Assembly: GCF_003790525.1 (NCBI RefSeq) | Contig: NZ_CP033635.1 | DNA from: Escherichia coli | Lineage (GTDB): Bacteria; Pseudomonadota; Gammaproteobacteria; Enterobacterales; Enterobacteriaceae | Reading direction: 5' to 3' (one strand) | DNA length: 64,000 bases | In this document: positions 1 to 64,000 of the stretch, in pieces | Layout of the letters: the number at the start of each line of letters is the position of its first letter | Position numbering within the stretch: position 1 is the stretch's first letter | Position numbers and translations under genes: made by a program | The notes under the pieces: generated by a model | Databases searched by the model: none | Seen by the model: the letters and a program-made list of their open reading frames with translations, nothing else | What the model was told of the DNA's origin: nothing

Positions 1-54
1 CGGAATAGCGCCTGAAAGGCGAGGGCGGGTGAGTGACATCACCCGCCAGAGTCA

Positions 55-858
55 TTAACGCTTCAGGGCGTCGCTTAACTCGTCACGCATATTCGCCAGC
101 ATGGCTTTCACAACGCGCGGGTTACCAGCAACGATGTTACCGGTCAGCATATAGTTATGACCACCGGTGAAGTCGCTGACGATGCCGCCCGCTTCACGAA
201 CCAGCAGCTCGCCTGCCGCGAAATCCCACGGGCGCAGACCGATTTCAAAGAAACCGTCAACACGACCCGCAGCGACGTAAGCCAGATCCAGCGCCGCAGA
301 ACCGGTACGACGGAAGTCTGCACATTCGTTGAACAGTTTGCCGACGATGTTGATGTAGGTAGTGGCGTACTGTTTTGCTTTGAACGGGAAGCCGGTCGCC
401 AGAATAGTACCGTCGAGATCGCGAGCGGTGCTGCCGCGCAGACGGTAGCCGTTCAGCTGTGCGCCCTGACCGCGAGTGGCGGTGAACAGTTCGTTACGCA
501 TAGGATCGTATACCACAGCAACTTCGGTGCGGCCTTTGATACGAACGGCGATAGATACCGCGAAGTGCGGCAGACGTTTGATAAAGTTGGTAGTGCCATC
601 CAGTGGATCGATAACCCATTGAACATCCTGATCGGTACCTTCAAGTTCACCGCTTTCTTCGGTGATGATGGTGTGCTGTGGGTAAGATTTACGAATCGTG
701 TCGATAATCACCGCTTCGGCAGCTTTATCTACGTTGGTCACGAAATCGTTACTGCCTTTCTGGCTCGCTTCTACAGCGTCCGGGGTTTCATAGTTTTTGG
801 CAATTAAATTACCCGCCTTGCGCGCTGCGCGCACGGCGATGTTCAGCATCGGATGCAT
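55..858 (-). CDS. suhB: Inositol monophosphatase SuhB
   Basis: 267-aa ORF starting MHPMLNIAVRAARKAG, recognised as SuhB; conserved neighbour of trmJ-isc locus. Confidence 0.93.
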   Translation of the reverse strand: MHPMLNIAVRAARKAGNLIAKNYETPDAVEASQKGSNDFVTNVDKAAEAVIIDTIRKSYPQHTIITEESGELEGTDQDVQWVIDPLDGTTNFIKRLPHFAVSIAVRIKGRTEVAVVYDPMRNELFTATRGQGAQLNGYRLRGSTARDLDGTILATGFPFKAKQYATTYINIVGKLFNECADFRRTGSAALDLAYVAAGRVDGFFEIGLRPWDFAAGELLVREAGGIVSDFTGGHNYMLTGNIVAGNPRVVKAMLANMRDELSDALKR

Positions 859-976
859 CGGTCTCTCTCACTGGATGTTAAAGAACGGGAAAACGGCGCA
901 GAGTATAGCAGCGAGATCGGCATCTGTCTTCGTTTTATGATAAGATGCGCGAATAATCTTTAGACGAAGAAAGACA

Positions 977-1717
977 ATGCTGCAAAATATTCGAATTGTG
1001 CTGGTGGAGACGTCACACACCGGCAATATGGGTTCTGTTGCCCGTGCCATGAAAACAATGGGATTAACCAATCTGTGGCTGGTTAATCCACTGGTGAAAC
1101 CTGACTCCCAGGCGATTGCCCTGGCAGCAGGGGCCAGCGATGTGATTGGTAATGCTCACATCGTCGATACGCTCGACGAAGCGTTGGCTGGTTGTAGCCT
1201 GGTGGTGGGCACCAGCGCACGTTCCCGCACGCTGCCGTGGCCGATGCTCGACCCGCGCGAATGCGGTCTGAAAAGCGTCGCTGAAGCGGCAAATACCCCG
1301 GTGGCGCTGGTTTTTGGTCGTGAGCGTGTTGGCTTGACCAATGAAGAGTTGCAGAAATGCCATTATCATGTCGCGATTGCCGCGAACCCGGAATACAGTT
1401 CGCTGAACCTGGCGATGGCGGTTCAGGTTATTGCCTATGAAGTGCGCATGGCCTGGCTGGCAACTCAGGAAAATGGCGAGCAGGTCGAGCATGAAGAGAC
1501 GCCGTATCCGCTGGTCGATGATCTGGAGCGTTTTTATGGTCATCTGGAGCAAACGCTGCTGGCAACCGGTTTTATCCGTGAAAACCATCCGGGGCAGGTG
1601 ATGAATAAATTGCGCCGTCTGTTTACCCGTGCACGCCCGGAAAGCCAGGAATTGAATATCCTGCGCGGGATTCTGGCTTCTATTGAGCAGCAGAATAAAG
1701 GTAACAAGGCCGAATAA
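977..1717 (+). CDS. trmJ: tRNA 2'-O-methyltransferase TrmJ
   Basis: 246-aa [32 protein letters not shown], SpoU-type methylase, upstream of iscR. Confidence 0.9.
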
Positions 1718-1725
1718 CAGTGGTT

Positions 1726-1810
1726 GCCTGATGTGATGCTTAACGCGTCTTATCAGGCTTGTAAGTGCACGGAATCCCAGGTCGGATAAGGTGTTCACAC
1801 CGCATCCGAC
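1726..1810. repeat. REP/BIME-like palindromic units downstream of trmJ
   Basis: Two imperfect palindromes (gcctgatg...cgtcttatcaggc and gtcggataagg...gcatccgac) typical of REP elements. Confidence 0.4.
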
Positions 1811-1987
1811 AACAGGTACAAACGCCACGATAAAAAAATGGCACTGAAGGTTAAATACCCGACTAAATCAGTCAAGTAAATAGTTGACCAATTTACTCGG
1901 GAATGTCAGACTTGACCCTGCTATGCAATACCCCCACTTTTACAATAAAAAACCCCGGGCAGGGGCGAGTTTGAGGTGAAGTAAGAC

Positions 1988-2476
1988 ATGAGACTGACAT
2001 CTAAAGGGCGCTATGCCGTGACCGCAATGCTTGACGTTGCGCTCAACTCTGAAGCGGGCCCGGTACCGTTGGCTGATATTTCCGAACGTCAGGGAATTTC
2101 CCTTTCTTATCTGGAACAACTGTTTTCCCGTCTGCGTAAAAATGGTCTGGTTTCCAGCGTACGTGGACCAGGCGGTGGTTATCTGTTAGGCAAAGATGCC
2201 AGCAGCATCGCCGTTGGCGAAGTGATTAGCGCCGTTGACGAATCTGTAGATGCCACCCGTTGTCAGGGTAAAGGCGGCTGCCAGGGCGGCGATAAATGCC
2301 TGACCCACGCGCTGTGGCGTGATTTGAGCGACCGTCTTACCGGTTTTCTCAATAACATTACTTTAGGCGAACTGGTTAATAACCAGGAAGTGCTGGATGT
2401 GTCTGGTCGTCAGCATACTCACGACGCGCCACGCACCCGCACACAAGACGCGATCGACGTTAAGTTACGCGCTTAA
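1988..2476 (+). CDS. iscR: Fe-S cluster regulator IscR
   Basis: 162-aa [22 protein letters not shown], Rrf2 family with C-terminal Cys cluster. Confidence 0.95.
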
Positions 2477-2587
2477 TAAAAAGAATTCAGAATCAGGCCG
2501 GAGTGCTAAACACTCCGTAAACACGGTCGTACATCCAGCCGGTAGCCTGGTTCCTTGCATTGAGTGATGTACGGAGTTTATAGAGCA

Positions 2588-3802
2588 ATGAAATTACCGA
2601 TTTATCTCGACTACTCCGCAACCACGCCGGTGGACCCGCGTGTTGCCGAGAAAATGATGCAGTTTATGACGATGGACGGAACCTTTGGTAACCCGGCCTC
2701 CCGTTCTCACCGTTTCGGCTGGCAGGCTGAAGAAGCGGTTGATATCGCCCGTAATCAGATTGCAGATCTGGTCGGCGCTGACCCGCGTGAAATCGTCTTT
2801 ACCTCTGGTGCAACCGAATCTGACAACCTGGCGATCAAAGGTGCAGCCAACTTTTATCAGAAAAAAGGCAAGCACATCATCACCAGCAAAACCGAACACA
2901 AAGCGGTACTGGATACCTGCCGTCAGCTGGAGCGCGAAGGTTTCGAAGTCACCTACCTGGCACCGCAGCGTAACGGCATTATCGACCTGAAAGAACTTGA
3001 AGCAGCGATGCGTGACGACACCATCCTCGTTTCTATCATGCACGTGAATAACGAAATCGGCGTGGTGCAGGATATCGCGGCTATCGGCGAAATGTGCCGT
3101 GCTCGCGGCATTATCTATCACGTTGATGCAACCCAGAGCGTGGGCAAACTGCCTATCGACCTGAGCCAGTTGAAAGTTGACCTGATGTCATTCTCCGGTC
3201 ACAAAATCTATGGCCCGAAAGGTATCGGTGCGCTGTATGTGCGTCGTAAACCGCGCGTACGCATCGAAGCGCAAATGCACGGTGGCGGTCACGAGCGCGG
3301 TATGCGTTCCGGCACTCTGCCTGTTCACCAGATCGTTGGTATGGGCGAAGCCTATCGCATCGCAAAAGAAGAGATGGCGACCGAGATGGAACGTCTGCGC
3401 GGCCTGCGTAACCGTCTGTGGAACGGCATCAAAGATATCGAAGAAGTTTACCTGAACGGTGACCTGGAACACGGTGCGCCGAACATTCTCAACGTCAGCT
3501 TCAACTACGTTGAAGGTGAGTCGCTGATTATGGCGCTGAAAGACCTCGCGGTTTCTTCAGGTTCCGCCTGTACGTCAGCAAGCCTCGAACCGTCCTACGT
3601 GCTGCGCGCGCTGGGGCTGAACGACGAGCTGGCACATAGCTCTATCCGTTTCTCTTTAGGTCGTTTTACTACTGAAGAAGAGATCGACTACACCATCGAG
3701 TTAGTTCGTAAATCCATCGGTCGTCTGCGTGACCTTTCTCCGCTGTGGGAAATGTACAAGCAGGGCGTGGATCTGAACAGCATCGAATGGGCACATCATT
3801 AA
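2588..3802 (+). CDS. iscS: Cysteine desulfurase IscS
   Basis: Start chosen at [16 protein letters not shown] (ATG 2588), 404 aa; ORF-track start 2564 is a 5' extension. Confidence 0.95.
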
Positions 3803-3829
3803 TCGGTATCGGAATCAGGAGAATTTATA

Positions 3830-4216
3830 ATGGCTTACAGCGAAAAAGTTATCGACCATTACGAGAATCCGCGTAACGTGGGTTCTTTTGACAACAACGA
3901 CGAGAACGTCGGCAGCGGCATGGTGGGTGCACCGGCCTGTGGCGACGTGATGAAGTTGCAGATTAAAGTCAACGATGAAGGTATCATTGAAGACGCGCGT
4001 TTTAAAACTTACGGCTGCGGTTCTGCTATCGCTTCCAGCTCCCTGGTCACCGAATGGGTGAAAGGGAAGTCTCTCGACGAAGCGCAGGCGATCAAAAACA
4101 CCGATATTGCTGAAGAACTTGAACTGCCGCCAGTGAAAATTCACTGTTCTATTCTGGCAGAAGACGCGATCAAAGCCGCCATTGCGGACTATAAAAGCAA
4201 ACGTGAAGCAAAATAA
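3830..4216 (+). CDS. iscU: Fe-S scaffold IscU
   Basis: 128-aa ORF MAYSEKVIDHYENPRNVGSF with conserved Cys. Confidence 0.95.
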   Translation: MAYSEKVIDHYENPRNVGSFDNNDENVGSGMVGAPACGDVMKLQIKVNDEGIIEDARFKTYGCGSAIASSSLVTEWVKGKSLDEAQAIKNTDIAEELELPPVKIHCSILAEDAIKAAIADYKSKREAK

Positions 4217-4232
4217 GAGTTGAGGTTTGGTT

Positions 4233-4556
4233 ATGTCGATTACACTGAGCGACAGTGCAGCAGCGCGAGTAAATACCTTTCTGGCTAACCGTGGCAAAGG
4301 GTTTGGCCTGCGTCTGGGCGTGAGAACCTCCGGATGTTCAGGTATGGCTTATGTACTGGAATTTGTTGACGAACCGACGCCGGAAGACATCGTGTTTGAA
4401 GACAAAGGCGTGAAAGTCGTGGTCGATGGCAAAAGCCTGCAATTTCTGGACGGTACGCAGCTGGACTTCGTAAAAGAAGGCCTGAACGAAGGGTTTAAAT
4501 TCACCAACCCGAACGTTAAAGATGAGTGTGGTTGCGGCGAAAGCTTCCACGTTTGA
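4233..4556 (+). CDS. iscA: Fe-S carrier IscA
   Basis: 107 aa from [13 protein letters not shown]; C-terminal CGCGESF motif. Confidence 0.93.
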
Positions 4557-4651
4557 TGCGCATACCGATAACCCCACCGTGGTCGCCTGCGCGTGGGGTT
4601 TGTTTTACCTGATTCGCCGTTATCGCGGCGGATCGCAGCCCTGAGAATGTT

Positions 4652-5167
4652 ATGGATTACTTCACCCTCTTTGGCTTGCCTGCCCGTTATCAACTCGATA
4701 CCCAGGCACTGAGCCTGCGTTTTCAGGATCTACAACGTCAGTATCATCCTGATAAATTCGCCAGCGGAAGCCAGGCGGAACAACTCGCCGCCGTACAGCA
4801 ATCTGCAACCATTAACCAGGCCTGGCAAACGCTGCGTCATCCGTTAATGCGCGCGGAATATTTACTTTCTTTGCACGGTTTTGATCTCGCCTGCGAGCAG
4901 CATACTGTGCGCGACACCGCGTTCCTGATGGAACAGCTGGAACTGCGCGAAGAACTGGACGAGATCGAACAGGCGAAAGATGAAGCGCGGCTGGAAAGCT
5001 TTATCAAACGTGTGAAAAAGATGTTTGATACCCGCCATCAGTTGATGGTTGAACAGTTAGACAACGAGACGTGGGACGCGGCGGCGGATACCGTGCGTAA
5101 GCTGCGTTTTCTCGATAAACTGCGAAGCAGTGCCGAACAACTCGAAGAAAAACTGCTCGATTTTTAA
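4652..5167 (+). CDS. hscB: Co-chaperone HscB
   Basis: 171-aa J-domain protein [16 protein letters not shown] with HPD motif. Confidence 0.93.
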
Positions 5168-5183
5168 TTTCTGGAAGCTAAAC

Positions 5184-7034
5184 ATGGCCTTATTACAAAT
5201 TAGTGAACCTGGTTTGAGTGCTGCGCCGCATCAGCGTCGTCTGGCGGCCGGTATCGACCTGGGCACAACCAACTCGCTGGTGGCGACAGTGCGCAGCGGT
5301 CAGGCCGAAACGTTAGCCGACCATGAAGGCCGTCACCTGCTGCCATCTGTTGTTCACTATCAACAGCAAGGGCATTCGGTGGGTTATGACGCGCGTACTA
5401 ATGCAGCGCTCGATACCGCCAACACCATTAGTTCTGTTAAACGTCTGATGGGGCGCTCGCTGGCTGATATCCAGCAACGCTATCCGCATCTGCCTTATCA
5501 ATTCCAGGCCAGCGAAAACGGCCTGCCGATGATTGAAACGGCGGCGGGGCTGCTGAACCCAGTGCGCGTTTCTGCGGACATCCTCAAAGCACTGGCGGCG
5601 CGGGCAACTGAAGCCCTGGCAGGCGAGCTGGATGGTGTCGTTATCACCGTTCCGGCGTACTTTGACGATGCCCAGCGTCAGGGCACCAAAGACGCGGCGC
5701 GTCTGGCGGGGTTGCATGTTCTGCGCTTACTTAACGAACCGACCGCTGCGGCTATTGCCTACGGGCTGGATTCCGGTCAGGAAGGCGTGATCGCTGTTTA
5801 TGACCTCGGCGGCGGTACGTTTGATATTTCCATTCTGCGCTTAAGTCGCGGCGTGTTTGAAGTGCTGGCAACCGGCGGTGATTCCGCGCTCGGCGGCGAT
5901 GATTTCGACCATCTGCTGGCGGATTACATTCGCGAGCAGGCGGGCATTCCTGATCGTAGCGATAACCGCGTTCAGCGTGAACTGCTGGATGCCGCCATTG
6001 CAGCCAAAATCGCGCTGAGTGATGCGGACTCCGTGACCGTTAACGTTGCGGGCTGGCAGGGCGAAATCAGCCGTGAACAATTCAATGAACTGATCGCGCC
6101 ACTGGTAAAACGAACCTTACTGGCTTGTCGTCGCGCGCTGAAAGATGCGGGCGTAGAAGCTGATGAAGTGCTGGAAGTGGTGATGGTGGGCGGTTCTACT
6201 CGCGTGCCGCTGGTGCGTGAACGGGTAGGCGAATTTTTCGGTCGTCCACCGTTGACTTCCATCGACCCGGATAAAGTCGTCGCTATTGGCGCGGCGATTC
6301 AGGCGGATATTTTGGTGGGTAACAAGCCGGACAGCGAAATGCTGCTGCTTGATGTGATCCCGCTGTCGCTGGGCCTCGAGACCATGGGCGGCCTGGTGGA
6401 GAAAGTGATCCCGCGTAATACCACGATTCCGGTAGCCCGCGCCCAGGATTTCACCACCTTTAAAGATGGTCAGACGGCGATGTCTATCCATGTAATGCAG
6501 GGTGAGCGCGAACTGGTGCAGGACTGCCGCTCGCTGGCGCGTTTTGCGCTGCGAGGTATTCCGGCGCTACCGGCTGGCGGCGCGCATATTCGCGTGACGT
6601 TCCAGGTCGATGCCGACGGTCTTTTGAGCGTGACGGCGATGGAGAAATCCACCGGCGTTGAGGCGTCTATCCAGGTCAAACCGTCTTACGGTCTGACCGA
6701 TAGCGAAATCGCTTCGATGATCAAAGACTCAATGAGCTATGCCGAGCAGGACGTAAAAGCCCGTATGCTGGCAGAACAAAAAGTAGAAGCGGCGCGTGTG
6801 CTGGAAAGTCTGCACGGCGCGCTGGCTGCTGATGCCGCGCTGTTAAGCGCCGCAGAACGTCAGGATATCGACGATGCTGCCGCTCACCTGAGTGAAGTGG
6901 CGCAGGGCGATGATGTTGACGCCATCGAACAAGCGATTAAAAACGTAGACAAACAAACCCAGGATTTCGCCGCTCGCCGCATGGACCAGTCGGTTCGTCG
7001 TGCGCTGAAAGGCCATTCCGTGGACGAGGTTTAA
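5184..7034 (+). CDS. hscA: Chaperone HscA (Hsc66)
   Basis: Start at [10 protein letters not shown] (ATG 5184), 616 aa Hsp70-like; ORF-track start 5130 is an extension. Confidence 0.93.
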
Positions 7035-7035
7035 T

Positions 7036-7371
7036 ATGCCAAAGATTGTTATTTTGCCTCATCAGGATCTCTGTCCTGATGGCGCTGTTCTGGAAGCTAA
7101 TAGCGGTGAAACCATTCTCGACGCAGCTCTGCGTAACGGTATCGAGATTGAACACGCCTGTGAAAAATCCTGTGCTTGCACCACCTGCCACTGCATCGTT
7201 CGCGAAGGTTTTGACTCGCTGCCGGAAAGCTCAGAGCAGGAAGACGACATGCTGGACAAAGCCTGGGGGCTGGAGCCGGAAAGCCGTTTAAGCTGCCAGG
7301 CGCGCGTTACCGACGAAGATTTAGTGGTCGAAATCCCGCGTTACACTATCAACCATGCGCGTGAGCATTAA
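7036..7371 (+). CDS. fdx: [2Fe-2S] ferredoxin Fdx
   Basis: 111-aa [19 protein letters not shown] with Cys ligands, follows hscA. Confidence 0.93.
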
Positions 7372-7382
7372 CAGAGGTTAGT

Positions 7383-7583
7383 ATGGGACTTAAGTGGACC
7401 GATAGCCGCGAAATTGGCGAAGCACTGTACGATGCGTATCCCGATATTGATCCGAAAATGGTTCGATTCACCGATATGCATCAGTGGATTTGCGCTCTGG
7501 AAGATTTCGACGACGACCCGCAGGCATCGAATGAGAAAATCCTCGAAGCGATTTTGTTGGTCTGGCTGGACGAAGCCGAGTGA
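7383..7583 (+). CDS. iscX: IscX (YfhJ)
   Basis: 66-aa acidic [27 protein letters not shown], last gene of isc operon. Confidence 0.9.
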
Positions 7584-7641
7584 ATGAACGGGCTGCCTGA
7601 GGGTAGCCCGTTTTGCTGTTAAACGAATAAGGATAACTAAA

Positions 7642-8925
7642 ATGACAGAAGCGATGAAAATTACCCTCTCTACCCAACCTGCCGATGCGCGCTGGGGAGA
7701 AAAAGCAACTTACAGCATTAATAATGATGGCATTACCCTGCACTTGAACGGAGCGGACGATCTGGGGCTGATCCAGCGTGCGGCGCGCAAGATTGACGGT
7801 CTGGGCATCAAACATGTTCAGCTAAGCGGTGAAGGCTGGGATGCGGATCGTTGCTGGGCATTCTGGCAAGGTTACAAAGCCCCGAAAGGCACGCGTAAAG
7901 TGGAGTGGCCGGATCTGGACGATGTCCAGCGCCAGGAACTGGATAACCGCCTGATGATCATCGACTGGGTGCGTGACACCATTAACGCACCGGCGGAAGA
8001 GCTGGGGCCATCGCAACTGGCACAGCGTGCTGTTGATCTGATCAGCAATGTCGCGGGCGATCGTGTGACTTACCGGATCACCAAAGGCGAAGATCTGCGT
8101 GATCAAGGTTATATGGGGCTGCACACGGTCGGACGCGGTTCAGAACGTTCTCCGGTATTGCTGGCGCTGGATTACAACCCGACTGGCGATAAAGAAGCGC
8201 CAGTGTACGCGTGCCTGGTAGGTAAAGGTATCACTTTTGACTCCGGCGGCTACAGCATCAAACAGACCGCATTTATGGACTCGATGAAGTCGGACATGGG
8301 CGGCGCGGCAACGGTTACCGGGGCGCTGGCGTTTGCCATTACGCGCGGACTGAACAAGCGCGTGAAGCTGTTCCTCTGCTGTGCGGATAACCTGATCAGC
8401 GGCAACGCGTTCAAACTGGGCGATATTATTACCTATCGCAACGGTAAAAAAGTTGAAGTGATGAACACTGATGCGGAAGGGCGTCTGGTGCTGGCCGATG
8501 GCCTGATTGATGCCAGTGCGCAGAAACCGGAACTGATCATTGATGCGGCGACCCTCACCGGGGCGGCGAAAACTGCGCTGGGTAATGATTATCACGCGCT
8601 GTTCAGTTTTGACGATGCGCTTGCCGGTCGCTTGCTGGCGAGTGCCGCGCAGGAGAATGAACCGTTCTGGCGTCTGCCGCTGGCGGAGTTCCACCGCAGC
8701 CAGCTGCCGTCTAACTTTGCCGAACTGAACAATACCGGAAGCGCGGCGTACCCGGCAGGCGCGAGCACGGCGGCGGGCTTCCTGTCGCACTTTGTTGAGA
8801 ACTATCAGCAAGGCTGGCTGCATATCGACTGCTCGGCGACTTACCGTAAAGCGCCGGTTGAACAGTGGTCTGCGGGTGCTACGGGACTTGGTGTGCGCAC
8901 GATTGCTAATCTGTTAACGGCGTAA
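7642..8925 (+). CDS. pepB: Aminopeptidase B PepB
   Basis: 427-aa [25 protein letters not shown]17 peptidase family. Confidence 0.92.
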
Positions 8926-8931
8926 ACTAAT

Positions 8932-9045
8932 ATGCCGGATGCGGCGTAAACGCCTTATCCGGACTACAAATTGCGAAAATCCAATAGATTGCGACTCCCT
9001 TGTAGGCCTGATAAGCGTGGCGCATCAGGCACTTGTGCCCCGAAC
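8932..9045. repeat. REP/BIME element between pepB and sseB
   Basis: Canonical REP palindromes gccggatgcggcgtaaacgccttatccgg and inverted copy aggcctgataagcgtggcgcatcaggc. Confidence 0.55.
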
Positions 9046-9066
9046 GTTGAATGAATTGTGGTTCTT

Positions 9067-9843
9067 ATGTCCGAAACAAAAAATGAACTTGAAGACCTGC
9101 TGGAAAAAGCAGCAACCGAACCGGCGCACCGCCCGGCCTTTTTCCGTACTCTACTGGAATCCACCGTCTGGGTGCCGGGTACGGCGGCGCAGGGCGAGGC
9201 TGTGGTTGAAGATAGCGCGCTTGATTTACAGCACTGGGAAAAAGAAGACGGCACCAGCGTCATTCCTTTTTTTACCTCGTTAGAAGCACTTCAACAGGCG
9301 GTTGAAGACGAACAGGCATTTGTCGTAATGCCCGTTCGCACATTGTTTGAGATGACCCTTGGCGAAACGCTCTTCCTTAATGCCAAACTGCCAACCGGTA
9401 AAGAATTTATGCCGCGTGAAATCAGTTTGTTGATTGGTGAAGAAGGAAATCCGCTGAGCAGCCAGGAAGTACTGGAGGGCGGTGAATCGCTGATATTATC
9501 GGAAGTCGCAGAGCCACCAGCACAAATGATTGATTCTCTCACCACCTTATTTAAAACTATTAAGCCGGTGAAGCGTGCTTTTATTTGTTCAATTAAAGAG
9601 AACGAAGAGGCACAGCCTAATTTACTTATTGGCATTGAAGCCGATGGTGATATCGAAGAAATTATTCAGGCGGCGGGAAGTGTAGCGACCGATACAATAC
9701 CTGGCGATGAACCCATCGATATTTGTCAGGTGAAAAAAGGGGAAAAAGGAATTAGCCACTTTATTACCGAACATATTGTGCCATTCTATGAACGTCGCTG
9801 GGGTGGTTTTTTGCGTGACTTTAAACAGAACCGGATAATCTAA
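9067..9843 (+). CDS. sseB: SseB, enhancer of serine sensitivity
   Basis: 258 aa from MSETKNELEDLLEKAATEP; convergent with sseA. Confidence 0.85.
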   Translation: MSETKNELEDLLEKAATEPAHRPAFFRTLLESTVWVPGTAAQGEAVVEDSALDLQHWEKEDGTSVIPFFTSLEALQQAVEDEQAFVVMPVRTLFEMTLGETLFLNAKLPTGKEFMPREISLLIGEEGNPLSSQEVLEGGESLILSEVAEPPAQMIDSLTTLFKTIKPVKRAFICSIKENEEAQPNLLIGIEADGDIEEIIQAAGSVATDTIPGDEPIDICQVKKGEKGISHFITEHIVPFYERRWGGFLRDFKQNRII

Positions 9844-9945
9844 AATATGCCGCCCCAAAGGGCGGCATTCGGGCTTACCTGCTGTTCTGAAGGTTGTTAA
9901 CCACCAATAAATTGTTACCGGAGAGACTCCGGTTATTATTTACCT

Positions 9946-10325
9946 CGGTTAACAGCGCACCAGAAACAATAAGTACGATACAAAAGCACCGTATCTTCAT
10001 TGTGCGGTCCATGCGAAGACCGCATCACGACAGCACCACTGGCGATATTGCCGCGATAGCAAGCGCTGTGAAACACCTGCATTTACGGCCATGGAACATC
10101 CTTTCCTTAAGCCAGCGCCCGTTTGCGAGACGGCGGAAAGGGCCGGTGTCGATAATACGCTAAATAAACAATGATTACTCTCTTTCGCTTGACAAAAAGA
10201 GAGTTACTGGCGAGTATTGCTTTGCTGTGAAGCACCTGCGTTGCTCATGCAACACAAGCCAATCTGCTGGAAAGGCCGCGAACCAGACCAGCAATAAAAA
10301 ACCGCCAAATTCGGCGGTTTTTTAT
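9946..10325 (+). ncRNA. Candidate RyfA-like sRNA in the sseB-sseA intergenic region (strand and ends uncertain)
   Basis: About 500 bp non-coding gap between convergent genes; promoter-like TTGTTA-16-TATTAT at 9911-9938; strong hairpin plus T-run at 10300-10330; RyfA is known to lie between sseA and sseB in E. coli. Confidence 0.25.
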
Positions 10326-10330
10326 TGCCT
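10300..10330. terminator. Bidirectional intrinsic terminator downstream of sseA
   Basis: aaaaaaccgccaaattcggcggttttttatt: GC stem flanked by A-run and T-run. Confidence 0.55.
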
Positions 10331-10339
10331 GTTAAAAGC

Positions 10340-11185
10340 TTATTTCTCTGGCTCAACCGGTAAATCTGCTCGTGCGCCCCATTCACTCCATGCGCCGTCG
10401 TACAGTTTCACGTTTGGCACATCAAGTGTCGCGAGTGCCAACAAAACCACGGCTGCCGTTACACCAGAGCCGCAGCTGACGATAATCGGTTTGTCATAGC
10501 TGACGCCGCGACCAAAAAATATCGCATCCAGTTCATCGGTCGTTTTTAGTTCGCCTTCGCGCACCAGTTCCGTCCACGGAACGTTCAATGCACCGGGAAT
10601 ATGTCCGCGACGTAAACCTGGGCGAGGTTCATCAACTTCTGCGTTAAAACGTGCAGCCGGGCGGGCATCAATAATTTGCGCCGTATTTTCATGGCTTGCC
10701 AATAACACATCGGTGACTTTCACCACGGCTTCAGGATTAAACGTGGCGTTAAACTCTCCTTCCGGCAGCTCTACTGCACCTTCTTCTAACAGCAGATCAT
10801 CGCGCTGCCAGCCTGCAAGTCCACCCCCCAGAATCGACACTTTCTCTACACCAAAGGTGCGCAGCATCCACCATGCTCGTGGGGCTGAGAAAAGATTACC
10901 TTCGTCATAGATAATCAGGTGCTTATCCTGGTTAACGCCTAATTCACGCATCGCCACGGCGAACGTTTCCGGGCGCGGCAGCATGTGCGGAAGCGGGGAA
11001 GTGTGATCAGAAAGCGCTTCGATATCAAAAAACACTGCGCCGGGAATATGTCCATTCAGATACTCCTGAGCAACGTTACGATCTTCCTGTCCAGGCGACG
11101 CCATGCGGGCATCGATAATCTGAATTTCCGGGTCATCAATATGTTCGGCGAGCCAGTCGGCTCCTACAAACCATGTCGTGGACAT
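10340..11185 (-). CDS. sseA: 3-mercaptopyruvate sulfurtransferase SseA
   Basis: 281 aa from MSTTWFVGADWLAEH (start 11185), rhodanese domains; ORF-track start 11344 is an extension. Confidence 0.9.
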   Translation of the reverse strand: MSTTWFVGADWLAEHIDDPEIQIIDARMASPGQEDRNVAQEYLNGHIPGAVFFDIEALSDHTSPLPHMLPRPETFAVAMRELGVNQDKHLIIYDEGNLFSAPRAWWMLRTFGVEKVSILGGGLAGWQRDDLLLEEGAVELPEGEFNATFNPEAVVKVTDVLLASHENTAQIIDARPAARFNAEVDEPRPGLRRGHIPGALNVPWTELVREGELKTTDELDAIFFGRGVSYDKPIIVSCGSGVTAAVVLLALATLDVPNVKLYDGAWSEWGARADLPVEPEK

Positions 11186-11391
11186 AGGCATCTCCATTTT
11201 TGCCGGGGTTAGGCTAAATTGTCGGATGTTTAGTGAAAAGCGACAAGCAAAAGAGGCTGATTTGGCTGTCTGAGCCACAATTCTCACTAAAATTCGGATT
11301 GTATGGGCGTGATACTGAATTACATAACGTAAATTCTCACGCATAATAATTATTCGACGTTGCTAACGGGCCATTGTGGCAGGGATGAAAA

Positions 11392-14300
11392 ATGAAAAAG
11401 TTACGCTTAGCCGCCTGCATGCTAATGCTGGCGCTGGCAGGGTGCGACAACAACGATAACGCGCCAACAGCGGTGAAAAAAGATGCACCTTCTGAAGTTA
11501 CTAAAGCGGCATCTTCAGAAAACGCGAGTTCAGCAAAACTCTCTGCACCGGAGCGACAGAAACTGGCCCAACAGAGTGCCGGTAAGGCGCTGACATTGCT
11601 GGATCTCTCTGAAGTCCAACTTGATGGCGCAGCCACGCTGGTGCTGACCTTCTCTATCCCTCTCGACCCGGATCAGGATTTCTCGCGCGTTATTCACGTC
11701 GTTGATAAAAAAAGCGGCAAAGTGGATGGGGCCTGGGAGCTGTCAGATAATCTTAAAGAGCTGCGTTTACGCCACCTCGAGCCGAAACGTGATTTGATCG
11801 TTACTATTGGCAAGGAGGTCAAGGCACTCAACAACGCAACCTTCAGTAAAGATTACGAAAAAACTATAACTACCCGCGATATCCAGCCCAGCGTCGGTTT
11901 TGCCAGCCGTGGTTCGCTGCTGCCTGGAAAAGTCATTGAAGGGCTGCCGGTAATGGCGCTCAATGTTAACAATGTCGATGTTAACTTCTTCCGTGTTAAG
12001 CCAGAATCTCTGCCAGCATTTATTAGCCAATGGGAATACCGCAATTCGCTGGCGAACTGGCAGTCAGATAAACTGCTGCAGATGGCGGATCTGGTCTACA
12101 CCGGACGGTTTGATCTCAATCCTGCGCGTAACACCCGTGAAAAATTATTGCTGCCGCTGGGCGATATCAAACCGCTTCAGCAGGCGGGCGTGTATCTGGC
12201 TGTGATGAATCAGGCTGGACGTTACGATTACAGTAATCCCGCGACGCTGTTTACGTTAAGTGATATTGGCGTTTCAGCTCACCGTTATCACAATCGTCTG
12301 GATATCTTTACCCAAAGTCTGGAAAACGGCGCGGCCCAGCAAGGAATTGAAGTCTCTTTATTAAATGAGAAAGGGCAGACTCTGACTCAGGCAACCAGTG
12401 ACGCTCAGGGGCATGTGCAGCTGGAAAATGATAAAAACGCGGCATTACTGCTGGCGCGTAAAAACGGTCAGACAACGCTGCTCGATTTAAAACTCCCGGC
12501 GCTGGACTTAGCGGAATTTAACATTGCTGGCGCGCCGGGCTATAGCAAACAGTTTTTCATGTTTGGCCCGCGCGATCTTTATCGCCCGGGTGAAACGGTC
12601 ATCCTCAATGGTTTGCTGCGTGATGCAGACGGTAAAGCATTGCCCGATCAACCCATCAAGTTAGACGTGATTAAACCCGACGGGCAGGTACTCAGGAGCG
12701 TCGTTAGTCAGCCGGAGAATGGCCTCTACCACTTTACCTGGCCACTCGATAGCAATGCGGCAACCGGTATGTGGCATATTCGCGCTAACACGGGCGATAA
12801 CCAGTATCGGATGTGGGATTTCCACGTCGAAGATTTTATGCCAGAGCGTATGGCGCTGAATCTGACCGGTGAGAAAACCCCGCTAACGCCGAAAGATGAA
12901 GTGAAATTCTCCGTGGTGGGGTACTACCTGTATGGTGCACCTGCTAATGGTAATACTTTGCAAGGGCAACTTTTCCTGCGCCCACTGCGTGAAGCTGTGT
13001 CAGCCTTACCTGGTTTTGAATTCGGCGATATAGCTGCCGAAAATCTTTCCCGCACGCTGGATGAAGTTCAGTTGACGCTGGATGATAAAGGGCGTGGCGA
13101 AGTTTCCACTGAAAGCCAGTGGAAGGAAACGCATTCCCCATTACAGGTTATTTTCCAGGGGAGTTTGTTGGAATCGGGCGGTCGCCCGGTGACGCGCCGC
13201 GCTGAGCAGGCTATCTGGCCTGCCGATGCATTGCCGGGGATCCGTCCGCAGTTCGCCTCGAAATCGGTTTACGATTATCGCACTGACAGCACGGTGAAAC
13301 AGCCCATTGTTGATGAAGGCAGTAACGCCGCTTTTGACATCGTTTATAGCGATGCGCAAGGCGTAAAAAAAGCCGTGTCGGGCTTGCAGGTGCGCCTGAT
13401 TCGCGAACGCCGCGATTACTACTGGAACTGGTCAGAAGATGAAGGCTGGCAGTCACAGTTTGATCAAAAAGATCTGATTGAAAATGAACAAACTCTGGAT
13501 CTGAAAGCGGACGAAACCGGCAAGGTCAGTTTCCCGGTAGAGTGGGGCGCTTATCGTCTGGAAGTCAAAGCGCCGAATGAAGCGGTCAGTAGTGTGCGTT
13601 TCTGGGCTGGCTATAGCTGGCAGGACAACAGCGACGGGAGCGGTGCCGTGCGACCCGACCGTGTCACGCTGAAACTGGATAAAGCCAGTTATCGCCCTGG
13701 CGATACCATTAAGTTGCATATTGCCGCGCCAACGGCGGGTAAAGGTTATGCGATGGTCGAGTCCAGTGAAGGGCCGCTGTGGTGGCAAGAGATTGATGTT
13801 CCGGCTCAAGGGCTGGATCTGACGATTCCGGTAAATAAAACCTGGAATCGTCATGATCTTTATTTGAGTACGCTGGTGGTGCGTCCTGGCGATAAATCTC
13901 GCTCCGCGACGCCAAAACGCGCGGTTGGGGTGTTGCATCTGCCGCTTGGTGATGAAAACCGTCGCCTCGATCTGGCGCTGGAAACCCCCACCAAAATGCG
14001 CCCCAATCAGCCATTAACCGTGAAAATTAAAGCCAGCACTAAAAATGGTGAGATGCCAAAACAGGTGAATGTGCTGGTGTCTGCCGTTGATAGCGGTGTG
14101 CTGAATATTACTGATTACGTCACGCCAGATCCGTGGCAGGCGTTCTTTGGTCAGAAACGCTATGGCGCAGACATTTACGATATTTACGGTCAGGTTATTG
14201 AAGGTCAGGGGCGTCTGGCAGCTCTGCGTTTCGGTGGCGATGGTGATGAGCTGAAACGTGGTGGTAAACCGCCGGTCAATCACGTCAATATTGTCGCGCA

Positions 14301-16350
14301 GCAGGCGCTGCCGGTAACGCTCAACGAACAGGGCGAAGGCTCGGTTACACTGCCAATTGGCGATTTTAATGGTGAGTTACGAGTCATGGCGCAGGCCTGG
14401 ACAGCAGATGATTTCGGTAGCAACGAAAGCAAAGTGGTTGTTGCCGCACCGGTGATAGCAGAACTGAACATGCCGCGCTTTATGGCCAGCGGTGACACCT
14501 CACGTCTGACGCTGGATATCACTAATCTTACCGATAAACCGCAAAAACTGAACGTTGCCCTGACCGCCAGTGGTTTGCTTGAACTGGTCAGCGATTCACC
14601 CGCAGCCGTTGAATTAGCGCCAGGTGTGCGTACTACGCTGTTTATCCCGGTGCGAGCATTGCCGGGTTATGGTGATGGTGAAATTCAGGCCACCATTAGC
14701 GGGTTAGCGTTACCCGGGGAAACCGTTGCCGATCAGCATAAACAGTGGAAAATCGGCGTCCGTCCGGCGTTCCCGGCACAAACGGTCAATTACGGTACGG
14801 CGTTGCAGCCTGGTGAGACATGGGCGATTCCGGCGGATGGATTGCAAAACTTCTCGCCTGTTACGCTGGAAGGGCAATTGTTGTTGAGCGGCAAACCACC
14901 GCTGAACATCGCAAGTTATATCAAAGAGTTAAAAGCGTATCCGTACGGCTGTCTTGAGCAAACCGCCAGCGGCCTGTTCCCGTCACTTTATACCAACGCA
15001 GCCCAACTGCAGGCGTTGGGCATCAAAGGCGACAGTGATGAGAAACGCCGTGCATCGGTCGATATCGGCATTTCCCGTTTGCTGCAAATGCAACGTGATA
15101 ACGGCGGCTTTGCGCTGTGGGATAAAAACGGTGACGAAGAGTACTGGCTGACGGCTTACGTGATGGATTTCCTGGTCCGCGCAGGTGAGCAGGGTTACAG
15201 CGTGCCGACAGACGCCATTAACCGGGGAAATGAGCGTCTGCTGCGCTATTTACAAGATCCGGGCATGATGTCGATCCCGTACGCGGATAATCTCAAAGCC
15301 AGTAAATTCGCCGTACAGTCTTACGCTGCGCTGGTGCTGGCCCGTCAGCAAAAAGCTCCACTGGGTGCGCTGCGTGAAATCTGGGAGCATCGTGCAGATG
15401 CCGCTTCTGGTTTACCGCTGCTGCAACTTGGCGTTGCGCTGAAAACCATGGGTGATGCGACGCGTGGTGAAGAAGCAATTGCGCTGGCGCTGAAAACGCC
15501 GCGTAATGATGAGCGGAAATGGCTGGGTGATTACGGTAGCCCACTGCGCGACAACGCGTTAATGCTCTCCTTGCTGGAAGAAAATAAACTGCTACCCGAT
15601 GAGCAGAACACTTTGCTGAATACGCTTTCGCAGCAGGCGTTTGGTGAACGCTGGCTATCGACGCAGGAAAGTAACGCGTTGTTCCTGGCTGCCCGTACGG
15701 TTCAGGATTTACCGGGTAAATGGCAGGCGCAAACCTCTTTCTCAGCTGAGCCGCTGACAGGCGAGAAAGCGCAAACCAGCAATCTGAATAGCGATCAACT
15801 TGCCACCTTGCAGGTGACCAACAGTGGCGATCAGCCGTTATGGCTGCGTGTGGATGCCAGCGGTTATCCGCAATCCGCACCTTTACCGGCGAACAATGTG
15901 CTGCAAATCGAGCGTCATATTCTTGGTACTGATGGTAAGAGCAAATCGCTGGACTCGTTACGTAGCGGCGATCTGGTGCTGGTGTGGTTGCAGGTTAAAG
16001 CCAGTAACAGCGTGCCGGATGCGTTGGTCGTGGATCTGCTGCCAGCGGGTCTGGAACTGGAAAACCAGAATCTGGCGAACGGTAGCGCCAGCCTGGAGCA
16101 AAGTGGTGGCGAAGTGCAGAACTTACTGAACCAGATGCAGCAGGCGAGTATTAAGCACATTGAGTTCCGTGACGATCGCTTTGTGGCGGCGGTTGCCGTT
16201 GATGAATACCAACCGGTAACGCTGGTGTATCTGGCGCGGGCGGTGACGCCGGGAACGTATCAGGTACCGCAACCGATGGTGGAATCAATGTATGTTCCCC
16301 AATGGCGGGCGACCGGCGCGGCTGAAGATTTGCTAATTGTCAGACCGTAA
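11392..16350 (+). CDS. yfhM: Alpha-2-macroglobulin family lipoprotein YfhM
   Basis: 1652-aa ORF with lipoprotein signal MKKLRLAACMLMLALAGC; stop abuts pbpC start. Confidence 0.92.
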   Translation: MKKLRLAACMLMLALAGCDNNDNAPTAVKKDAPSEVTKAASSENASSAKLSAPERQKLAQQSAGKALTLLDLSEVQLDGAATLVLTFSIPLDPDQDFSRVIHVVDKKSGKVDGAWELSDNLKELRLRHLEPKRDLIVTIGKEVKALNNATFSKDYEKTITTRDIQPSVGFASRGSLLPGKVIEGLPVMALNVNNVDVNFFRVKPESLPAFISQWEYRNSLANWQSDKLLQMADLVYTGRFDLNPARNTREKLLLPLGDIKPLQQAGVYLAVMNQAGRYDYSNPATLFTLSDIGVSAHRYHNRLDIFTQSLENGAAQQGIEVSLLNEKGQTLTQATSDAQGHVQLENDKNAALLLARKNGQTTLLDLKLPALDLAEFNIAGAPGYSKQFFMFGPRDLYRPGETVILNGLLRDADGKALPDQPIKLDVIKPDGQVLRSVVSQPENGLYHFTWPLDSNAATGMWHIRANTGDNQYRMWDFHVEDFMPERMALNLTGEKTPLTPKDEVKFSVVGYYLYGAPANGNTLQGQLFLRPLREAVSALPGFEFGDIAAENLSRTLDEVQLTLDDKGRGEVSTESQWKETHSPLQVIFQGSLLESGGRPVTRRAEQAIWPADALPGIRPQFASKSVYDYRTDSTVKQPIVDEGSNAAFDIVYSDAQGVKKAVSGLQVRLIRERRDYYWNWSEDEGWQSQFDQKDLIENEQTLDLKADETGKVSFPVEWGAYRLEVKAPNEAVSSVRFWAGYSWQDNSDGSGAVRPDRVTLKLDKASYRPGDTIKLHIAAPTAGKGYAMVESSEGPLWWQEIDVPAQGLDLTIPVNKTWNRHDLYLSTLVVRPGDKSRSATPKRAVGVLHLPLGDENRRLDLALETPTKMRPNQPLTVKIKASTKNGEMPKQVNVLVSAVDSGVLNITDYVTPDPWQAFFGQKRYGADIYDIYGQVIEGQGRLAALRFGGDGDELKRGGKPPVNHVNIVAQQALPVTLNEQGEGSVTLPIGDFNGELRVMAQAWTADDFGSNESKVVVAAPVIAELNMPRFMASGDTSRLTLDITNLTDKPQKLNVALTASGLLELVSDSPAAVELAPGVRTTLFIPVRALPGYGDGEIQATISGLALPGETVADQHKQWKIGVRPAFPAQTVNYGTALQPGETWAIPADGLQNFSPVTLEGQLLLSGKPPLNIASYIKELKAYPYGCLEQTASGLFPSLYTNAAQLQALGIKGDSDEKRRASVDIGISRLLQMQRDNGGFALWDKNGDEEYWLTAYVMDFLVRAGEQGYSVPTDAINRGNERLLRYLQDPGMMSIPYADNLKASKFAVQSYAALVLARQQKAPLGALREIWEHRADAASGLPLLQLGVALKTMGDATRGEEAIALALKTPRNDERKWLGDYGSPLRDNALMLSLLEENKLLPDEQNTLLNTLSQQAFGERWLSTQESNALFLAARTVQDLPGKWQAQTSFSAEPLTGEKAQTSNLNSDQLATLQVTNSGDQPLWLRVDASGYPQSAPLPANNVLQIERHILGTDGKSKSLDSLRSGDLVLVWLQVKASNSVPDALVVDLLPAGLELENQNLANGSASLEQSGGEVQNLLNQMQQASIKHIEFRDDRFVAAVAVDEYQPVTLVYLARAVTPGTYQVPQPMVESMYVPQWRATGAAEDLLIVRP

Positions 16351-18663
16351 ATGCCTCGCTTGTTAACCAAACGCGGCTGCTGGATAACGCTGGCAGCTGC
16401 GCCATTTCTCCTTTTTCTTGCAGCGTGGGGAGCAGATAAACTCTGGCCTCTACCGCTGCATGAAGTCAATCCCGCACGAGTGGTTGTGGCGCAGGATGGG
16501 ACGCCGCTCTGGCGCTTTGCCGATGCGGAAGGCATCTGGCGTTATCCGGTAACAATCGAAGATGTTTCTCCACGTTACCTTGAAGCGCTGATCAATTATG
16601 AAGATCGCTGGTTCTGGAAGCATCCGGGGGTGAATCCATTCTCGGTGGCGCGCGCAGCATGGCAAGATCTCACTTCGGGAAGGGTTATTTCCGGTGGCAG
16701 CACGCTCACTATGCAGGTTGCTCGTCTGCTTGATCCTCACCCCAAAACATTTGGCGGCAAAATTCGCCAGCTCTGGCGCGCGTTGCAACTGGAGTGGCAT
16801 CTGTCTAAGCGTGAAATTCTGACCTTGTATCTTAACCGCGCTCCGTTTGGCGGTACGTTGCAGGGGATCGGTGCGGCAAGTTGGGCTTATCTCGGAAAAT
16901 CGCCTGCGAATTTAAGCTATTCCGAGGCGGCAATGCTGGCGGTGTTGCCGCAAGCGCCCAGCCGACTGCGCCCGGATCGCTGGCCGGAACGTGCCGAAGC
17001 CGCGCGTAATAAAGTGCTCGAAAGGATGGCCGTGCAAGGTGTGTGGTCCCGTGAGCAGGTAAAAGAGTCAAGGGAAGAACCCATCTGGCTGGCACCCCGA
17101 CAAATGCCGCAACTGGCACCGCTGTTTTCGCGCATGATGCTCGGTAAAAGCAAAAGCGACAAAATCGTTACGACGCTGGATGCCGGTCTTCAACGACGTC
17201 TGGAAGAACTGGCGCAAAACTGGAAAGGACGATTACCACCGCGCAGCTCACTGGCGATGATCGTGGTTGATCATACCGATATGCGTGTTCGCGGCTGGGT
17301 GGGTTCGGTTGATCTCAACGATGATTCACGCTTTGGTCATGTTGATATGGTCAATGCGATCCGATCGCCAGGATCGGTGCTCAAACCGTTTGTTTATGGT
17401 CTGGCGCTGGATGAAGGCTTGATCCACCCGGCATCGCTGTTGCAAGACGTCCCCCGACGCACCGGTGATTACCGACCTGGCAACTTTGACAGCGGTTTTC
17501 ATGGCCCGATCAGCATGAGTGAGGCGCTGGTGCGATCGCTGAACTTACCTGCTGTGCAGGTGCTGGAAGCCTATGGACCGAAACGGTTTGCGGCAAAGTT
17601 ACGCAATGTTGGATTGCCGTTATATTTGCCCAACGGTGCTGCACCGAATCTTTCGCTCATTCTCGGCGGCGCTGGCGCAAAACTGGAAGATATGGCGGCA
17701 GCGTATACCGCGTTTGCTCGCCACGGCAAGGCAGGCAAATTGCGCTTACAGCCTGACGATCCGCTGCTTGAACGGCCTTTAATGTCGTCGGGGGCTGCGT
17801 GGATCATTCGCCGGATTATGGCTGATGAAGCGCAACCCTTGCCGGATGGTGCCTTGCCGCGCGTCGCCCCACTGGCATGGAAAACGGGCACCAGCTATGG
17901 CTATCGTGATGCCTGGGCGATTGGGGTTAACGCTCGCTATGTCATTGGGATCTGGACTGGCAGACCGGACGGCACGCCCGTTGTTGGTCAGTTTGGCTTT
18001 GCCAGCGCCGTACCATTGTTGAATCAGGTCAATAATATCTTACTGTCGCGCAGTGCGAATCTGCCGGAAGACCCACGTCCTGACTCTGTAAGTCGTGGCG
18101 TTATCTGCTGGCCGGGCGGACAGTCTTTGCCGGAAGGTGACAGTAACTGTCGCCGCCGCCTGGCAACCTGGCTGCTGGACGGGAGTCAGCCGCCAACTCT
18201 ATTACTGCCGGAGCAGGAAGGCATTAATGGCATTCGTTTCCCCATCTGGCTGGATGAAAACGGCAAACGTGTTGCCGCTGATTGCCCTCAGGCGCGACAA
18301 GAAATGATAAATGTCTGGCCGCTACCGCTGGAACCCTGGCTGCCCGCATCAGAACGTCGCGCTGTGCGCTTGCCACCGGCCTCGACAATTTGCCCGCCAT
18401 ACGGTCACGATGCACAACTCCCGCTGCAGCTAACAGGTGTGCGCGATGGCGCGATTATTAAACGTTTACCGGGCGCAGCGGAAGCGACTTTGCCGTTACA
18501 ATCAAGTGGAGGGGCAGGTGAACGCTGGTGGTTTCTGAACGGCGAACCGTTAACTGAACGTGGGCGCAACGTGACCCTGCATTTGACGGATAAAGGCGAT
18601 TATCAATTGCTGGTGATGGATGAGGTGGGGCAAATAGCGACAGTGAAATTTGTCATGCAATAG
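16351..18663 (+). CDS. pbpC: Penicillin-binding protein 1C
   Basis: 770-aa ORF with transglycosylase and transpeptidase regions; ATG immediately after yfhM stop. Confidence 0.92.
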   Translation: MPRLLTKRGCWITLAAAPFLLFLAAWGADKLWPLPLHEVNPARVVVAQDGTPLWRFADAEGIWRYPVTIEDVSPRYLEALINYEDRWFWKHPGVNPFSVARAAWQDLTSGRVISGGSTLTMQVARLLDPHPKTFGGKIRQLWRALQLEWHLSKREILTLYLNRAPFGGTLQGIGAASWAYLGKSPANLSYSEAAMLAVLPQAPSRLRPDRWPERAEAARNKVLERMAVQGVWSREQVKESREEPIWLAPRQMPQLAPLFSRMMLGKSKSDKIVTTLDAGLQRRLEELAQNWKGRLPPRSSLAMIVVDHTDMRVRGWVGSVDLNDDSRFGHVDMVNAIRSPGSVLKPFVYGLALDEGLIHPASLLQDVPRRTGDYRPGNFDSGFHGPISMSEALVRSLNLPAVQVLEAYGPKRFAAKLRNVGLPLYLPNGAAPNLSLILGGAGAKLEDMAAAYTAFARHGKAGKLRLQPDDPLLERPLMSSGAAWIIRRIMADEAQPLPDGALPRVAPLAWKTGTSYGYRDAWAIGVNARYVIGIWTGRPDGTPVVGQFGFASAVPLLNQVNNILLSRSANLPEDPRPDSVSRGVICWPGGQSLPEGDSNCRRRLATWLLDGSQPPTLLLPEQEGINGIRFPIWLDENGKRVAADCPQARQEMINVWPLPLEPWLPASERRAVRLPPASTICPPYGHDAQLPLQLTGVRDGAIIKRLPGAAEATLPLQSSGGAGERWWFLNGEPLTERGRNVTLHLTDKGDYQLLVMDEVGQIATVKFVMQ

Positions 18664-18811
18664 TCTGTTTTGTCCCTGATTGTTGCTTAAACTGGGTTTA
18701 TTTTAAAAAAATGTTACCTTCATCAATAGTCAACGGCTCTGTTGCTCATTATAATCCGCGCCATCTCGTACGCTGGTACAGACAACAACAGAACAATTTA
18801 CAGAGGTAAAA

Positions 18812-19243
18812 ATGGCTATTGAACGTACTTTTTCCATCATCAAACCGAACGCGGTAGCAAAAAACGTGATTGGTAGTATCTTTGCGCGCTTTGAAGCTGC
18901 AGGGTTCAAAATTGTCGGCACCAAAATGCTGCACCTGACCGTTGAACAGGCTCGTGGCTTTTATGCTGAACACGATGGAAAACCGTTCTTTGATGGTCTG
19001 GTTGAATTCATGACTTCTGGCCCGATCGTTGTTTCCGTGCTGGAAGGTGAAAATGCTGTTCAGCGTCACCGCGATCTGCTGGGCGCGACCAATCCGGCAA
19101 ACGCACTGGCCGGTACTCTGCGTGCTGATTACGCTGACAGCCTGACCGAAAATGGTACCCACGGTTCTGATTCCGTCGAATCTGCCGCTCGCGAAATCGC
19201 TTATTTCTTCGGCGAAGGCGAAGTGTGCCCGCGCACCCGTTAA
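18812..19243 (+). CDS. ndk: Nucleoside diphosphate kinase
   Basis: 143-aa [27 protein letters not shown] signature. Confidence 0.95.
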
Positions 19244-19392
19244 TAATTTCGTAAATGCCGCGTGCAAACGTGGCATCCGTGCGCCAGAATTTGTACAATG
19301 CAGCGCCCCCGGACGAGCAGCCGCTCACCGGGGCGTTTCTTTTTTCAACCCTCCAGGGGCCATAACGTGTAATAACGAGGCCGGAATAGCAT

Positions 19393-20547
19393 ATGTCTGA
19401 ACAATTAGTCACACCTGAAAACGTCACCACTAAAGATGGAAAAATCAACCTGCTGGATCTCAACCGTCAGCAGATGCGGGAGTTTTTTAAAGATTTAGGT
19501 GAAAAACCCTTCCGCGCCGATCAGGTGATGAAGTGGATGTATCACTATTGCTGCGACAACTTTGATGAGATGACCGACATCAATAAAGTGTTGCGCGGCA
19601 AACTGAAAGAGGTGGCGGAAATCCGTGCACCGGAAGTGGTTGAAGAACAGCGTTCATCTGACGGCACCATTAAATGGGCGATCGCCGTTGGCGATCAACG
19701 CGTCGAAACGGTGTATATCCCGGAAGACGACCGCGCAACGCTCTGCGTCTCTTCGCAGGTGGGGTGTGCGCTGGAGTGTAAATTCTGTTCCACCGCCCAG
19801 CAGGGCTTTAACCGCAACCTGCGGGTATCGGAAATTATCGGCCAGGTGTGGCGTGCGGCGAAAATCGTCGGCGCAGCAAAAGTCACCGGTCAGCGCCCAA
19901 TCACTAACGTCGTGATGATGGGTATGGGCGAGCCGCTGCTCAACCTGAACAATGTCGTTCCGGCGATGGAGATCATGTTGGATGACTTTGGTTTTGGTCT
20001 GTCTAAACGTCGCGTCACGCTTTCCACTTCCGGTGTAGTTCCGGCGCTGGATAAACTGGGCGATATGATCGACGTTGCACTGGCAATTTCCCTGCACGCG
20101 CCGAACGACGAAATTCGTGACGAAATTGTGCCGATCAACAAAAAGTACAATATCGAAACGTTCCTTGCGGCGGTGCGCCGTTATCTGGAGAAATCCAACG
20201 CCAATCAGGGCCGAGTCACTATTGAATACGTGATGCTTGACCACGTTAACGACGGCACTGAACACGCGCACCAACTGGCGGAGCTACTGAAAGATACGCC
20301 GTGTAAGATCAACCTGATCCCGTGGAACCCGTTCCCTGGCGCGCCGTATGGACGCAGTTCGAACAGCCGTATCGACCGTTTCTCAAAAGTGCTGATGAGC
20401 TACGGTTTCACCACTATTGTGCGTAAAACTCGTGGTGATGATATCGATGCTGCCTGTGGTCAGTTGGCGGGCGATGTTATCGACCGTACGAAACGTACCC
20501 TGCGTAAACGGATGCAGGGTGAAGCCATCGATATTAAAGCGGTCTGA
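19393..20547 (+). CDS. rlmN: Radical-SAM rRNA/tRNA methyltransferase RlmN
   Basis: 384-aa ORF with CALECKFC radical-SAM motif. Confidence 0.94.
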
Positions 20548-20831
20548 TAGCCATTACGCCACGGTTACTTTATGTACCGTGGCGTAATCTTTTATGAATG
20601 AAGTATTAAGTTGCAATTGTCTGGTCAATATTAACGGTGCGTTTTTGCTGACTTTAAGGCAGTATGTAACGATGCAACAGTAAGTTAGCCTTAGTGAATG
20701 TGGGCTTTGTCACGAGCACACAGACGGTCTTATACTGTATGATAACGGTTAACTTAACGGATGTTTCGCGGTGTGGGTGAGCATGATGGTTCACCGGCAT
20801 CTCAATTCTCATTTAAACGTACCTGCAGCGA

Positions 20832-21842
20832 ATGAATACTGAAGCCACGCACGACCAAAATGAAGCACTTACTACCGGCGCTCGCCTGCGTAATGCTCGC
20901 GAACAACTAGGACTTAGTCAGCAGGCCGTTGCTGAGCGACTTTGCCTGAAGGTTTCCACGGTACGCGACATTGAAGAAGATAAGGCACCTGCCGATCTTG
21001 CTTCAACATTCCTGCGCGGATATATCCGCTCTTATGCGCGTCTGGTACATATTCCAGAAGAAGAACTGCTACCGGGGCTGGAAAAACAGGCTCCACTACG
21101 AGCTGCAAAAGTTGCGCCGATGCAGAGTTTTTCCCTCGGTAAACGCCGCAAAAAACGTGACGGCTGGCTGATGACCTTCACCTGGCTGGTGTTGTTTGTG
21201 GTTATTGGCCTGAGCGGTGCCTGGTGGTGGCAAGACCACAAAGCTCAGCAGGAAGAGATCACCACTATGGCCGATCAATCTTCTGCGGAACTGAATAATA
21301 ATCAAAGCCAGAGTGTACCGTTAGATACGTCGACAACCACAGATCAGGCTATGGCGACCACGCCGACATCACCTGTGGATACCACCGCAACTAACACGCA
21401 AACACCTGCCGCGACGACGGCTCCATCGCCAACCGTCGATTCACAACAGAATGCGGTTGTTCCACCTTCGCAGGCAAATGTTGATACCGCTGCGACTCCG
21501 GCACCAGCGGCAACAACAATGCCAGATGGTGCTGCGCCGTTGCCAACCGATCAGGCAGGCGTGACTACGCCGGCGGCTGATCCGAATGCGCTGGTGATGA
21601 ACTTTACTGCCGATTGCTGGCTGGAGGTTACTGATGCTACCGGTAAAAAACTGTTTAGCGGTATGCAGCGTAAAGACGGTAATTTGAACTTAACCGGCCA
21701 GGCACCGTACAAACTGAAAATTGGTGCGCCAGCCGCAGTACAGATCCAGTATCAAGGGAAACCTGTCGATCTGAGTCGTTTTATCAGAACTAACCAGGTT
21801 GCGCGTCTGACCCTCAATGCCGAACAATCACCGGCGCAGTAA
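20832..21842 (+). CDS. rodZ: Cytoskeleton protein RodZ
   Basis: 336-aa [37 protein letters not shown] plus TM segment plus Pro/Thr-rich linker. Confidence 0.92.
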
Positions 21843-21868
21843 CAGACGGGTAACGCGGGAGATTTTTC

Positions 21869-22987
21869 ATGCATAACCAGGCTCCAATTCAACGTAGAAA
21901 ATCAACACGTATTTACGTTGGGAATGTGCCGATTGGCGATGGTGCTCCCATCGCCGTACAGTCCATGACCAATACGCGTACGACAGACGTCGAAGCAACG
22001 GTCAATCAAATCAAGGCGCTGGAACGTGTTGGCGCTGATATCGTCCGTGTCTCCGTACCGACGATGGACGCGGCAGAAGCGTTCAAACTCATCAAACAGC
22101 AGGTTAACGTGCCGCTGGTGGCTGACATCCACTTCGACTATCGCATTGCGCTGAAAGTAGCGGAATACGGCGTCGATTGTCTGCGTATTAACCCTGGCAA
22201 TATCGGTAATGAAGAGCGTATTCGCATGGTGGTTGACTGTGCGCGCGATAAAAACATTCCGATCCGTATTGGCGTTAACGCCGGATCGCTGGAAAAAGAT
22301 CTGCAAGAAAAGTATGGCGAACCGACGCCGCAGGCGTTGCTGGAATCTGCCATGCGTCATGTTGATCATCTCGATCGCCTGAACTTCGAACAGTTCAAAG
22401 TCAGCGTGAAAGCGTCAGACGTCTTCCTCGCTGTTGAGTCTTATCGTTTGCTGGCAAAACAGATCGATCAGCCGCTGCATCTGGGGATCACCGAAGCGGG
22501 TGGTGCGCGCAGCGGGGCGGTTAAATCCGCCATTGGTTTAGGTCTGCTGCTGTCTGAAGGCATCGGCGACACGCTGCGCGTATCGCTGGCGGCCGATCCG
22601 GTCGAAGAGATCAAAGTCGGTTTCGATATTTTGAAATCGCTGCGTATCCGTTCGCGCGGGATCAACTTCATCGCCTGCCCGACCTGTTCGCGTCAGGAAT
22701 TTGATGTTATCGGTACGGTTAACGCGCTGGAGCAACGCCTGGAAGATATCATCACTCCGATGGACGTTTCGATTATCGGCTGCGTGGTGAATGGCCCAGG
22801 TGAGGCGCTGGTTTCTACACTCGGCGTCACCGGCGGCAACAAGAAAAGCGGCCTCTATGAAGATGGCGTGCGCAAAGACCGTCTGGACAACAACGATATG
22901 ATCGATCAGCTGGAAGCGCGCATTCGTGCGAAAGCCAGTCAGCTGGACGAAGCGCGTCGAATTGACGTTCAGCAGGTTGAAAAATAA
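21869..22987 (+). CDS. ispG: HMBPP synthase IspG
   Basis: 372-aa [39 protein letters not shown]. Confidence 0.95.
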
Positions 22988-23097
22988 TAACGTGATGGGA
23001 AGCGCCTCGCTTCCCGTGTATGATTGAACCCGCATGGCTCCCGAAACATTGAGGGAAGCGTTGAGGGTTCATTTTTATATTCAGAAAGAGAATAAAC

Positions 23098-24372
23098 GTG
23101 GCAAAAAACATTCAAGCCATTCGCGGCATGAACGATTACCTGCCTGGCGAAACGGCCATCTGGCAGCGCATTGAAGGCACACTGAAAAACGTGCTCGGCA
23201 GCTACGGTTACAGTGAAATCCGCTTGCCGATTGTAGAGCAGACCCCGCTATTCAAACGTGCGATTGGTGAAGTCACCGACGTGGTTGAAAAAGAGATGTA
23301 CACCTTTGAGGATCGCAATGGCGACAGCCTGACTCTGCGCCCTGAAGGGACGGCGGGCTGTGTACGCGCCGGCATCGAGCATGGTCTTCTGTACAATCAG
23401 GAACAGCGTCTGTGGTATATCGGGCCGATGTTCCGTCACGAGCGTCCGCAGAAAGGGCGTTATCGTCAGTTCCATCAGTTGGGCTGCGAAGTTTTCGGTC
23501 TGCAAGGTCCGGATATCGACGCTGAATTGATTATGCTCACCGCCCGCTGGTGGCGCGCGCTGGGTATCTCCGAGCACGTAACTCTTGAGCTGAACTCTAT
23601 CGGTTCGCTGGAAGCACGCGCCAATTACCGCGATGCGCTGGTGGCATTCCTTGAGCAGCATAAAGAAAAGCTGGACGAAGACTGCAAACGCCGCATGTAC
23701 ACTAACCCGCTGCGCGTGCTGGATTCAAAAAATCCGGAAGTGCAGGCGCTTCTCAACGACGCTCCGGCATTAGGCGATTATCTGGACGAGGAATCTCGTG
23801 AGCATTTTGCCGGTCTGTGCAAACTGCTTGAGAGCGCGGGGATCGCTTACACCGTCAACCAGCGTCTGGTGCGTGGTCTGGATTACTATAACCGTACCGT
23901 TTTCGAGTGGGTGACTAACAGCCTCGGTTCCCAGGGCACCGTGTGTGCAGGCGGTCGTTATGACGGTCTGGTGGAACAACTGGGCGGTCGTGCAACACCG
24001 GCTGTCGGTTTTGCGATGGGCCTCGAACGTCTTGTATTGTTAGTACAGGCCGTTAATCCGGAATTTAAAGCCGATCCTGTTGTCGATATATACCTGGTGG
24101 CTTCAGGTGCTGATACACAATCTGCGGCTATGGCATTAGCTGAGCGTCTGCGTGATGAATTACCGGGCGTGAAATTGATGACCAACCACGGCGGCGGCAA
24201 CTTTAAGAAACAGTTTGCCCGTGCTGATAAATGGGGTGCCCGCGTTGCTGTGGTGCTGGGTGAGTCTGAAGTGGCTAACGGCACAGCAGTAGTGAAGGAT
24301 TTGCGCTCTGGTGAGCAAACGGCAGTTGCGCAGGATAGCGTAGCCGCGCATTTGCGCACGTTACTGGGTTAA
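23098..24372 (+). CDS. hisS: Histidyl-tRNA synthetase
   Basis: 424-aa ORF, GTG start, class II aaRS motifs. Confidence 0.95.
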
Positions 24373-24389
24373 GGAAGGAGAAGGACAGC

Positions 24390-25010
24390 GTGGAAATTTA
24401 CGAGAACGAAAACGACCAGGTTGAAGCGGTTAAACGCTTTTTTGCTGAAAATGGCAAAGCACTGGCTGTTGGGGTGATTTTGGGCGTTGGCGCACTGATT
24501 GGCTGGCGCTACTGGAACAGCCATCAGGTTGATTCTGCACGCTCCGCTTCTCTTGCCTATCAAAATGCGGTTACCGCAGTGAGCGAAGGCAAACCGGATA
24601 GCATCCCGGCGGCGGAAAAATTTGCTGCTGAAAATAAAAATACTTATGGTGCGCTGGCTTCTTTGGAACTTGCGCAGCAATTTGTTGACAAAAATGAACT
24701 AGAGAAAGCTGCCGCCCAGTTACAACAGGGGCTGGCAGACACGAGCGATGAAAATCTCAAAGCCGTGATAAATCTGCGTCTTGCTCGCGTTCAGGTACAG
24801 CTCAAGCAGGCTGATGCCGCGCTGAAAACCCTTGATACCATCAAAGGTGAAGGGTGGGCTGCCATTGTTGCCGACCTGCGTGGTGAAGCATTGCTGAGCA
24901 AAGGTGATAAGCAAGGTGCGCGTAGTGCATGGGAAGCAGGCGTGAAAAGCGATGTTACCCCGGCACTGAGCGAAATGATGCAGATGAAAATTAATAATTT
25001 GTCCATCTGA
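24390..25010 (+). CDS. yfgM: YfgM, membrane-anchored TPR-like protein
   Basis: 206-aa ORF MEIYENENDQVEAVKRFFAENGKALAVGVILG, GTG start. Confidence 0.88.
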   Translation: MEIYENENDQVEAVKRFFAENGKALAVGVILGVGALIGWRYWNSHQVDSARSASLAYQNAVTAVSEGKPDSIPAAEKFAAENKNTYGALASLELAQQFVDKNELEKAAAQLQQGLADTSDENLKAVINLRLARVQVQLKQADAALKTLDTIKGEGWAAIVADLRGEALLSKGDKQGARSAWEAGVKSDVTPALSEMMQMKINNLSI

Positions 25011-25020
25011 GAGGGACCCG

Positions 25021-26199
25021 ATGCAATTGCGTAAATTACTGCTGCCAGGACTGCTTTCCGTTACCCTTTTAAGCGGCTGTTCGCTGTTTAACAGCGAAGA
25101 AGATGTGGTAAAGATGTCCCCATTGCCAACCGTTGAAAACCAGTTTACGCCGTCTACTGCGTGGAGCACTTCCGTTGGTAGCGGCATTGGCAACTTCTAT
25201 TCCAATCTTCATCCGGCACTGGCGGACAACGTTGTCTATGCTGCGGACCGCGCTGGTTTAGTAAAAGCGCTGAATGCGGATGACGGCAAAGAAATCTGGT
25301 CTGTCAACCTGGCCGAGAAAGATGGCTGGTTCTCTAAAGATCCTGCATTACTTTCTGGCGGCGTGACCGTGTCTGGTGGGCATGTCTACATTGGCACCGA
25401 AAAGGCGCAGGTTTACGCGCTGAATACCAGCGATGGTACTGTGGCATGGCAAACTAAAGTCGCGGGTGAAGCACTTTCGCGCCCGGTGGTCAGCGACGGT
25501 CTGGTGTTAATCCACACCAGTAACGGTCAGTTACAAGCGCTGAACGAAGCTGACGGCGCTGTCAAATGGACAGTTAACCTCGATATGCCTTCGCTCTCTT
25601 TGCGTGGCGAGTCTGCGCCGGCAACGGCTTTTGGTGCGGCCGTCGTGGGTGGCGATAATGGTCGCGTCAGCGCAGTGCTGATGGAACAGGGCCAGATGAT
25701 TTGGCAGCAGCGTATTTCCCAGGCGACCGGTTCTACCGAAATTGACCGTCTGAGCGATGTTGACACGACACCCGTCGTTGTTAACGGCGTTGTTTTCGCG
25801 CTGGCCTATAATGGTAACCTGACGGCGCTTGATCTGCGCAGTGGTCAGATTATGTGGAAACGCGAACTGGGTTCGGTGAATGATTTCATCGTCGACGGCA
25901 ATCGCATCTATCTGGTCGATCAAAATGACCGGGTGATGGCGTTGACCATTGATGGCGGCGTTACGCTGTGGACACAAAGCGATCTGCTGCATCGCCTGCT
26001 GACTTCTCCGGTGCTGTATAATGGCAACCTGGTGGTAGGTGACAGTGAAGGTTATCTGCACTGGATTAACGTCGAAGATGGTCGTTTCGTTGCCCAGCAA
26101 AAAGTTGATAGTTCCGGTTTCCAGACTGAACCGGTTGCCGCTGACGGCAAACTGCTGATCCAGGCAAAAGACGGAACCGTGTACTCTATTACACGTTAA
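25021..26199 (+). CDS. bamB: Outer membrane assembly lipoprotein BamB
   Basis: 392-aa ORF with lipobox LLSGC and PQQ-like beta-propeller repeats. Confidence 0.93.
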   Translation: MQLRKLLLPGLLSVTLLSGCSLFNSEEDVVKMSPLPTVENQFTPSTAWSTSVGSGIGNFYSNLHPALADNVVYAADRAGLVKALNADDGKEIWSVNLAEKDGWFSKDPALLSGGVTVSGGHVYIGTEKAQVYALNTSDGTVAWQTKVAGEALSRPVVSDGLVLIHTSNGQLQALNEADGAVKWTVNLDMPSLSLRGESAPATAFGAAVVGGDNGRVSAVLMEQGQMIWQQRISQATGSTEIDRLSDVDTTPVVVNGVVFALAYNGNLTALDLRSGQIMWKRELGSVNDFIVDGNRIYLVDQNDRVMALTIDGGVTLWTQSDLLHRLLTSPVLYNGNLVVGDSEGYLHWINVEDGRFVAQQKVDSSGFQTEPVAADGKLLIQAKDGTVYSITR

Positions 26200-26316
26200 T
26201 CGTCTCTGTCGTTCACTTTGAAAACGGCTCCTGGACAGGGGCCGTTTTCCTGTTTTTAACAACGACACGAATATAGCGTGCGTTGTCTGATGATTTATAA
26301 AAATGAGGCTTTAAAC

Positions 26317-27789
26317 ATGGTACCTGTGGTCGCGCTTGTCGGGCGCCCTAACGTAGGAAAATCCACGTTATTTAACCGTCTAACTCGCACCCGAGATGCG
26401 CTGGTTGCGGATTTCCCGGGTCTGACTCGTGACCGTAAGTACGGTCGTGCGGAAATTGAAGGCCGTGAGTTTATCTGCATTGATACCGGCGGGATTGATG
26501 GCACAGAAGACGGTGTAGAAACCCGCATGGCGGAACAGTCGCTGCTGGCGATTGAAGAAGCGGACGTCGTACTGTTTATGGTGGATGCGCGCGCGGGCCT
26601 GATGCCGGCGGATGAAGCGATTGCTAAACATCTGCGCTCCCGTGAAAAACCGACCTTCCTGGTGGCAAACAAAACTGACGGTCTGGATCCCGATCAGGCA
26701 GTGGTTGATTTCTACTCGCTTGGTTTAGGTGAAATCTACCCGATCGCCGCGTCTCACGGTCGTGGCGTATTAAGTCTGCTGGAGCACGTGCTGCTGCCGT
26801 GGATGGAAGATCTCGCACCGCAAGAAGAAGTCGACGAAGACGCCGAATACTGGGCGCAATTTGAAGCGGAAGAGAACGGCGAAGAAGAAGAGGAAGACGA
26901 CTTCGACCCGCAAAGTCTGCCGATCAAACTGGCGATTGTGGGTCGTCCGAACGTCGGTAAGTCTACACTCACTAACCGTATTCTTGGTGAAGAGCGCGTT
27001 GTTGTTTACGACATGCCTGGCACGACGCGTGACAGTATCTACATTCCAATGGAACGCGACGGACGTGAGTATGTGCTCATTGACACCGCTGGCGTACGTA
27101 AACGCGGCAAAATCACCGATGCGGTAGAGAAGTTCTCGGTAATCAAAACGTTGCAGGCCATTGAAGATGCCAACGTGGTGATGTTGGTGATTGATGCGCG
27201 TGAAGGTATTTCCGATCAGGATCTCTCCTTGCTGGGCTTTATTCTCAATAGTGGGCGCTCACTTGTGATTGTAGTGAACAAGTGGGACGGCCTGAGCCAG
27301 GAAGTGAAAGAGCAGGTGAAAGAGACGCTGGACTTCCGTCTGGGCTTTATCGATTTTGCTCGTGTGCACTTTATCTCTGCCTTGCACGGCAGTGGTGTTG
27401 GTAACTTGTTTGAATCAGTACGTGAAGCGTATGACAGCTCCACCCGTCGTGTGGGGACCTCTATGCTGACGCGCATCATGACGATGGCTGTTGAAGATCA
27501 CCAACCGCCGCTGGTACGCGGTCGTCGAGTGAAGCTGAAATATGCCCACGCCGGGGGTTATAACCCGCCGATTGTGGTGATTCACGGTAATCAGGTGAAA
27601 GACCTGCCTGATTCCTACAAGCGTTACCTGATGAACTACTTCCGCAAATCGCTGGACGTAATGGGATCGCCGATTCGTATTCAGTTCAAAGAAGGGGAAA
27701 ACCCGTATGCGAACAAGCGTAATACCCTGACGCCGACTCAGATGCGCAAGCGTAAGCGTCTGATGAAGCACATCAAGAAAAGTAAGTAA
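26317..27789 (+). CDS. der: GTPase Der (EngA)
   Basis: Start at [16 protein letters not shown] (ATG 26317), 490 aa, two GTPase domains (GRPNVGKS twice). Confidence 0.93.
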
Positions 27790-27851
27790 TCACTTATCTG
27801 GTTTCCCTTTCCACACGGAGAGGGAAACCGAATAACACGCGAGGAGTATTT

Positions 27852-28067
27852 ATGGCACTCAACTGTCCAACCTGCAAAACCCCTCTCGAACGCAATGGCG
27901 GGACTGCTCACTGTGCAACTTGTGCCAAAGATTTCACCATTCAGGCTCTTTGTCCTGACTGCCACCAGCCATTGCAGGTATTAAAAGCATGCGGTGCGGT
28001 GGATTATTTCTGCCAATATGGGCACGGTTTAATTTCTAAAACACGCGTTGAATTTGTTATTGTGTAA
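27852..28067 (+). CDS. yfgJ: YfgJ, small zinc-ribbon protein
   Basis: 71-aa ORF with two CxxC pairs (CPTC, CATC, CPDC). Confidence 0.8.
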   Translation: MALNCPTCKTPLERNGGTAHCATCAKDFTIQALCPDCHQPLQVLKACGAVDYFCQYGHGLISKTRVEFVIV

Positions 28068-28276
28068 TATCATTTAAATATATGATTTTATCATTCATAT
28101 TTATAATATGGATGATTATGCCATTTTTGTATTAGTTGAATTACTAATATGAGTGGAAAAAATCACTTATTTAAAAAATAATGATATATTTATCCTTTCT
28201 GGCATGCCTTTCTGAATAATCAGGGATACAATATTAAAGCTTATTTTTGACTTTATCATTGTCACAGGAAAAGTGC

Positions 28277-30451
28277 ATGCTGCGATGGACACGCTGTATT
28301 ATGCTAACATTTATCTCTGGGGCTGCTTTTGCGGCTCCAGAGATAAATGTTGAGCATAAAGAATCATTACCTGATTTAGGTAGTCAGGCCGCACAACAAG
28401 AAGAACAAACCAACAAGGGGAAATCGCTAAAAGAGCGTGGTGCCGATTACGTCATTAACTCCGCTACGCAAGGGTTTGAAAACCTGACACCCGAGGCGCT
28501 GGAGTCCCAGGCCAGAAGCTATCTGCAAAGTCAAATTACCTCTACGACACAATCTTATATTGAGGATACACTCTCCCCCTACGGTAAGGTTCGAACGAAT
28601 CTTTCTCTTGGCCAGGGCGGCGATCTGGATGGCAGTTCCATCGACTATTTTGTTCCCTGGTATGATAATCAAACTACTGTTTATTTCAGCCAATTTTCTG
28701 CACAACGAAAAGAAGATCGTACGATCGGGAATATTGGGCTTGGTGTAAGACATAATTTTGATAAATGGTTGTTGGGTGGAAATATATTTTATGATTATGA
28801 TTTTACCCGTGGGCATCGCCGTTTAGGTTTAGGTGTCGAAGCGTGGACTGATTATTTAAAATTCTCTGGCAACTATTATCACCCGCTTTCTGACTGGAAA
28901 GACTCCGAAGATTTCGATTTTTATGAGGAGCGTCCTGCGCGCGGCTGGGATATTCGCGCCGAAGCCTGGCTTCCCGCTTATCCGCAGCTTGGTGGTAAAA
29001 TTGTTTTCGAACAGTATTACGGTAATGAAGTCGCGCTTTTTGGCACTGATAATCTGGAGAAAGATCCCTTCGCTGTCACGCTGGGTGTGAAATACCAGCC
29101 CGTTCCGCTCATTGCTGTCGGTACAGATTTCAAAGCTGGCACTGGCGATAATACCGATCTTTCTGTTAACGCAACGCTTAATTATCAGTTTGGCGTCCCG
29201 CTCAAAGACCAGCTTGATCCTGACAAAGTGAGCGCTGCTCACTCGCTTATGGGCAGCCGTCATGACTTTGTTGAACGTAACAACTTTATTGTTCTGGAAT
29301 ACAAAGAAAAAGATCCCCTCGACGTCACTTTGTGGCTGAAAGCCGACGCCACGAATGAACATCCCGAGTGCGTGATTAAAGATACGCCTGAAGAAGCTAT
29401 CGGGCTGGAAAAATGTAAATGGACCATTAACGCGCTCATTAACCATCACTACAAAATCGTCGCTGCCTCCTGGCAGGCGAAAAACAATGCTGCACGTACG
29501 CTGGTGATGCCGGTTATCAAAGAAAACACGCTTACCGAAGGTAACAACAACCACTGGAATCTGGTGCTGCCTGCCTGGCAGTACAGTTCTGATAAAGCCG
29601 AACAAGAAAAACTCAATACCTGGCGGGTTCGTCTGGCGCTGGAAGATGAAAAAGGTAATCGACAGAATTCCGGCGTGGTGGAAATCACCGTTCAGCAGGA
29701 TCGCAAAATTGAGCTCATCGTTAACAACATCGCCGATGTACCAGATGAGAACAATCACAGTCATGAAGCCAGCGCACAGGCCGATGGTGTAGATGGTGTG
29801 GTGATGGATCTCGATATTACTGATAGCTTTGGCGACAACACTGACCGCAACGGTAATGTCTTGCCGCAGGATAATCTCAACCCGCAGTTGTTTGACGCCA
29901 ACGATAAAAAAGTGACGCTGACGAATAAACCCTGCACTACCGAGACTCCCTGTGTCTTTATCGCCAAACAAGATAAAGAAAAGGGGACCGTTACGCTCTC
30001 CAGTACATTGCCTGGCACCTTCCGTTGGAAGGCGAAAGCCGCTCCCTATGATGACAGTAACTATGTTGACGTAACGTTCCTGGGTTCTGACATCGGCGGG
30101 CTGAATGCCTTTATCTATCGTGTTGGTGCGGCTAAGCCCGTGAATCTTATCGGCAATAAAGAGCCGTTGCCTCTCAATAGCAGCTATCGCTTTGTGTTGT
30201 GGCGTGACGCTAACAAAGACGGCGTGTTCCAGCTATCAGAGAAATTCACTGAAGAGGAGATGAAACAGTATGACTATCAGTGGGAATTCACGGGACATAG
30301 CGTGAATGGCAATACCGGTGCGCAAGCCAATACCACTAACGCCGATATAGAGATCCCGGCAACGAACAAGGACGCGGCAACGAAGTTTAGTGCCCAGGTA
30401 ACCGATGGCGTGCAGGGATACGGTTTGCAGGTCAATTACAGCAAGAAATAG
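28277..30451 (+). CDS. sinH: Intimin/invasin-like inverse autotransporter (SinH-like)
   Basis: Signal peptide MLRWTRCIMLTFISGAAFA; intimin-type beta-barrel motifs (KWLLGGNIFYDYDF, ERPARGWDIRAEAWLPAYPQLGG); AGGA RBS before ATG 28277. Confidence 0.78.
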   Translation: MLRWTRCIMLTFISGAAFAAPEINVEHKESLPDLGSQAAQQEEQTNKGKSLKERGADYVINSATQGFENLTPEALESQARSYLQSQITSTTQSYIEDTLSPYGKVRTNLSLGQGGDLDGSSIDYFVPWYDNQTTVYFSQFSAQRKEDRTIGNIGLGVRHNFDKWLLGGNIFYDYDFTRGHRRLGLGVEAWTDYLKFSGNYYHPLSDWKDSEDFDFYEERPARGWDIRAEAWLPAYPQLGGKIVFEQYYGNEVALFGTDNLEKDPFAVTLGVKYQPVPLIAVGTDFKAGTGDNTDLSVNATLNYQFGVPLKDQLDPDKVSAAHSLMGSRHDFVERNNFIVLEYKEKDPLDVTLWLKADATNEHPECVIKDTPEEAIGLEKCKWTINALINHHYKIVAASWQAKNNAARTLVMPVIKENTLTEGNNNHWNLVLPAWQYSSDKAEQEKLNTWRVRLALEDEKGNRQNSGVVEITVQQDRKIELIVNNIADVPDENNHSHEASAQADGVDGVVMDLDITDSFGDNTDRNGNVLPQDNLNPQLFDANDKKVTLTNKPCTTETPCVFIAKQDKEKGTVTLSSTLPGTFRWKAKAAPYDDSNYVDVTFLGSDIGGLNAFIYRVGAAKPVNLIGNKEPLPLNSSYRFVLWRDANKDGVFQLSEKFTEEEMKQYDYQWEFTGHSVNGNTGAQANTTNADIEIPATNKDAATKFSAQVTDGVQGYGLQVNYSKK

Positions 30452-30506
30452 GATCAGCGCCATGGCTGATCGGGCCACCGCTGAATGTTAACCAAGGAGA
30501 GTGTTT

Positions 30507-31499
30507 ATGAAACCTCATATGAAACGTGGCCTGACAAGAGTCGCGCTGGCACTGATGCTGGCTGGATACTGTGCCGTGCCAGCCGCTATGGCGGAAGATG
30601 CCGCCTGGGTAGCCAGTGGGACGACCGCTGAATTCGAAGGGACCATACCCTGGCTTTATCGCGAGGGTGGGAATGCCACGATTAACTCGGATGATGCGGA
30701 TCACATCAAAGTAACGTCTGATGGTAAAGGTACTCGTCCTTCAGGTAGCGAGACGGATAAACGCCTTTACTCAGGAGATACCATCACGTTGGGGTGGGAT
30801 ATCGGCGATACCGAAGGGGATATCGACGATGGTCCAGACGGTATTGATGCGAAAACGACAGCCACTATCAAATGGTACAGTTACAGCGATAATGCGGGTG
30901 GCGGTAAAACGGAGCTGACCGCAGCGGCAGGCAAGACGAGTTATAAACTCACTGATGACGAACGTGGGCGTTATATCGGTGTTGAAATCCAGCCCATCAC
31001 CCAGACCGGTAATCCTTTCCAGGGAACATCGCTGACTCTGCTGGATATTTCAACGGCCAGCGGTGGCGGCAGCGATACGGATAATGTTGATCCTGGCCCG
31101 GTTGTGAACCAGAACCTGAAAGTTGCCATCTTCGAGAAAGGCACCAGTACCAACCTTATCGGTGGTAATACAGCCATTGCGCTTAACAAAACGTATGTGG
31201 CCAAACTGTACTCGGATGAAAACCAGAATGGTAAGTACGATGCGGGTACGGATGTGGACGTTACCGCTAACTACGACTTTGCGTGGGTCTTTAACGGTAA
31301 CAGTAAACAACTTGCGGCGGCGGGCGGTATTGCCAACGCCAGCTTCGATAACAATGACATTGTTATTCCGCAAACTAACGAACAAGCAAGAACCAGCCTT
31401 AACGGTAGTGACCGTAATGGTAAGACCGGCCTTGCAATCCCGGCAAACGGCGACGGCGTTCAGGGCTATACGCTGTCTATCATTTACAAACACCACTAA
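30507..31499 (+). CDS. sinI: Secreted protein, SinI-like
   Basis: Signal peptide MKPHMKRGLTRVALALMLAGYCAVPAAMA; C-terminal DGVQGY motif shared with the sinH-like product. Confidence 0.55.
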   Translation: MKPHMKRGLTRVALALMLAGYCAVPAAMAEDAAWVASGTTAEFEGTIPWLYREGGNATINSDDADHIKVTSDGKGTRPSGSETDKRLYSGDTITLGWDIGDTEGDIDDGPDGIDAKTTATIKWYSYSDNAGGGKTELTAAAGKTSYKLTDDERGRYIGVEIQPITQTGNPFQGTSLTLLDISTASGGGSDTDNVDPGPVVNQNLKVAIFEKGTSTNLIGGNTAIALNKTYVAKLYSDENQNGKYDAGTDVDVTANYDFAWVFNGNSKQLAAAGGIANASFDNNDIVIPQTNEQARTSLNGSDRNGKTGLAIPANGDGVQGYTLSIIYKHH

Positions 31500-31608
31500 T
31501 GCGCACAACAGCATTCCCGTATGGGAATGCTGTTTTCCGCCTGTTTTGCTTAGCGACGCGTTAAGCAAAACGGGTTGACGTTTTGTTTATCATGCTGGAG
31601 TTTTCTAC

Positions 31609-34600
31609 ATGTCGGTATGTCTGAAACCAGGAAAAATCATTGTGCTTCTGGGCATGTTGGCAGCCTTTATGCTGTCTGACTTTGCACGGGCAGGAGTGGA
31701 ATGGCAGACATATCCTGGTTCTACAGGCGAGTTTAACGGTACAGTTCCTATTGCCGATAGCGCTAGCGTACCCGTTTATCAGGGAAGCGTTCAGCTTGAT
31801 CCTGCTGCATCTCATGATGTGGCGTTTTCTGCTAAACCGAATGAATTTAGCGTTGACGATGACGCTGCTAACCTGATAGTCGCTAATCCTCAGGACAGTG
31901 AAGGCGACCAGTTTTCCACACCACCTGCGCTGCGCTGGGAAAACCAGACGCCGCCGACCGTCAGTCTGGTGTGGGCGGATGCCGCCACGCCGGATACGCC
32001 GCTCAACCCGCAGCCCATCGCCAACCGCAGCTTTTGCGCGCAAGGTCTGGCCGGGCGTTCGCTGGTGGCCTGGCCGCAGATAGATACACAACAAACCATT
32101 CCACTGCTTTACCTGCTGACCTCGACCGGTTATCCCTATGAGGGGACGGTGGCGCTGGCTGAACAGAAAGTGACGCTGAACATCGCGCCCGCACAGGGCG
32201 ATTTAATTTCGGTGAGCGCCAGTGGTTATAACGAAACGATCGCGGCGGCAAAAACCACCGTTGGTGGCACTATCACGCTGACCGTCACCACCAAAGATTG
32301 TCAGGGCAACGTCGCGGGTAATATTCCGTTTATTATCAAACGTAAAGATGCCCAAAACCGTCAGGGCGCGGTGAATAATACCGCGCCGGTGGTGCTGGGG
32401 AGTACCGAGTTAACGACGACGGCAACCGAGTATCGTGGCACATCGGATGCCAACGGTACGGCAACCATCACGGTGACCCAACCTAACGGCCCCGGCGTCA
32501 AAACGCCGCTGGTGGCGAGTATTTCCGGCATTGCGCAAACCAGCGAAACGGCGGTGATTTTTACCGTACTTACCAGCCCGGACGTGGCGCAGGCCACGAT
32601 GTGGGGCCATATGGCGGAAACGGTTGAGGCACACGGCTACACGTTCAGCAGGCCAAAACTGGCGGCGGAAGTCAGCAATGAAAATGCCACGGTCGTCGAT
32701 CACAACGAAACCTGGTCCACTTTCACCTGGAGCGGGGCAGACAGCCATTGCACCGTGCTGCCGGGCATGCGCCATTTCGGCGCACTGGCGACGGTGATTC
32801 CCTCCACGGTACAGACTGTCCTTGGCTGGCCGATGCAGGATGATTATTACTGGACATCGCTGGCGGGCACTACCGGGCAGCACCATGCAGCGGATGTCTC
32901 TAACCGTGCTGAAGCGCAAAAGCCGGATAGCACCACGTTTCTTGTAAGCTGCGTGGACAAACCCGCGCCTGACGTCGAACCGAAAATCGTCCTTACGCCA
33001 GAAAACTATGATGATACGGCACAGGCGATGAAAGCGAAGGTGGGTGAGGATGCCACGATGCGTCTGACGATCACCGACAATAAAAACAACGATCAACCGC
33101 TGGCGTATTATTACTTCTCGCTGCATCTGGATGACGGCGTTAACCGTAAGAATCAAACCGACTCCGCCTGGGAAGCCCATCCGGTGCAGATTACTGGCGG
33201 CAGTAATTTTCGCCAGGTCGACGCACATACCTATGAAGGCATGACCGACGCCAACGGCCAGGCTTCGCTCACCCTGAGCCAGCCCGGCGGCGCGGGGGTG
33301 AAAACCCATATCACGGCGAAAATGCGCAGCGATTTTAACGCCACGGATGCCAAAGATGTGATTTTTACCGTAATCACCAGCCCGGACAGCGACAAAGCGC
33401 GGATGTGGGGCCATATGCGCGGCATTATTGAGTCCGGCAGTCTGTATAAACGCCCGTTGCTGGCGGATGAAACCGAGCATGAACTGGGAACAGTGCGGGA
33501 AAACAACGAAGACTGGGCGTTGTACGATCAAAACACCAGTATGCAGGCGGAATGCGGGGTGGGTCATATACCGCGTCAGAGCTCACTGGAAAGCCTGTTT
33601 TCAGCCCATCCCGGTAACGCGATTGGCACTGAGTATGGCTGGCCTACCGCACAACAGAGCTACCTAAGCGCGGTGGAGCAAGAAACGCATTCATCGGTGA
33701 ATCTGGGGAACGGGAGCGTCGACAGCTATTCCGGCTTTAAGCAGAATTACCTCTCCTGTTCGGGTAATGAGATGGTAGCGAATGTTGAAGTCAGCACCGA
33801 TCATGATGTGTCTGTTGGCACCCAAGCGCAAGCCAAAGTGGGTGACACCATCGTAATGACCGTGCGTACGATTAACGCGCTAAATAATTCCCCGGTACCC
33901 TTTAGCGCATTCACCATTACCAAAGGTATGGGATATAACCGAGCGGGACAGGTGAGCGGGTTTGATGACCCGAGTAGCGGCTCAATCACGATGGATAACT
34001 CGCAATATGGTACATCACAGCCATCGATGGTTTATGCGGGAACAACCGATGTCCGGGGCGTGGCGACGGTCGAGATTAAGCAACCACAGGGCGTCGGGCT
34101 AAAAACGGTGCTGAGCGTAACACCGGTAAATTCCTACCTGCCGAATACCGTTAACTACAGCGTTATTTTTACTACCCCAACCAGCCCGGACGTTTCCGGC
34201 GCGCAGATGTGGGGCCATATGGATGAAACGATTACCGTTGATTCATCAACCTTTACCCGGCCTAGGCTGGCGGCGGAAATCGCCAGCCCGGACGGAACCC
34301 TGACTGAAAATAACGAAATCTGGGCGCGCGTGAGCCAGGCCAATACGTCCAGTACCAGCAAAGGCGGCTGCGGCACCAATATGCTGCCGCGTCGCTCCCA
34401 GCTAAGCGCGTTGTATAGCGCCAACAGTGGTAATGCAGTGCAAACGACGCACGGCTGGCCAACGCAGCGTCAGCCCTACTGGAGCAGCTCTCCGGCGGAT
34501 GTGACGCCGCACTTTTTCACGATAGCGCTGAACGATGGCGCACAAGCTATCGGCGGCGATACGCCGGTTTACGTCAGTTGCCTGACGACGGCGAACAAAC

Positions 34601-37600
34601 CTGCCAGCAGCATTACGCTGGAGGTGGTTGATAAAGCGCAATGGAATGCCGGGAATAACGCGGCAACGCTGAAAAAAGGCGAAACGCTACAGGTTAAGGT
34701 GACGGTAAAAGATGCACAGGGCAACGCGTTAGCGGATATGCCATTTACCCTCAGTCGCGGTGATGGCTATACCCGTAGCGGCGAAAAACATATTGCCGGT
34801 AGCGGCGATGCGCTGGTGGCGCCGGTGGTGGTCAATGGCGGGCTGGCCGATGAAACAACGTTGAATGACACCGCAACGGTGTATACCGCCATGACCGGCA
34901 GTGACGGCAGCAAAATTCTTAATATTACCCGTCCGGATACCCACGGCACCAAAACGGCGCTGACGGCAACGCTTTACTCCGATGCGACGAAAAAAGACAG
35001 CCTGGACACGATCTTTACGGTGGTTACCAGCCCGGATAGCAGCCAGGCGAAAATGTGGGGGCATATGCCGGAAACGGTGACGGCTGAGGACGGTACGGTC
35101 TTTAAACGCCCGCGGTTACTGAAGGAACTGAGCAGTCAGACTGGGCGAACATCAACGCTTGAAGACAACGAAAACTGGGCGTTGTTTAACATTAATTATG
35201 CGAGCTCTTCCACGACGTATAGTGGCTGTGGAACCAACTATATTCCGACTCAGGCCGGTCTGACGTCACTGTTTGCTAATAATGCGGGCAACACCATGAA
35301 AACCGTGCAGGGCTGGCCGGTGGCAACGCGCTATTTGTCCAACACGTCCGACAATGGCAGCATGGAGCAGCGTAACTACAAGGCGGTCGATCTCAGCAAT
35401 GGCACGAGTGCGGCAGTGTCATCAACGGCGCTGCAACTGCTGACCTGTCAGACTACACCGGTAACCACGGTGAGCCAAATCCTGCTGGAAGCGGCAGATC
35501 CGGCGACGCTGGATACCACCTATAACGTGGTAAAAGCGAAAAAAGGCGAAGAATCCGTGGTGCGCGTCACCACCAAAGATGCACAAGGCAACCTGGTGGG
35601 CAATACGGCATTTATCCTGACGCGTGCCAACAGCGTGAGTCGGGCTAATGCATCAGCGACGATGAGCGTGGGCTCGTTGACGGTGACGGATGCCTGGGGC
35701 AATACGCGAAATAATTTCCAGTCGACAAGTGAAACCATTTACGGCGTGACCGGTGCCGACGGGTCAACGACATTGACCCTGAAACAGGATAACAGTACCG
35801 GGTTAAGAACCGATCTCACGGCAAAACTGGATACGTCCAGCAGCGTCAAGGCAACGCTACCGGTGGTCTTTACCGTCGTGACCAGCCCGGATTCGCCAAA
35901 AGCGAATTTTTGGGGACATATGGCCGAAACGGTGGCGGCCTCCGATGGTTCAGTCTATAAACGCCCACTGTTGCTGGCAGAGCTGGCCAACACTGGCGGG
36001 CGACAAATCAGTTCAGAGAACGGGGAAAGCTGGGTACGATTCACCTGGAATCAGTCGACAGATCCTTCTGTAAGCGGCTGCGGCGTTGCGTATATGCCAA
36101 CGTTGGCAGGCCTGCAAGCGTTGTATGACGCTAATAGTGGTAATGCAATGAGTACGGTACAGGGATGGCCGGTAAAAGCGACCTATCTCACCAATACCCC
36201 AAGTGACACGCAAACGGGGAGCCGTTACTACAATGTGGTGCAACTGGATTCTGGCGCAGCCTCGCAAATCACGACGAACACGGGTGTACTGCAAACCTGC
36301 CGTACAACGCCGTTGACGGCTGCCAGCCAGATTACGCTGGAGGCCGCGGATCCTGCGCAATTTGTCAGCATTGACAGCACGCTTAGCGCTGTCAAAGTGC
36401 AGAAAGGCGATAGCGTGCCGATCCGCATTTCGACTAAAGATGCGCAGGGCAATTTCGTCGGCAATACGCCGTTTGCCCTGAAACACGCGAACTCGATCAA
36501 TCGTCAAAATGTGTCGTCATCGCAGAAAGTGTCGGTCACGACGGAGGTGGGTACGACGGTGGATACCAGTGCAACAACCACCCTGTATGGCGTAACCGGG
36601 CCAGACGGAACCACCACGATGACGCTCCGACAGGATGCGTCCACCGGGTTAAGAACCGACTTTTATGCCCTGTTGAACGATACCGGCGTGTCGTCGGACA
36701 CCTTGCCGGTGATCTTTACCGTCATCACCAGCCCGGATACGCCGCTGGCGGCCAACTGGGGCCATATGGCGGAAACCTTTACCAGTAGCGAAGGCGTCAC
36801 CTTCAAGCGGCCTTCCCTCAAAGCTGAACTCTCTGGCGGTACGGCCATAACGGTCAATAATGAAGTCTGGTCGCGCCTGACAGCGGCGGAGAAAGTGGAT
36901 GCCAGCAAGGCCGGGTGTGATGAGACGTATCAACCGCTGGTGAATGACATGCAGGGGTTGTATGCGGATTACCCTAACGGCCAGTTAGGATCGGTGCTCG
37001 GCTTGCCGACGTCTGCCGGGTATTGGTGGGCCTACGACATGATGATGGTTTCTGGCAACTGGACTAATCAGGCATTTTCACCTGTTAATGGTCAGTTGAT
37101 GCAGGCATCGTCCAGCTATACGGCGATCGTGATGTGTCTGGTAGAACCACATACGGAAGCAGCCACAATAGAGCTTACTTCAACGGCGCAGGACGCAGCA
37201 AAATCGGCCAGTAATGGTGGACGACCGAGCGCCGTAGCGAAGAAAGGCGAGACGATTCCGTTGACGGTGACCGTGCGTGATAGCGCCGGGAACCCGATGC
37301 CATATGCTGAGTTTACCCTCACGCGTGAAACGACGCTGGATCGCTCGAAAGCAACCGTTAACACGAGTGCGGACGACCTTACCGTAACGGCATTGGTACC
37401 CGCGAATACAAATAGTGTGTTGGCAGCAAGTGGAGCAAAACTGATCGGCACGACGGGCAGCGATGGCAAAGCGACCTTTGAGGTGAGTCAGAATGCGACG
37501 ACCGGGCTGGCGACGCCGTTAACCGTGACGCTGGCGCGTGATACGACGAAAGCCGCCACGCTGGATGTTATCTATACGGTGATCACCAGCCCGGATTCGC

Positions 37601-39684
37601 CGAGTGCGAAATTCTGGGGGCATATGCCGGACACCTTTACCAGCTCGACGGGCGTCACCTTCAAACGACCGCTGCTGAAAGCAGAAACCAGCTCAGGCTC
37701 ATCGATTAGCTCTAACGGCGAAGTTTGGTCATATATGAGCAACGCGCAAAATTTAACATCGACAGATTGCCCGCTCGAAAATCAACCGCGCAGTAATGAG
37801 CTGTTGGATTTGTATAGTGATCACCCGAACGGCACGCTAATGACCGACCTGGGGTTACCCGTATATGCAGGTAACTGGTGGGCCTATGATATGGTCATGC
37901 TGAGTGGAACGTCGTGGACTTATCAACTCATCAGCCTGAAAGACGGAACCATTACGCAGAAGGGGACAACCAGTGCGTTGATGCTTTGCCTGGCACAGCC
38001 GCATCCGGCCGGCGTCAGCGTAACATTGACGTCATCCGCACAGGATGACGCCAGAACCACCAGCAATGGCGGCCGTCCCAGCGCGTCAGCGAAAAAAGGT
38101 AACTCAATACCGATTGTGGTAACGGTAAAAGATCGTGATGGCAACCCGTTGGCGGGCGAAGCGGTGACGCTCAAACGTGATTCAGCGTTGAGCCGTTCAG
38201 GAACAATCGTGGGGACGCCAGCGAATGAAATAAAGTTGACGGAACTGACGCCCGTGTCGGCGACATTCCCGCTGGTTTCAAATGGTACACAATGGCTTGG
38301 TTTCACCGGTAGCGATGGTACGGCGACATTCAATGTTGAACAGCCTGATACTGTCGGCCTGGCAATCCCCTTTAACGCCATCCTGGCCCGTGACACGGCA
38401 AAGGTATCTACTCTGGATCTGATTTTTACCGTCCTCACCAGCCCGGATGCCGCATTAGCAACTTACTGGGGCCATATGCCGGATACCGTCACGGCGGAAA
38501 ACGGTGCTGTCTTTGAGCGCCCTAAACTGTGGAAAGAGCTGCCGTCGACATCCGGGGTAAGTCAGATAACGAATAGCAATGAAGCCTGGCCAGTGTTTAA
38601 CGCAACGCAGAGGGCTGACAGCAATCTCAGCCCTTGTGAAGCGGCGCGTCGACCATTGAGCGATGATTTAGAAGCGCTCTATACACGTTATCCAGGAAAC
38701 ACGATTACCGCGCAAATTGGCTGGCCTACGCAGTATGCATGGTGGGCGGTGGATAACTGGGAAGGGGGCAGTAATCCGCAGGCCGTCAGCCTGGTAAATG
38801 GTTCGAGAGGCCAATATAATCCCGCTCATCAGGCCTGCCTGGTTAACCCGCGTGCGAGCGTTTCCAGCGTCACGCTGACATCAACGGCGCTGGATGACGC
38901 CACACAGGCGGCGACGGTGAAAAAAGGCGACGCCGCGCCCATTGTCGTTACCGTAAAAGACAGCGCCGGGAAGCCGGTGCCGAATATCGCTTTTATCCTA
39001 AAACGCGGTGAGGCCGTGCCGCGTAACAGCGGGGCGACGCTGTATGGCGATGTGGATGCGATGGACGATTTGACTGTGCAACCTTCATCCGGTGCGGCAG
39101 TCACGTTGGCTGACAGTGGAAATACCATCGACGGAGTCACGGGAGCGGACGGTACGGCAAGCTTTACCGTTCGTCAGGATAATACGCCAGGATATAAAAC
39201 GCCGTTGACGGTGACGCTGACGGATAACGCCACCATAACGGCGACGCTGGACACGATTTTCACCGTGCCGACCAGCCCGAATGTCGCCACGGCGTATTTC
39301 TGGGGTCATATGGCGGATACCGCCACGGTAAGTGGCAAGACGCTGCATCGCCCGCTATTAAAATCGGAGTTGCCGTCAGGCGCTACCGCAGCAGCAACGC
39401 CTGATGTAAATAATGAAACCTGGGCACTGGCGCATGTTATGGATTCCTCTAAATGGGATGTCGCGCAGCAGTGTGGCAGTATGAATAACGTGCCGAGCAG
39501 TGCCGAATTACAAACATTACACTCCGGCTTTAGCACATTGGGATGGCCGTCCTCGATAAGCTTCCCGTATTTATCTACTGATAAGGCTGGGTCGTTCTAT
39601 TGTGGTGTTGATGAAGGCTCTGGCAGTCTCAACTGTGGCATTCAGCCTGCGAAAACGCCGGGGTTTGCAACCTGCTTCCAGTAA
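31609..39684 (+). CDS. ratA: Giant repeat-containing surface protein, RatA-like (2691 aa)
   Basis: Single ORF with signal peptide and nine ~270-aa repeats each carrying VIFTVxTSPD...WGHM; position next to sinI matches Salmonella ratA. Confidence 0.7.
32280..39684 (+). repeat. Nine tandem in-frame coding repeats of about 0.80-0.86 kb inside the ratA-like gene
   Basis: ACCAGCCCGGA(C/T) recurs at about 32572, 33380, 34183, 35028, 35885, 36731, 37585, 38443, 39271. Confidence 0.8.
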
Positions 39685-39737
39685 CCTTATCCACCTTGTC
39701 AATATGAGGTTCCGAAAGCCTGATACGCAACGCGCTA

Positions 39738-41135
<1,398 letters not shown>

Positions 41136-41266
41136 TTATTCAGTCGATAGTAACCCGCCCTCCGGGGATAGCAAGCATTTTTTGCAAAAAGGGGTAGATG
41201 CAATCGGTTACGCTCTGTATAATGCCGCGGCAATATTTATTAACCACTCTGGTCGAGATATTGCCC

Positions 41267-42733
41267 ATGCTACGTATCGCTAAAGAAGCTCTGACGTTTG
41301 ACGACGTTCTCCTCGTTCCTGCTCATTCTACCGTTCTGCCGAATACTGCTGACCTCAGCACCCAGCTGACGAAAACTATTCGTCTGAATATCCCTATGCT
41401 TTCCGCAGCAATGGATACCGTAACGGAAGCGCGCCTGGCTATTGCTCTGGCTCAGGAAGGCGGTATCGGCTTTATCCACAAAAACATGTCCATTGAACGC
41501 CAGGCAGAAGAAGTTCGCCGTGTGAAAAAACACGAATCTGGCGTGGTAACTGATCCGCAGACCGTGCTGCCGACAACCACCCTGCGTGAAGTGAAAGAAC
41601 TGACCGAGCGTAACGGCTTTGCGGGCTACCCGGTGGTTACCGAAGAAAACGAACTGGTCGGCATCATCACCGGTCGTGACGTGCGTTTTGTGACCGATCT
41701 GAATCAACCGGTTAGCGTTTACATGACGCCGAAAGAGCGTCTGGTAACCGTGCGTGAAGGCGAAGCCCGTGAAGTGGTGCTGGCAAAAATGCACGAAAAA
41801 CGCGTTGAAAAGGCGCTGGTGGTTGATGACGAATTCCACCTGATCGGCATGATCACTGTGAAGGACTTCCAGAAAGCGGAACGTAAACCGAACGCGTGTA
41901 AAGACGAACAAGGCCGTCTGCGTGTAGGTGCAGCGGTTGGCGCGGGTGCGGGTAACGAAGAGCGTGTTGATGCGCTGGTTGCCGCAGGCGTTGACGTTCT
42001 GCTGATCGACTCCTCTCACGGTCACTCTGAAGGTGTTCTGCAGCGTATCCGTGAAACTCGCGCTAAATATCCTGACCTGCAAATCATCGGCGGCAACGTG
42101 GCAACAGCAGCAGGTGCCCGCGCGCTGGCAGAAGCCGGTTGCAGTGCCGTTAAAGTGGGTATCGGCCCTGGTTCTATTTGTACTACCCGCATTGTTACTG
42201 GCGTCGGTGTTCCGCAGATCACCGCCGTTGCTGACGCAGTAGAAGCCCTGGAAGGCACCGGAATTCCGGTTATCGCTGACGGTGGTATTCGTTTCTCCGG
42301 CGACATCGCCAAAGCTATCGCCGCTGGCGCAAGCGCGGTAATGGTGGGTTCCATGCTGGCAGGTACTGAAGAATCTCCGGGTGAAATTGAACTCTACCAG
42401 GGCCGTTCTTACAAATCTTACCGTGGTATGGGTTCCCTGGGCGCGATGTCCAAAGGTTCTTCTGACCGTTACTTCCAGAGCGACAACGCTGCCGACAAAC
42501 TGGTGCCGGAAGGTATCGAAGGTCGCGTGGCCTATAAAGGTCGCCTGAAAGAGATCATTCACCAGCAGATGGGCGGCCTGCGCTCCTGTATGGGCCTGAC
42601 CGGCTGTGGTACTATCGACGAACTGCGTACTAAAGCGGAGTTTGTACGTATCAGCGGTGCGGGCATTCAGGAAAGCCACGTTCACGACGTGACCATTACT
42701 AAAGAGTCCCCGAACTACCGTCTGGGCTCCTGA
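41267..42733 (+). CDS. guaB: IMP dehydrogenase
   Basis: Start at [21 protein letters not shown] (ATG 41267), 488 aa. Confidence 0.95.
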
Positions 42734-42801
42734 TTCTCTTCGCCCGACTTCATGTCGGGCGATTTATATTATCTGTTTCACTTGCCTCGGAATAAGCGTC
42801 A

Positions 42802-44379
42802 ATGACGGAAAACATTCATAAGCATAGCATCCTCATTCTGGACTTCGGTTCCCAGTATACTCAACTGGTTGCGCGCCGCGTGCGTGAGCTGGGCGTTTAC
42901 TGCGAACTGTGGGCGTGGGATGTGACAGAAGCACAAATTCGTGACTTCAATCCAAGCGGCATTATTCTTTCCGGCGGCCCGGAAAGCACCACCGAAGAAA
43001 ACAGCCCGCGTGCGCCGCAGTATGTCTTTGAAGCAGGCGTACCGGTATTCGGCGTTTGCTATGGCATGCAGACCATGGCGATGCAGTTGGGTGGTCACGT
43101 TGAAGCCTCTAACGAACGTGAATTTGGCTACGCGCAGGTTGAAGTCGTAAACGACAGCGCACTAGTTCGCGGTATCGAAGATGCGCTGACCGCAGACGGT
43201 AAACCTCTGCTCGATGTCTGGATGAGCCACGGCGATAAAGTTACCGCTATCCCGTCCGACTTCGTCACCGTAGCCAGCACCGAAAGCTGCCCGTTTGCCA
43301 TTATGGCTAACGAAGAAAAACGCTTCTATGGCGTACAGTTCCACCCGGAAGTGACTCACACCCGCCAGGGTATGCGCATGCTGGAGCGTTTTGTGCGTGA
43401 TATCTGCCAGTGTGAAGCCCTGTGGACGCCAGCGAAAATTATCGACGATGCTGTAGCCCGTATCCGCGAGCAGGTAGGCGACGATAAAGTCATCCTCGGC
43501 CTCTCTGGTGGCGTGGATTCCTCCGTGACCGCAATGCTGCTGCACCGCGCTATCGGTAAAAATCTGACTTGCGTATTCGTCGATAACGGCCTGCTGCGTC
43601 TCAACGAAGCAGAGCAGGTTCTGGATATGTTTGGCGATCACTTTGGTCTGAACATTGTTCACGTTCCGGCAGAAGATCGCTTCCTGTCAGCGTTGGCCGG
43701 CGAAAACGATCCGGAAGCAAAACGTAAAATCATCGGGCGCGTTTTCGTTGAAGTATTCGATGAAGAAGCACTGAAACTGGAAGACGTGAAGTGGCTGGCG
43801 CAGGGCACTATCTACCCTGACGTTATTGAATCTGCCGCATCTGCAACCGGTAAAGCACACGTCATCAAATCTCACCACAACGTGGGCGGCCTGCCGAAAG
43901 AGATGAAGATGGGCCTGGTTGAACCGCTGAAAGAGCTGTTCAAAGACGAAGTGCGTAAGATTGGTCTGGAGCTGGGCCTGCCGTACGACATGCTGTACCG
44001 TCACCCGTTCCCGGGACCAGGCCTTGGCGTTCGTGTTCTGGGTGAAGTGAAGAAAGAGTATTGTGACCTGCTGCGCCGTGCTGACGCCATCTTCATTGAA
44101 GAACTGCGTAAAGCGGACCTGTACGACAAAGTCAGCCAGGCGTTCACCGTCTTCCTGCCGGTACGTTCCGTTGGCGTAATGGGCGATGGTCGTAAGTATG
44201 ACTGGGTTGTCTCTCTGCGTGCTGTCGAAACCATCGACTTTATGACCGCACACTGGGCGCATCTGCCGTACGATTTCCTCGGTCGCGTTTCCAACCGCAT
44301 TATCAATGAAGTGAACGGTATTTCCCGCGTGGTGTATGACATCAGCGGCAAGCCGCCAGCTACCATTGAGTGGGAATGA
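42802..44379 (+). CDS. guaA: GMP synthase
   Basis: 525-aa [38 protein letters not shown]. Confidence 0.95.
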
Positions 44380-44425
44380 TTAACAGCTAACTCATAGCAA
44401 CTCATTCCTATTCAGACACTAATTT

Positions 44426-44458
44426 AACCCTCTGTTTTTACAGAGGGTTTTTGTTTTT
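44426..44458 (+). terminator. Intrinsic terminator of guaA
   Basis: aaccctctg-ttttt-acagagggtt followed by tttgttttt. Confidence 0.6.
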
Positions 44459-44514
44459 ATGTATTCATTTCTATTCACTCTACACCATATTTTTTGGCGG
44501 TACAGGTGACGGTA

Positions 44515-44529
44515 TTACCTTAAAGGTAT
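44515..44529. promoter_or_regulatory. Operator-like palindrome TTACCttaaaGGTAt upstream of integrase
   Basis: Member of the recurring TTACC-N5-GGTAA motif family. Confidence 0.4.
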
Positions 44530-44571
44530 ACTCTCATACCGTCATGAAAATGGTTTCTATACGGGTGAATT

Positions 44572-45822
44572 GTGCTTACCGATACAAAATTAAAGAACCT
44601 CAAGCCACAGGACAAACTGTACAAAGTTTCCGATCGTGACGGGCTGTATGTAGCTGTGCTTACGTCAGGTACGGTCTCGTTTCGCTATGACTACCGTATC
44701 AACGGTCGCCGCGAAACACTGGTAATCGGGCAGTATGGGCGTGACGGTATCAGCCTGGCAGAAGCGCGAGAAGAACTGATTGCTGCAAAGAAGCTGCTTA
44801 AAGCAGGCCAGTCGCCGGCTGCGGCTAAACGTGACGGTATCAAAAAGATTCGTGGTGCCGAGACGTTTGCGGTACATACCGACAGTTATATGAAACACGT
44901 CATCCTGGCTGAAAGTACCCGCGCAATGAAGCAGGCAGTGATCGACCGTGACATACTTCCTGTTCTTGGCAACAAAATGATGACTGAAATTACCACATCG
45001 ATGGTTCGTGATTTGTGTGACCGGATTGTCGAACGCGGTGGTCGGGCAACAGCAGTACAGGCCAGGGAGATCATTAGCAGCGTATACCGTCACGCCAATG
45101 ACCGTGGTCATGGTTTGTTTAATCCTGCGGCTGACATTAAACCTTCGTCTATCGCCATATTTAAACCACGAGAGCGAACACTGACACCAGAAGAAATTGG
45201 TCTGTTCTTCCGCACGCTGGATGCCATTGGTGCTATGGGCACTATGAAAATGGCTTTAAAGCTGGTGCTTATCACTATGGTTCGTAAAGGCGAATTCACC
45301 AATGCAACGTGGGACGAAATAGATTTTAAAAAATGGACATGGACAATTCCTTCAGACCGCATGAAGGGAAGCCGGGCGCACGTTATTTACCTGCCAAAAC
45401 AGGCACAGGATATATTGGTTGGGTTGCAGATGTGCGCTGGTGGAAGTGAATATCTGGTTCCTGGTCGTTACAATTTCCGGAAGCCATTATCTAATGCCGC
45501 ACTGAACTCTCTGATCGACAGAACGGTGAAAATAATAAATGAAGATGGTGAGCATATTCAGGGCTTCACCGTACACGATATGCGCCGTACAGCCAGTACG
45601 TTGTTGCATGAGGCTGGTTATCCTTCAGACTGGATTGAAAAGGCTCTGGCACATGAGCAGAAAGGTGTGCGCGCCGTATATAACAAAGCGGAATACGCCA
45701 GACAGCGCGCCTACATGTTGCAGCAGTGGGCCGATATGATTGATTCCTGGATTAACGGGGAGCATACGGATCTAATTCCGTTCTCCCCGTCGAAGTTTGA
45801 GAAGTGGATGGCGGGGGAATAA
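44572..45822 (+). CDS. Tyrosine-type phage integrase (P4-like family)
   Basis: 416-aa ORF MLTDTKLKNLKPQDKLYKVSDRDGLYVAV..., C-terminal HDMRRTASTLL and catalytic-region motifs; GTG start. Confidence 0.85.
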   Translation: MLTDTKLKNLKPQDKLYKVSDRDGLYVAVLTSGTVSFRYDYRINGRRETLVIGQYGRDGISLAEAREELIAAKKLLKAGQSPAAAKRDGIKKIRGAETFAVHTDSYMKHVILAESTRAMKQAVIDRDILPVLGNKMMTEITTSMVRDLCDRIVERGGRATAVQAREIISSVYRHANDRGHGLFNPAADIKPSSIAIFKPRERTLTPEEIGLFFRTLDAIGAMGTMKMALKLVLITMVRKGEFTNATWDEIDFKKWTWTIPSDRMKGSRAHVIYLPKQAQDILVGLQMCAGGSEYLVPGRYNFRKPLSNAALNSLIDRTVKIINEDGEHIQGFTVHDMRRTASTLLHEAGYPSDWIEKALAHEQKGVRAVYNKAEYARQRAYMLQQWADMIDSWINGEHTDLIPFSPSKFEKWMAGE

Positions 45823-45825
45823 CGT

Positions 45826-46020
45826 TTAATAGTTCTGCTGATTTTCTTCCATCTCTGCTTCTGCTGCCAGTGATTCAATTTTGTTTTCGAATATTGCTGA
45901 CAGTGTTGCAAATTCAGCATCAGTGACAGCGGGAATTGGAACAAACCTGATCCCGCTGTGTGCAAGCATGTTTGCAGTTTCAAGGCATTTTCTTAAATCT
46001 GCTGGTGATGCCCTGTTCAT
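45826..46020 (-). CDS. Hypothetical small acidic protein
   Basis: Internal Met of ORF 45826..46140 positioned right after methylase stop; weak support. Confidence 0.2.
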   Translation of the reverse strand: MNRASPADLRKCLETANMLAHSGIRFVPIPAVTDAEFATLSAIFENKIESLAAEAEMEENQQNY

Positions 46021-46679
46021 GCAGCACGCTCCCGCCCCTGGTTGTCTGTTGGTGACAGCGGAGAATTGCTGAATGCATTTGTTAATCCGCCAATATCCAA
46101 CGCGTATCCAGGGTGTAGTTGCACTGCCGAGTTTTCGCACTGATTACCCCAAACATCGAAGCCATGAGACGACTGGCGGGCGAACAGTTCAATGCGAGAA
46201 ACATCGCCTAACAATTGCACAAGTTTTTCACGAACGACATCTGGTTTTCTTGAGTGCTCAAGCCGCGGTGCGGTAAATGACTGAACGATCCCTGCATTAA
46301 TGCGCGGAGGTAGTTTTCCCTTTACCGCAAACAGGCAATCTTCACTATTGGCGCGGGTCATGTGTCCCATACCCATAACCAGTTTATCTGGTTGTCGACT
46401 ACCACATTTTATCCACGTGAAGCCCTTCATGGTCATAAGACGAAATCCCCAGGCTTCAACAACTTTTAGTGCTTCGAGTGGTTGTGTTGGCACCCACCAC
46501 ATGGCCAACAGACAGTTTTCAGCGGCCAAATCCCACACAGGAAGGCGGCAGATATCCAGCACACTCATAACTGGATATTTAAAACCGGCACCGCGATTAC
46601 CATCTGCGGCTTTGTCCCGGTATACCCAGGGTGGATCTGCATAGATTAGTGTGTATTTCTTAGTCATAAACCACCCCAC
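46017..46679 (-). CDS. DNA N6-adenine methyltransferase (MT-A70-like, orphan)
   Basis: 220-aa ORF with DPPW motif (YTLIYADPPWVYR); no adjacent restriction endonuclease recognised. Confidence 0.7.
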   Translation of the reverse strand: MGWFMTKKYTLIYADPPWVYRDKAADGNRGAGFKYPVMSVLDICRLPVWDLAAENCLLAMWWVPTQPLEALKVVEAWGFRLMTMKGFTWIKCGSRQPDKLVMGMGHMTRANSEDCLFAVKGKLPPRINAGIVQSFTAPRLEHSRKPDVVREKLVQLLGDVSRIELFARQSSHGFDVWGNQCENSAVQLHPGYALDIGGLTNAFSNSPLSPTDNQGRERAA

Positions 46680-47068
46680 AACATCCTATGCCGCCATAGT
46701 CGCCACGGCGAAGGCCGTTACCTTTTGTGATACATTGGTCCCTGCGAACCGCGATCCTTGCACGCTCAACATCACCAGAAGCAACATCCATACACTGAAG
46801 CCAAAGGTGAGCGGCAATGCGGAACTGCCCTTTTTTCTCTCTTTCAATCGCGCGTTTTTCGATCTCTATCGCCGCAGGAGTAACGGCGACAATCTTTGAC
46901 GGACTGCGCATTGAAACCTTGTTCATGTGATATTTTTCAAGTCGGCTTAACTTTCTCACTTAATCCAACCCTCTCTGAAAATTAATGCCAGCAGATAAAG
47001 CCATGCTGAAACAGAGGCCAGGAATAAGTACCATCCTGACCATTTGCTCCAGTGCCTTAGCAGCACAC

Positions 47069-47317
47069 TCATGCAGCGTTGCTCACAGGACGATATACAC
47101 GTTGCTGAACAGGAGGCTTTTTACCCTGGAACTCTGCCGGGCTTGCTGCCTGACGTTCATCAAGCCAACGCTCAACTTCATCACGGTTCCATGCGCAGCG
47201 TTTATCGGTGATATACCAGCGTTTAGGAAATTCCCCTGCGCGCTCCATACGGTCGATAGTGCTCCATGACAGTGGCACCACCGCCAGGAGTTCCTTCTTA
47301 CCTAATGCACCTTTCAT
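47069..47317 (-). CDS. AlpA-family phage regulator / excisionase-like
   Basis: 82-aa ORF with ...STIDRMERAGEFPKRWYITDKRCAWNRDEVERWL... Confidence 0.55.
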   Translation of the reverse strand: MKGALGKKELLAVVPLSWSTIDRMERAGEFPKRWYITDKRCAWNRDEVERWLDERQAASPAEFQGKKPPVQQRVYRPVSNAA

Positions 47318-47366
47318 AAATACCTCTCTTGGTTGCAGTGCGGCGCGCGTGGCGCCGCGGTGGTGG

Positions 47367-48248
47367 TTACATAGATGTTTCGTTTAATTCTTCCCGACGA
47401 ACGCTGTAAACGTCGGTGGCTTTTGCCAGCAGTTCGTCATCATCTGAAAGTTTTTGTGCAATGTATTTGTAAGCCTTATCCAGTTCGGAGACAGTGCTGT
47501 AATTCATCGCTGCGCTGGTAAAGGCCATCAGCATTTCTTCTGGCTCACGGCTATCCGCTTTACGCGTTTGCTCATCAGGCTTTTTCACTGATTTAGCGTT
47601 GATCAGACTGTTCATTCCCGCAGCCGTAGTCATTTGCGGAGTAATGTCTCGCTCAACGCGCGGTGCCGTTTCCTGTAATTCGTCAGGGGTGTAAACACCG
47701 AGAAGTACATCAGGAGCGTGCAGGCGAGCCCATCGTTTCGTGCAAAGATATGCAAGTTGCTGGCGCGGATCCTGTTCCCACAATGGAGAGTTACGCACTC
47801 CTGCTTGCGCCATACTGATGGTAAGCTCACGTGGTTCTGCTTCTCCTTTAAGAACTGCTGACACAGTTACCGTCAGATTCGGTGATTTATCTGTTTTGCC
47901 GTTAACATTCGACCAGTCACCGCTCCAGCGATAATTCAGGCGTGTCGCCAGCAGGCTGGAAGAGGATACGACCGCGTTTACCAACTGTGCTTCGTAGCCT
48001 AACGTTCCGTTTACCACATGCGTTTTCTGCGCCACGGCGAAAGGGTTCATTCCCCACTGTGCCGCCTGCATGGTCACCGCCAGGCAATCGGCAGGTTTGC
48101 CTTCAAGATGTTTCGGTACAGTCGCTTTGCTTTGTGACATCAACTCCGCGAAACGCACCAGTTGATTCATACCCTCGGGGCTGAAGATTGCAGCAGCAGT
48201 GCCTACAGTTGCGCCTGGTTGTGATGTGATTGCGATATCATTGCTCAT
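47367..48248 (-). CDS. Single-strand annealing protein (Bet/RecT-like)
   Basis: 293-aa ORF with QAAQWGMNPF segment resembling lambda Bet; directly downstream of exonuclease-like gene. Confidence 0.5.
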   Translation of the reverse strand: MSNDIAITSQPGATVGTAAAIFSPEGMNQLVRFAELMSQSKATVPKHLEGKPADCLAVTMQAAQWGMNPFAVAQKTHVVNGTLGYEAQLVNAVVSSSSLLATRLNYRWSGDWSNVNGKTDKSPNLTVTVSAVLKGEAEPRELTISMAQAGVRNSPLWEQDPRQQLAYLCTKRWARLHAPDVLLGVYTPDELQETAPRVERDITPQMTTAAGMNSLINAKSVKKPDEQTRKADSREPEEMLMAFTSAAMNYSTVSELDKAYKYIAQKLSDDDELLAKATDVYSVRREELNETSM

Positions 48249-49066
48249 ACGTACATATCCTGTTTACGTGCCCAGTCAGGGCGTTTAATAATTTCCACTC
48301 CGCCCCATTCATCGTTGATGCGGCATTCGTGATAGGTATTCAGATCCCGGCGGAACAGAGCGTGCCCGGCATCGACATCCTGCGCATCCAGCTCGAACAC
48401 GCGTACCGGATACCGACCACAATCAATGCTTTCGCTCACGGCAAGAAAGAAAAAACCATGCGGCTGACCAGTAACCATCATTGCGCCTTCGCGGTACATT
48501 GCGTCCTGCACGTGGTAGCGGAATTCCTCGATGTGGCGTGCAAAACGGTCCATATCTGCAACCTTTTTCACGTCGACGATCACGTTGTGCTCGTTCAGCC
48601 ATTTGTCTGGACGAATTCGGCACAACTCCCCCGTCTCTTCATCGTTCCAGTACATTGATGCTTCGCAGTAACCAGGTGCTTCCAGCATCCAGCGTGCCGC
48701 CGGGTGAGCCATTGCGCTATCACGCATCAGCTCCAGTTTCCGCCACTGCTCGGCATCAAGTACCGTAATCCCCATATCCGCCACATCACGAAGAAATTCC
48801 TCTTCGTCAGCTTTACCTTGTTTCGTCCGACGATCGAATTTCGGTGAAACAATGAAGCGTTTGTCGAACTCTCCAGGCTCCAGAAGCAGACAGTGCAATG
48901 CGGTTCCCATATCCAGTGCAGACTTTTTCTCTTCGTCTTCTGGTGCTGCCTGAACCCATTTAAGAAGCGCCGGATTCTTGGCAACCATGTCCAGTTGCGA
49001 CTTACTCACGCCGTCACCGGCGTGGTAGTCTTCGTTGCTGATGTCGAAATAAATTCCCGGTTTCAT
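48245..49066 (-). CDS. Putative PD-(D/E)xK recombination exonuclease
   Basis: 273-aa ORF with D...IVDVKKV motif, overlapping start/stop with annealase gene. Confidence 0.5.
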   Translation of the reverse strand: MKPGIYFDISNEDYHAGDGVSKSQLDMVAKNPALLKWVQAAPEDEEKKSALDMGTALHCLLLEPGEFDKRFIVSPKFDRRTKQGKADEEEFLRDVADMGITVLDAEQWRKLELMRDSAMAHPAARWMLEAPGYCEASMYWNDEETGELCRIRPDKWLNEHNVIVDVKKVADMDRFARHIEEFRYHVQDAMYREGAMMVTGQPHGFFFLAVSESIDCGRYPVRVFELDAQDVDAGHALFRRDLNTYHECRINDEWGGVEIIKRPDWARKQDMYV

Positions 49067-49377
49067 GCCGCGTCCCTCTGCCCATCAAGCTGATCAGCCA
49101 GATCCCAGCGGGCGATAATTGCCATTGCCTCGCGCCGGTAGGCATCCATTAGTTCTTCGAACTCAGGGCTGTCTTTAGCGGCCTCCAGTACTTCCTGGCG
49201 AACGCCTTTAACTGTTACAACGTCGAAAGTTGATGCCAGTTGATGAAGCCGGATACTCTCAATCAGTTCAACTTGTCGGTCATATAGCTGTTCTGACAGA
49301 CGGTAGTCCTTGTCGAATGCCAGCATGATTTTTTGAAGATTTTTCTGCTGATTAACGTTCATTATCAGCCCTCCCAT
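49063..49377 (-). CDS. Hypothetical early protein
   Basis: 104-aa ORF, first gene of leftward operon, overlapping stop with exonuclease gene. Confidence 0.4.
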   Translation of the reverse strand: MGGLIMNVNQQKNLQKIMLAFDKDYRLSEQLYDRQVELIESIRLHQLASTFDVVTVKGVRQEVLEAAKDSPEFEELMDAYRREAMAIIARWDLADQLDGQRDAA

Positions 49378-49526
49378 ATCTCGTTATCGTTGGCCACATC
49401 GCGAGCTTCTTTGCTGACGAAAGCCCACTTAATGCCTTCCTGTAAGGTGCGGAACTTCCAGCTCATGAATCCGCATGCAGTAACGCAGTACCAACCGTTG
49501 ATGATTTTCCACTGCATAACTTGTTA

Positions 49527-49603
49527 CCTCGGTCTGTTACCGTTGAGGTAATAATTATGCGTATATGGTTTGATGTCAATAGATATGAGTTAAAAAAATT
49601 ACC
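49527..49603. promoter_or_regulatory. OL-like operator pair (two perfect TTACC-N5-GGTAA palindromes)
   Basis: TTACCgttgaGGTAA at 49527-49541 and TTACCcgttaGGTAA at 49589-49603, between leftward early operon and repressor gene. Confidence 0.5.
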
Positions 49604-49670
49604 CGTTAGGTAATCGAATAGGCAATAAAAAAGCCGCCATAAGGCGGCTTACTTACTGAAAAATATGGTT

Positions 49671-50255
49671 TTATTGTTTGTTTTTTTCGTTCTGGTTGAT
49701 GACAAATTCAATGTAACTTTCGATCTTTGCTTTCTCGGTTTCGGGTAACAATGCGTAGCGCGAGCGATCATAGTTGATGGTCGCAGGGTCATGCGGATGA
49801 ATCAGTAGTTCATATCCGTGACGCCCGAATGCAGATGCAACATTCTCCAGGGTGGAAATGGAAACGCTGACCTCATTGTTTAACAGGCGGCTTATTGTCA
49901 CCTGGGCGACGCCGGATGCGCGGTGAAGTTTTCCCTGAGTTGAAAGGTCGCGGCTTTCACTCATCCAGCGTTCCAGGTTGTGAGCCGCCAGCTGACCTAT
50001 ATCACTCGGGCCGACAGGCTGAAAACCCTCCTGAGAAAGCGAGCGATCAATATCAAGCCAGTTACGGGGTTTATTGGCGGCAGCTTCAATTTTTCGCGCA
50101 ACCTGGTCGCCGATAACCTTCTTGCCAAGAGCCCAGCGGTTTACCAGATTTGCCTGAGTTCCAAGTTTTTCTGCCATCCGCGTCTGAACACCATTGAATT
50201 CACGGTCGATCAAGTCGTTGAGATTTTGCCTGCGGACGTCCTGGATACTTTTCAT
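49671..50255 (-). CDS. Prophage repressor (two HTH regions)
   Basis: 194-aa ORF divergent from cro-like gene; HTH-like segments QTRMAEKLGTQANLVNRWALGKK and ASGVAQVTISRLLNNE. Confidence 0.55.
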   Translation of the reverse strand: MKSIQDVRRQNLNDLIDREFNGVQTRMAEKLGTQANLVNRWALGKKVIGDQVARKIEAAANKPRNWLDIDRSLSQEGFQPVGPSDIGQLAAHNLERWMSESRDLSTQGKLHRASGVAQVTISRLLNNEVSVSISTLENVASAFGRHGYELLIHPHDPATINYDRSRYALLPETEKAKIESYIEFVINQNEKNKQ

Positions 50256-50310
50256 TTTCTGGAAAATCGCCTCATATATGAATCAGTAGATGATTCAATT
50301 TAAAGCAATA

Positions 50311-50373
50311 TTACCCAACAGGTAAATGCACCTCATGGGTAACTATCCTTGATTTTTGTTACCTTATGGGTGA
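50311..50373. promoter_or_regulatory. OR-like operator cluster between repressor and cro-like genes
   Basis: TTACCcaacaGGTAA (50311-50325), weak gcACCtcatgGGTAA (50328-50342), TTACCttatgGGTgA (50359-50373); promoter-like TTGTTA-17-TATTAT overlaps. Confidence 0.5.
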
Positions 50374-50409
50374 ATATTTATTATCTGAAATAAATATCAG
50401 GCAATAGCT

Positions 50410-50640
50410 ATGAGCGATAACGGACATTTCGATTTCAAAAAGCACTGGCTTGCACTTACTCCGGATGAGCGTGAAGCCTTCGCACAGGAAGCCGGAACGA
50501 CGAGTCACTATATCCAGACTCACTTAACAGGTAAGCGCAAAATGCCAGGTAAAGTATTGATGAATGGGCTTTTTAAAGCCTGTAAAACAAGACAATGGCT
50601 GCGCTCAAAAGCAGAACTGGCATACTTCTTCTACTCATGA
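50410..50640 (+). CDS. Cro-like early regulator
   Basis: 76-aa ORF divergent from repressor; followed by terminator. Confidence 0.45.
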   Translation: MSDNGHFDFKKHWLALTPDEREAFAQEAGTTSHYIQTHLTGKRKMPGKVLMNGLFKACKTRQWLRSKAELAYFFYS

Positions 50641-50662
50641 TATCCAGCTACAACCCTCTGTA

Positions 50663-50684
50663 GACCGCCACCCGGCGGTCTTTT
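50663..50684 (+). terminator. Intrinsic terminator after cro-like gene
   Basis: gaccgcc-accc-ggcggtc followed by tttt. Confidence 0.5.
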
Positions 50685-50695
50685 CATATCTATTC

Positions 50696-50710
50696 GTACC
50701 TCAAAGGTAA
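50696..50710. promoter_or_regulatory. Operator-like palindrome gTACCtcaaaGGTAA
   Basis: Motif family member immediately after the cro terminator. Confidence 0.35.
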
Positions 50711-50788
50711 TAAAAAACCAAATCTGGTTGATCAAATTTTCCAATTGTGCAAAATAGCCAATATCAATAACAAAAAGGTGCGGAAAAA

Positions 50789-51001
50789 TTGAAGATAGTA
50801 ACCAGAATGGAGGCCGCAAAAGCCGGGTTAAATCGCTATTTCACAGGAAAGCGGTGCCGTCACGGCCATCTCTCTGAAAGGTATGTTCTGAACGGAACAT
50901 GTGTTGAATGTGCAATGAATAGCGCCAACCGCCATCGTAATGAATTTGCTTGTGCACTAAAGAGTGCAAGAGGGGAAACCTATGGCAAGCAGCTGGATTA
51001 A
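50789..51001 (+). CDS. Small zinc-ribbon-like protein
   Basis: 70-aa ORF with C-x-H-G-H ... C-x2-C; TTG start in track, true start uncertain. Confidence 0.35.
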   Translation: MKIVTRMEAAKAGLNRYFTGKRCRHGHLSERYVLNGTCVECAMNSANRHRNEFACALKSARGETYGKQLD

Positions 51002-51812
51002 GGTTGAAGTTATCACTCCTGATAAACCTGAAATTTTTCAGATAGCAGAAATTCTGGGTATTGATCCAGATGCTGTTCTTGGAAAGCTGGTTCGTATATG
51101 GGCATGGGCTGACCAGCAAACAATAGACGGTAACGCTGGCAGCGTTACAAAAGGAGTACTTGATAGACTCGCTTTTATTACAGGATTTGCTGACGCCCTC
51201 ATTAGCGTCGGATGGCTTGCTTATCATGACGGCAAACTAATTCTTCCAAACTTTGAGCGACACAATGGAGAATCATCGAAAAAACGTGCACTTACGAATA
51301 GAAGAGTGGCAGAGCATCGAAAACGAGTAACGCAAAAAGTAACGCCAACAGCGTTACAAAAGGAGTTACCAGAGGAAGAGGAAGAGGAAGATATATATAA
51401 AACCCCACACATAGCGCACGTGCGCGAGGGGGCTACGACCAGTGAAGCGAACGGTATGCCGTTGCAGGTGGCTGAACCTGAATTTCTGGATGGCCTGAGT
51501 GAACCCATCGGGAAATTTCCGATGACCGATGACTGGCATCCGTCGCCGGATTTTCGACGGCGTGCTGCGCTGTGGGGAACGGCCCTGCCGGAACCGGAAT
51601 TTACACCTGCTGAACTTGCTGCATTCCGGGATTACTGGATGGCTGAGGGCAAAGTGTTCACGCAGGTTCAGTGGGAACAAAAATTCGCCAGGCACGTAAA
51701 TCATATCAGGGGAAAATCAAAAAACGCCGGGAAAAGCGATGAGCTTGACTGGAATAACACTGACTGGATAGAAGGGGTGTGGGATGAAATCAACTCCAGA
51801 ACTTCTCAATGA
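50982..51812 (+). CDS. Replication initiation protein (O-like)
   Basis: Start MASSWIKVEV after GAGGGG RBS; acidic EEEEEED linker; overlaps start of P-like gene. Confidence 0.45.
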   Translation: MASSWIKVEVITPDKPEIFQIAEILGIDPDAVLGKLVRIWAWADQQTIDGNAGSVTKGVLDRLAFITGFADALISVGWLAYHDGKLILPNFERHNGESSKKRALTNRRVAEHRKRVTQKVTPTALQKELPEEEEEEDIYKTPHIAHVREGATTSEANGMPLQVAEPEFLDGLSEPIGKFPMTDDWHPSPDFRRRAALWGTALPEPEFTPAELAAFRDYWMAEGKVFTQVQWEQKFARHVNHIRGKSKNAGKSDELDWNNTDWIEGVWDEINSRTSQ

Positions 51813-52560
51813 GTACGATCGCTTACGTGAGCATGGTGTTGCTGTGCATGAAGAGCGGCGTGACAGCAATGGCAAAAAGGAGCAGGTCGCTAGAATTTTC
51901 AATGAACTATTTGTCCAGTTACAGGCTGCATTTCCCGCAAGCGTTTCGACCATAAGGGAGCAGAACAAACTTAATGAATTCCGTAAGCAATGGATGCTTG
52001 CGTTTCTGGAGAATGGGATCACAACAATGGAACAGGTTAACGCTGGTATGCGCCACGCCCGCGCCAGTGAGTCTCCGTTCTGGCCGTCGCCAGGGCAATT
52101 TATCAAGTGGTGTAAAGACAGCAAGATGGTTCTTGGCGTCACCATTGACGATGTGATGGCGGAGTTTCACCGGTACAGCAAGGAAAAAAGTTTATATCCT
52201 GGTGGTCCCGAAAGATTCCCGTGGCGGCATCCGGTTATGTACTGGGTCGTATGTGATACCCGCCGTGCAATGTATCAGCGCCAGCTTAGCGAGATTGAAG
52301 TTGAGAAACACGCGCGCAGGCTGCTCGATGATTGGGCGAAAAAGGTGGCTTCCGGGCAGCAGATACCCGATCCGGTGATCAGCATACAGGCAAAGCCAGA
52401 ACCCATGAGTACGCCTCCGGACACAGGGAGAGACGTTTACCACCCGCCAGGGCGAAGTTTCGGGTGCATGCCTAACGCCGCCACCCTTGGGGGAATAACA
52501 CCGGCTCAGTGGCTGATGGAGGAATACAGGCGGGGAAAGGCGGCAGGATTTATCAAGTAA
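51784..52560 (+). CDS. Replication protein P-like (DnaB helicase loader)
   Basis: 258-aa ORF with ENGITTMEQVNAGMRHAR and PSPGQF, matching lambda P as recalled. Confidence 0.75.
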   Translation: MKSTPELLNEYDRLREHGVAVHEERRDSNGKKEQVARIFNELFVQLQAAFPASVSTIREQNKLNEFRKQWMLAFLENGITTMEQVNAGMRHARASESPFWPSPGQFIKWCKDSKMVLGVTIDDVMAEFHRYSKEKSLYPGGPERFPWRHPVMYWVVCDTRRAMYQRQLSEIEVEKHARRLLDDWAKKVASGQQIPDPVISIQAKPEPMSTPPDTGRDVYHPPGRSFGCMPNAATLGGITPAQWLMEEYRRGKAAGFIK

Positions 52561-52597
52561 TACCAGCGCGATAGCGCATTTTTTTACGCCTTGATAA

Positions 52598-52612
52598 TTA
52601 CCTGTAGGGTAA
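52598..52612. promoter_or_regulatory. Operator-like palindrome TTACCtgtagGGTAA
   Basis: Perfect motif family member. Confidence 0.4.
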
Positions 52613-52659
52613 CAAAATATTCTAAACTCTATTGATTTCGTGTCTTATGTGGTTTTTAA

Positions 52660-52674
52660 TTACCTCAGAGGTAA
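52660..52674. promoter_or_regulatory. Operator-like palindrome TTACCtcagaGGTAA 3 nt upstream of ATG
   Basis: Perfect palindrome overlapping the translation initiation region of the 52678 gene. Confidence 0.4.
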
Positions 52675-52677
52675 ATC

Positions 52678-53022
52678 ATGAGAAAACAGATACAGGCTCT
52701 TGGTCGACTCAAAACAGGCCAGATGAACAAAACAGAATCTGCGTATTGCCAGCACCTTGAGCTGCGTAAACGTGCAGGGGAAATCGCCTGGTATCGATTC
52801 GAGGGTATCAAGCTGCGGTTAGCTGACAACACGTTCTATACGCCCGATTTTGCTGTGATGCTCGCCACCGGCGAGATGGAACTGCACGAAGTGAAAGGTT
52901 TCTGGACCGACGACGCTAGGGTGAAAACCAAAGTCGCCGCAGATCAGTATCCGTTCCGAATCATCGGGGTAACGGTTAAACCAAAGAAAGCAGGTGGTGG
53001 CTGGAACATCGAAGAGTTCTGA
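52678..53022 (+). CDS. Small PD-(D/E)xK-like nuclease (nin-region)
   Basis: 114-aa ORF with YTPDFAVM...GEMELHEVKGFW (D, E-x-K pattern). Confidence 0.4.
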   Translation: MRKQIQALGRLKTGQMNKTESAYCQHLELRKRAGEIAWYRFEGIKLRLADNTFYTPDFAVMLATGEMELHEVKGFWTDDARVKTKVAADQYPFRIIGVTVKPKKAGGGWNIEEF

Positions 53023-53083
53023 ATCGACGATCTTTTTAGTTATCAATGTAATCAATAAGTTATGTGGATAAGCGAGGGTAAAG

Positions 53084-53626
53084 ATGGAAAGTAATATCAA
53101 AGGGTTAGTTGCCGCCGGGCATGAGATGGCTTCGGAACTGAAAGCTGAATGTGGTGCCGTTGATATGCGTAGTGTGGCAAAGCTGCTCAGCGATTTGGCA
53201 ACGCAACTGGAAGTGCAACTGGTGCGTGCTAATGCGCTGGCCGAAGACCAACAGAGAGCGATTGAGTCAATTAAGCAGGCTGATTCGGCTGTTAAGTTGG
53301 CACACAAGAAGTTTTCGGAGCTGGCAGCGGAGAATGCGGCACTGAAGGCTGCGCACCCTCAACCATTCGGACCTGAGATGATGAAGGCTCTTGATGCGTA
53401 TGAGAAGTATCAGGATGAAGTGCCGGAGACTGGGATGCTCAATGCATTTTTCATCTTGCGCGACAGTATCCGTGTTGACACCCCAGCCACCGACGCTTTC
53501 CTAGCTGAAGTTCGAGCGCAGGGTGTAGATATGGCAGCTTGCGCCCTTGATAACGTAAACCAGTTCAATTACGCAAACATGCTCGATGATTTAGCGCAGA
53601 AGATTCGCAAAGGAGTGCAGTCATGA
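53084..53626 (+). CDS. Hypothetical phage protein
   Basis: 180-aa ORF, helical/coiled-coil composition. Confidence 0.4.
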   Translation: MESNIKGLVAAGHEMASELKAECGAVDMRSVAKLLSDLATQLEVQLVRANALAEDQQRAIESIKQADSAVKLAHKKFSELAAENAALKAAHPQPFGPEMMKALDAYEKYQDEVPETGMLNAFFILRDSIRVDTPATDAFLAEVRAQGVDMAACALDNVNQFNYANMLDDLAQKIRKGVQS

Positions 53627-53808
53627 AAAACCGTAAAGCCAAAATCATCGTTCTTCGCGCTCTGAAAAACTGCTACCCGCGCCAATGGCTGAATGTAAGC
53701 AATCGACGCATGGTTCTCTTCACGCTAGGTGGTGTTAGCCGTGAAGGGCATCAATTCAAAAACAGCGCAGCACAGAATCGCTGGAAGAATCATGCGAGGT
53801 TCCAATGA
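53623..53808 (+). CDS. Small basic protein, paralog 1 (MKNRKAK family)
   Basis: 61-aa ORF starting ATGAAAAACCGTAAAGC, ATGA overlap with upstream stop; ends AAQNRWKNH. Confidence 0.35.
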   Translation: MKNRKAKIIVLRALKNCYPRQWLNVSNRRMVLFTLGGVSREGHQFKNSAAQNRWKNHARFQ

Positions 53809-53914
53809 GCAATATCGACAAGCGGCCTCTACGTGACAAGCTGTCACCGTATGACACAGAAGAGATGCTTGAGGCTATGCGTATTTTTCTGTAAGAACAG
53901 GGAGGTGAGCAAAA

Positions 53915-54232
53915 ATGACGATCACAAAACAACGGGTAGAAGAAATCATATCCCGCATTGAAATGTATGGGCATGGCGCAGGGTATACCGCCGAAGAGGT
54001 TTATGACCTGGCTGTACTGGCGCTGAATTTATCAAATATCGCAAAACTCAAGCGATACGAGCTTGATATGGATGGTTGTGACTCGTTCGGTCAGGATTGT
54101 GGCGCTGACATGACTGAAGATTCTGATGGCGATTATGTCCTGTTTGATGACGTGGTTAAGTTGTTTGAGTTTGATACAACCACTCAGAAGATAGAAAGCC
54201 CAGCAAAGGAGGCAACCAGTGAGCAAGATTGA
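53915..54232 (+). CDS. Hypothetical phage protein
   Basis: 105-aa acidic ORF. Confidence 0.35.
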   Translation: MTITKQRVEEIISRIEMYGHGAGYTAEEVYDLAVLALNLSNIAKLKRYELDMDGCDSFGQDCGADMTEDSDGDYVLFDDVVKLFEFDTTTQKIESPAKEATSEQD

Positions 54233-54773
54233 CTATCAGGCACTGCGTGAAAAGGCAGAGAAAGCAACGTGTGGTGTATGGTCGATCGAATATGGAGAGA
54301 GCCGATTTGATGGTGATGATGCGTTAATTCACCGTGAAGTTGCTGGATATATTCCCATTTGCAGAATTGAAGGAGCGCATCCTGAAAGCGGTTTCGATGA
54401 AGATTTCCAAACTGAACAGCAGGCCAATGCTGAATTCATCGCCGCAGCCAATCCGGCTACTGTGCTGGCGCTTCTGGATGAACGGGAAAGAAACCAGCAA
54501 TACATCAAACGCCGCGACCAGGAGAACGAGGATATTGCGCTAACGGTAGGGAAGCTGCGCGTTGAGCTGGAAGCCGCAGAGAAGCGCATAGCAGAACTGG
54601 AAGCGCGGGAAATACTGCTCCCTGAACGTAGCAGCATGCTTCATCGAACAGATTTTCACGATGATTACCAAACGGTAATGGCATACAAAGTTTCTGAAGT
54701 CATCGATGCAATCCGCGCTACTGGCATTTGCATCAAAGGAGACGCAGGAGAGCAAAACGATGAAAAACCGTAA
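54219..54773 (+). CDS. Ead/Ea22-like protein
   Basis: 184-aa ORF MSKIDYQALREKAEKATCGVWSIEYGE, resembles lambdoid Ea22-like proteins. Confidence 0.5.
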   Translation: MSKIDYQALREKAEKATCGVWSIEYGESRFDGDDALIHREVAGYIPICRIEGAHPESGFDEDFQTEQQANAEFIAAANPATVLALLDERERNQQYIKRRDQENEDIALTVGKLRVELEAAEKRIAELEAREILLPERSSMLHRTDFHDDYQTVMAYKVSEVIDAIRATGICIKGDAGEQNDEKP

Positions 54774-54936
54774 AGCAAAATTACTTCTTTTATCGCGTTC
54801 GACGGGGTACGAGAAGCTACCAATCAGCAATCACAAACGGGCGGTGATCGGCATGTTTGGTAGGGTGGTATTCGCATTTAACTATAAACCCACCGCGTCG
54901 CGGAACAGACGAGAGAAGGGGTACGCAGTGCGATGA
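54760..54936 (+). CDS. Small basic protein, paralog 2 (MKNRKAK family)
   Basis: Starts with the same ATGAAAAACCGTAAAGC inside the 3' end of the Ea22-like gene. Confidence 0.3.
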   Translation: MKNRKAKLLLLSRSTGYEKLPISNHKRAVIGMFGRVVFAFNYKPTASRNRREKGYAVR

Positions 54937-55124
54937 AAAACCGTAAGGCAAAGATGCTGATAGCAAAGCCCGGGCAGCGTATCCGTATCTCAAATCGGCT
55001 TGTTATTTACTATAGATATCTGGGTTTTAGGGGGTGTTCCTCTATTCGTTTTTACGGTGTCTGGCGAAACAGAAGCGCAGCACAAAACCGCTGGAAAAAC
55101 CACTTTCGCACTAAAGGAGAGTGA
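54933..55124 (+). CDS. Small basic protein, paralog 3 (MKNRKAK family)
   Basis: 63-aa ORF, same 5' sequence, ends SAAQNRWKNH like paralog 1. Confidence 0.35.
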   Translation: MKNRKAKMLIAKPGQRIRISNRLVIYYRYLGFRGCSSIRFYGVWRNRSAAQNRWKNHFRTKGE

Positions 55125-55125
55125 T

Positions 55126-55875
55126 ATGACCACTTTCACCGACAAAGAACTGATTAAAGAAATCAAAGAGCGTATCAGCAGCCTGGACGTTCGAGACAAT
55201 ATTGAACGCCGGGCTTATGAAATTGCACTGGCATCGCTGGAAGCAGATCCAGTTGCTTATATTTTCAAACATCCGGCCGGGAAATTATTCTGGGCTTTGA
55301 CGGATGAAAGCAATAAAGAGCAATCGGACGTTATTCCTGTTTATGCCGCCCCTCCAGTGCCAGTAGTACCTGAAGAAAAACCAATGCCTAACCCTCTTAA
55401 AATGTACGCGGTCGATGCTGTTGCCGCTATTGCAGAGGTGAGAGGCTGGAACGCCTGCCGCGCCGCCATGCTTCAGGCCGAACCTGTAAGTAATAGTGAT
55501 GAGTTACCGCTGGACTATCTGCAAGGACACAAAGACGGCCTGGAGTGGGCTGCACAATTGGCAGAAGCCAATCATCCGCAAACAGGTGACTGGTTGTACG
55601 ACGACCCAATCGATCTTGCCAGGGCGATTCGCAAAGGTCCTGATATGCCTACTGTTCAGGCTGGCAACTATCCGGTAACTCCGGATGGTTGGATAAGCTG
55701 TAGTGAGCGAATGCCCGCTCAAGATGATTGGATTTTTATTTATTCAAAGCACGGCGAGTATATGGCAGGACAGGTACAAGGGGAATACGTGGAGTTGAGC
55801 GACGGCACTTTATCGTGGTTAGGGAACGCCTTGTACTGGATGCCTCTACCGGAACCGCCGCAGGAGGTTAATTGA
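55126..55875 (+). CDS. DUF551-family phage protein
   Basis: Start MTTFTDKELIKEIK after GGAG RBS; C-terminal YWMPLPEPP signature. Confidence 0.55.
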   Translation: MTTFTDKELIKEIKERISSLDVRDNIERRAYEIALASLEADPVAYIFKHPAGKLFWALTDESNKEQSDVIPVYAAPPVPVVPEEKPMPNPLKMYAVDAVAAIAEVRGWNACRAAMLQAEPVSNSDELPLDYLQGHKDGLEWAAQLAEANHPQTGDWLYDDPIDLARAIRKGPDMPTVQAGNYPVTPDGWISCSERMPAQDDWIFIYSKHGEYMAGQVQGEYVELSDGTLSWLGNALYWMPLPEPPQEVN

Positions 55876-56159
55876 TGGTCTCCTTCGCGAAATATACGAT
55901 TATTGACTGGATAGCATTCATTCAGGTTTTGCTCATCTGGTTTTATATGGCTTACAGGAGTGGACAGTGGATTGTCAGTGTAGCCTGTAGCAATGGATGG
56001 CGTTGGTGGAACCGAAAGAATAAAAAAGCGCTGGCCTTGGCTTCGTTTTACGAAGCATTCAATCTTAACAGTCTTCAGCCTGGTTCTGTCGTTGTAGTCA
56101 CCACTCAAAGCGGCATGACGATACAAATTCACAAGCCAAAGGAGGAAGGTCGTGGCTAA
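55872..56159 (+). CDS. Hypothetical small membrane protein
   Basis: 95-aa ORF with hydrophobic N-terminal segment. Confidence 0.3.
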   Translation: MMVSFAKYTIIDWIAFIQVLLIWFYMAYRSGQWIVSVACSNGWRWWNRKNKKALALASFYEAFNLNSLQPGSVVVVTTQSGMTIQIHKPKEEGRG

Positions 56160-56433
56160 CCTGCAACTTGCCGTTAAAGGTGAATACTTCGATGCCATGA
56201 TTCGCGGGGAGAAAACGGAAGAGTATCGCCTGTGTAATGACTACTGGAATAAGCGAATTATGTTCCGCGAGTATGACCGCCTGATTATCACAAAGGGATA
56301 TCCGAAGCGCGACGATTCCAGCCGCAGAATTGACGTCCCGTATGACGGATATGAAATCAAGACAATCACACATCCGCACTTCGGCGATAAACCGGTAAAG
56401 GTGTTCGCTATAAAGGTGAATATTGATGGCTAA
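56152..56433 (+). CDS. ASCH-domain-like protein
   Basis: 93-aa ORF MANLQLAVKGEYFDAMIRGEKTEEYR. Confidence 0.4.
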   Translation: MANLQLAVKGEYFDAMIRGEKTEEYRLCNDYWNKRIMFREYDRLIITKGYPKRDDSSRRIDVPYDGYEIKTITHPHFGDKPVKVFAIKVNIDG

Positions 56434-56764
56434 ATCAGCAGCAGAGCGCAAAGCCGCGCAGCGCGCTCGGCAGTCCGCCGCCGGTGAGCGCAAAATTGAA
56501 CTGGTGCTGGATAAGCAGGAGCAGGAAATGCTGGCGCGGAACTGCGCCGCCCGGCGCCCTGGTCACGATCCCTATGAAATGGCCGAGTACATCGCGCTGC
56601 TGATCCGCCAGGATGATGCACGTGTGCGCGGGCGTATAAAATCGATCAGTAGAAAACGTTGCGGTAAGTGCGGCGAGAGAGTTCCAGTTAATTCATGTCC
56701 GTGTAATGGTGACTCGCAATGCTGGGTGACTAAAGGCTGGCATGAAACGAAATTAATAGTGTGA
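56423..56764 (+). CDS. Cys-rich hypothetical protein upstream of terminase
   Basis: 113-aa ORF with basic N-terminus and C-terminal CGKCG...CPCNGDSQC. Confidence 0.4.
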   Translation: MMAKSAAERKAAQRARQSAAGERKIELVLDKQEQEMLARNCAARRPGHDPYEMAEYIALLIRQDDARVRGRIKSISRKRCGKCGERVPVNSCPCNGDSQCWVTKGWHETKLIV

Positions 56765-56882
56765 CATGTCACGAGTAGATTATGCATGATGAATTTGATG
56801 GGTTTTGAATACTGCCGCCAACTATGGCGGCTTTATTTTGCATGGTACTATTACCACAACGGTAACTATTACCACGGTGGTT

Positions 56883-57479
56883 ATGATGCCTGCTGAACCT
56901 AAAACCTATAAACGCAAATCAACGCAATTTAAGCCGCTCACAGCAATGCAGGAGGCTTATTGCCAGTCATACATCAAAACGCCTGAAAACCAGACTCAGG
57001 CAGCGATTAACGCAGGATTCTCCCCAAATACAGCGGCAGTTAAAGCCAGTGTCATGATGCGCGATGAACGCATTCAAAAACGGATTGCCGAGTTGATGGA
57101 GGAGCGCAACAAACGAATGCGCGTCAGTGCTGATTACGTTCTCATGCGCCTGGTGGAGATCGACCAGATGGACGTGATCGATATCCTCAACGACGATGGG
57201 AGCCTTAAACCAATCCGTGAGTGGCCGAAAATCTGGCGCACTACGCTTAGTGGCTTTGATCTGTCATCGACCATCATGAACATGAACGAGGATTCGATAG
57301 AGACAATCCTCAAAAAAATTAAATGGCCTGACAAGGTGAAGAACCTCGAACTGATTGGTAAGCACGTCGACGTTAACGCGTTCAAAGAACGTCTGGATGT
57401 TAATGTGAATGTGACAATTGCTGATCGCATAGCAGCAGCCAGGAAGCGACTCAAAGAACGTCAGGATGGTAATCAGTGA
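56883..57479 (+). CDS. Terminase small subunit
   Basis: Positioned immediately before terL with GTGA stop/start overlap; start inferred at MMPAEPKTYKRK. Confidence 0.5.
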   Translation: MMPAEPKTYKRKSTQFKPLTAMQEAYCQSYIKTPENQTQAAINAGFSPNTAAVKASVMMRDERIQKRIAELMEERNKRMRVSADYVLMRLVEIDQMDVIDILNDDGSLKPIREWPKIWRTTLSGFDLSSTIMNMNEDSIETILKKIKWPDKVKNLELIGKHVDVNAFKERLDVNVNVTIADRIAAARKRLKERQDGNQ

Positions 57480-58950
57480 CAGATACAGCGTTATCTCCTG
57501 AAGAGCAGTTGATCGAGGATATTGCAGGGTTCACTCACGATCCGCTTGGCTATGCCCTCTATGCGTTCCCGTGGGGGAAGAGGGTACTGAACTGGCACAT
57601 GCCACCGGCCCACGTCAGTGGCAGGCTGATGCGTTCCGAGAGATACGTGATCACCTGCAGAATCCAGAGACGCGCTATCAGCCGCTTATGCTGGCACGCG
57701 CTTCTGGTCACGGTATTGGTAAATCCGCATTCATCTCAATGCTGATCAACTGGGGCATGTCCACTTGCGAGGATTGTAAGGTCGTGGTGACCGCCAACAC
57801 CGACAACCAGCTACGAACTAAGACCTGGCCGGAAATTATCAAGTGGTCGAACCTTGCTATCACGAAAGACTGGTTTACCTGTACCGCTACCGCGATGTAC
57901 AGCAATGATCCTGGGCACGACAAGCGGTGGCGAGCTGACGCAATCCCTTGGTCTGAGCACAACACTGAGGCATTCGCCGGACTACACAACGAGCGTAAAC
58001 GCATCATCGTGGTATTTGATGAAGCGTCGAACATTGCGGATCTGGTGTGGGAAGTTGCCGAGGGTGCGCTAACGGACGAAGACACTGAGATTATCTGGGT
58101 GGCGTTCGGAAACCCTACACGTAACACCGGACGTTTCCGCGAATGTTTCCGCAAATATAAACACCGCTGGAAAACTGCGCAGATTGACAGCCGAACGGTG
58201 GAAGGCACTAACAAACAGCAGTTGCAGAAATGGGTTGATGACTACGGGGAAGACAGCGACTTCGTTAAAATCCGTGTGCGCGGCATATTCCCTGATGCAT
58301 CTGAATTGCAGTTTATCCCTACCGGTCTTACTGATGAGGCAATGAAACGGGTGGTGACCGCTGCGCAGGTGGCGCATGCTCCGGTGATAATCGGTGTTGA
58401 CCCGGCATATTCAGGCGTTGATGACGCGGTGATATACCTGCGGCAGGGGCTACACAGTAAGGTGCTGTGGACTGGCAACAAGACTACCGACGATCTGATT
58501 ATGGCGAAGCGTATCGCTGACTTTGAAGACCAGTATCAGGCTGACGCGGTGTTCATCGACTTCGGTTACGGAACCGGTTTGAAGTCAATCGGTGATGGCT
58601 GGGGACGTACATGGCAACTTGTTCCGTTCGGTGGCGCGTCTACTGACCCGCAGATGCTCAACAAGCGTGGGGAGATGTTCAACTCATGCAAGACATGGCT
58701 GAGGCTCGGCGGCATGCTGGATGACCAGGAAACTGCAGACGACCTGTCGGCGGCAGAGTACAAAGTTCGTGTGGACGGTAAAATCGTTATCGAACCGAAG
58801 GAAGATATCAAAGAGCGGCTTGGGCGTTCGCCTGGTAAAGGCGATGCGCTACTGCTGACGTTTGCTTTCCCGGTGTCAAAGCGCCTGCGACTTCCCGGGC
58901 AGCAGAACCAGCAAGGCAAGGCGCTTACCGAGTACGATCCATATGCTTAG
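57476..58950 (+). CDS. Terminase large subunit, apparently frameshifted in a G5 run (57573-57577)
   Basis: Coupled GTG start 57476 gives 32 codons in one frame; Walker-A (GHGIGKS) body continues in another frame from 57571; adding one G restores a single ORF. Confidence 0.7.
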
Positions 58951-59765
58951 TCTTTATTTTTATCCTCGAAACCTGATAATCCAGATAGAACACCAAAGTT
59001 ATTAAAAACGTTTGGCTTACCAGATTTTAATCCGGATAAGTTGTGTTGCTCCAAAAAGTTACTAATTGTTTGGCCGTTGCCAAGTGCAAGGCTTTTTATT
59101 TGAGATTTTTCAGGGTATTTGAGTTTGTATTCGTCGAAATCATTTTGGAGGGTCTTATATGCCTCATTCATTCTTCCAAGAGTTTCCGATATCTCTTTTA
59201 ATGAATGATTTAGAGCTGCTAACTGAGCACTGGCGGATCTCAATTCGTCATCTTTAGCTTTCAACTCGGCAGTCAATTCACCCATACTATTCTTTGATCG
59301 AATAATCTCTTCTTTCATCTCTTGGATGTCTTTTTCCGCGCCAGTCTTAACTTTGTCGTATGTAACATCTTTTTTAGCCAATAACCTCTGCAGTCTTGTT
59401 TCACGCTGGATTTTTCTTGCCTTCAGGTGATTTTCGATTGAGTCATTATTATCAAGAGGCTTTGCTTGCCATACGTTAATGATATTGTTTACCCATGGTA
59501 ATAGGCAGCAGATAGCAATTACAGATAAGCATGGATAAAACATAACAGTTTTCCATGTGCTGTTATCTGAGATATATGAAATTTTATCTATTATGTTTGA
59601 TTTGCTAAAAAATAGATAAAGAATTGATTTCCAGTTGAAGGCGCACCAGGACATAACAAAAGCACCAAGCACAGGGTTTTTGGCTCGATTCACGGCAGTA
59701 TTGGCAGTAGATAAAAACAGCTCTTTGAACGATTCAAACATGCTAATTACCTTGAAGTTTTTCAT
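58947..59765 (-). CDS. AT-rich moron: membrane protein with coiled-coil C-terminal region
   Basis: Start inferred at MKNFKVISMF; two hydrophobic segments then Lys/Glu-rich heptad-like region; opposite strand to structural genes. Confidence 0.55.
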   Translation of the reverse strand: MKNFKVISMFESFKELFLSTANTAVNRAKNPVLGAFVMSWCAFNWKSILYLFFSKSNIIDKISYISDNSTWKTVMFYPCLSVIAICCLLPWVNNIINVWQAKPLDNNDSIENHLKARKIQRETRLQRLLAKKDVTYDKVKTGAEKDIQEMKEEIIRSKNSMGELTAELKAKDDELRSASAQLAALNHSLKEISETLGRMNEAYKTLQNDFDEYKLKYPEKSQIKSLALGNGQTISNFLEQHNLSGLKSGKPNVFNNFGVLSGLSGFEDKNKD

Positions 59766-59769
59766 GATT

Positions 59770-59784
59770 ATACCTTTAAGGTAA
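59770..59784. promoter_or_regulatory. Operator-like palindrome next to moron start, overlapping a TATAAT element
   Basis: On moron strand reads TTACCttaaaGGTATAATcATG. Confidence 0.4.
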
Positions 59785-59801
59785 TTTGCGGTCATCAAGC
59801 A

Positions 59802-59825
59802 AAAAAATGCCCGGCGAACCGGGCG
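59802..59825 (-). terminator. Intrinsic terminator downstream of phage tRNA
   Basis: Minus strand gcccgg-ttcg-ccgggc followed by attttttt. Confidence 0.5.
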
Positions 59826-59987
59826 AACTGGAAGCAATGAGTTATGCCTTCCGTGGCTGTACGGGTTTACAGCATGAAGTCATCGCAATGGCGTCCTGCT
59901 GTAAAAAGGGCGGTGATAGTCCTTCAAGGGAAACCATCACCGCCAAGCCCCTGGAACTTCTGGCATCACGGTCCTTAGGCGTGATTC

Positions 59988-60064
59988 TGGCGCGGCATGC
60001 AGGATTCGAACCTGCGACCAACCGCTTAGAAGGCGGTTGCTCTGTCCAACTGAGCTAATGCCAC
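59988..60064 (-). tRNA. tRNA-Arg (anticodon UCU), phage-encoded
   Basis: 77-nt cloverleaf folded by hand: acceptor GTGGCAT/ATGCCGC, anticodon loop CTTCTAA, T-loop GCAGG-TTCGAAT-CCTGC, encoded CCA. Confidence 0.85.
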
Positions 60065-60386
60065 AACGCTGAGAGCACTTAGCCTGTTAAGGCACCACAC
60101 TTTGTCGCGGCTCCATAAATGCTCTCATCGTTGCACCCTCGTCTCTTCCGAGGTGTCACACCGAATCGCCGGGATGGTGAATCCCCGTGCGCGGAATAAA
60201 ACCGCTCGACTTGCACATTCCGGCTACCTGGTTCGTTTGCCCGAGCAAGGGAGGGTGCCCCTTAAACGTATCCAGACCGCTATCGGCGCATGTGCCATAC
60301 ACCGTACTGCTCAAAATAAAAGCTCACCCCACCTGTTCAATTTAACGACAAGCCAGTCAGGTTAATAACCGGAATGAACTCTTTGC

Positions 60387-60401
60387 TTACCTGAAAGGTA
60401 A
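60387..60401. promoter_or_regulatory. Operator-like palindrome TTACCtgaaaGGTAA upstream of head genes
   Basis: Perfect motif family member, followed by TAATAAT. Confidence 0.4.
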
Positions 60402-60480
60402 TAATTAGTGCAGTATCTACGATAAATAAATCACATGTGGTTAAATTGGTAATAATTTAATTGCGTACGGAGTCATTGAT

Positions 60481-60687
60481 ATGTGCATGGGTAGCTCACC
60501 ATCAGTGCCTGCAACACCAGAAGTTCAGGCAGCACCACAGGAGCAGGATGCCGCCGTTGTTGATGCCCGCGACGAAGAAACTCGTCGCCGTCGCGCTGCT
60601 GCTGGTCGTAGTTCTACGCTGCTTACCGGTTCTCAGGGCGACACATCAACCGCTAATACCAGCGGTAAAACGCTGCTTGGTCAGTAA
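60481..60687 (+). CDS. Small phage protein preceding portal
   Basis: 68-aa ORF with GGAG RBS, tightly followed by portal gene. Confidence 0.35.
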   Translation: MCMGSSPSVPATPEVQAAPQEQDAAVVDARDEETRRRRAAAGRSSTLLTGSQGDTSTANTSGKTLLGQ

Positions 60688-60701
60688 CCGGAGTCATTGA
60701 A

Positions 60702-62381
60702 ATGGCGGAAACAACTAAAGAGCGATTGAACAAACAGTTCGCACAACTTGAAAGCGAGCGTCAGTCGTTCGAGCCGCACTGGCGCGAGTTGAGTGATTAC
60801 ATCAACCCGCGTGGTTCCCGCTTTCTGACTTCTGAGGTCAACCGTAACGATCGACGCAATACACGCATTATTGATTCGACCGGGACTATGGCGGCGCGCA
60901 CTCTCGCCAGCGGCATGATGTCAGGCATCACAAGCCCCGCGCGTCCGTGGTTTCGCCTGGCTACGCCAGATCCTGAAATGATGGATTATGGCCCTGTTAA
61001 GTTGTGGCTTGAGGCGGTGCAGAACCGCATGAACGATATGTTCAATAAGTCGAATCTCTACCAGTCTCTTCCGCAGTTATACGGAAGCCTCGGCACATAC
61101 AGCACTGGTGCAATGGCGGTGCTGGAGGATGACGAGGACATCATTCGCACAATGCCATTCCCGATAGGCAGTTACTACCTGGCTAACTCACCTCGTGGCA
61201 GTGTGGACACCTGTTTTCGCAAGTTCTCTATGACTGTTCGTCAGCTTGTTCAGGAGTTCGGGCTAAATAACGTCAGCGAATCCGTAAAAAGCATGTGGGA
61301 AAGCGGCACCTACGAGAAGTGGATTGAAGTGATGCATTCGGTTTACCCGAACATTGACCGCGATACATCGAAGCTGGATAGCAAGAACAAGCCATTCAAA
61401 TCGGTTTATTACGAGGTTGGTGGCGATAACGACAAGTTGTTGCGTGAGTCCGGATTCGATGAGTTTCCAATTATGGCTCCGCGCTGGGAAGTTAACGGCG
61501 AAGATGTTTATGGATCATCATGCCCGGGTATGCTGGCGCTTGGACCTGTTAAGGCATTGCAGCTTCTCCAGAAGCGCAAGTCGCAGTTGATTGATAAAGC
61601 CACCAATCCGCCGATGGTTGCTCCGACTTCCCTCAAGAATCAGCGCGCCTCCCTTCTTCCTGGCGACATAACGTATATCGATCAGATTACTGGTCAGGAT
61701 GGTTTCAGGCCTGCTTATCTGGTTAACCCCAGTACAGCAGATCTGGTAGCAGACATTCAGGACACCCGCCAAATCATTAACAGCGCCTACTTTGTCGATC
61801 TGTTCATGATGTTGCAGAACATCAATACCCGCTCGATGCCTGTTGAAGCGGTGATCGAAATGAAAGAAGAAAAACTTCTGATGTTGGGGCCGGTTCTGGA
61901 GCGTCTGAACGACGAATGTCTTAATCCTCTCATTGACCGCGCTTTCTCGATGATGGTGCGTAAAAACATGCTGCCGCCACCGCCTGACGCGATGGAAGGT
62001 ATGCCCCTGAAGGTCGAATACATTTCTGTCATGGCTCAGGCGCAGAAGTCTATCGGCCTGTCCAGTCTGGCGTCTACGGTCAACTTCATTGGTCAACTTG
62101 CGCAAGCGAAACCAGAAGCTCTCGACAAACTCAATGTTGATCAGGCGATCGATGCATTCGCTGATATGTCCGGAGTGTCTCCAACCGTCATTGTTCCGCA
62201 GGAACAGGTTGAGCAGGCTCGCCAGCAACGGGCACAGCAGCAACAGCAGCAACAAATGATGGCGATGGGAATGGCGGCGGCACAGGGCGCCAAGACGCTA
62301 AGCGAAGCTAAAACTTCGGATCCGAGTGTTTTGTCAGCTATGGCGAATGCAGTTAGTGGTCAGGGTGGGCAATCACAATGA
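60702..62381 (+). CDS. Portal (head-tail connector) protein
   Basis: 559-aa ORF after terminase; Gln/Ala/Met-rich C-terminal tail reminiscent of podovirus connectors. Confidence 0.65.
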   Translation: MAETTKERLNKQFAQLESERQSFEPHWRELSDYINPRGSRFLTSEVNRNDRRNTRIIDSTGTMAARTLASGMMSGITSPARPWFRLATPDPEMMDYGPVKLWLEAVQNRMNDMFNKSNLYQSLPQLYGSLGTYSTGAMAVLEDDEDIIRTMPFPIGSYYLANSPRGSVDTCFRKFSMTVRQLVQEFGLNNVSESVKSMWESGTYEKWIEVMHSVYPNIDRDTSKLDSKNKPFKSVYYEVGGDNDKLLRESGFDEFPIMAPRWEVNGEDVYGSSCPGMLALGPVKALQLLQKRKSQLIDKATNPPMVAPTSLKNQRASLLPGDITYIDQITGQDGFRPAYLVNPSTADLVADIQDTRQIINSAYFVDLFMMLQNINTRSMPVEAVIEMKEEKLLMLGPVLERLNDECLNPLIDRAFSMMVRKNMLPPPPDAMEGMPLKVEYISVMAQAQKSIGLSSLASTVNFIGQLAQAKPEALDKLNVDQAIDAFADMSGVSPTVIVPQEQVEQARQQRAQQQQQQQMMAMGMAAAQGAKTLSEAKTSDPSVLSAMANAVSGQGGQSQ

Positions 62382-62674
62382 CAGATTACGAAGATGATCA
62401 ACTGAAAGAAGAAAACGCCCGTAAGCAACGTGACATGGCACAGCGTGAAATTGATGACATTCGCTTTGTCATGAGCAGTGAACAGGGGCGTCGCGTTGTC
62501 TGGTCGGTGCTGGAGAAAGGCCGTGTGTTTTCCGCTATCTCACCGATGGACGCTATGGCAATGGCATTTAATGAGGGGCAACGCAATCTGGCGCTGGAAC
62601 TGTTTCAGCGCGTTATGGCGCATTGCCCTGAACAGTATTTGAAGATGGCCAAAGAGGCCAGTGAACAGGAGTGA
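62378..62674 (+). CDS. Hypothetical head-assembly protein
   Basis: 98-aa ORF overlapping stop of portal gene. Confidence 0.35.
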   Translation: MTDYEDDQLKEENARKQRDMAQREIDDIRFVMSSEQGRRVVWSVLEKGRVFSAISPMDAMAMAFNEGQRNLALELFQRVMAHCPEQYLKMAKEASEQE

Positions 62675-63372
62675 TCATGAATTTATTTGAGCGTTTGCTG
62701 TATCGCCGTCTTTGCAATGAGCAACCAGTCGATGGTGGAGCAGCTCCGGCTGCGTCAGAACCGTCAGCGCCTGCAGGTGATAACCCTGCTCCAGTTGGTG
62801 ATCCATCACAACCGGAAGGTGATAAGCCACAACCTGTTGCTGATGGCGATAAACCTGCTGATGACAAAAAGCCTGAAAACGATAAGCAGGATGAAAAAAA
62901 GGACGGCGATAAACCAGAGGGTGCGCCTGAGAAGTACGAGTTTCAGGCTGCCGAAGGCGTAGAGCTGGATACAGAAGCGTTGAAGGAATTCGAGCCGGTG
63001 GCGCGAGAACTAAACCTGACCAACGAGCAAGCGCAAAAGCTGGTTGATGCTTATCCGAAGATTCTGGCAGGTGTTCAGCAGCGCCAGGCAGAAGCCTGGC
63101 AGAAAACAACCGAGCAGTGGGCTACGGATGTAAAAGCTGACAAAGAAATCGGTGGCGACAAGTTGATTTCTAACCTTAGCGCCGCACAGCGTGCGCTTGA
63201 CCAGTTCGGGACACCTGAACTCAAAGAATATCTGAACACCACCGGGCTGGGTAATCACCCTGATCTGGTCAAAACGTTCGTGAAAATCGGAAAGGCGATG
63301 TCTGAAGATGGCATGGTCACCGGTGGTAATGAAGGCCAGCGTAGTGCGGCCGAAGTGCTCTATGGCAAATAA
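62671..63372 (+). CDS. Scaffolding protein (putative)
   Basis: 233-aa acidic Pro/Ala/Asp-rich N-terminus then helical region; between portal and capsid. Confidence 0.45.
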   Translation: MIMNLFERLLYRRLCNEQPVDGGAAPAASEPSAPAGDNPAPVGDPSQPEGDKPQPVADGDKPADDKKPENDKQDEKKDGDKPEGAPEKYEFQAAEGVELDTEALKEFEPVARELNLTNEQAQKLVDAYPKILAGVQQRQAEAWQKTTEQWATDVKADKEIGGDKLISNLSAAQRALDQFGTPELKEYLNTTGLGNHPDLVKTFVKIGKAMSEDGMVTGGNEGQRSAAEVLYGK

Positions 63373-63386
63373 GAGAGGAAATGACA

Positions 63387-64000
63387 ATGGCTGTTAAAGG
63401 CTTAACTGCGCTAACGCTGGCTGACTGGGGTAAGCGCGTCGATCCAAACGGGAAAGTAGATAAGATTATCGAGCTTCTCGGTCAAACTAACCCGATCCTT
63501 CAGGATATGCCTTTTGTCGAAGGGAACCTTCCTACCGGACACCGAACCACCATTCGTTCTGGTTTACCTTCAGCTACCTGGCGTTTGCTGAACTATGGCG
63601 TACAGCCAAGCAAATCAACCACAGTGCAGGTAACCGATTCCGTTGGCATGCTGGAAACCTATGCTGAAGTCGATAAGTCACTGGCTGATCTGAACGGCAA
63701 TACCGCTGAATTCCGCCTGTCTGAAGACCGCGCATTTATTGAAGCGATGAATCAGCAGATGGCGCAGACGCTGTTTTATGGTGATTCCAGCGTTAACCCT
63801 CAGCAGTTTATGGGACTGTCCTCCCGCTATTCCAGCCTGTCTGCGGGTAATGCTCAGAACATCATTGATGCTGGTGGCACGGGTACAGATAACACCTCAA
63901 TCTGGTTAGTGGTGTGGGGCGAAAACACCGTGCATGGCATCTTCCCGAAAGGGCAGAAGGCTGGCATCCAGATGGAAGATAAAGGCCAGGTGACACTGGA
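63387..64000 (+). CDS. Major capsid protein (putative, 5' partial at window end)
   Basis: ORF MAVKGLTALTLADWGKRVDPNGK with GAGAGGAA RBS, runs off window. Confidence 0.4.
   Translation, partial: MAVKGLTALTLADWGKRVDPNGKVDKIIELLGQTNPILQDMPFVEGNLPTGHRTTIRSGLPSATWRLLNYGVQPSKSTTVQVTDSVGMLETYAEVDKSLADLNGNTAEFRLSEDRAFIEAMNQQMAQTLFYGDSSVNPQQFMGLSSRYSSLSAGNAQNIIDAGGTGTDNTSIWLVVWGENTVHGIFPKGQKAGIQMEDKGQVTL

Follow-up and report, generated by a model that had tools for sequence, protein, structure and literature searches.

A RatA-like protein of nine Ig-like and lectin-like modules encoded next to sinH and sinI in Escherichia coli

Introduction

A 64,000-nucleotide window of the Escherichia coli contig NZ_CP033635.1 contains a gene for a giant protein built almost entirely of repeats, which raises the questions of what the repeated units are, whether their number is real and stable, and how such a chain would reach the cell surface. 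The gene encodes the E. coli RatA-like protein, third in the sinH-sinI-ratA ('ila', CS54-like) adhesin cluster of the der-xseA interval (Table 1). RatA-like proteins are already catalogued as giant surface-adhesin candidates, and in this respect the finding is already known. None of the other products of the cluster approaches RatA in size. The cluster is widespread among extraintestinal pathogenic E. coli, and SinH is under investigation as an antigen for vaccines. As a whole, the gene is probably best explained as encoding a nine-module, Sec-exported adhesin fiber that is aided by SinH and whose array rarely loses modules.

Table 1. Features of the sinH-sinI-ratA locus (positions in the window)
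Feature	Position	Strand	Details	Basis
sinH (iatB)	28277..30451	+	intimin-like inverse autotransporter, candidate translocator/anchor	NCBIfam NF033423 (1483 bits), RefSeq
sinI	30507..31499	+	barrel-less autotransporter-associated protein	NCBIfam NF040711
Two tandem hairpins, sinI-ratA spacer	31507..31575	+	31507-31534 and 31539-31575; putative terminator or attenuator	
ratA-like CDS	31609..39684	+	2691 aa + stop, WP_000109693.1	ORF list, translation, RefSeq annotation
Predicted Sec signal peptide	31609..31692	+	aa 1-28	read from translation
Rat-family N-terminal domain	31693..32256	+	aa 29-216 (~190 aa)	homologue alignment
Module 1	32218..33021	+	BIg21 aa 219-321, InvE_AD aa 324-449	Pfam, unit alignment
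Module 2	33022..33825	+	BIg21 aa 483-589, InvE_AD aa 592-718	Pfam, unit alignment
Module 3	33826..34671	+	BIg21 aa 745-856, InvE_AD aa 860-992	Pfam, unit alignment
Module 4 (structure-modelled unit)	34672..35526	+	BIg21 aa 1024-1139, InvE_AD from aa 1142	Pfam, unit alignment
Module 5	35527..36372	+		unit alignment, home-made HMMs; end of adhesion domain seen by Pfam
Module 6	36373..37230	+		unit alignment, Pfam, home-made HMMs
Module 7	37231..38082	+		unit alignment, Pfam, home-made HMMs
Module 8	38083..38916	+		unit alignment, Pfam, home-made HMMs
Module 9	38917..39681	+	ends at C-terminus	motifs, unit alignment, Pfam, home-made HMMs
Hairpin + U-run 3' of ratA stop	39714..39752	+	before convergent xseA; dG -19 kcal/mol, z -3.3	

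Identity of the gene and its relatives

The single 2691-aa open reading frame is 100% identical to the E. coli SMS-3-5 protein and matches NCBIfam NF011844 "RatA-like protein" with 5562 bits (cutoff, 3870), from residue 3 to residue 2691 and over positions 1-2683 of the 2683-position profile. This full-length score, the alternation of BIg21 and InvE_AD domains ending in an adhesion domain, the Rat N-terminal domain, and the position of the locus all place the protein in that family. Other NF011844 members of E. coli and E. albertii have the same nine BIg21 + InvE_AD pairs, N-terminal domain, and sinH-sinI-ratA-xseA position, and nothing material distinguishes them from the SMS-3-5 allele, which is ~90% identical to the allele of ST131/EC958 and ~66% identical to that of strain HM670.

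RatA (NF011843, 1860 aa) and RatB (NF011842, 2435 aa) of the Salmonella enterica CS54 island share the domain types, gene neighborhood, and N-terminal domain of the E. coli protein, with 46-69% identity across Rat-type homologues. However, E. coli RatA scores below both Salmonella cutoffs (2064 versus 3700 and 2255 versus 4079), and Salmonella has two rat genes plus shdA. Module numbers inferred from the profile lengths of Salmonella RatA and RatB are ~6 and ~8, respectively, compared to nine in E. coli. RatB is reportedly linked to caecal colonization.

Architecture of the repeat array

Each module pairs a bacterial Ig-like domain (BIg21) with a C-type-lectin-like adhesion domain, of the kind known from InvE, invasin, and intimin, on its C-terminal side. 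Pfam finds BIg21 (PF05688) and InvE_AD (PF05689) in strict alternation, with E-values from 1e-19 to 1e-35, and home-made HMMs give (Ig-AD)x9, written as IAIAIAIAIAIAIAIAIA (I, Ig domain; A, adhesion domain), with the last adhesion domain ending exactly at the C-terminus. Both methods thus agree with a sequence-only reading of this DNA, which had described nine tandem two-domain modules, each with an Ig-like stretch and a second segment that would suit a lectin-like fold analogous to the intimin/invasin C-terminal domain. The module period of 268-286 aa (804-858 nt) fits the ~270 aa and ~0.84 kb given there, whereas the proposed start of the repeats at 32280 lies in the right domain but ~8 codons too far in, as the first Ig domain begins at about aa 217 (nt 32257). 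Signal peptide and N-terminal domain, which make up residues 1-216, fall outside the repeats.

Units were cut by motif anchoring, since self-BLASTP gave only the identity HSP. Tandem Repeats Finder, run over 30000-42000 with a maximum period of 500, reported no repeats, the units being too divergent. The sequence TSPD...WGHM, also present in InvE, marks the start of the adhesion domain directly after the Ig domain. WGHM occurs in all nine modules, each time 10 residues after TSPD (aa 322, 590, 858, 1140, 1425, 1707, 1993, and 2277) or TSPN (aa 2555), so the invariance first attributed to this pair holds for WGHM but not for TSPD, which is replaced in module 9. The paired cysteines had been read correctly: motif count and unit alignment give one conserved pair per adhesion domain, with two cysteines in every unit and four in the last. 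Other motifs had been drawn too strictly. G[WL]P is found in 9/9 units (GWP in seven, GLP in two), but the YW that follows it appears in only about half of them, and KKGE, taken as constant in the Ig stretch, is literal in only three units, with K.G[EDN] in eight; therefore, neither YW nor KKGE is invariant.

This nine-module pattern is far beyond chance. Protein identity between units is 24-43%. The modules are ancient, each conserved individually without homogenization, and the C-terminal half of RatA varies more than the N-terminal half. Experiment design can draw on all three features: InvE-type pairs of Ig and lectin-like domains, individually conserved modules, and a more variable C-terminal half.

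Lectin-like fold and comparison with intimin and invasin

By its CTLD fold, the RatA adhesion domain belongs to the C-type lectin-like superfamily. That it is a true Ca2+-dependent carbohydrate-binding lectin is nevertheless very improbable: EPN and WND motifs occur nowhere in the RatA protein, its single QPD (aa 2245) sits inside Ig domain 8, and identity to classical CRDs is 6-14%. InvE, the closest solved relative, is likewise said to be devoid of Ca2+- and sugar-binding motifs. Moreover, intimin and invasin bind proteins through the C-type-lectin-like fold.

Resemblance to these adhesins does not extend to the whole protein. Intimin and invasin (type Ve) carry an IAT beta-barrel and a periplasmic domain, both of which RatA lacks; no match to IAT_beta (PF11924) was found in aa 1-1164 or 1492-2691, and the gap between these segments is filled by modules 4 and 5. 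The inverse-autotransporter barrel belongs instead to the neighbor SinH. In the type Ve pattern, an array of Ig domains ends in a single C-terminal lectin-like cap, whereas in RatA each of the nine Ig domains has its own lectin-like domain behind it, so that the lectin-like domains are internal and repeated, with only 11-12% sequence identity to intimin/invasin. Yersinia pseudotuberculosis InvE (PDB 5n40), an inverse autotransporter, is expected to have its own beta-barrel, in contrast to RatA, and in its solved fragment the adhesion-domain match comes last (chain residues 172-317 of 352), compared to nine Ig-adhesion pairs in RatA.

Stability of the module number

DNA identity between the units is 39-52% and the longest exact words in common are 20 nt; thus, collapse in short-read assemblies, which the sequence-only reading had expected, should not occur. 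Mis-assembly of the nine-fold repeat at 31609-39684, collapsed or expanded, is refuted by this divergence together with the finished SMS-3-5 genome, which has the identical sequence, and the 90%- and 66%-identical alleles of other complete E. coli genomes, in which all nine modules recur in unchanged order; we regard its probability as negligible. Since the modules are non-repetitive at the DNA level, the array is stable, as the earlier reading had also supposed from the divergence of the repeats. In practice, short reads suffice to assemble this 'repeat' gene correctly, and where an isolate has a shorter ratA, a genuine deletion or truncation is likelier than collapse of the repeats.

Variation in copy number, also anticipated, does exist, although nine is conserved in E. 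coli. Related species have 6-11 modules, and the comparison between strains suggested by the earlier reading yields rare variants that lack exactly one module, in register, with junctions at microhomologies of 11-17 nt within the codons for TSPD/WGHM. Such variants are represented by SRR30282370, WP_261628981.1, HAM6116308.1, and ENB8270988.1. These 8-module variants could be assembly artefacts, with the E. coli number effectively fixed at nine, as they are all singleton clusters and four of their deletion junctions are absent from 5426 complete genomes. We consider this unlikely. De Bruijn-graph assemblers commonly work with k-mers longer than these 11-17-nt microhomologies, and every junction coincides exactly with the predicted longest in-register identity. 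Moreover, three samples and three assembly pipelines yielded the variant P0037, as two genotypes 2 flanking SNPs apart, and several variants are found in NCBI as well as Logan assemblies or have two separate NCBI accessions. Changes in module number would be rare and would arise by in-register deletion at short microhomologies in motif codons. Taken together, the observation of the repeats is confirmed, while its original interpretation is partly supported. In several strains ratA is truncated or a sinH::ratA deletion is present, so ratA is dispensable in some lineages.

N-terminal region and route to the surface

The putative signal peptide, as read from the translation, has a basic n-region, a hydrophobic core, and an A-x-A site, and no lipobox. 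Pfam gives no match in aa 1-218, and a word-indexed search for homologues of the N-terminal domain returned Rat-type proteins or fragments only; 11 diverse homologues aligned (RatA and 10 others) share ~50 invariant columns. Marginal PDB sequence matches of this domain to DsbA/thioredoxin (E 0.026-0.19) were taken as chance.

The mechanism we consider most likely, and which the literature has put forward before, is export of an adhesin fiber by Sec and its externalization with SinH. RatA would be exported by Sec and oxidized in the periplasm, after which SinH, perhaps together with SinI, would help to bring it to the cell surface or keep it there, much as in a two-partner system. On the surface, RatA may act as a long multivalent protein-binding adhesin fiber in gut and urinary-tract colonization. 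The published model for Rat-like proteins is the ZirT-ZirS/ZirU arrangement of Salmonella, in which the gene downstream of an inverse autotransporter likewise encodes an Ig-containing protein that has a signal peptide and no barrel; ratA lies on the same strand as sinH. The parallel is incomplete: ZirS and ZirU resemble the ZirT passenger, as SinI resembles SinH, whereas no such resemblance links RatA to the SinH passenger; RatA is also roughly ten times the size of ZirS/ZirU, and its secretion is presumed.

Alternatively, RatA could be a barrel-less invasin-like adhesin exported without SinH, for example by type II secretion, and the linkage to sinH and sinI would then reflect co-function. 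InvL of Acinetobacter, an invasin-like adhesin secreted by the T2SS, offers a precedent (PMC9245377), and a chain of 2700 aa whose domains are probably disulfide-bonded would find the 12-stranded barrel of an inverse autotransporter narrow (PMC4943183). The RatA N-terminal domain is also unrelated to the SinH passenger (no BLASTP match to SinH; hhalign score of 14.4, equal to background), and hairpins separate sinI from ratA. However, the order sinH-sinI-rat is strictly conserved across genera, with sinH directly upstream in all related loci whose flank is long enough, and the published hypothesis favors SinH. RatA and SinI also share a conserved motif right after their signal peptides, W-x5-7-[ST][TG]-x-[AFI]-[IF]-[NQE]-G-T-[VIP]-P and then D-x-EGD; a BLASTP comparison with SinI gave the RatA N-terminus a marginal match driven in part by the signal peptide, and profile methods were applied afterwards. 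Weighing these points, we find a route independent of SinH distinctly unlikely, and export with SinH remains our preferred reading.

Pfam reports nothing significant in SinI. Its C-terminal domain and the tip of SinH are homologous, with an hhalign probability of 98.8%. A more specific and rather doubtful proposal is that SinI serves as an adaptor and RatA as cargo, that their shared N-terminal module is an address tag for SinH export or a piece docking the fiber to the SinH stalk, and that fiber length is occasionally reset by module loss at the TSPD/WGHM codons.

Co-transcription is reported by a review for sinH and sinI only, and the two spacer hairpins are strong (dG -23.6 kcal/mol, z -5.2, and -24.2 kcal/mol); thus, expression of ratA may be uncoupled from that of the upstream genes. 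Rfam has no match in the sinI-ratA spacer, and consensus scans for promoters and terminators over 27700-39800 give counts equal to the shuffle level. Both spacer stems are retained in other species despite different sequences.

Identity of the gene, its locus and its family

The repeats lie entirely within a single ratA-like ORF, whose DNA is 100% identical to that of E. coli SMS-3-5 (NC_010498.1), where the annotation reads adhesion domain-containing protein (WP_000109693.1); in other genomes the product goes by the name DUF823 domain-containing adhesin. The gene lies 3' of sinH and sinI on the same strand and is convergent with xseA, in a locus between der and guaBA. This locus, named the ila cluster in a recent E. 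coli paper, is the counterpart of the Salmonella CS54 island (xseA-shdA-ratB-ratA-sinI-sinH), and in related loci a Rat-type gene is always found directly 3' of the genes for a SinH-type inverse autotransporter and SinI. The equivalog model NF011844 of NCBIfam (RatA-like protein; cutoff, 3870 bits) matches the whole protein with 5562 bits, and the Salmonella RatA and RatB models, which carry the description DUF823/DUF824 repeat adhesin, give lower scores, under their cutoffs. Thus, both repeat architecture and family were already catalogued, and the window protein belongs to a previously named, domain-annotated family, encoded in a cluster already associated with virulence. The residual novelty is the putative N-terminal module shared by RatA and SinI and the microhomology-guided loss of modules.

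Features of the sinI-ratA region (window coordinates)
Feature	Position	Strand	Remarks
ratA-like ORF	31609..39684	+	2691 aa
Shared N-terminal motif, SinI	30600-30650		mature N-terminus; also in SinI-family proteins P0167-P0285
Spacer hairpin 1	31507-31534		-23.6 kcal/mol
Spacer hairpin 2	31539-31575		-24.2 kcal/mol
Shared N-terminal motif, RatA	31702-31749		aa 32-47
Segment with marginal PDB matches	31714-32088		RatA aa 36-160
Cys143	32035-32037		N-terminal domain
Cys231	32299-32301		Ig domain 1
AD4 to AD9	35014-39681		uneven divergence

Nine modules of an Ig-like and an adhesion domain

The nine tandem two-domain modules proposed by the sequence-only reading are borne out. TSP[DN] and WGHM each occur nine times at a constant spacing of 10 residues, with a repeat period of 268-286 aa, and cutting at these anchors yields nine units that can be aligned over their full length. 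Pfam alternates BIg21 (PF05688) with the InvE_AD adhesion domain (AD; PF05689) at E-values of 1e-19 to 1e-35, and unit-derived HMMs resolve aa 217 through the C-terminal residue into a strict (Ig-AD)x9 series. Invariant across all units are TSP, WGHM, RP.L..E, E.W, Cys, P, G.P, and a second Cys; KKGE and GWP...YW are conserved only in part (GWP in seven of the nine units, GLP in the other two). Modules within any single protein are 24-55% identical.

The first 216 aa lie outside the repeats: a segment resembling a signal peptide is followed by a conserved N-terminal domain for which no Pfam family was found. Part of this region has marginal PDB sequence matches to actinobacterial DsbA/thioredoxin-like proteins (E 0.026-0.19), which are probably due to chance. 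Only two Cys of the mature protein lie outside the adhesion domains, Cys143 in an invariant FC.Q motif and Cys231 in a KDC.G motif that the family retains and that none of Ig2 to Ig9 has; a disulfide may link the two across domains.

Unit 4 matches the chain sequence of PDB 5n40, the Yersinia pseudotuberculosis adhesin InvE, at E 4.9e-21, in an alignment containing '...ITSPDSAQASMWGNM...'. An AlphaFold2 model of Ig4-AD4-Ig5 (pLDDT 91, pTM 0.83), computed from 24 in-register segments of three alleles, has 5n40 as its top Foldseek match in the PDB (E 2e-15, 263 columns, 2.9 A). In fold comparison InvE scores highest, at 16.5 (131 residues, 1.7 A, 37% identity), alongside intimin 1f02 (6.9), invasin 1cwv (6.6), macrophage mannose receptor CRD-4 (6.6), other C-type-lectin-fold families (FGE/EgtB-type domains, TvpA, and Mtd, 5.8-7.8), and dozens of classical C-type lectins and NK-receptor CTLDs (about 5). 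These matches bear out the earlier suggestion that the segment after each Ig-like stretch has a lectin-like fold of the kind seen at the C-terminus of intimin/invasin. Among canonical Ca2+/sugar motifs, EPN and WND are absent from RatA and the lone QPD sits in an Ig domain; we would therefore expect, by analogy with intimin and invasin, that the adhesion domains bind protein rather than act as lectins.

Old modules, and rare loss of single modules

The prediction that the DNA repeats would collapse in short-read assemblies was wrong. After codon alignment, identity between units is only 39-52%, and exact words common to two units reach 20 nt at most. BLASTN between units finds only patches of 65-135 nt (70-81% identity), each of them on the IFTV.TSPD...WGHM codons, and Tandem Repeats Finder reports no repeats in the ratA region. 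Such similarity is too low for assembly collapse or efficient homologous recombination. Each module always best matches the module at the same position in other alleles, even between alleles 66% identical overall, and, given this and the low identity within a protein, the modules are old, each has been conserved separately, and there are no signs of homogenisation. Alleles differ mostly from AD4 to the C-terminal end, a pattern that hints at recombination or diversifying selection in this distal part. Between SMS-3-5 and HM670, the N-terminal domain and modules 1-4 are 66-83% identical and AD5 to AD8 only 46-59%.

Copy number does vary, as anticipated, but in a weaker and mechanistically different form, namely species differences and rare deletions around a dominant count of nine. 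Clusters of 949, 1510, 467, 2071, 2091, and 4065 sequences all have nine modules. Orthologous loci, all sinH-sinI-rat-xseA, have 6, 7, 8, 9, or 10 (10 in Enterobacteriaceae MGYG-HGUT-00110, L022 10001-18994), and one metagenomic protein has 11 (P0052, 3264 aa, Logan). Modules are gained or missing mid-array, at positions 5-8, and since extra copies have diverged as much as all others (33-55% identity), the 10- and 11-module expansions are old.

Deletion variants keep both termini intact, match a nine-module parent at 97-100% identity, and have lost precisely one period of 268-287 aa, in register; one variant lacks two modules and some have smaller in-frame deletions. Eleven junctions lie at or adjoining the TSPD/WGHM motif; of the two others, that of P0040 is in the NNE.W region and that of P0054 close to GWP. 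Between them the variants cover every neighbouring pair of modules from 2/3 to 8/9 except 5/6. Neighbouring modules are exactly identical in register over stretches of at most 9-17 nt, which fall at TSPD (-30 nt), at WGHM (0), and a short way 3' of it, and junctions made in silico at these sites translate into peptides found in variant proteins. The P0037 allele has lost exactly 804 nt relative to the EC958 allele, in a gene otherwise unchanged, at a 16-nt microhomology over the M-W-G-H-M codons. None of four deletion junctions searched was present in 5426 complete E. coli genomes, so module-loss variants are rare; the same absence would fit their being artefacts, which we consider unlikely. 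Several were seen in Logan as well as NCBI assemblies or have two NCBI accessions, and the P0037 allele came from three samples and three assembly pipelines, in two genotypes 2 flanking SNPs apart.

SinI, export, and locus decay

RatA and SinI families have a common motif directly C-terminal of their signal peptides, W-Q-x7-[ST]T-x-[AE]-[IF]-N-G-T-[VP]-P in the Rat family and W-x5-7-[ST][TG]-x-[AFTI]-[IF]-[NQEK]-G-[TN]-x-P in the SinI family, and a later D-x-E-G-D motif. In hhalign, their mature N-termini align over 83 columns (E 0.001, score 30.1; 150 column shuffles gave 11.7 +/- 1.8, maximum 19.0), and, because the probability is only 21%, this relationship is suggestive, not proven. When 2574 six-frame ORFs are ranked with a SinI N-terminus HMM, the SinI ORFs all come first and the RatA ORFs next, the RatA score being due in part to weak Ig-domain similarity. 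The C-terminal ~120 aa of SinI are homologous to the SinH C-terminal tip domain (hhalign probability 98.8%; NCBIfam cross-hits), and hhalign finds no similarity between the RatA N-terminal domain and SinH. With one end resembling RatA and the other the SinH tip, SinI looks like a hybrid of Rat-like head and SinH-like tail.

The shared motif may mark a common export or docking module. RatA would be exported by Sec, the Cys pair of each lectin-like domain oxidised in the periplasm, and the protein externalised or tethered by SinH and/or SinI, to act on the surface as a long multivalent adhesin. Pfam finds no beta-barrel or anchor domain in RatA, and, on the model of ZirT/ZirS-ZirU, SinH-type inverse autotransporters have been proposed to take Rat-like proteins as substrates (Heinz et al. 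2016), a question also raised for IatB (= SinH) of SMS-3-5 (Goh et al. 2019). The main alternative is a T2SS route, with a precedent in Acinetobacter InvL (PMC9245377). UPEC from which ila-cluster genes have been deleted is reportedly attenuated in mouse UTI (Shea 2022, as cited).

The 109-nt sinI-ratA spacer contains two strong tandem hairpins, kept with compensatory base changes in Escherichia, Citrobacter, and Superficieibacter loci and without an Rfam match, which may serve as a terminator or attenuator uncoupling ratA from sinH-sinI. Locus decay is visible in numerous truncated RatA proteins and in two E. coli strains. HM670 (L002 7793-8769) has sinI annotated as frameshifted, with sinH intact and a nine-module ratA, whose 2683-aa product shares about 66% identity with that of the window allele. 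In WL297 (NZ_CP128613.1; L003 6553-9479), a deletion takes sinI and nearly all of ratA, so that sinH, extended to 2451 nt, abuts the last ~486 nt of ratA. A 3119-nt contig labelled 'MAG: Collinsella sp.' (L011), which carries part of sinH-sinI-ratA at 68% identity to the query, is almost certainly an enterobacterial contaminant binned with this actinobacterium.

Follow-up and report, generated by a model that had tools for sequence, protein, structure and literature searches.

The guaA-integrase junction of an Escherichia coli genome is a prophage attL whose core lies in the last codons of guaA

The question raised by this locus is where host DNA ends and phage DNA begins. The window, by which we mean the whole analysed stretch of 64,000 nucleotides from Escherichia coli (assembly GCF_003790525.1, contig NZ_CP033635.1), contains guaA, encoding GMP synthase, on the plus strand at 42802-44379, and downstream of it on the same strand an integrase gene at 44572-45822. 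A first-pass annotation made from the letters alone had let guaA end at 44379 and the integrase start at 44572, and both boundaries are borne out by the open reading frames. The guaA frame is complete (525 aa, C-terminus ...PPATIEWE), and the gene carries this name in matching genomes. The same annotation had read the intervening gap as a prophage attachment junction containing the attL core, with guaA followed by its own intact terminator. We found that the junction is a real prophage attL and one that is already known; the identification was correct, but the core had been misplaced.

The integrase is of the P4 type, as had been proposed, and several comparisons support this assignment. The gene has a GTG start and encodes a full-length protein of 416 aa with the Pfam domains Arm-DNA-bind_3, Phage_int_M and Phage_integrase (E-values 8e-20, 2e-11 and 1e-18, respectively), which also matches the phrog_1 integrase. 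It shares 414 of 416 residues (99%) with the integrase of phage phiV10, and this phiV10 orthologue is annotated as cd00801 INT_P4. With P4 Int itself, BLASTP found 29% identity over ~410 aa (E 2e-41), and the catalytic R, H-x-x-R, H and Y are in register in the two proteins (VRKGE/VRSSE, HDMRR/HGFRT, LAH/LSH and AVY/AAY). Over positions 44380-64000, temperate podophages of the genus Uetakevirus, HEMP4, TL-2011b, vB_EcoP_ZX5, PAS61 and phiv142-3 among them, match at 96-98% identity across 74-84% of the length, and phiV10 matches the first 12.4 kb (43% of the query) at 95.8% identity. The open reading frames of this region encode, besides the integrase, an MT-A70 methylase, RecT, a PD-(D/E)XK exonuclease, a CI-like repressor, replication proteins, the small and large terminase subunits and a portal protein. 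Since collinearity with podophages of the phiV10/TL-2011b/ZX5 type extends from 44572 all the way to the window's end, the prophage runs off the window.

The window stops after 19.4 kb of prophage, and attR was therefore read in relatives, namely E. coli 702/18 and viral loci in IMG/VR. Among complete E. coli genomes none matched the whole prophage segment in full; the best, 702/18, covered 89% of it at 99.1% identity. In this strain a 2-kb stretch across the guaA-int junction matches the window at 100% identity, and the prophage sits between guaA and yfgI. When the guaA/int junction of the window was compared with the yfgI/lysis-gene junction of 702/18, the longest exact word was a 17-mer, ATTGAGTGGGAATGATT, whose far-end copy lies between yfgI and a DUF2514 (Rz-like) gene; by our own estimate, ~8e-6 such matches would be expected by chance between two segments of ~350 nt. 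The direct repeat that had been predicted beyond the window is thus found, at the prophage end facing yfgI in the most similar complete genome. The free phages phiV10 and vB_EcoP_ZX5 carry ATTGAGTGGGAATGATT in attP, where it is preceded by the sequence that forms the left arm of attR and followed by a right arm that equals 44382-44571 of the window save a few SNPs and runs into int. In IMG/VR, loci with the 17-mer comprised 7 attP, 9 attL and 87 attR-type junctions (P arm, core, host flank), and the last of these had an E. coli-type host flank in 28 cases and other host flanks in 59.

The empty site completes the comparison. In K-12 MG1655, guaA is followed directly, after 92 bp, by yfgI, as the first-pass annotation had expected of an unoccupied site; the core is intact and continues into TGACCCTGCACTATGAATGAACAAAACCCTCTGTTACTACAGAGGGTTTTTT, the host flank found at attR. 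A reconstructed attB, consisting of the guaA 3' end, the core and the attR host flank, was uninterrupted in 4567 of 5426 complete E. coli genomes, with 100% identity in several. In this four-way comparison ATTGAGTGGGAATGATT was the sole stretch common to attL, attR, attP and attB; this relation, the empty sites, the identity of the integrase and the published experimental core are the established parts of the reading. Int adjoins guaA in 566 complete E. coli genomes. The search for this arrangement gave only 13 places beyond one per record, and because guaA is present in every genome, int is almost never found away from it. Some genomes gave up to three places, which may represent tandem elements. 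As a separate observation, ~858 of 5425 complete genomes lack a contiguous guaA-yfgI, as against the 566 with int adjoining guaA, so that ~290 genomes hold something else at or near the site, possibly variant integrases or islands resembling GIsul2.

In the window the core occupies 44365-44381 on the plus strand. Read in the guaA frame as ATT GAG TGG GAA TGA TT, it comprises codons 522-525 (I-E-W-E) and the stop codon TGA with a further TT. Of its 17 bp, 15 thus belong to guaA and just 2 to the gap 44380-44571, which corrects the earlier placement of the whole core in the gap. Insertion at a protein gene, with no tRNA at the site, stood up to scrutiny: the sole tRNA that ARAGORN found in the window lies 15 kb from the junction, inside the prophage, and it found none in the gap. 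The idea that the phage had entered the flank of that gene did not, since a core overlapping codons and the stop means that the phage enters the 3' end of guaA and rebuilds it. We also considered a cryptic RNA target in the gap. This was rejected: Rfam gave no family at gathering score in 44250-44700, with sub-threshold terminator-like matches only, and ARAGORN gave no tRNA.

Taken together, we consider it about 95% probable that 44365-44571 is the attL of a Uetakevirus prophage of the phiV10/epsilon15/TL-2011b/vB_EcoP_ZX5 type at its canonical site, the 3' end of guaA. In the mechanism that we propose, the P4-type Int would recombine the 17-bp core of attP with its exact counterpart at the 3' end of guaA, and cleavage would fall somewhere within these 17 bp. 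The GuaA C-terminus (...TIEWE) matches that of uninterrupted strains, because the exchange falls within identical sequence. All DNA 3' of 44381 is of phage origin and includes a terminator, conserved blocks, a cluster of CGGTAY motifs and then int, and the native guaA terminator together with yfgI remains past attR, outside the window. At attR the predicted order is ...CGTAAATA-ATTGAGTGGGAATGATT-T(T)GA(T)CCCTGCACT..., with the native terminator AAAACCCTCTGTTACTACAGAGGGTTTTTT next. The locus has the features of prophages that rebuild a gene's 3' end: coding sequence forms part of the core, and frame, stop codon and terminator are all restored by the phage arm.

The gap sequence follows the core in free-phage attP, and the entire gap is therefore phage P' arm (44382-44571, plus strand), collinear with the attP of phiV10 and ZX5 and carrying blocks conserved in 21 distinct relatives. 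It contains the only terminator-like site that a pattern scan found in 44200-44800, a rho-independent terminator on the plus strand at 44426-44459 whose stem spans 44426-44449 and precedes a T tract, with a folding energy of -15.9 kcal/mol and, against shuffles, a z of -5.3. The hairpin had been taken for the intact terminator of guaA itself. However, the attP of phiV10 and that of ZX5 have it in the equivalent position, and so it is supplied by the phage and replaces the native one; the phiV10 record marks the same hairpin as a terminator. The native guaA terminator (-17.8 kcal/mol) is kept with yfgI at attR, ~39 kb away. Placed between the convergent guaA and yfgI and flanked by an A tract and, on its opposite side, a T tract, it may work bidirectionally. 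The phage copy would restore termination of guaA and shield int from guaBA read-through. A consensus scan of 44200-44800 gave no sigma-70 promoter for int.

The phage terminator and the native guaA terminator of E. coli and Salmonella share an identical 10-bp stem, AACCCTCTGT/ACAGAGGGTT, whereas core and hairpin are separated by unrelated sequences, of 44 nt in the phage and 27-28 nt in the host. The phage terminator is kept in diverged relatives whose spacer sequence has drifted; the left arm of its stem is invariant and the right arm shows only wobble-compatible changes, and as these changes are one-sided, the covariation support is limited. Some attR junctions have a host guaA terminator of another type (AAGCCCGCG...CGCGGGCTTTTTT). 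The shared stem and its retention in diverged relatives, some of them in hosts with a different guaA terminator, suggest that the guaA 3' flank was captured ancestrally. We therefore raise, as a tentative and rather doubtful proposal, that the P' arm is a conserved, host-derived 'repair kit' selected to insulate guaBA from int.

Alignment of the 21 distinct P' arms defined four conserved features. CAGCTA abuts the 3' side of the core. The block TCATTYCTATTCA occurs as two direct copies on the plus strand that flank the terminator, TCATTCCTATTCA at 44402-44414, which was read from the sequence and is conserved in diverged P' arms, and TCATTTCTATTCA at 44465-44477, followed by an invariant CTCTA; these paired blocks may bind an accessory protein. 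CTATTCACTCTA is likewise invariant among the 21 arms. The fourth feature is the CGGTAY cluster at 44496-44545, with CGGTAC at 44498 and CGGTAT at 44510 as direct repeats 12 bp apart, AGGTAT at 44524, and an inverted GACGGTAT at 44536-44543; the CGGTAY motifs are also conserved in diverged relatives. Over the window GACGGTAT was observed 7 times against 1.04 expected, and five of the seven occurrences fall within 44508-45091. Three exact copies lie inside the int frame, at 44743-44750 and 44833-44840 on the plus strand and at 45084-45091 on the minus strand. Both plus-strand copies encode R-D-G-I, and the copies inside int may be coincidental.

A corresponding arrangement is found on the other side of the core. 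The best conserved block of the P arm, even in very diverged elements, is a tandem pair, GTGACGGTAT-ATAA-AACGGTAC (full sequence GTGACGGTATATAAAACGGTAC), 77-60 bp before the core and with the same 12-bp spacing as on the P' arm. Since P4 attP shows the same geometry, the CGGTAY repeats are probably arm-type sites for the N-terminal arm-binding domain of Int; they could also, or instead, regulate int. Two further P-arm segments are conserved, CTCAATTGGTTAT, ~35-23 bp before the core and one mismatch from the IHF consensus WATCAANNNNTTR, and GTAAATA, which abuts the core. These are candidate accessory-factor and core-type sites, offered as a lead only.

Three other explanations deserve consideration. 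If the crossover core lay in 44380-44571, with guaA and its own terminator untouched and the phage inserted in the flank, one would expect just what is seen at first glance, namely a gap separating an intact guaA frame from int and a terminator 3' of guaA. Yet the sequence 44382-44571 stands 3' of the core in free-phage attP, the empty sites in K-12 and other strains lack it, attL and attR are identical over only 2 bp within the gap, and the published core is the guaA-overlapping 17-mer (PMC9782041). We consider flank insertion to have next to no chance of being correct. It might also be argued that the prophage is a defective remnant that can no longer move, which would make attL a fossil, given that only 19.4 kb of the element is visible and that past ~53.5 kb it differs from the nearest genome, as a mosaic element would. 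This appears improbable: the integrase is complete and shares 99% identity with its counterpart in phiV10, an inducible phage, the core and P' arm are essentially identical to those of a functional attP, and the 19.4 kb of visible sequence stays collinear with viable phages as far as the terminase and portal genes; moreover, a lysogen of the related ZX5 was induced spontaneously (PMC9782041).

The remaining alternative concerns only the CGGTAY cluster, which, lying 30-75 bp upstream of the int start and containing a 9-bp inverted repeat (TGACGGTAT ... ATACCGTCA), would be well placed as an operator at which a repressor or an Xis-like protein controls int, rather than as a set of Int arm sites. 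We regard this as unlikely, because a tandem CGGTAY pair with the same 12-bp spacing stands on the P arm, far from int, and is conserved in very diverged elements, and because the annotated arm repeats of P4 are laid out alike, including the inverted copy at the int start. Operator and arm-site roles are not mutually exclusive, and P4 Int is reported to autoregulate through such sites. The preferred reading thus remains an attL whose core lies within guaA and whose gap is phage P' arm, with the CGGTAY repeats as probable Int arm sites.

Further inside the prophage, a minus-strand gene at 47069-47317 encodes an AlpA/Vis-like helix-turn-helix protein of 82 aa that matches phrog_66, 'excisionase and transcriptional regulator' (E 2e-16), and whose counterpart in 702/18 is annotated as a helix-turn-helix regulator. 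On the strength of this similarity it is a candidate excisionase and likely the directionality factor; NCBIfam gave no match for this protein or for a DUF1382 ORF. The prophage of 702/18 is near-identical elsewhere but differs in the early-region segment ~53500-56500, where the window has ead/Ea22-like and DUF551-type ORFs; the divergence indicates mosaic exchange within the phage family. The tRNA mentioned above is a prophage-encoded tRNA-Arg(UCU) at 59988-60064 (minus strand), between the terminase and portal genes, which is also annotated in 702/18 and in O157 typing phages 9 and 10. Adjoining it, the minus-strand ORF 58947-59837 (up to 296 aa) has low GC (~40%) and predicted membrane and coiled-coil character and is a moron-like insert; at this spot 702/18 has a different gene, encoding a 139-aa hypothetical protein. 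PADLOC gave weak coiled-coil matches only, and the ORF therefore received no defence assignment.

For annotation, these results mean that the prophage boundary should be set at 44365-44381, in the last codons of guaA rather than in the intergenic gap, and that the terminator 3' of guaA should be credited to the phage. The 3' end of guaA is a recognised integration hotspot, occupied in ~16% of complete E. coli genomes, and by this type of integrase in ~10%. The junction can serve for prophage typing and in itself brings no new biology. If the repair kit proposed above is real, and if the original accounts of phiV10 and epsilon15 do not contain it, the kit and the CGGTAY layout would be an undescribed detail of att architecture.

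The published core and the published guaA site identify the junction as a known feature. In ZX5 a distance of 190 bp separates the attP core, attgagtgggaatgatt, from the integrase gene downstream, and attB is at the guaA 3' end, with attB, attL and attR confirmed by PCR and Sanger sequencing (PMC9782041). The same core is given for phiV10 and epsilon15 in a passage of PMC9782041 that cites Perry 2009 and Kropinski 2007, and TL-2011b was reported 'within the guaA gene' (PMC3293862). The att sites of phiV10, epsilon15 and ZX5 have the 17-bp core found here, a near-identical P' arm and the same position between guaA and yfgI; they differ from the window by a few SNPs in the P' arm and, further inside, by a mosaic cargo and early region. 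The resistance island GIsul2, which has related islands at guaA, also integrates at the guaA 3' end, at GAGTGGGA, a sequence inside the same 17-bp core, and it is mobilised by a tyrosine integrase in company with an alpA gene (PMC9376610). GIsul2 is different in being a resistance island of ~15 kb with other cargo and a shorter reported core, and the likeness is one of site and gene types.

P4 offers a parallel in the layout of the arms. Its Int is homologous over the full length and has the same domain set as the window Int. The distal arm of P4 attP has two adjacent 12-bp repeats ~54 bp from the core, the int-proximal arm has two adjacent repeats ~113 bp from it, an inverted arm repeat stands at the int start, and one copy lies inside int; the geometry shared with the window phage thus puts tandem pairs of arm repeats ~55-60 bp from the core on the distal arm, spaced 12 bp apart, and ~115 bp from it on the int-proximal arm. 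The target in P4 is tRNA-Leu, the core is 20 bp and the repeat is of the GGGGGCA type, in contrast to guaA, 17 bp and CGGTAY here. Finally, phage 21 and e14 provide another case of a prophage that enters the 3' end of a housekeeping gene, icd, and brings a substitute 3' end that leaves the gene functional. In icd the substituted segment is much longer and some codons are changed, whereas in guaA 12 coding bases and the stop codon are swapped for identical sequence, and the phage supplies a substitute terminator as well.

What the first reader, a model, noticed from the sequence alone, without database searches (positions are those of the whole stretch)
44515..60401. A 15-bp palindrome TTACC-N5-GGTAA recurs at about 11 intergenic sites across the prophage and nowhere obvious in the host part
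Perfect copies at 49527, 49589, 50311, 52598, 52660 and 60387; one-mismatch copies at 44515, 50359, 50696 and 59770; a weaker one at 50328. A fully specified 10-nt palindrome should occur by chance far less than once in 64 kb. All copies lie between genes: before the integrase, flanking the repressor gene, after the cro terminator, before a nin-region nuclease, before the AT-rich moron and before the head genes. The repressor-flanking clusters look like a classical OL/OR, so the simplest reading is a repressor operator, but sites outside the immunity region are unusual for lambdoid coliphages and resemble the dispersed stoperator arrangement known from mycobacteriophage L5. Several copies overlap -10-like hexamers or sit 3-5 nt from a start codon.
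Basis: seen in the sequence. Interest (0 to 1): 0.68.

Follow-up and report, generated by a model that had tools for sequence, protein, structure and literature searches.

The report
Repressor operators scattered across a prophage
The repeated palindrome is the binding site of the prophage's own repressor, placed at the start of nearly every phage operon; this layout was already annotated for the related Salmonella phage epsilon15, so it is real but not new.

Summary
TTACC-N5-GGTAA occurs 7 times perfectly (0.03 expected), all in the prophage part of the window. There are also 5 one-mismatch copies and 1 two-mismatch copy there. Two coordinates were off by 10 bp and two sites before the terminase gene were missed.

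The prophage starts at attL in guaA (44365). It is not lambdoid but a phiV10/epsilon15-like podovirus (genus Uetakevirus). Its 194-aa repressor is 100% identical to phiV10 Rep and homologous to the crystallised SPC32H Rep (5D50).

The same palindrome is the top 5-N-5 palindrome in all four Uetakevirus genomes counted de novo, one per host genus. All eight genomes checked carry 8-11 perfect copies. None lies inside a gene, and they sit at the same gene-relative positions.

Half-sites are 98% conserved across lineages, against about 55% for spacers and flanks. The epsilon15 GenBank record already labels seven such sites, including dispersed ones, as repressor-binding.

The sites lie only in long operon-start gaps, often just after terminators. 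Several overlap sigma-70-like promoters. They are symmetric and absent from short intra-operon gaps, so they are promoter-associated operators, not L5-type stoperators.

Verdict: real, functional, already known in kind. Extras: a strict 62-bp operator pair bracketing two promoters, and a second conserved motif, CATATRTGGTT.

The parts
44365..44381 (+). attL core ATTGAGTGGGAATGATT at the 3' end of guaA; left end of the prophage
   Evidence: Exact match to the attP/attB core reported for phage ZX5 (PMC9782041).
44515..44529 (.). Operator-like site F (TTACCTTAAAGGTAT, 1 mismatch), 42 nt before the int start and 66 nt after a terminator
   Evidence: The same site, always with GGTAT, lies 42 nt before int in all 8 genomes.
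49537..49551 (.). OL-proximal operator (perfect); abuts or overlaps the -10 of PL
49551..49579 (-). PL-like promoter TTGACA-17-AATTAT (10/12 match) driving the leftward early operon
   Evidence: The -35 context CTATTGAC is conserved in all lineages.
49599..49613 (.). OL-distal operator (perfect), 62 bp from the proximal one
   Evidence: The spacing is 62 bp in 7 genomes and 63 bp in BUCT711.
49671..50255 (-). rep: 194-aa repressor with two HTH domains and no S24 peptidase domain
   Evidence: PDB 5D50 (SPC32H Rep), E=4e-42. 100% identical to phiV10 Rep. Pfam HTH_3 at residues 106-147, weak YdaS/HTH at 21-67.
50311..50325 (.). OR1 (perfect), the operator closest to rep
50328..50342 (.). OR2 (GCACCTCATGGGTAA, 2 mismatches), 17 bp from OR1
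   Evidence: The same position holds a perfect site in epsilon15, SPC32H and BUCT711.
50359..50373 (.). OR3 (TTACCTTATGGGTGA, 1 mismatch), filling the spacer of PR
50349..50384 (+). PR-like promoter: the -35 TTGATT (50349-54) is conserved in all lineages; the -10 region is around 50372-50384
50410..50640 (+). cro-like 76-aa gene (PHROG 35, transcriptional repressor)
50696..50710 (.). Site I (GTACCTCAAAGGTAA, 1 mismatch), 14 nt after the cro terminator and ahead of the replication genes
   Evidence: Conserved in phiV10, ZX5, Tyrion and BUCT711.
52598..52612 (.). Site J-distal (perfect), just after the terminator that follows the replication genes
52632..52660 (+). Promoter-like TTGATT-17-TTTAAT lying between the two J operators, with the same architecture as PL
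   Evidence: Read from the sequence. The -35 TTGA is conserved in all 8 genomes.
52660..52674 (.). Site J-proximal (perfect), 62 bp from J-distal, containing the SD, 3 nt before the ATG of the DUF1064/resolvase-like gene
56851..56865 (.). Site A1 (perfect), 19 nt after the terminator of the gp49-like regulator gene
Evidence: Annotated as repressor-binding in epsilon15 (12-27).
56869..56883 (.). Site A2 (TTACCACGGTGGTTA, 1 mismatch), 18 bp from A1 and 2 nt before the terS ATG
59767..59795 (-). Promoter-like ATGACC-17-TATAAT (10/12 match) for the AT-rich moron
59770..59784 (.). Site C (ATACCTTTAAGGTAA, 1 mismatch), overlapping the moron promoter's spacer and -10
   Evidence: Seen only in this prophage among the genomes checked.
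60387..60401 (.). Site B (perfect), upstream of the gp3/portal/head operon
   Evidence: The homologous site lies 90 nt before gp3 in the seven annotated relatives, about 79 nt here because of a 15-bp deletion seen. Annotated as repressor-binding in epsilon15 (2931-2947).

Best explanation
The palindromes are operators for the prophage's own repressor, Rep (49671-50255). Rep is the epsilon15/SPC32H-type repressor of Uetakevirus phages. The extended consensus is A-TTACC-ttWaa-GGTAA-T.

The genome is divided into short, terminator-bounded transcription units, and nearly every unit starts with one to three of these sites. In the lysogen, Rep is therefore predicted to silence each unit directly. 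This contrasts with lambda, where repression acts only at PL and PR.

At PL, PR, the 'nin-like' promoter (52632-52660) and the moron promoter, an operator overlaps the -10 or the spacer. There the mechanism is plain occlusion of RNA polymerase. At PL and the nin-like promoter, a second operator exactly 62 bp (about six helical turns) upstream brackets the promoter. The related Rep is reported to bind palindromic sites as a tetramer, so one tetramer probably holds both sites.

Induction is expected to go through a LexA-controlled antirepressor (Ant), because Rep has no autocleavage domain. Removing Rep would release all units at once.

Shown here: the existence, enrichment, position and conservation of the sites; Rep homology; the overlap with promoter-like sequences. 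Inferred: that Rep binds every site; the looping; and how the isolated sites upstream of the head, int and replication units act.
For: Enrichment: 7 perfect copies against 0.03 expected, all in the prophage.

Layout around rep: there are two OL sites and three OR sites. OR3 sits in the spacer of a promoter whose TTGATT -35 is conserved, and OL-proximal abuts the -10 of TTGACA-17-AATTAT.

Rep identity: it matches PDB 5D50, the SPC32H repressor, at E=4e-42. Rep overexpression in ZX5 (identical Rep) cut holin and endolysin transcripts by more than 99.9% (PMC9782041). SPC32H Rep is described as binding palindromic DNA sites as a tetramer and being disassembled by Ant (PMC9638917).

Prior annotation: the epsilon15 GenBank and RefSeq records mark 7 of these sites as 'protein_bind: repressor', including those before terS, gp3, the tail fibre gene and the nin-like gene.

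Distribution in relatives: TTACC-N5-GGTAA was the top 5-N-5 palindrome in each of the 4 genomes counted de novo (phiV10, epsilon15, Tyrion, BUCT711). Across all 8 Uetakevirus genomes from 4 host genera there are 8-11 perfect copies each. In the five genomes checked against CDS tables no perfect copy lies inside a gene. One phiV10 copy falls within the deposited terS CDS, but three relatives start terS 20 nt downstream of the homologous site. Intergenic DNA is only 6.5-17% of each genome.

Conservation: distances to start codons are fixed. Across 4 lineages the half-site columns are 98% identical, against 54% for the spacer and 56% for flanks.

[quoted passage not shown] It has TTACC-N4-GGTAA sites, and these flank its cI gene and occur nowhere else.
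Against: No binding or expression data exist for this prophage, and I could not find any for the dispersed sites in any relative. The epsilon15 and SPC32H primary papers were not readable here.

Sites B, F and I in the window, and D and E in relatives, lie about 40-65 bp upstream of the best -10 candidates rather than over them. Simple occlusion does not explain those sites. No convincing sigma-70 promoter is visible at the terS pair.

All Uetakevirus lineages share the same half-site, so a repressor/operator co-variation test was impossible within the genus.

The conservation figure carries some ascertainment bias, because the sites were chosen by motif match.
Confidence: 0.8

Rival explanations
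1. L5-like stoperators: Rep bound at the dispersed sites blocks elongating RNA polymerase that reads through from upstream units, rather than blocking initiation.
For: Sites I, J-distal, A1/A2 and F lie 14-66 nt downstream of intrinsic terminators, where a roadblock could catch read-through. No clear sigma-70 promoter is visible at the terS pair. Rep, like the L5-type repressor, has two HTH-like domains (PMC9283540).
Against: The sites are symmetric, whereas stoperators are asymmetric and depend on orientation (PMC9283540). None lies in the 15-65 nt gaps inside operons; all are in operon-start gaps of 117 nt or more. Sites D and E in relatives have opposite-strand genes upstream, so there is nothing to read through. 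Several sites overlap promoter hexamers.
Confidence: 0.1
2. Architectural role: Rep tetramers bridge isolated operators over long distances. This would loop or compact the prophage, or raise the local Rep concentration for the immunity region, in the way the flanking FL/FR sites of phage 186 or lambda OL-OR looping do.
For: The related Rep is reported to be a tetramer whose DNA-binding domain pairs come from different dimers (PMC9638917). A tetramer on a single operator would therefore have a free pair. The strict 62-bp phasing at two promoters indicates that paired binding matters.
Against: This is pure inference, with no data behind it. The isolated sites keep fixed distances to the adjacent start codons (42, 90 and 104-106 nt). 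That pattern fits a local, promoter-linked role better.
Confidence: 0.12
3. The dispersed copies are bound mainly by another phage protein that shares or overlaps the specificity, such as the 76-aa Cro-like protein or the gp49-like regulator.
For: Cro proteins classically share operators with their repressor. A Cro-like gene (PHROG 35) sits next to OR.
Against: This does not exclude Rep binding. The dispersed and immunity-region copies have the same core and the same extended consensus. The epsilon15 authors assigned them to the repressor. The gp49-like protein has no recognisable DNA-binding domain.
Confidence: 0.07
4. The palindromes are conserved linker sequences at module boundaries that promote recombination between mosaic phages. 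Alternatively, they form RNA hairpins that hide Shine-Dalgarno sequences.
For: Flanks diverge sharply on one side of sites B, E and J while the site itself is retained. Three sites contain the SD and end 2-4 nt before a start codon.
Against: A 15-bp identity is too short for efficient homologous recombination. Spacers vary freely while the half-sites are fixed, which is the signature of a protein-binding site. A 5-bp A/T-rich stem is very weak. With the predicted -10 positions, transcription would start inside the site, so the 5' half would not be in the RNA.
Confidence: 0.03

Closest known systems
Repressor (Rep)/operator system of Salmonella phages epsilon15 and SPC32H (genus Uetakevirus), with antirepressor Ant
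   Same: The Rep is homologous (42% identity overall, with a much more conserved N-terminal DNA-binding domain; 5D50 E=4e-42). The TTACC-N5-GGTAA core is the same, and so is the OL/OR layout. The dispersed slots are the same too: terS, gp3, int and the nin-like gene here, plus the tail fibre and lysis genes in complete relatives. Seven such sites are annotated as repressor-binding in the epsilon15 record.
   Different: The host is E. coli and the Rep is the phiV10-type allele. There are two rather than three OL sites, and OR2 is degenerate. An extra site lies over the promoter of a moron specific to this prophage (59770). The ant region lies beyond the window.
Mycobacteriophage L5 (Cluster A) gp71 operators and stoperators
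   Same: One repressor has many (more than 10) binding sites spread over the whole phage genome, all intergenic, and silences more than the early promoters (PMC9283540).
   Different: L5 sites are 13-bp, asymmetric and orientation-dependent, are bound by a monomer, and lie in short gaps inside operons where they stop elongation. Here the sites are 15-17-bp palindromes at operon starts and overlap promoters. The related repressor binds as a tetramer. No site lies in an intra-operon gap.
Lambda CI with OL/OR
   Same: Palindromic operators of about 17 bp. Three adjacent sites lie between divergent repressor and cro-like genes. One operator sits in the PR spacer and one abuts the PL -10. Cooperative or paired binding is likely.
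   Different: Lambda operators are confined to the immunity region, and downstream genes are controlled by N and Q antitermination. CI is inactivated by RecA-stimulated autocleavage through an S24 domain, which Rep lacks. A Pseudomonas lambdoid phage with a Rep-like DNA-binding domain fused to an S24-type C-terminus keeps its TTACC-N4-GGTAA sites only at OL and OR.
Streptomyces phage phiC31 repressor c and its conserved inverted repeats (CIRs). Global plasmid repressors such as IncP KorA are a similar case. The phiC31 comparison is from my own knowledge and was not checked here.
   Same: A single repressor recognises a 17-bp palindrome repeated at many intergenic positions and controls many separate promoters.
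   Different: The proteins and sequences are unrelated and the hosts differ. This comparison was not tested with tools, apart from the KorA abstract seen.

Membership tests
Uetakevirus (epsilon15/SPC32H-type) Rep-operator system | Repressor homologous to SPC32H/epsilon15 Rep: two HTH domains and no S24 autocleavage domain | tested here: met
   5D50 E=4e-42 over residues 1-190. Pfam finds HTH domains only. 100% identical to phiV10 Rep and 42% to epsilon15 Rep.
Uetakevirus (epsilon15/SPC32H-type) Rep-operator system | Palindromic operator with core TTACC-N5-GGTAA (17-bp form ATTACC-N5-GGTAAT) | tested here: met
   The cores match the sites annotated 'repressor' in epsilon15.
Uetakevirus (epsilon15/SPC32H-type) Rep-operator system | Operator clusters on both sides of rep (OL with a 62-bp pair; OR with three sites spaced 17 and 30-31 bp) | tested here: met
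Uetakevirus (epsilon15/SPC32H-type) Rep-operator system | Extra operators at the homologous operon-start positions (terS, gp3, int, nin-like gene) | tested here: met
   The distances to start codons are the same in the seven annotated relatives: 2 and 20 nt, 90 nt, 42 nt, and 3 and 65 nt. The window matches these except at gp3, where a 15-bp deletion shortens the distance.
Uetakevirus (epsilon15/SPC32H-type) Rep-operator system | Small antirepressor Ant under a LexA box, used for induction | not testable with these tools
   The ant/tail-fibre region lies beyond base 64000. In the closest complete relatives (phiV10, ZX5, TL-2011b) an ant-like gene with the LexA-type box CTGTATAAATATACAG is present.
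Uetakevirus (epsilon15/SPC32H-type) Rep-operator system | Rep physically binds the sites | not testable with these tools
   Only indirect support: the authors' annotation, a literature summary of SPC32H Rep binding palindromic sites, and Rep overexpression silencing lytic genes in ZX5.
L5-type stoperators | Asymmetric site whose orientation follows the direction of transcription | tested here: not met
   The site is a perfect palindrome, and the flanks are also symmetric on average. Definition taken from PMC9283540.
L5-type stoperators | Sites located in short intergenic spaces inside operons | tested here: not met
   In phiV10 and epsilon15 no gap of 15-65 nt carries a site, apart from the start of the linear epsilon15 record, which is the upstream region of terS. 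Otherwise sites occur only in operon-start gaps of 117 nt or more.
L5-type stoperators | Monomeric repressor that uses two domains on one site | not tested
   The homologous SPC32H Rep is described as binding DNA as a tetramer (PMC9638917). Nothing was measured here.
Lambda-type CI/OL-OR switch | Operators confined to the immunity region | tested here: not met
   8 of the 13 sites in the window lie outside the rep/cro region.
Lambda-type CI/OL-OR switch | Repressor with a LexA-like S24 autocleavage domain | tested here: not met
   Pfam finds no S24 domain, and the alignment with an S24-bearing cI diverges after the DNA-binding domain.

The most novel reading that the evidence does not exclude
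The isolated operators sit about 40-65 bp upstream of the likely -10 of their units. These are B and I here (F before int is a further isolated site), and D and E in relatives. They may not act by occlusion. They could work together with the second conserved element CATATRTGGTT found in the same regions, as a two-part, previously undescribed promoter class. Alternatively, they could be anchor points that Rep tetramers bridge into long-range loops, silencing the whole prophage as one nucleoprotein structure.
Probability: 0.15. Interest if true: 0.5.

Novelty: already known. Interest (0 to 1): 0.22.

Why it matters
It shows how this common family of E. coli and Salmonella prophages stays silent. 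About 9% of complete E. coli genomes carry a close relative of its late region. One antirepressor-sensitive repressor sits at the head of almost every operon, rather than controlling a two-promoter switch followed by antitermination.

This is useful for annotation, because the motif marks operon starts and Uetakevirus prophages. It also helps predict homoimmunity, since all lineages share the half-site. It could guide the design of Rep-controlled expression modules.

It does not open a new question, because the type phage of the genus already carries this annotation.

Tried and rejected
- **Primary papers.** I tried to read the epsilon15 genome paper (DOI and PMC2698709) and the two SPC32H Rep/Ant papers (PMC3807360, PMC4983836). 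None is held.
- **Literature search for the motif.** Text searches for the motif string found nothing relevant.
- **Source genome.** I looked for the source genome to see the rest of the prophage. The best E. coli match was only 98.1% identical, so I used complete relatives instead.
- **Co-variation test.** I tried to ask whether divergent Reps go with different dispersed palindromes. This was impossible within the genus, because E. coli, Enterobacter, Klebsiella and Salmonella lineages (Rep down to 42% identity) all use TTACC-N5-GGTAA. Only an outgroup Pseudomonas cI gave a variant, with N4 spacing and sites confined to the immunity region.
- **Second motif as a Cro site.** I tested whether CATATRTGGTT marks the rep promoter, as a Cro-type site would. 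A 2-mismatch copy lies near rep in the window, but it is not conserved in other lineages.
- **gp49-like regulator.** Pfam gave no significant hit.
- **Moron protein.** PADLOC gave only weak coiled-coil-type matches.
- **Ideas rejected.** I rejected restriction or methylation target sites, because such sites would not be confined to intergenic DNA. I rejected a pac site, because the record start at terS is only a convention. I also rejected RNA hairpins, because the stem is too weak and the 5' half is probably not transcribed.

Full report
**The observation**

TTACCNNNNNGGTAA occurs 7 times perfectly in the 64-kb window, at 49537, 49599, 50311, 52598, 52660, 56851 and 60387. The expected number is 0.03, and no shuffle reached 7.

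With one mismatch there are 17 matches against about 1 expected. Twelve lie in 44.4-64 kb. Five lie in the first 44.4 kb, and those five are all inside long ORFs.

The two-mismatch copy at 50328 is also real. All 13 prophage copies are intergenic, and the described contexts are correct.

**What the element is**

The prophage begins at an attL core (44365-44381) at the end of guaA (core sequence from PMC9782041). It is about 97% identical to phiV10-like podoviruses such as HEMP4, TL-2011b and ZX5. These belong to the genus Uetakevirus, whose type phage is Salmonella phage epsilon15. So it is not a lambdoid phage in the strict sense.

The 194-aa protein encoded at 49671-50255 (minus strand) is 100% identical to phiV10 Rep and 42% identical to epsilon15/SPC32H Rep. 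It matches the crystallised SPC32H repressor 5D50 at E=4e-42. It has two HTH domains and no S24 autocleavage domain.

In ZX5, which has an identical Rep, overexpression abolished free phage and cut holin and endolysin transcripts by more than 99.9% (PMC9782041).

**Already annotated**

The epsilon15 RefSeq record and the authors' own GenBank record carry seven 'protein_bind: repressor (lysogeny)' features. Their coordinates coincide with TTACC-N5-GGTAA copies. They include sites before terS, gp3, the tail fibre gene and the nin-like gene, not only sites next to the repressor gene.

The record marks only 7 of the 15 copies with one mismatch or fewer that I find in epsilon15. It appears to mark mainly copies that fit a stricter 17-bp form.

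I could not read the epsilon15 or SPC32H papers. What I say about their text is therefore from memory or from secondary sources.

**Distribution and conservation**

An unbiased count of all 5-N(2-8)-5 palindromes was run on four genomes, one per host genus (phiV10, epsilon15, Tyrion, BUCT711). It put TTACC/5 first in each. A direct motif scan of all eight Uetakevirus genomes, from E. coli, Salmonella, Enterobacter and Klebsiella, found 8-11 perfect copies each.

In the five genomes checked against CDS tables, none of the perfect copies lies inside a gene, although intergenic DNA is only 6.5-17% of each genome. The one copy that falls within the deposited phiV10 terS CDS reflects an early annotated start codon.

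The copies occupy the same 'slots' at fixed distances from start codons:
- two sites at terS, 2 and 20 nt before the ATG;
- one site 90 nt before gp3;
- one site between ant and the tail fibre gene;
- one site before the lysis cassette;
- one site 42 nt before int, always with GGTAT;
- an OL pair;
- an OR triplet;
- one site after the cro terminator;
- a pair before the nin-like operon, 3 and 65 nt before the ATG.

Across four lineages, pairwise identity is 98% in the half-site columns, 54% in the spacer and 56% in the flanks. There is some ascertainment bias, because the sites were picked by motif match.

The extended consensus from 64 distinct instances is A-TTACC-ttWaa-GGTAA-T.

An outgroup adds independent support. 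[quoted passage not shown] It has TTACC-N4-GGTAA sites, and these flank its cI gene and occur nowhere else. This ties the domain to the half-site and shows that dispersal is the Uetakevirus-specific feature.

**Anatomy relative to transcription signals**

- **PL.** TTGACA-17-AATTAT (49579-49551, minus strand; 10/12 match) ends on the first base of the proximal operator.
- **PR.** The -35 TTGATT (50349) is conserved in all lineages, and OR3 fills its spacer.
- **Nin-like promoter.** TTGATT-17-TTTAAT (52632-52660) again ends on the first T of the proximal operator. A second operator lies exactly 62 bp upstream, as at PL. The spacing is 62 bp at both places in every genome, apart from 63 bp at PL in BUCT711. 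The two modules align without gaps at 48 of 79 positions.
- **Moron promoter.** ATGACC-17-TATAAT (59795-59767, minus strand; 10/12 match) is overlapped by site 59770.
- **After terminators.** Sites at 50696, 52598, 56851 and 44515 follow intrinsic terminators by 14-66 nt.
- **Gaps.** In phiV10 and epsilon15 the sites occur only in operon-start gaps of 117 nt or more, plus the terS upstream region. No 15-65 nt gap inside an operon and no convergent gap has one.

**Mechanism**

The best reading is that Rep represses almost every terminator-bounded transcription unit directly.

The related Rep is described as a tetramer whose DNA-binding domain pairs bind palindromic sites, and which the antirepressor Ant takes apart (PMC9638917). 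I therefore infer that one tetramer holds the 62-bp pairs, or the adjacent 17-18-bp pairs.

I also infer that LexA-controlled Ant releases all units together. A LexA-type box sits next to ant in relatives, but that region lies beyond this window.

How the isolated upstream sites (B, F and I here) act is not explained by occlusion and remains open.

**Comparison with stoperators**

By the definition in PMC9283540, stoperators are asymmetric, orientation-dependent, bound by a monomer and located in short intra-operon gaps. Each of the three features I could test is not met here. The resemblance is limited to 'one repressor, many genome-wide sites'.

**Noticed in passing**

A second motif, CATATRTGGTT (palindromic form AACCATATATGGTT), lies on the transcribed strand in five of the operator-bearing regions. 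In phiV10 all 5 plus-strand hits are intergenic, against 0.6 expected per strand. In the head and tail-fibre regions it is followed after 5 nt by GGTAAT. In the lysis region it is followed by TGTATAAT, and at the nin-like promoter by the proximal operator. Its binding factor is unknown, and it is not conserved at the rep promoter.

**Verdict**

This is a real, functional, strongly conserved repressor operator set, but one already recognised in the type phage of the genus. It ranks low on novelty and has modest value for annotation.

Noticed in passing
window 52644-52654, 60432-60442, 50717-50727 (2 mismatches), 49560-49570; L003 (phiV10) 3308, 20921, 24739, 33135, 35116: A second conserved motif, CATATRTGGTT (palindromic form AACCATATATGGTT), lies on the transcribed strand in the same intergenic regions as the operators. 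It is followed after 5 nt by GGTAAT, by a -10-like TATAAT, or by the proximal operator. In phiV10 all 5 plus-strand hits are intergenic, against 0.6 expected per strand. It is not annotated in epsilon15, and its binding factor is unknown.
   Followed up: partly
window 49537/49599 and 52598/52660: Two operator pairs with a strictly conserved 62-bp spacing each bracket a CTATTGA(-35)-17-(-10) promoter. The spacing is the same in all 8 Uetakevirus genomes, apart from 63 bp at one pair in BUCT711, and the two modules are 48/79 identical without gaps. This suggests one Rep tetramer clamps both sites.
   Followed up: partly
window 58947-59765 (minus strand): An AT-rich moron (GC 36%) encodes a 265-273-aa protein of PHROG 4780 (unknown function), which looks like a membrane plus coiled-coil protein by eye. 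Its promoter is overlapped by operator 59770, so it is predicted to be off in the lysogen, which is unusual for a moron. Relatives carry a different, shorter gene here with no operator.
   Followed up: partly
window 44505-44555: The int-proximal site always has GGTAT instead of GGTAA. It is embedded in a larger inverted repeat (GTGACGGTA ... TACCGTCA) that the epsilon15 record annotates as an RNase III site next to an Int arm-type site. This points to possible post-transcriptional control of int.
   Followed up: no
L009 (Pseudomonas phage PseuP_224) 10906, 11768, 11807: A lambdoid siphophage cI has a Rep-like N-terminal DNA-binding domain fused to an S24-type C-terminus. It uses TTACC-N4-GGTAA operators, and these occur only on either side of cI. 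The half-site is the same, with a different spacing and no dispersal.
   Followed up: partly
L003 20830-20850, and homologous positions in L002, L004, L005, L006 and L007: A LexA-type box (CTGTATAAATATACAG) lies between the ant-like gene and the Rep operator in the ant/tail-fibre divergent region of relatives. The equivalent region of this prophage lies beyond base 64000.
   Followed up: no
window 3448, 17469, 29842, 31409, 39317: The host part has 5 one-mismatch copies where about 1 is expected. All are inside long ORFs and none is perfect. This is probably a codon or composition effect.
   Followed up: partly
window 28001-30000: G+C drops to 0.44 in the host part, against about 0.52-0.56 around it. 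This may be a small island.
   Followed up: no

Follow-up and report, generated by a model that had tools for sequence, protein, structure and literature searches.

An orphan MT-A70 family adenine methyltransferase gene in the leftward operon of an epsilon15-like Escherichia coli prophage

Introduction

The characterised enzymes closest to the methyltransferase described here are gp5 of phage phiPA8 (M.EcoPA8orf6770P) and M.EcoGV, from Stx2a phages of Escherichia coli O157:H7 and O104:H4, and they have been credited with different substrates. M.EcoGV, encoded by the Stx phage of an O104 strain, is tabulated as GATC-specific, ‘determined by PacBio’, and according to a second-hand account of the primary study (Fang et al., 2012) it methylated GATC upon over-production. 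It is also said to be highly similar to phiPA8 gp5 and to be weakly expressed in its own host. A different picture has emerged from the work of Gong, Chakraborty and Koudelka on gp5. The purified protein was near background on dam- DNA in vitro, and together with PNB-2, the product of the gene upstream, it formed a 1:1 complex that favored RNA over DNA more than 13-fold, with 16S rRNA or 30S subunits as the preferred substrate. According to the same authors, the gp5 gene increases both the spontaneous induction of the prophage and virulence; these effects depend on DPPW, and the phenotype is lost in a DPPW-to-APPA mutant. The gp5 tail, i.e., its last ~27 residues, has been suggested to be needed for PNB-2 binding (Gong et al.). 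The gp5 authors argue that the action of M.EcoGV on GATC, seen when the enzyme is over-expressed, could be an off-target effect; their own rRNA claim rests on SAM-consumption assays. A follow-up preprint has tied the rRNA function to protection of the ribosome from Shiga toxin and has called the holoenzyme unique to Stx2 phages. It is thus disputed whether the small MT-A70 enzymes of phages methylate DNA at GATC in the manner of Dam or act on rRNA and control the induction of the prophage. The allele described below is of value in this respect as a natural comparator, since it pairs the same core with another tail and lacks PNB-2.

GATC specificity has also been reported for two enzymes that belong, as prokaryotic MT-A70 or ‘beta2’ enzymes, to the same Pfam family as the methylase described here. 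When produced alone in dam- E. coli, p32 of the Serratia phage vB_SspM_BZS1 rendered plasmid DNA resistant to MboI and sensitive to DpnI, which identifies it as GATC-specific, and the same specificity has been assigned to M.EfaBMDam of Tn1549. Other orphan adenine methyltransferases are likewise carried by mobile elements and silent in the lysogen, but none of them is an MT-A70 enzyme, and they were rejected as relatives. M.EcoGII and M.EcoGI (349 aa) have a DPPY motif and a target-recognition domain and form a different family, Hia5/Hin1523 are of the alpha class, and M.EcoGIX is a plasmid-borne ssDNA methylase. M.EcoGII and Hia5 have been described as non-specific prophage adenine methylases.

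The Prophage and Its Leftward Operon

The window, i.e., the whole stretch of 64 kb of E. coli DNA that was analysed (contig NZ_CP033635.1), harbors a prophage next to the host gene guaA, which ends at position 44379 and is followed by the integrase gene (Table 1). The prophage backbone is of the type found in phage TL-2011b and the epsilon15-like Uetakevirus group. The window matches strain 702/18 up to ~53.6 kb, beyond which the register is shifted by an indel, and no stx gene is present in the matching annotated region. On the minus strand, the repressor gene is followed by a hairpin and a promoter-like site, and then, in this order, by two small ORFs and the genes for the exonuclease, RecT, the AlpA-like protein, the PerC-like protein, the methyltransferase, and the DUF1382 protein. 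The methyltransferase gene is therefore the second-to-last of the string, in agreement with the early-left operon to which an earlier note on this DNA had assigned it. The analogy with lambda makes ‘early-left operon’ a reasonable label, although the promoter is known from its consensus only. In phage SPN1S, the AlpA-like gene bears the annotation ‘excisionase and transcriptional regulator’. Between this gene and the PerC-like one, a minus-strand consensus scan detected neither an internal promoter nor an internal terminator, such as phiPA8 has upstream of gp6, a result that is weak as evidence of absence.

Table 1. Features of the prophage region, with positions in the window.
Feature	Position	Strand	Basis and remarks
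Tyrosine integrase of the prophage	44572..45822	+	Pfam Arm-DNA-bind_3, Phage_int_M, Phage_integrase; RefSeq; convergent with the operon
Lambda Orf63 (DUF1382) homolog	45826..46020	-	Pfam DUF1382 E=7.7e-30; ATG overlaps the methyltransferase stop (ATGA)
MT-A70 family N6-adenine methyltransferase CDS	46017..46667	-	216 aa; ORF list, Pfam, RefSeq
Lineage-specific C-terminal tail, residues 188-216 (...GYALDIGGLTNAFSNSPLSPTDNQGRERAA)	46020..46106	-	Unrelated to the phiPA8 gp5 tail
Catalytic motif IV DPPW, residues 11-14	46626..46637	-	GAT CCA CCC TGG, read from the sequence; N-terminal, like that of permuted beta-class enzymes
PerC-family small ‘transcriptional activator’ gene	46660..46959	-	99 aa from GTG 46959; Pfam PerC E=8.4e-07
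AlpA-like helix-turn-helix (excisionase/regulator-type) gene	47069..47317	-	Pfam Phage_AlpA E=3.1e-05
RecT-family annealing protein	47367..48248	-	Pfam RecT E=1.4e-31
PD-(D/E)XK exonuclease, RecT partner	48245..49066	-	Pfam DUF3799 E=1.1e-22; ‘exonuclease VIII’ in TL-2011b
Promoter-like TTGACA-17-AATTAT, candidate start of the leftward early operon	49551-49579	-	Consensus match only; putative function
Terminator-like hairpin after the repressor gene	49631-49650	-	Consensus scan
cI-like helix-turn-helix repressor gene	49671..50255	-	ORF; matching genome annotated by RefSeq as ‘helix-turn-helix domain-containing protein’ here

Start Codon and Integrity of the Methyltransferase Gene

In the ORF list, the gene spans 46017..46679 and encodes 220 aa when it is read from GTG 46679, which is how the earlier note had described it. 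While the ORF is real, this start is not the likelier one, as it adds four residues to the form that begins at ATG 46667 (protein MTKKY...). The latter codon is the start in RefSeq/PGAP and in all close homologs, the studied phage enzymes included; it is preceded by the Shine-Dalgarno-like run GGGGTGG, and 8 nt are shared between it and the end of the preceding gene, stop codon included (ATGACTAA), and for these reasons it is taken as the start here. The same gene is already annotated in RefSeq as WP_086619427.1 (‘MT-A70 family methyltransferase’), in a 1.2-kb segment of E. coli 702/18 that is 100% identical, and within its known family it is unremarkable. That segment around the methyltransferase gene was found in 538 of 5426 complete E. 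coli genomes (~10%).

Close copies of the gene in viral contigs (IMG/VR) are intact in 79 cases out of 80, the exception being that of viral contig L078, which is interrupted by a premature stop at W73. The codon variants counted across 51 alleles were synonymous in 63 cases and nonsynonymous in 28, corresponding to a nonsynonymous/synonymous rate ratio of ~0.13, and nearly half of the nonsynonymous positions are located in the C-terminal tail. The methyltransferase is under purifying selection across these alleles.

Family Membership and Predicted Fold

The protein matches the Pfam family MT-A70 (PF05063) along the entire model (positions 1-172 of 172, E=1.2e-21, 77.8 bits for a cut-off of 23.9), and together with the DPPW motif this bears out its earlier identification as a DPPW MT-A70-like adenine methyltransferase. 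No family was assigned to it by an NCBIfam search. In a 62-sequence family alignment, conservation is 90% or higher at D11, P12, P13, and W14, and the invariant or nearly invariant positions, including D11-P12-P13-W14, K141-P142, and E160/F162/R164, are all present in the protein. The conserved C-terminal HS.KP / ELF.R / WGN block is found as well (H138, S139, K141, P142, E160, F162, R164, G174). The AlphaFold2 model has a mean pLDDT of 90.1, with residues 1 to ~185 predicted confidently and the last ~25 poorly. With this model, the top solved structures retrieved by Foldseek were METTL3 and the Tetrahymena DNA 6mA methylase MTA1 (E ~1e-14), with a TM-score of ~0.65 to METTL3 and an rmsd of 2.3-3.0 A over ~179 columns to MTA1, which was also the best match of a phmmer search against solved structures (E=5e-13). 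By sequence, motif, and fold, the gene product is a member of Pfam MT-A70 (beta class). The wider methyltransferase family comprises 12,268 cluster representatives in a library search with E up to 0.001.

The eukaryotic enzymes METTL3-METTL14, which produces m6A in mRNA, and MTA1-MTA9-p1-p2 of ciliates, which produces 6mA in DNA, share with the phage protein a permuted Rossmann fold and an active site with DPPW, at an identity of ~20-25%. They nevertheless require an inactive paralog and nucleic-acid-binding subunits, whereas the prophage encodes no such paralog and its protein consists only of a core of ~180 residues and a short tail.

Comparison with gp5 and M.EcoGV

Over residues 1-187, the methylase shares 82.9% identity with phiPA8 gp5 (E=8e-124) and 82% with the enzyme of the O104:H4 Stx2 phage P13374, which was taken to be M.EcoGV and is itself 99.5% identical to gp5. 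The methylase and the gp5/M.EcoGV catalytic subunit are orthologs. They have in common the MTKKY start and the DPPW motif, and the genes of gp5 and M.EcoGV are likewise located close to int in the leftward early region and followed by an Orf63/DUF1382 homolog. The host elements differ, however, as gp5 and M.EcoGV belong to Stx-converting Oslovirus phages and the methylase described here to an epsilon15/TL-2011b-like prophage at guaA. The gp5/M.EcoGV phages encode PNB-2 (and PNB-1), while here a PerC-like gene is found upstream instead; neither PNB-2 nor PNB-1 had a tblastn match anywhere in the 64-kb window (best E=0.14), and the PerC-like protein is unrelated to PNB-2. In addition, the last 29 residues of the methylase are unrelated to the tails of gp5 and M.EcoGV. 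Since the PNB-2 gene and the gp5-type tail are both missing, this enzyme should not be filed as a gp5-PNB-2 rRNA holoenzyme.

The alignment with gp5 ends at residue 187, and library-wide matches stop at query residues ~176-190. Confidence in the model is low for the tail that follows (block pLDDT 65 and 49). The same tail is kept in the mosaic relatives P0007 and P0078, which have different cores, and its synonymous and nonsynonymous codon changes stand at 11:12, 14:8, and 15:6. The tail is a real and translated segment under moderate constraint.

Flanking Genes and Orphan Status

The methyltransferase gene is translationally coupled to a small gene on either side, the PerC-like gene upstream and the Orf63-like gene downstream. 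For the former, PGAP calls a shorter product of 83 aa from ATG 46911. The PerC-like protein matches PHROG 868 (E=5.9e-51, profile positions 17-99 of 99), and homologs align at 56-78% identity, with the N-terminal 16 residues included. In 79 of the 80 close IMG/VR relatives, this gene directly precedes the methylase gene. The DUF1382 protein matches lambda Orf63 (PDB 8DSB, E=8.5e-13), a dimeric pro-lytic protein encoded in the exo-xis region, and it is 51% identical to phiPA8 gp4, which occupies the same position.

Neither of these small proteins behaves as a fixed partner. It is unlikely that the PerC-like protein is an obligate partner varying in step with the long tail, as homologs (56-78%) accompany the short-tailed methylases of E15 and SPN1S. 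The relatives P0007, P0078, and P0010 also have this long tail, but one or two inserted genes (DUF1317, PDDEXK_5 or Phage_phiTE_015) lie between their PerC-like gene and the methylase gene. Because the PerC-like gene thus also occurs with short tails and is often separated from the methylase gene, tail type and PerC-like gene do not co-vary; the gene is a backbone feature of the epsilon15-like phage group. The case for Orf63/DUF1382 as a constant partner is weakened by the variation of the downstream gene in close relatives (DUF1382, a Ser/Thr phosphatase, and others), the tail being unchanged.

In Type II restriction-modification systems the cognate endonuclease gene adjoins that of the methylase, whereas the neighbors here are the PerC-like, Orf63-like, AlpA-like, RecT, and exonuclease genes. 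When PADLOC was run on the nine proteins of the leftward operon, no restriction endonuclease was detected among them, and the methylase alone produced a match, to the Type II methyltransferase model MTase_II (E=1e-77). The exonuclease, which had no PADLOC match, is the sole neighbor with a nuclease fold; its gene shares 4 nt with recT and in TL-2011b carries the annotation exonuclease VIII, which indicates a recombination exonuclease rather than a restriction enzyme. The methylase belongs to no restriction-modification system, and the earlier remark that no partner endonuclease lies nearby was correct.

A similar setting is found for p32 of BZS1, to which the methylase is 41% identical (E=1e-49). 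The p32 gene occupies the same int-proximal site at the end of a leftward operon, has a small ANR-family regulator-like gene directly upstream, and is devoid of an endonuclease partner. On the other hand, p32 has an insertion of ~23 residues after the TWVK strand that is missing here, the tails differ, and the ANR gene has no detectable similarity to the PerC-like gene. Relatives of ~195 aa are encoded between NinB and NinD, downstream of DnaB or ParB-HTH genes, or following lysis genes, and at these unrelated phage positions they have no constant neighbor and no endonuclease beside them. Some longer relatives are fused to ParB_N DNA-binding domains. This family-wide context is the pattern expected of a mobile, self-sufficient phage DNA methylase.

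Substrate and Role

We lean, with slightly better than even confidence, toward an orphan, active, stand-alone, Dam-like GATC DNA adenine methyltransferase, presumably expressed alongside the early leftward genes when the prophage is induced or the phage infects, with replicating phage DNA as its putative target. Such a protein would be a SAM-dependent N6-adenine methyltransferase, stand-alone and probably homodimeric, of the prokaryotic and phage branch of MT-A70 (beta class) to which the ‘Dam-like’ phage enzymes are assigned. On the strength of its relatives, its target is most likely the adenine of GATC in DNA. Expression timing, biological role, and benefit are features that we infer from the relatives and from the position in the operon. 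As the gene would be transcribed together with the leftward early genes (the recombination genes, the PerC-like gene and the Orf63 homolog), the methylase would be made mainly after induction or infection, and it may then ensure full GATC methylation of fast-replicating phage DNA at times when host Dam is in short supply. A possible benefit would be protection from GATC-cutting, m6A-sensitive enzymes, which is narrow and does not amount to general anti-restriction. In a dam+ host a GATC methylase is redundant, and its selective benefit is one that we infer. The observed/expected ratio of GATC is 0.68 in the prophage and 0.77 in the host flank, which is not a meaningful difference and speaks neither for nor against a GATC target.

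A role in phage anti-restriction through self-methylation, and a change of the host methylation pattern in the lysogen, had been proposed for this gene. The former proposal is right in that the enzyme is orphan and phage-borne, but the nearest characterised relatives are unlike an anti-restriction enzyme that adds a motif, since M.EcoGV, p32, and M.EfaBMDam are reported to act on GATC, and gp5 together with PNB-2 on 16S rRNA. The latter is not supported, in that probably no new motif would appear, the GATC sites targeted by the relatives being already methylated by host Dam. For methylome studies, this means that a prophage methylase specific for GATC goes unseen in dam+ lysogens and that ‘no new motif’ is not equivalent to inactivity. 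If the lack of a new methylated motif were taken as a refutation, an active enzyme could be wrongly rejected, because a GATC enzyme adds no lysogen-specific motif in dam+ E. coli.

The behavior of phiPA8 gp5, near-inactive on dam- DNA and with a preference for 16S rRNA or 30S subunits when it is combined with PNB-2, is a point against a GATC target in DNA. It raises the question whether the methylase might be an m6A methyltransferase of 16S rRNA, or of another RNA, in the manner of phiPA8 M.EcoPA8orf6770P-PNB-2, with a different phage partner and with altered ribosomes raising spontaneous induction, which we hold to be quite unlikely. The high identity to gp5 over residues 1-187 would fit, given the preference of gp5-PNB-2 for 16S rRNA and its effect on induction, as would the fact that all solved relatives (METTL3-METTL14 and MTA1-MTA9-p1-p2) act in hetero-complexes and the translational coupling of the methylase gene to small genes on both sides. 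However, neither PNB-2 nor PNB-1 has a homolog in the window, the PerC-like protein is unrelated to PNB-2, and the tail linked to PNB-2 binding is swapped for an unrelated sequence, with which the PerC-like gene, an epsilon15-like backbone gene, does not co-vary. Furthermore, the preprint restricts the holoenzyme to Stx2 phages, and the prophage has a TL-2011b-type backbone and lacks stx in the matching annotated region; the underlying rRNA claim is itself built on SAM-consumption assays. A DNA adenine methyltransferase of non-GATC or relaxed specificity, conferring broad restriction protection and a new motif on the lysogen as the earlier note had envisaged, is unlikely as well. It would be in keeping with an orphan phage methylase devoid of an endonuclease, with a minimal catalytic core that has no recognisable target-recognition domain, and with a substrate loop (residues ~86-103) that differs from that of gp5 at several positions and is a site of mosaicism in the family. 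The non-specific prophage methylases M.EcoGII and Hia5 could be cited in its favor, but M.EcoGII/M.EcoGI and Hia5 are of different families, so that their behavior is not transferable. Every member of the MT-A70 family with a reported DNA specificity recognizes GATC in spite of very different loops, and a change of specificity is not expected at 82-83% identity to M.EcoGV and gp5.

That the gene is an inactive or decaying passenger, with no present function, appears highly improbable. One might think of gp5, which is almost inactive alone in vitro, of the interrupted L078 copy, or of the weak expression of M.EcoGV in its host. Against this, the conserved catalytic positions are all intact, 79 of 80 close copies are uninterrupted, the nonsynonymous/synonymous ratio is 0.13, and the related cluster representatives number 12,268 (E up to 0.001). 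The loss of phenotype in the gp5 DPPW-to-APPA mutant also indicates that this close relative is functional.

Besides the favored assignment as a GATC DNA methylase, a more speculative idea, which we consider very doubtful, is that the variable tail is a swappable docking module. In Stx phages it would connect the enzyme to PNB-2 and so direct it to 16S rRNA, whereas here the different, moderately conserved tail would bring in another small phage protein and direct the enzyme to an RNA or another non-GATC substrate by which prophage induction is tuned. If this were true, exchange of the tail together with its partner would represent a general substrate switch for phage MT-A70 enzymes. Candidate partners of the tail may then be the PerC-like protein and the translationally coupled Orf63-like dimer, which in a model is predicted to bind a short helical ligand.

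Gene Content Around the Methylase

The gene located 3' of the MT-A70 family methylase differs among otherwise near-identical prophages (the close IMG/VR viral-contig loci L005-L084, from position ~3645 onward), and the alternatives comprise an Orf63/DUF1382 homolog, as in the window, a lambda-type Ser/Thr protein phosphatase, and other small ORFs. Since the methylase tail (residues 188-216) is unchanged across these prophages despite the differing downstream gene, comparison of the loci places a recombination junction at the 3' terminus of the methylase coding sequence. Lambda Orf63, which is encoded in the exo-xis region, is dimeric and pro-lytic, and modeling predicts that it binds a short helical ligand. 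The molecule name of its PDB entry 8DSB, 'Xis (Excision72)', is misleading.

The site directly 5' of the methylase is a hot spot for insertions. In the window it is occupied by the PerC-like gene, in an Enterobacter hormaechei prophage by a PDDEXK_5 nuclease-like gene that overlaps the methylase start by 25 nt (L087, 1998-2525), and in Salmonella phage SPN1S by a gene for a DGQHR-domain protein, with a 4-nt overlap (L102, 1509-2504). The PDDEXK_5 gene could be a restriction partner of the methylase in the E. hormaechei prophage.

Features of the prophage region, with positions in the window
Feature	Position	Strand	Remarks
DUF1382 gene	45826-46020	minus	homolog of lambda Orf63 (PDB 8DSB)
PerC-like gene	46660-46959	minus	probably 99 aa from GTG 46959; RefSeq form 83 aa from ATG 46911
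tRNA-Arg gene (anticodon TCT)	59988-60064	minus	within prophage, near terminase/portal genes

Start of the PerC-Like Gene and the Fusion Record

The GTG codon is probably the true start of the PerC-like gene, rather than the ATG annotated in RefSeq: prophage-encoded homologs in Salmonella, Enterobacter, and Cedecea share the N-terminal extension that the GTG start adds (xKLxRLEKYHxNxVS), and the PHROG 868 profile has 99 positions.

A protein record of 297 aa with three member sequences, P0001, joins a PerC portion to an MT-A70 portion that is 100% identical to the prophage methylase. While this may represent a genuine PerC::MT-A70 fusion, the record is most likely explained by a frameshift or a sequencing error at the 8-nt overlap between the two genes.

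Methylase Variants and the Wider Prophage

One of the 80 close viral-contig copies of the methylase, that of L078 (IMGVR_UViG_2703718858_000001), carries a premature stop at codon 73 (W73*). In some distant MT-A70 relatives, the methylase domain is split into two halves by LAGLIDADG domains, these insertions being probable inteins, and others are fused to ParB_N (P0160, P0186, and P0151 are listed for the LAGLIDADG and ParB_N cases).

Alignment with the genome of E. coli 702/18 shows that the window derives from a closely related strain and not from 702/18 itself. The two match near-perfectly from ~25.8 kb to ~53.6 kb of the window. From ~53600 (segment ~53600-64000), register is lost through an indel of ~1.2 kb in the ead/Ea22-DUF551 region.

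Follow-up and report, generated by a model that had tools for sequence, protein, structure and literature searches.

The closest described counterpart of the locus analysed here is the Rep-Ant switch of phage SPC32H, the mechanism of which was reportedly set out for this homologue in 2013 and 2016. Kim and Ryu in 2013, and Kim et al. in 2016, are said to have found that the antirepressor Ant switches SPC32H Rep off by binding to it, and that cleavage plays no part (summarised in PMC9638917 and PMC7380047). According to the later of these studies, the N-terminal helix-turn-helix (HTH) domain alone binds DNA, and the C-terminal HTH-like domain provides for oligomerisation and Ant binding; the earlier one reportedly describes Ant as structurally distinct from other LexA-controlled antirepressors.

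Several published results bear directly on this family. SPC32H Rep binds DNA as a tetramer, and Ant, also tetrameric, binds Rep and takes it apart into dimers, behaviour that is known only for SPC32H (PMC9638917). Ant is made once LexA has been inactivated in the SOS response (PMC7380047, after Kim & Ryu 2013). Overexpression of the repressor of phage vB_EcoP_ZX5 led to zero free phage and lowered lysis-gene transcription by 99.97-99.99% (PMC9782041), and a microcin that damages DNA induced prophages of the phiV10 species 21- to 47-fold (bioRxiv 10.64898/2026.05.26.727859). The same logic, namely, a non-cleavable repressor and a small binder derepressed through LexA, is known from Tum of phage 186, GfoA/GfhA of the Gifsy phages and AntC of N15 (PMC7380047), to which we detected no sequence relationship; these systems are analogous, not of the same family.

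Against this background, we analysed a stretch of 64,000 nucleotides of Escherichia coli DNA, hereafter the window, whose immunity region we read, with a probability of about 85%, as the lysis-lysogeny Rep/Ant switch of a phiV10-type Uetakevirus prophage, with a non-cleavable Rep and a LexA-linked ant gene. The gene layout, the statistics and conservation of the sites, the protein domains, the identity with phiV10 Rep, the homology with the Rep and Ant proteins of SPC32H, and the LexA box that precedes ant in relatives were computed in this study, and the function of the identical repressor, the Rep-Ant mechanism and the SOS-type inducibility of phiV10-species prophages are taken from the literature.

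The prophage and its repressor

From position 44365 to its end (64000), the window is collinear with Escherichia phage phiV10, mostly at 95-98% identity, and in blastn comparisons this collinearity extends from int through the portal and protease genes. The phiV10 homology begins at an attL core, ATTGAGTGGGAATGATT (44365..44381, + strand), which is the left-hand boundary of the prophage, located at the 3' end of guaA. This core matches exactly the attP/attB core of vB_EcoP_ZX5, which has been reported at the 3' end of guaA (PMC9782041). Upstream of 44365 lies host chromosome, where Rfam searches found an iscRS element, ryfA and sroE. The element is thus a phiV10-type Uetakevirus, that is, an epsilon15-like podovirus, inserted at guaA. 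The window ends at about phiV10 coordinate 6876, so that attR, the genes for the tail fibre and for lysis, and the greater part of the virion genes fall beyond it. Among the other assembly loci compared, L004-L010 keep this gene order; the closest, L005, is 99.8% identical, and its 10-kb flank ends before ant.

Accessory regions distinguish this prophage from phiV10, namely, 50733-52030, 53241-56151 and the gene at 58949-59801. The immunity region itself, which is 95-98% identical to that of phiV10 by blastn, shows no difference from phiV10-type phages: over 1.4 kb its DNA is 97-98.6% identical to that of phiV10, vB_EcoP_ZX5, O157 typing phages 9 and 10, TL-2011b and phiv142-3, all of which have the same terminators and palindromes and the same att core at guaA.

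The ORF list bears out the arrangement described in the first-pass annotation, in which a 194-aa repressor gene, rep (49671..50255, - strand), is divergent from a 76-aa cro-like gene (50410..50640, + strand). At 100% identity, Rep matches both phiV10 gp40 and the repressor encoded by the guaA prophage in E. coli LS45, and it has the same sequence as ORF21 of vB_EcoP_ZX5. The finding is to this extent already known, with the identical protein annotated in phiV10, where the GenBank record notes 'two helix-turn-helix motifs' for gp40, and the same-sequence ZX5 repressor tested in 2022. It has little import beyond annotation, where the prophage can be entered as a phiV10-type Uetakevirus that has a Rep/Ant switch and is presumably inducible by the SOS response.

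The claim that the repressor contains two HTH-like segments, placed here at residues ~1-75 (N-terminal HTH) and ~90-190 (C-terminal, HTH-like), agrees with separate Pfam and PHROG matches to its two halves. First, Pfam gave HTH_3 at residues 106-147 (E=4.9e-5), and weaker matches at the N-terminal end, namely, YdaS_toxin at 21-61 (E=0.0047) and HTH_3 at 24-67 (E=0.14). Second, PHROG repressor families gave one set of matches to residues 1-76 (E~1e-10 to 1e-11) and another to residues 92-191. Third, an AlphaFold2 model built on a shallow alignment of five sequences placed five helices at residues 86-151 with pLDDT 74-89, in a model whose overall mean pLDDT is 56, and below 50 for the N-terminal domain. 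In view of the domain roles reported for SPC32H Rep, the 'two-HTH' label would describe the fold of the protein rather than two DNA-reading heads.

Comparison with solved structures points to a single family. SPC32H Rep (PDB 5D50_A) is homologous over the full length, is likewise built of two domains, and is encoded at the corresponding place in its genome, with a cro-like gene diverging from it: phmmer aligned residues 1-190 of Rep with residues 2-197 of SPC32H Rep (E=4e-42), at 42% identity by blastp, and the C-terminal half matched PDB 5D4Z (E=4e-20). When a profile of the Rep family was searched against solved structures, 5D50_A was recovered at E=1.4e-111, and 5D50 and 5D4Z were the sole significant relatives. 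The inter-domain linker is six residues shorter than in SPC32H Rep. By analogy, the oligomeric state and the Ant binding of the Rep variant encoded here would follow those of SPC32H.

In its layout the region is also similar to the lambda CI/LexA type, in which a repressor lies between OL and OR clusters, with a divergent cro and a three-site OR. However, the S24 domain, the Ser-Lys dyad and the Ala-Gly site that characterise the lambda CI/LexA class have no counterpart in Rep, whose C-terminal domain is HTH-like where that of CI/LexA is a protease. The earlier reading that a LexA-type cleavage region is lacking was upheld: the HMM search against Pfam gave no Peptidase_S24 match in Rep, cysteine is absent from the 194 residues, as are AG and CG dipeptides, and a search of them for a Ser/Lys protease module was negative. 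These observations also bear on whether Rep could be inactivated by proteolysis, either through cryptic self-cleavage stimulated by RecA or by a host protease, with no antirepressor involved. The DNA-damage response of phiV10-species prophages, if taken alone, would be compatible with cleavage too. However, given a protein devoid of an S24 domain, of an Ala-Gly or Cys-Gly site and of a Ser/Lys module, and a homologue, SPC32H Rep, that is reported to be uncleaved and was crystallised with Ant (5D50; PMC9638917), we find proteolytic inactivation hardly credible.

In phage BP9 the protein is annotated as an antitoxin of the HigA/VapI type. We rejected this assignment, as the match to the NCBIfam HigA model TIGR02607 reaches 18.7 bits where the cut-off is 47.7, and as the neighbours of rep are cro and early phage genes, not a toxin gene.

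Palindromes and candidate promoters of the immunity region

The three palindromes announced between rep and cro, and the two on the other side of rep, were all located, at 50311, 50328 (a degenerate copy) and 50359, and at 49537 and 49599, respectively. Their consensus is TTACC-N5-GGTAA, 15 bp in length. Perfect copies number seven in the 64-kb window, against 0.03 expected, every one of them in the prophage, and palindromes with at most one mismatch number 17, against 1.0 expected. In an unbiased count of all palindromes of the form 5-N5-5, TTACC was the top half-site of the prophage (seven copies; next best, two); in the host part of the window it is outside the five commonest half-sites, none of which exceeds two copies. 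TTACC also stands out in the genomes of four related phages, its 7-11 copies (a range that includes the prophage) comparing with two or fewer for any other half-site.

On the leftward side of rep, OL1 (TTACCGTTGAGGTAA, 49537..49551) and OL2 (TTACCCGTTAGGTAA, 49599..49613) are perfect palindromes 62 bp apart. Between them lies the candidate PL promoter (49551..49579, - strand), with a -35 hexamer TTGACA, a 17-nt spacer and a -10 hexamer AATTAT, which makes 10 of 12 matches to consensus. OL1 abuts the candidate -10 and covers the start region, and OL2 is upstream of the -35. The half-sites of OL1 and OL2 show no change in five genomes, in which the -35 hexamer is also kept, and the pairing at 62-63 bp is retained in phiV10, epsilon15, Tyrion and BUCT711. 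The first gene of this leftward early operon (49365..49517, - strand) encodes a 50-aa homologue of phiV10p39 (phrog_898, E=1.9e-38). Transcription of rep would end, between OL2 and the gene, at an intrinsic terminator (49631..49650, - strand) formed by an 8-pair stem followed by a T-run, which is annotated at the same place in phiV10.

On the rightward side, the OR site nearest to rep (50311..50325) is perfect, conserved in five genomes, and overlaps a possible -10 hexamer of rep. The middle site (50328..50342) is the degenerate GCACC-N5-GGTAA, with two mismatches, and the same alignment column holds a perfect TTACC site in epsilon15, SPC32H and BUCT711. The site nearest to cro (50359..50373; TTACC-N5-GGTGA, one mismatch) falls within the candidate PR promoter region (50350..50384, + strand), next to an invariant block, TTGATTTTT; this region offers TTGATT or TTGTTA as -35 and GAATAT or TATTAT as -10. 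The assignment of PL, PR and the rep promoter is inferred from such hexamers. The two rep-proximal OR sites overlap the place where the rep promoter must lie, which suggests that rep may be autoregulated.

The cro-like protein is 100% identical to phiV10 gp41 and 76-84% identical across the genus. It belongs to PHROG phrog_35, 'transcriptional repressor' (E=5.6e-13); no Pfam family was matched, and the regulator role is backed by PHROG 35 only. The gene is followed by an intrinsic terminator (50662..50681, + strand), for which phiV10 too has an annotated counterpart in the same position.

When the rep-cro and rep-PL intervals of five Uetakevirus genomes were aligned, the half-sites proved invariant, set in spacers and flanks that vary. 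The TTACC half-site is the same in epsilon15, SPC32H, Tyrion and the Klebsiella phage BUCT711. A protein segment follows the same pattern: NLVNRW, residues 36-41 of Rep, is invariant across five aligned repressors and is taken to be the recognition helix, a presumption that fits the invariant half-site. From these patterns we infer that Rep is probably the protein that reads the TTACC-N5-GGTAA palindromes, some of which may be shared with, or belong to, Cro or a different regulator.

The switch thus combines full-length homology to SPC32H Rep, a separate N-terminal HTH and C-terminal helical domain, the absence of an autocleavage module from Rep, and the operator half-sites of SPC32H. Judged by all the defining features that can be tested in sequence, it is a member of the SPC32H/epsilon15-type Rep-Ant family.

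The antirepressor and the proposed release of repression

The first-pass annotation had proposed that induction may depend on an antirepressor rather than on RecA-mediated autocleavage. This proposal is supported by the homology of Rep with SPC32H Rep, and by the presence of Ant in relatives with an identical Rep. In the 64-kb window, tblastn found no homologue of Ant or of a Bro-N protein; by synteny with phiV10, the ant locus is expected ~13.7 kb past the window end, between the virion and tail-fibre genes. Phages that share the Rep of this prophage have an Ant about 88% identical to that of SPC32H, as exemplified by phiV10 gp24 (5D50_E, E=2.9e-46), and the same LexA box; the Ant of the LS45 prophage differs from that of phiV10 at 2 of 85 residues. 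Moreover, Ant is present at 96% identity or more in 15 of the 16 phage records with the same immunity region. The prophage under study presumably carries an intact ant as well.

Upstream of ant, a near-consensus LexA box, TACTGTATnnnnATACAGT, is found ~18 nt before the ATG in phiV10, LS45, epsilon15, Tyrion and SPC32H, and in these same genomes a further TTACC-N5-GGTAA site is found ~40 bp upstream of the box. Within the window, the sole copy of CTGT-N8-ACAG (59857-59872) was considered as a LexA box and rejected, since 0.73 copies are expected by chance, and since it has a GC-rich centre and adjoins a tRNA gene.

The following sequence of events is proposed. Rep would be expressed from its own promoter, on a transcript that stops at its own terminator. 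Its N-terminal HTH would read the 15-bp palindromes, and its C-terminal HTH-like domain would build tetramers from dimers. Bound in this way, Rep would use the pair of sites spaced at 62 bp to block leftward PL, and the three sites between rep and cro to block rightward transcription from the cro promoter, probably with autoregulation of rep; it very likely acts also at the copies of the site that precede other transcription units. Upon DNA damage, the inactivation of host LexA would derepress the small phage gene ant, whose product would bind the C-terminal domains of Rep, break the DNA-binding tetramer and so release the lytic promoters.

A different candidate for the main antirepressor, acting instead of or besides small Ant, is the Bro-N protein encoded beside ant, as was proposed for ORF4 of ZX5. 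Overexpression of ORF4 lowered the prophage count ~1000-fold and repressor transcription by 75% (PMC9782041). The C-terminal domain of the Bro-N proteins of LS45 and Tyrion is 37-44% identical to nearly the whole of Ant (E=1e-15 to 4e-20), and because of this Ant-like domain Bro-N could engage Rep as Ant does. However, the ORF4 experiment relied on massive overexpression from a GST-vector construct, the Bro-N protein of phiV10 is truncated inside the Ant-like domain, and no Bro-N gene occurs at the ant locus of either epsilon15 or SPC32H, whereas the small ant gene with its LexA box is present in phiV10, LS45, epsilon15, Tyrion and SPC32H alike. A leading role for Bro-N is therefore unlikely in our view, and we retain small Ant as the main antirepressor.

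Copies of the palindrome across the phage genome

The motif also occurs beyond the coordinates covered by the first-pass annotation. First, a copy with one mismatch, TTACC-N5-GGTAT (44515..44529), lies upstream of int, and this variant recurs at the homologous position in phiV10 (26870), epsilon15 (26882) and Tyrion (28568). Second, GTACC-N5-GGTAA (50696..50710) lies between the cro terminator and the replication genes, and recurs in phiV10 (33112) and Tyrion (35365). Third, two perfect sites, the second of which begins at 52660, form a second promoter cassette (52598..52674, + strand) around TTGATT-17-TTTAAT, directly upstream of a DUF1064 gene. Fourth, two adjoining operator-like sites, at 56851 and 56869 and thus 18 bp apart (56851..56883, + strand), occupy the space between a terminator (56814-56831) and terS. 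Fifth, ATACC-N5-GGTAA (59770..59784) falls within a promoter of near-consensus sequence, that of an accessory gene encoding 272 aa. Sixth, a perfect site (60387..60401) is upstream of the gp3/portal block of head genes.

The second cassette reproduces the layout of PL, namely, site, 19 bp, -35, 17 bp, -10 and site, with the same centre-to-centre distance of 62 bp, and 47 of 77 bases are identical between the two. The pairing is kept in phiV10, epsilon15, Tyrion and BUCT711, and such a spacing could allow a tetramer, through two DNA-binding units, to grip both sites at once.

Many of these positions have counterparts in epsilon15, whose repressor, gp38, is 42% identical to Rep. There, sites of the form ATTACC-N5-GGTAAT are found at homologous places, namely, the leftward-operon side, where there are three sites against two here, ahead of terS, ahead of gp3, in the gap between ant and the tail-fibre gene, and in the nin-like region. 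The epsilon15 GenBank record annotates repressor sites at 12-27, homologous to the sites before terS; at 2931-2947, homologous to the site at 60387; and at one member of a pair of the 52598-52674 type. As a putative operator, TTACC-N5-GGTAA thus marks further transcription units across the phage genome, as is already annotated in epsilon15.

The palindromes, at least those outside the immunity region, might instead be read by the cro-like protein or by a conserved 113-aa regulator (56423-56764; phrog_536), as part of a circuit for lytic activation or timing. The sites precede terminase, head, tail-fibre and lysis units; the cro-like protein (76-84%) and the 113-aa regulator are conserved across the genus, as is the motif; and, judged by eye, the surroundings of 60387 and the rep promoter have no good -35 hexamer, a deficiency typical of activator-dependent late promoters. 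However, the same motif makes up classical operator arrays on both sides of rep, and the curators of epsilon15 ascribed all sites to the repressor. Cro and repressor normally share operators, such that a view with Cro as an additional reader is partly no rival at all. We consider an activation or timing circuit of this kind quite improbable, and continue to regard Rep as the presumed reader of the palindromes.

It is tempting to speculate further, on the assumption that Rep acts at all these places. A single tetrameric repressor might silence every early and late transcription unit directly, through ~12 dispersed palindromes, with PL and the promoter at 52598-52674 clamped or looped by the pairs spaced at 62 bp; the genus might moreover recognise one operator sequence throughout and have antirepressors that cross-react between its members, among them the additional Ant domain of the Bro-N fusions. 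We hold this extended model tentatively, at a little short of even odds. The C-terminal domain of Rep diverges to ~40% identity, while the half-site, the NLVNRW segment and Ant stay nearly invariant among members from Escherichia, Salmonella, Enterobacter and Klebsiella, and it is because the half-site, the presumed recognition helix and Ant are nearly invariant that the genus may share operator specificity and antirepressors. Among the relatives compared for covariation between dispersed and immunity-region sites, namely, epsilon15, SPC32H, Tyrion and BUCT711, the half-site did not vary. The genome-wide set of operators with its fixed 62-bp pairs, together with the Bro-N-Ant fusion, provides modest but testable leads.

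Finally, some published gene calls in this group of phages look wrong, namely, the start of terS, whose true position is likely the ATG at 56884, and phiV10p04, which is called over a tRNA.

Bro-N proteins next to ant and conservation of Ant across the genus

Three members of the group encode a Bro-N domain protein adjoining ant, namely the Escherichia coli LS45 prophage (L010, 44781-45491), phage Tyrion (L003, 20417-21121) and phiV10 (L001, 19646-20230). The C-terminal domain of these proteins aligns with the whole of Ant, the small LexA-controlled antirepressor, at 37-44% identity (E=1e-15 to 4e-20), and the phiV10 copy breaks off inside this Ant-like domain. Judged by sequence similarity, the Bro-N proteins next to ant are Bro-N-Ant fusions, and as such they represent a potential second antirepressor. 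This architecture may also explain the 'anti-repressor' effect credited to ORF4 of phage vB_EcoP_ZX5 (PMC9782041), a Bro-N protein, on overexpression.

Conservation was assessed by comparing phiV10 (L001), Tyrion (L003) and genomes L002, L011 and L012 with the window. Comparing E. coli with Salmonella members, Ant shows 84-88% identity, versus only about 40% for the C-terminal domain of the repressor Rep, the presumed Ant target. The operator half-site, TTACC, is identical among Escherichia, Salmonella, Enterobacter and Klebsiella members. With Ant and the half-site conserved and the C-terminal domain of Rep divergent, members of the genus might cross-induce one another or share immunity.

Start codon of terS

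In phiV10, terS is annotated from a TTG codon equivalent to position 56805 of the window. With this start, both an intrinsic terminator (56814-56831) and a pair of operator-like sites would fall within the coding sequence. The ATG at 56884 agrees both with the annotation of epsilon15, where terS is placed 3' of the repressor site, and with a 197-aa gene call in L007, a prophage of the same gene order. This ATG is the more likely start.

A tRNA and an accessory gene between terL and the head genes

In this interval of the prophage, the minus strand carries a tRNA-Arg gene located between terL and the head-gene block at 59988-60064 (ARAGORN and Rfam, 69 bits) whose TCT anticodon reads the rare AGA codon. 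The phiV10 record has no tRNA at the matching position; instead, phiV10p04, a 'hypothetical protein', falls on this stretch on the opposite strand. The phiV10p04 coding sequence is probably a mis-annotation, and the same tRNA is present in the RefSeq annotation of the LS45 prophage.

Between terL and this tRNA, phiV10p03 is replaced in the window by a 272-aa accessory gene (58950-59765, minus strand), matching phrog_4780, of unknown function. Since the PHROG alignment begins at residue 9, the second methionine may be the true start. In the index of the assembly collection, 1764 blocks contain the exact protein. The gene's predicted near-consensus promoter, ATGACC-17-TATAAT (59795-59767, minus strand), is overlapped by an operator-like site with one mismatch.

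The sole CTGT-N8-ACAG of the window, CTGTACGGGTTTACAG at 59857-59872, is probably not a LexA box, because its occurrence is at chance level (0.73 expected) and its centre is GC-rich.

Other prophage genes and the host chromosome

RecT (293 aa) and a PD-(D/E)XK/DUF3799-type exonuclease (273 aa) are encoded by separate ORFs on the minus strand (47367-49066), whereas RecE-RecT is annotated as one fused coding sequence in phiV10, to which similarity is interrupted at 47774-47971 in this region. The first gene past the cro terminator and the operator-like site at 50696 (50789-51001, plus strand) encodes 70 aa that include a CxxxxH...CxxC pattern and match phrog_1081, a family of unknown function. 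In the sequence upstream of the insertion at guaA, Rfam matches to the iscRS stability element (2477-2586), ryfA (9842-10146) and sroE (22987-23078), all host non-coding RNAs, confirm an E. coli/Shigella-type chromosome.
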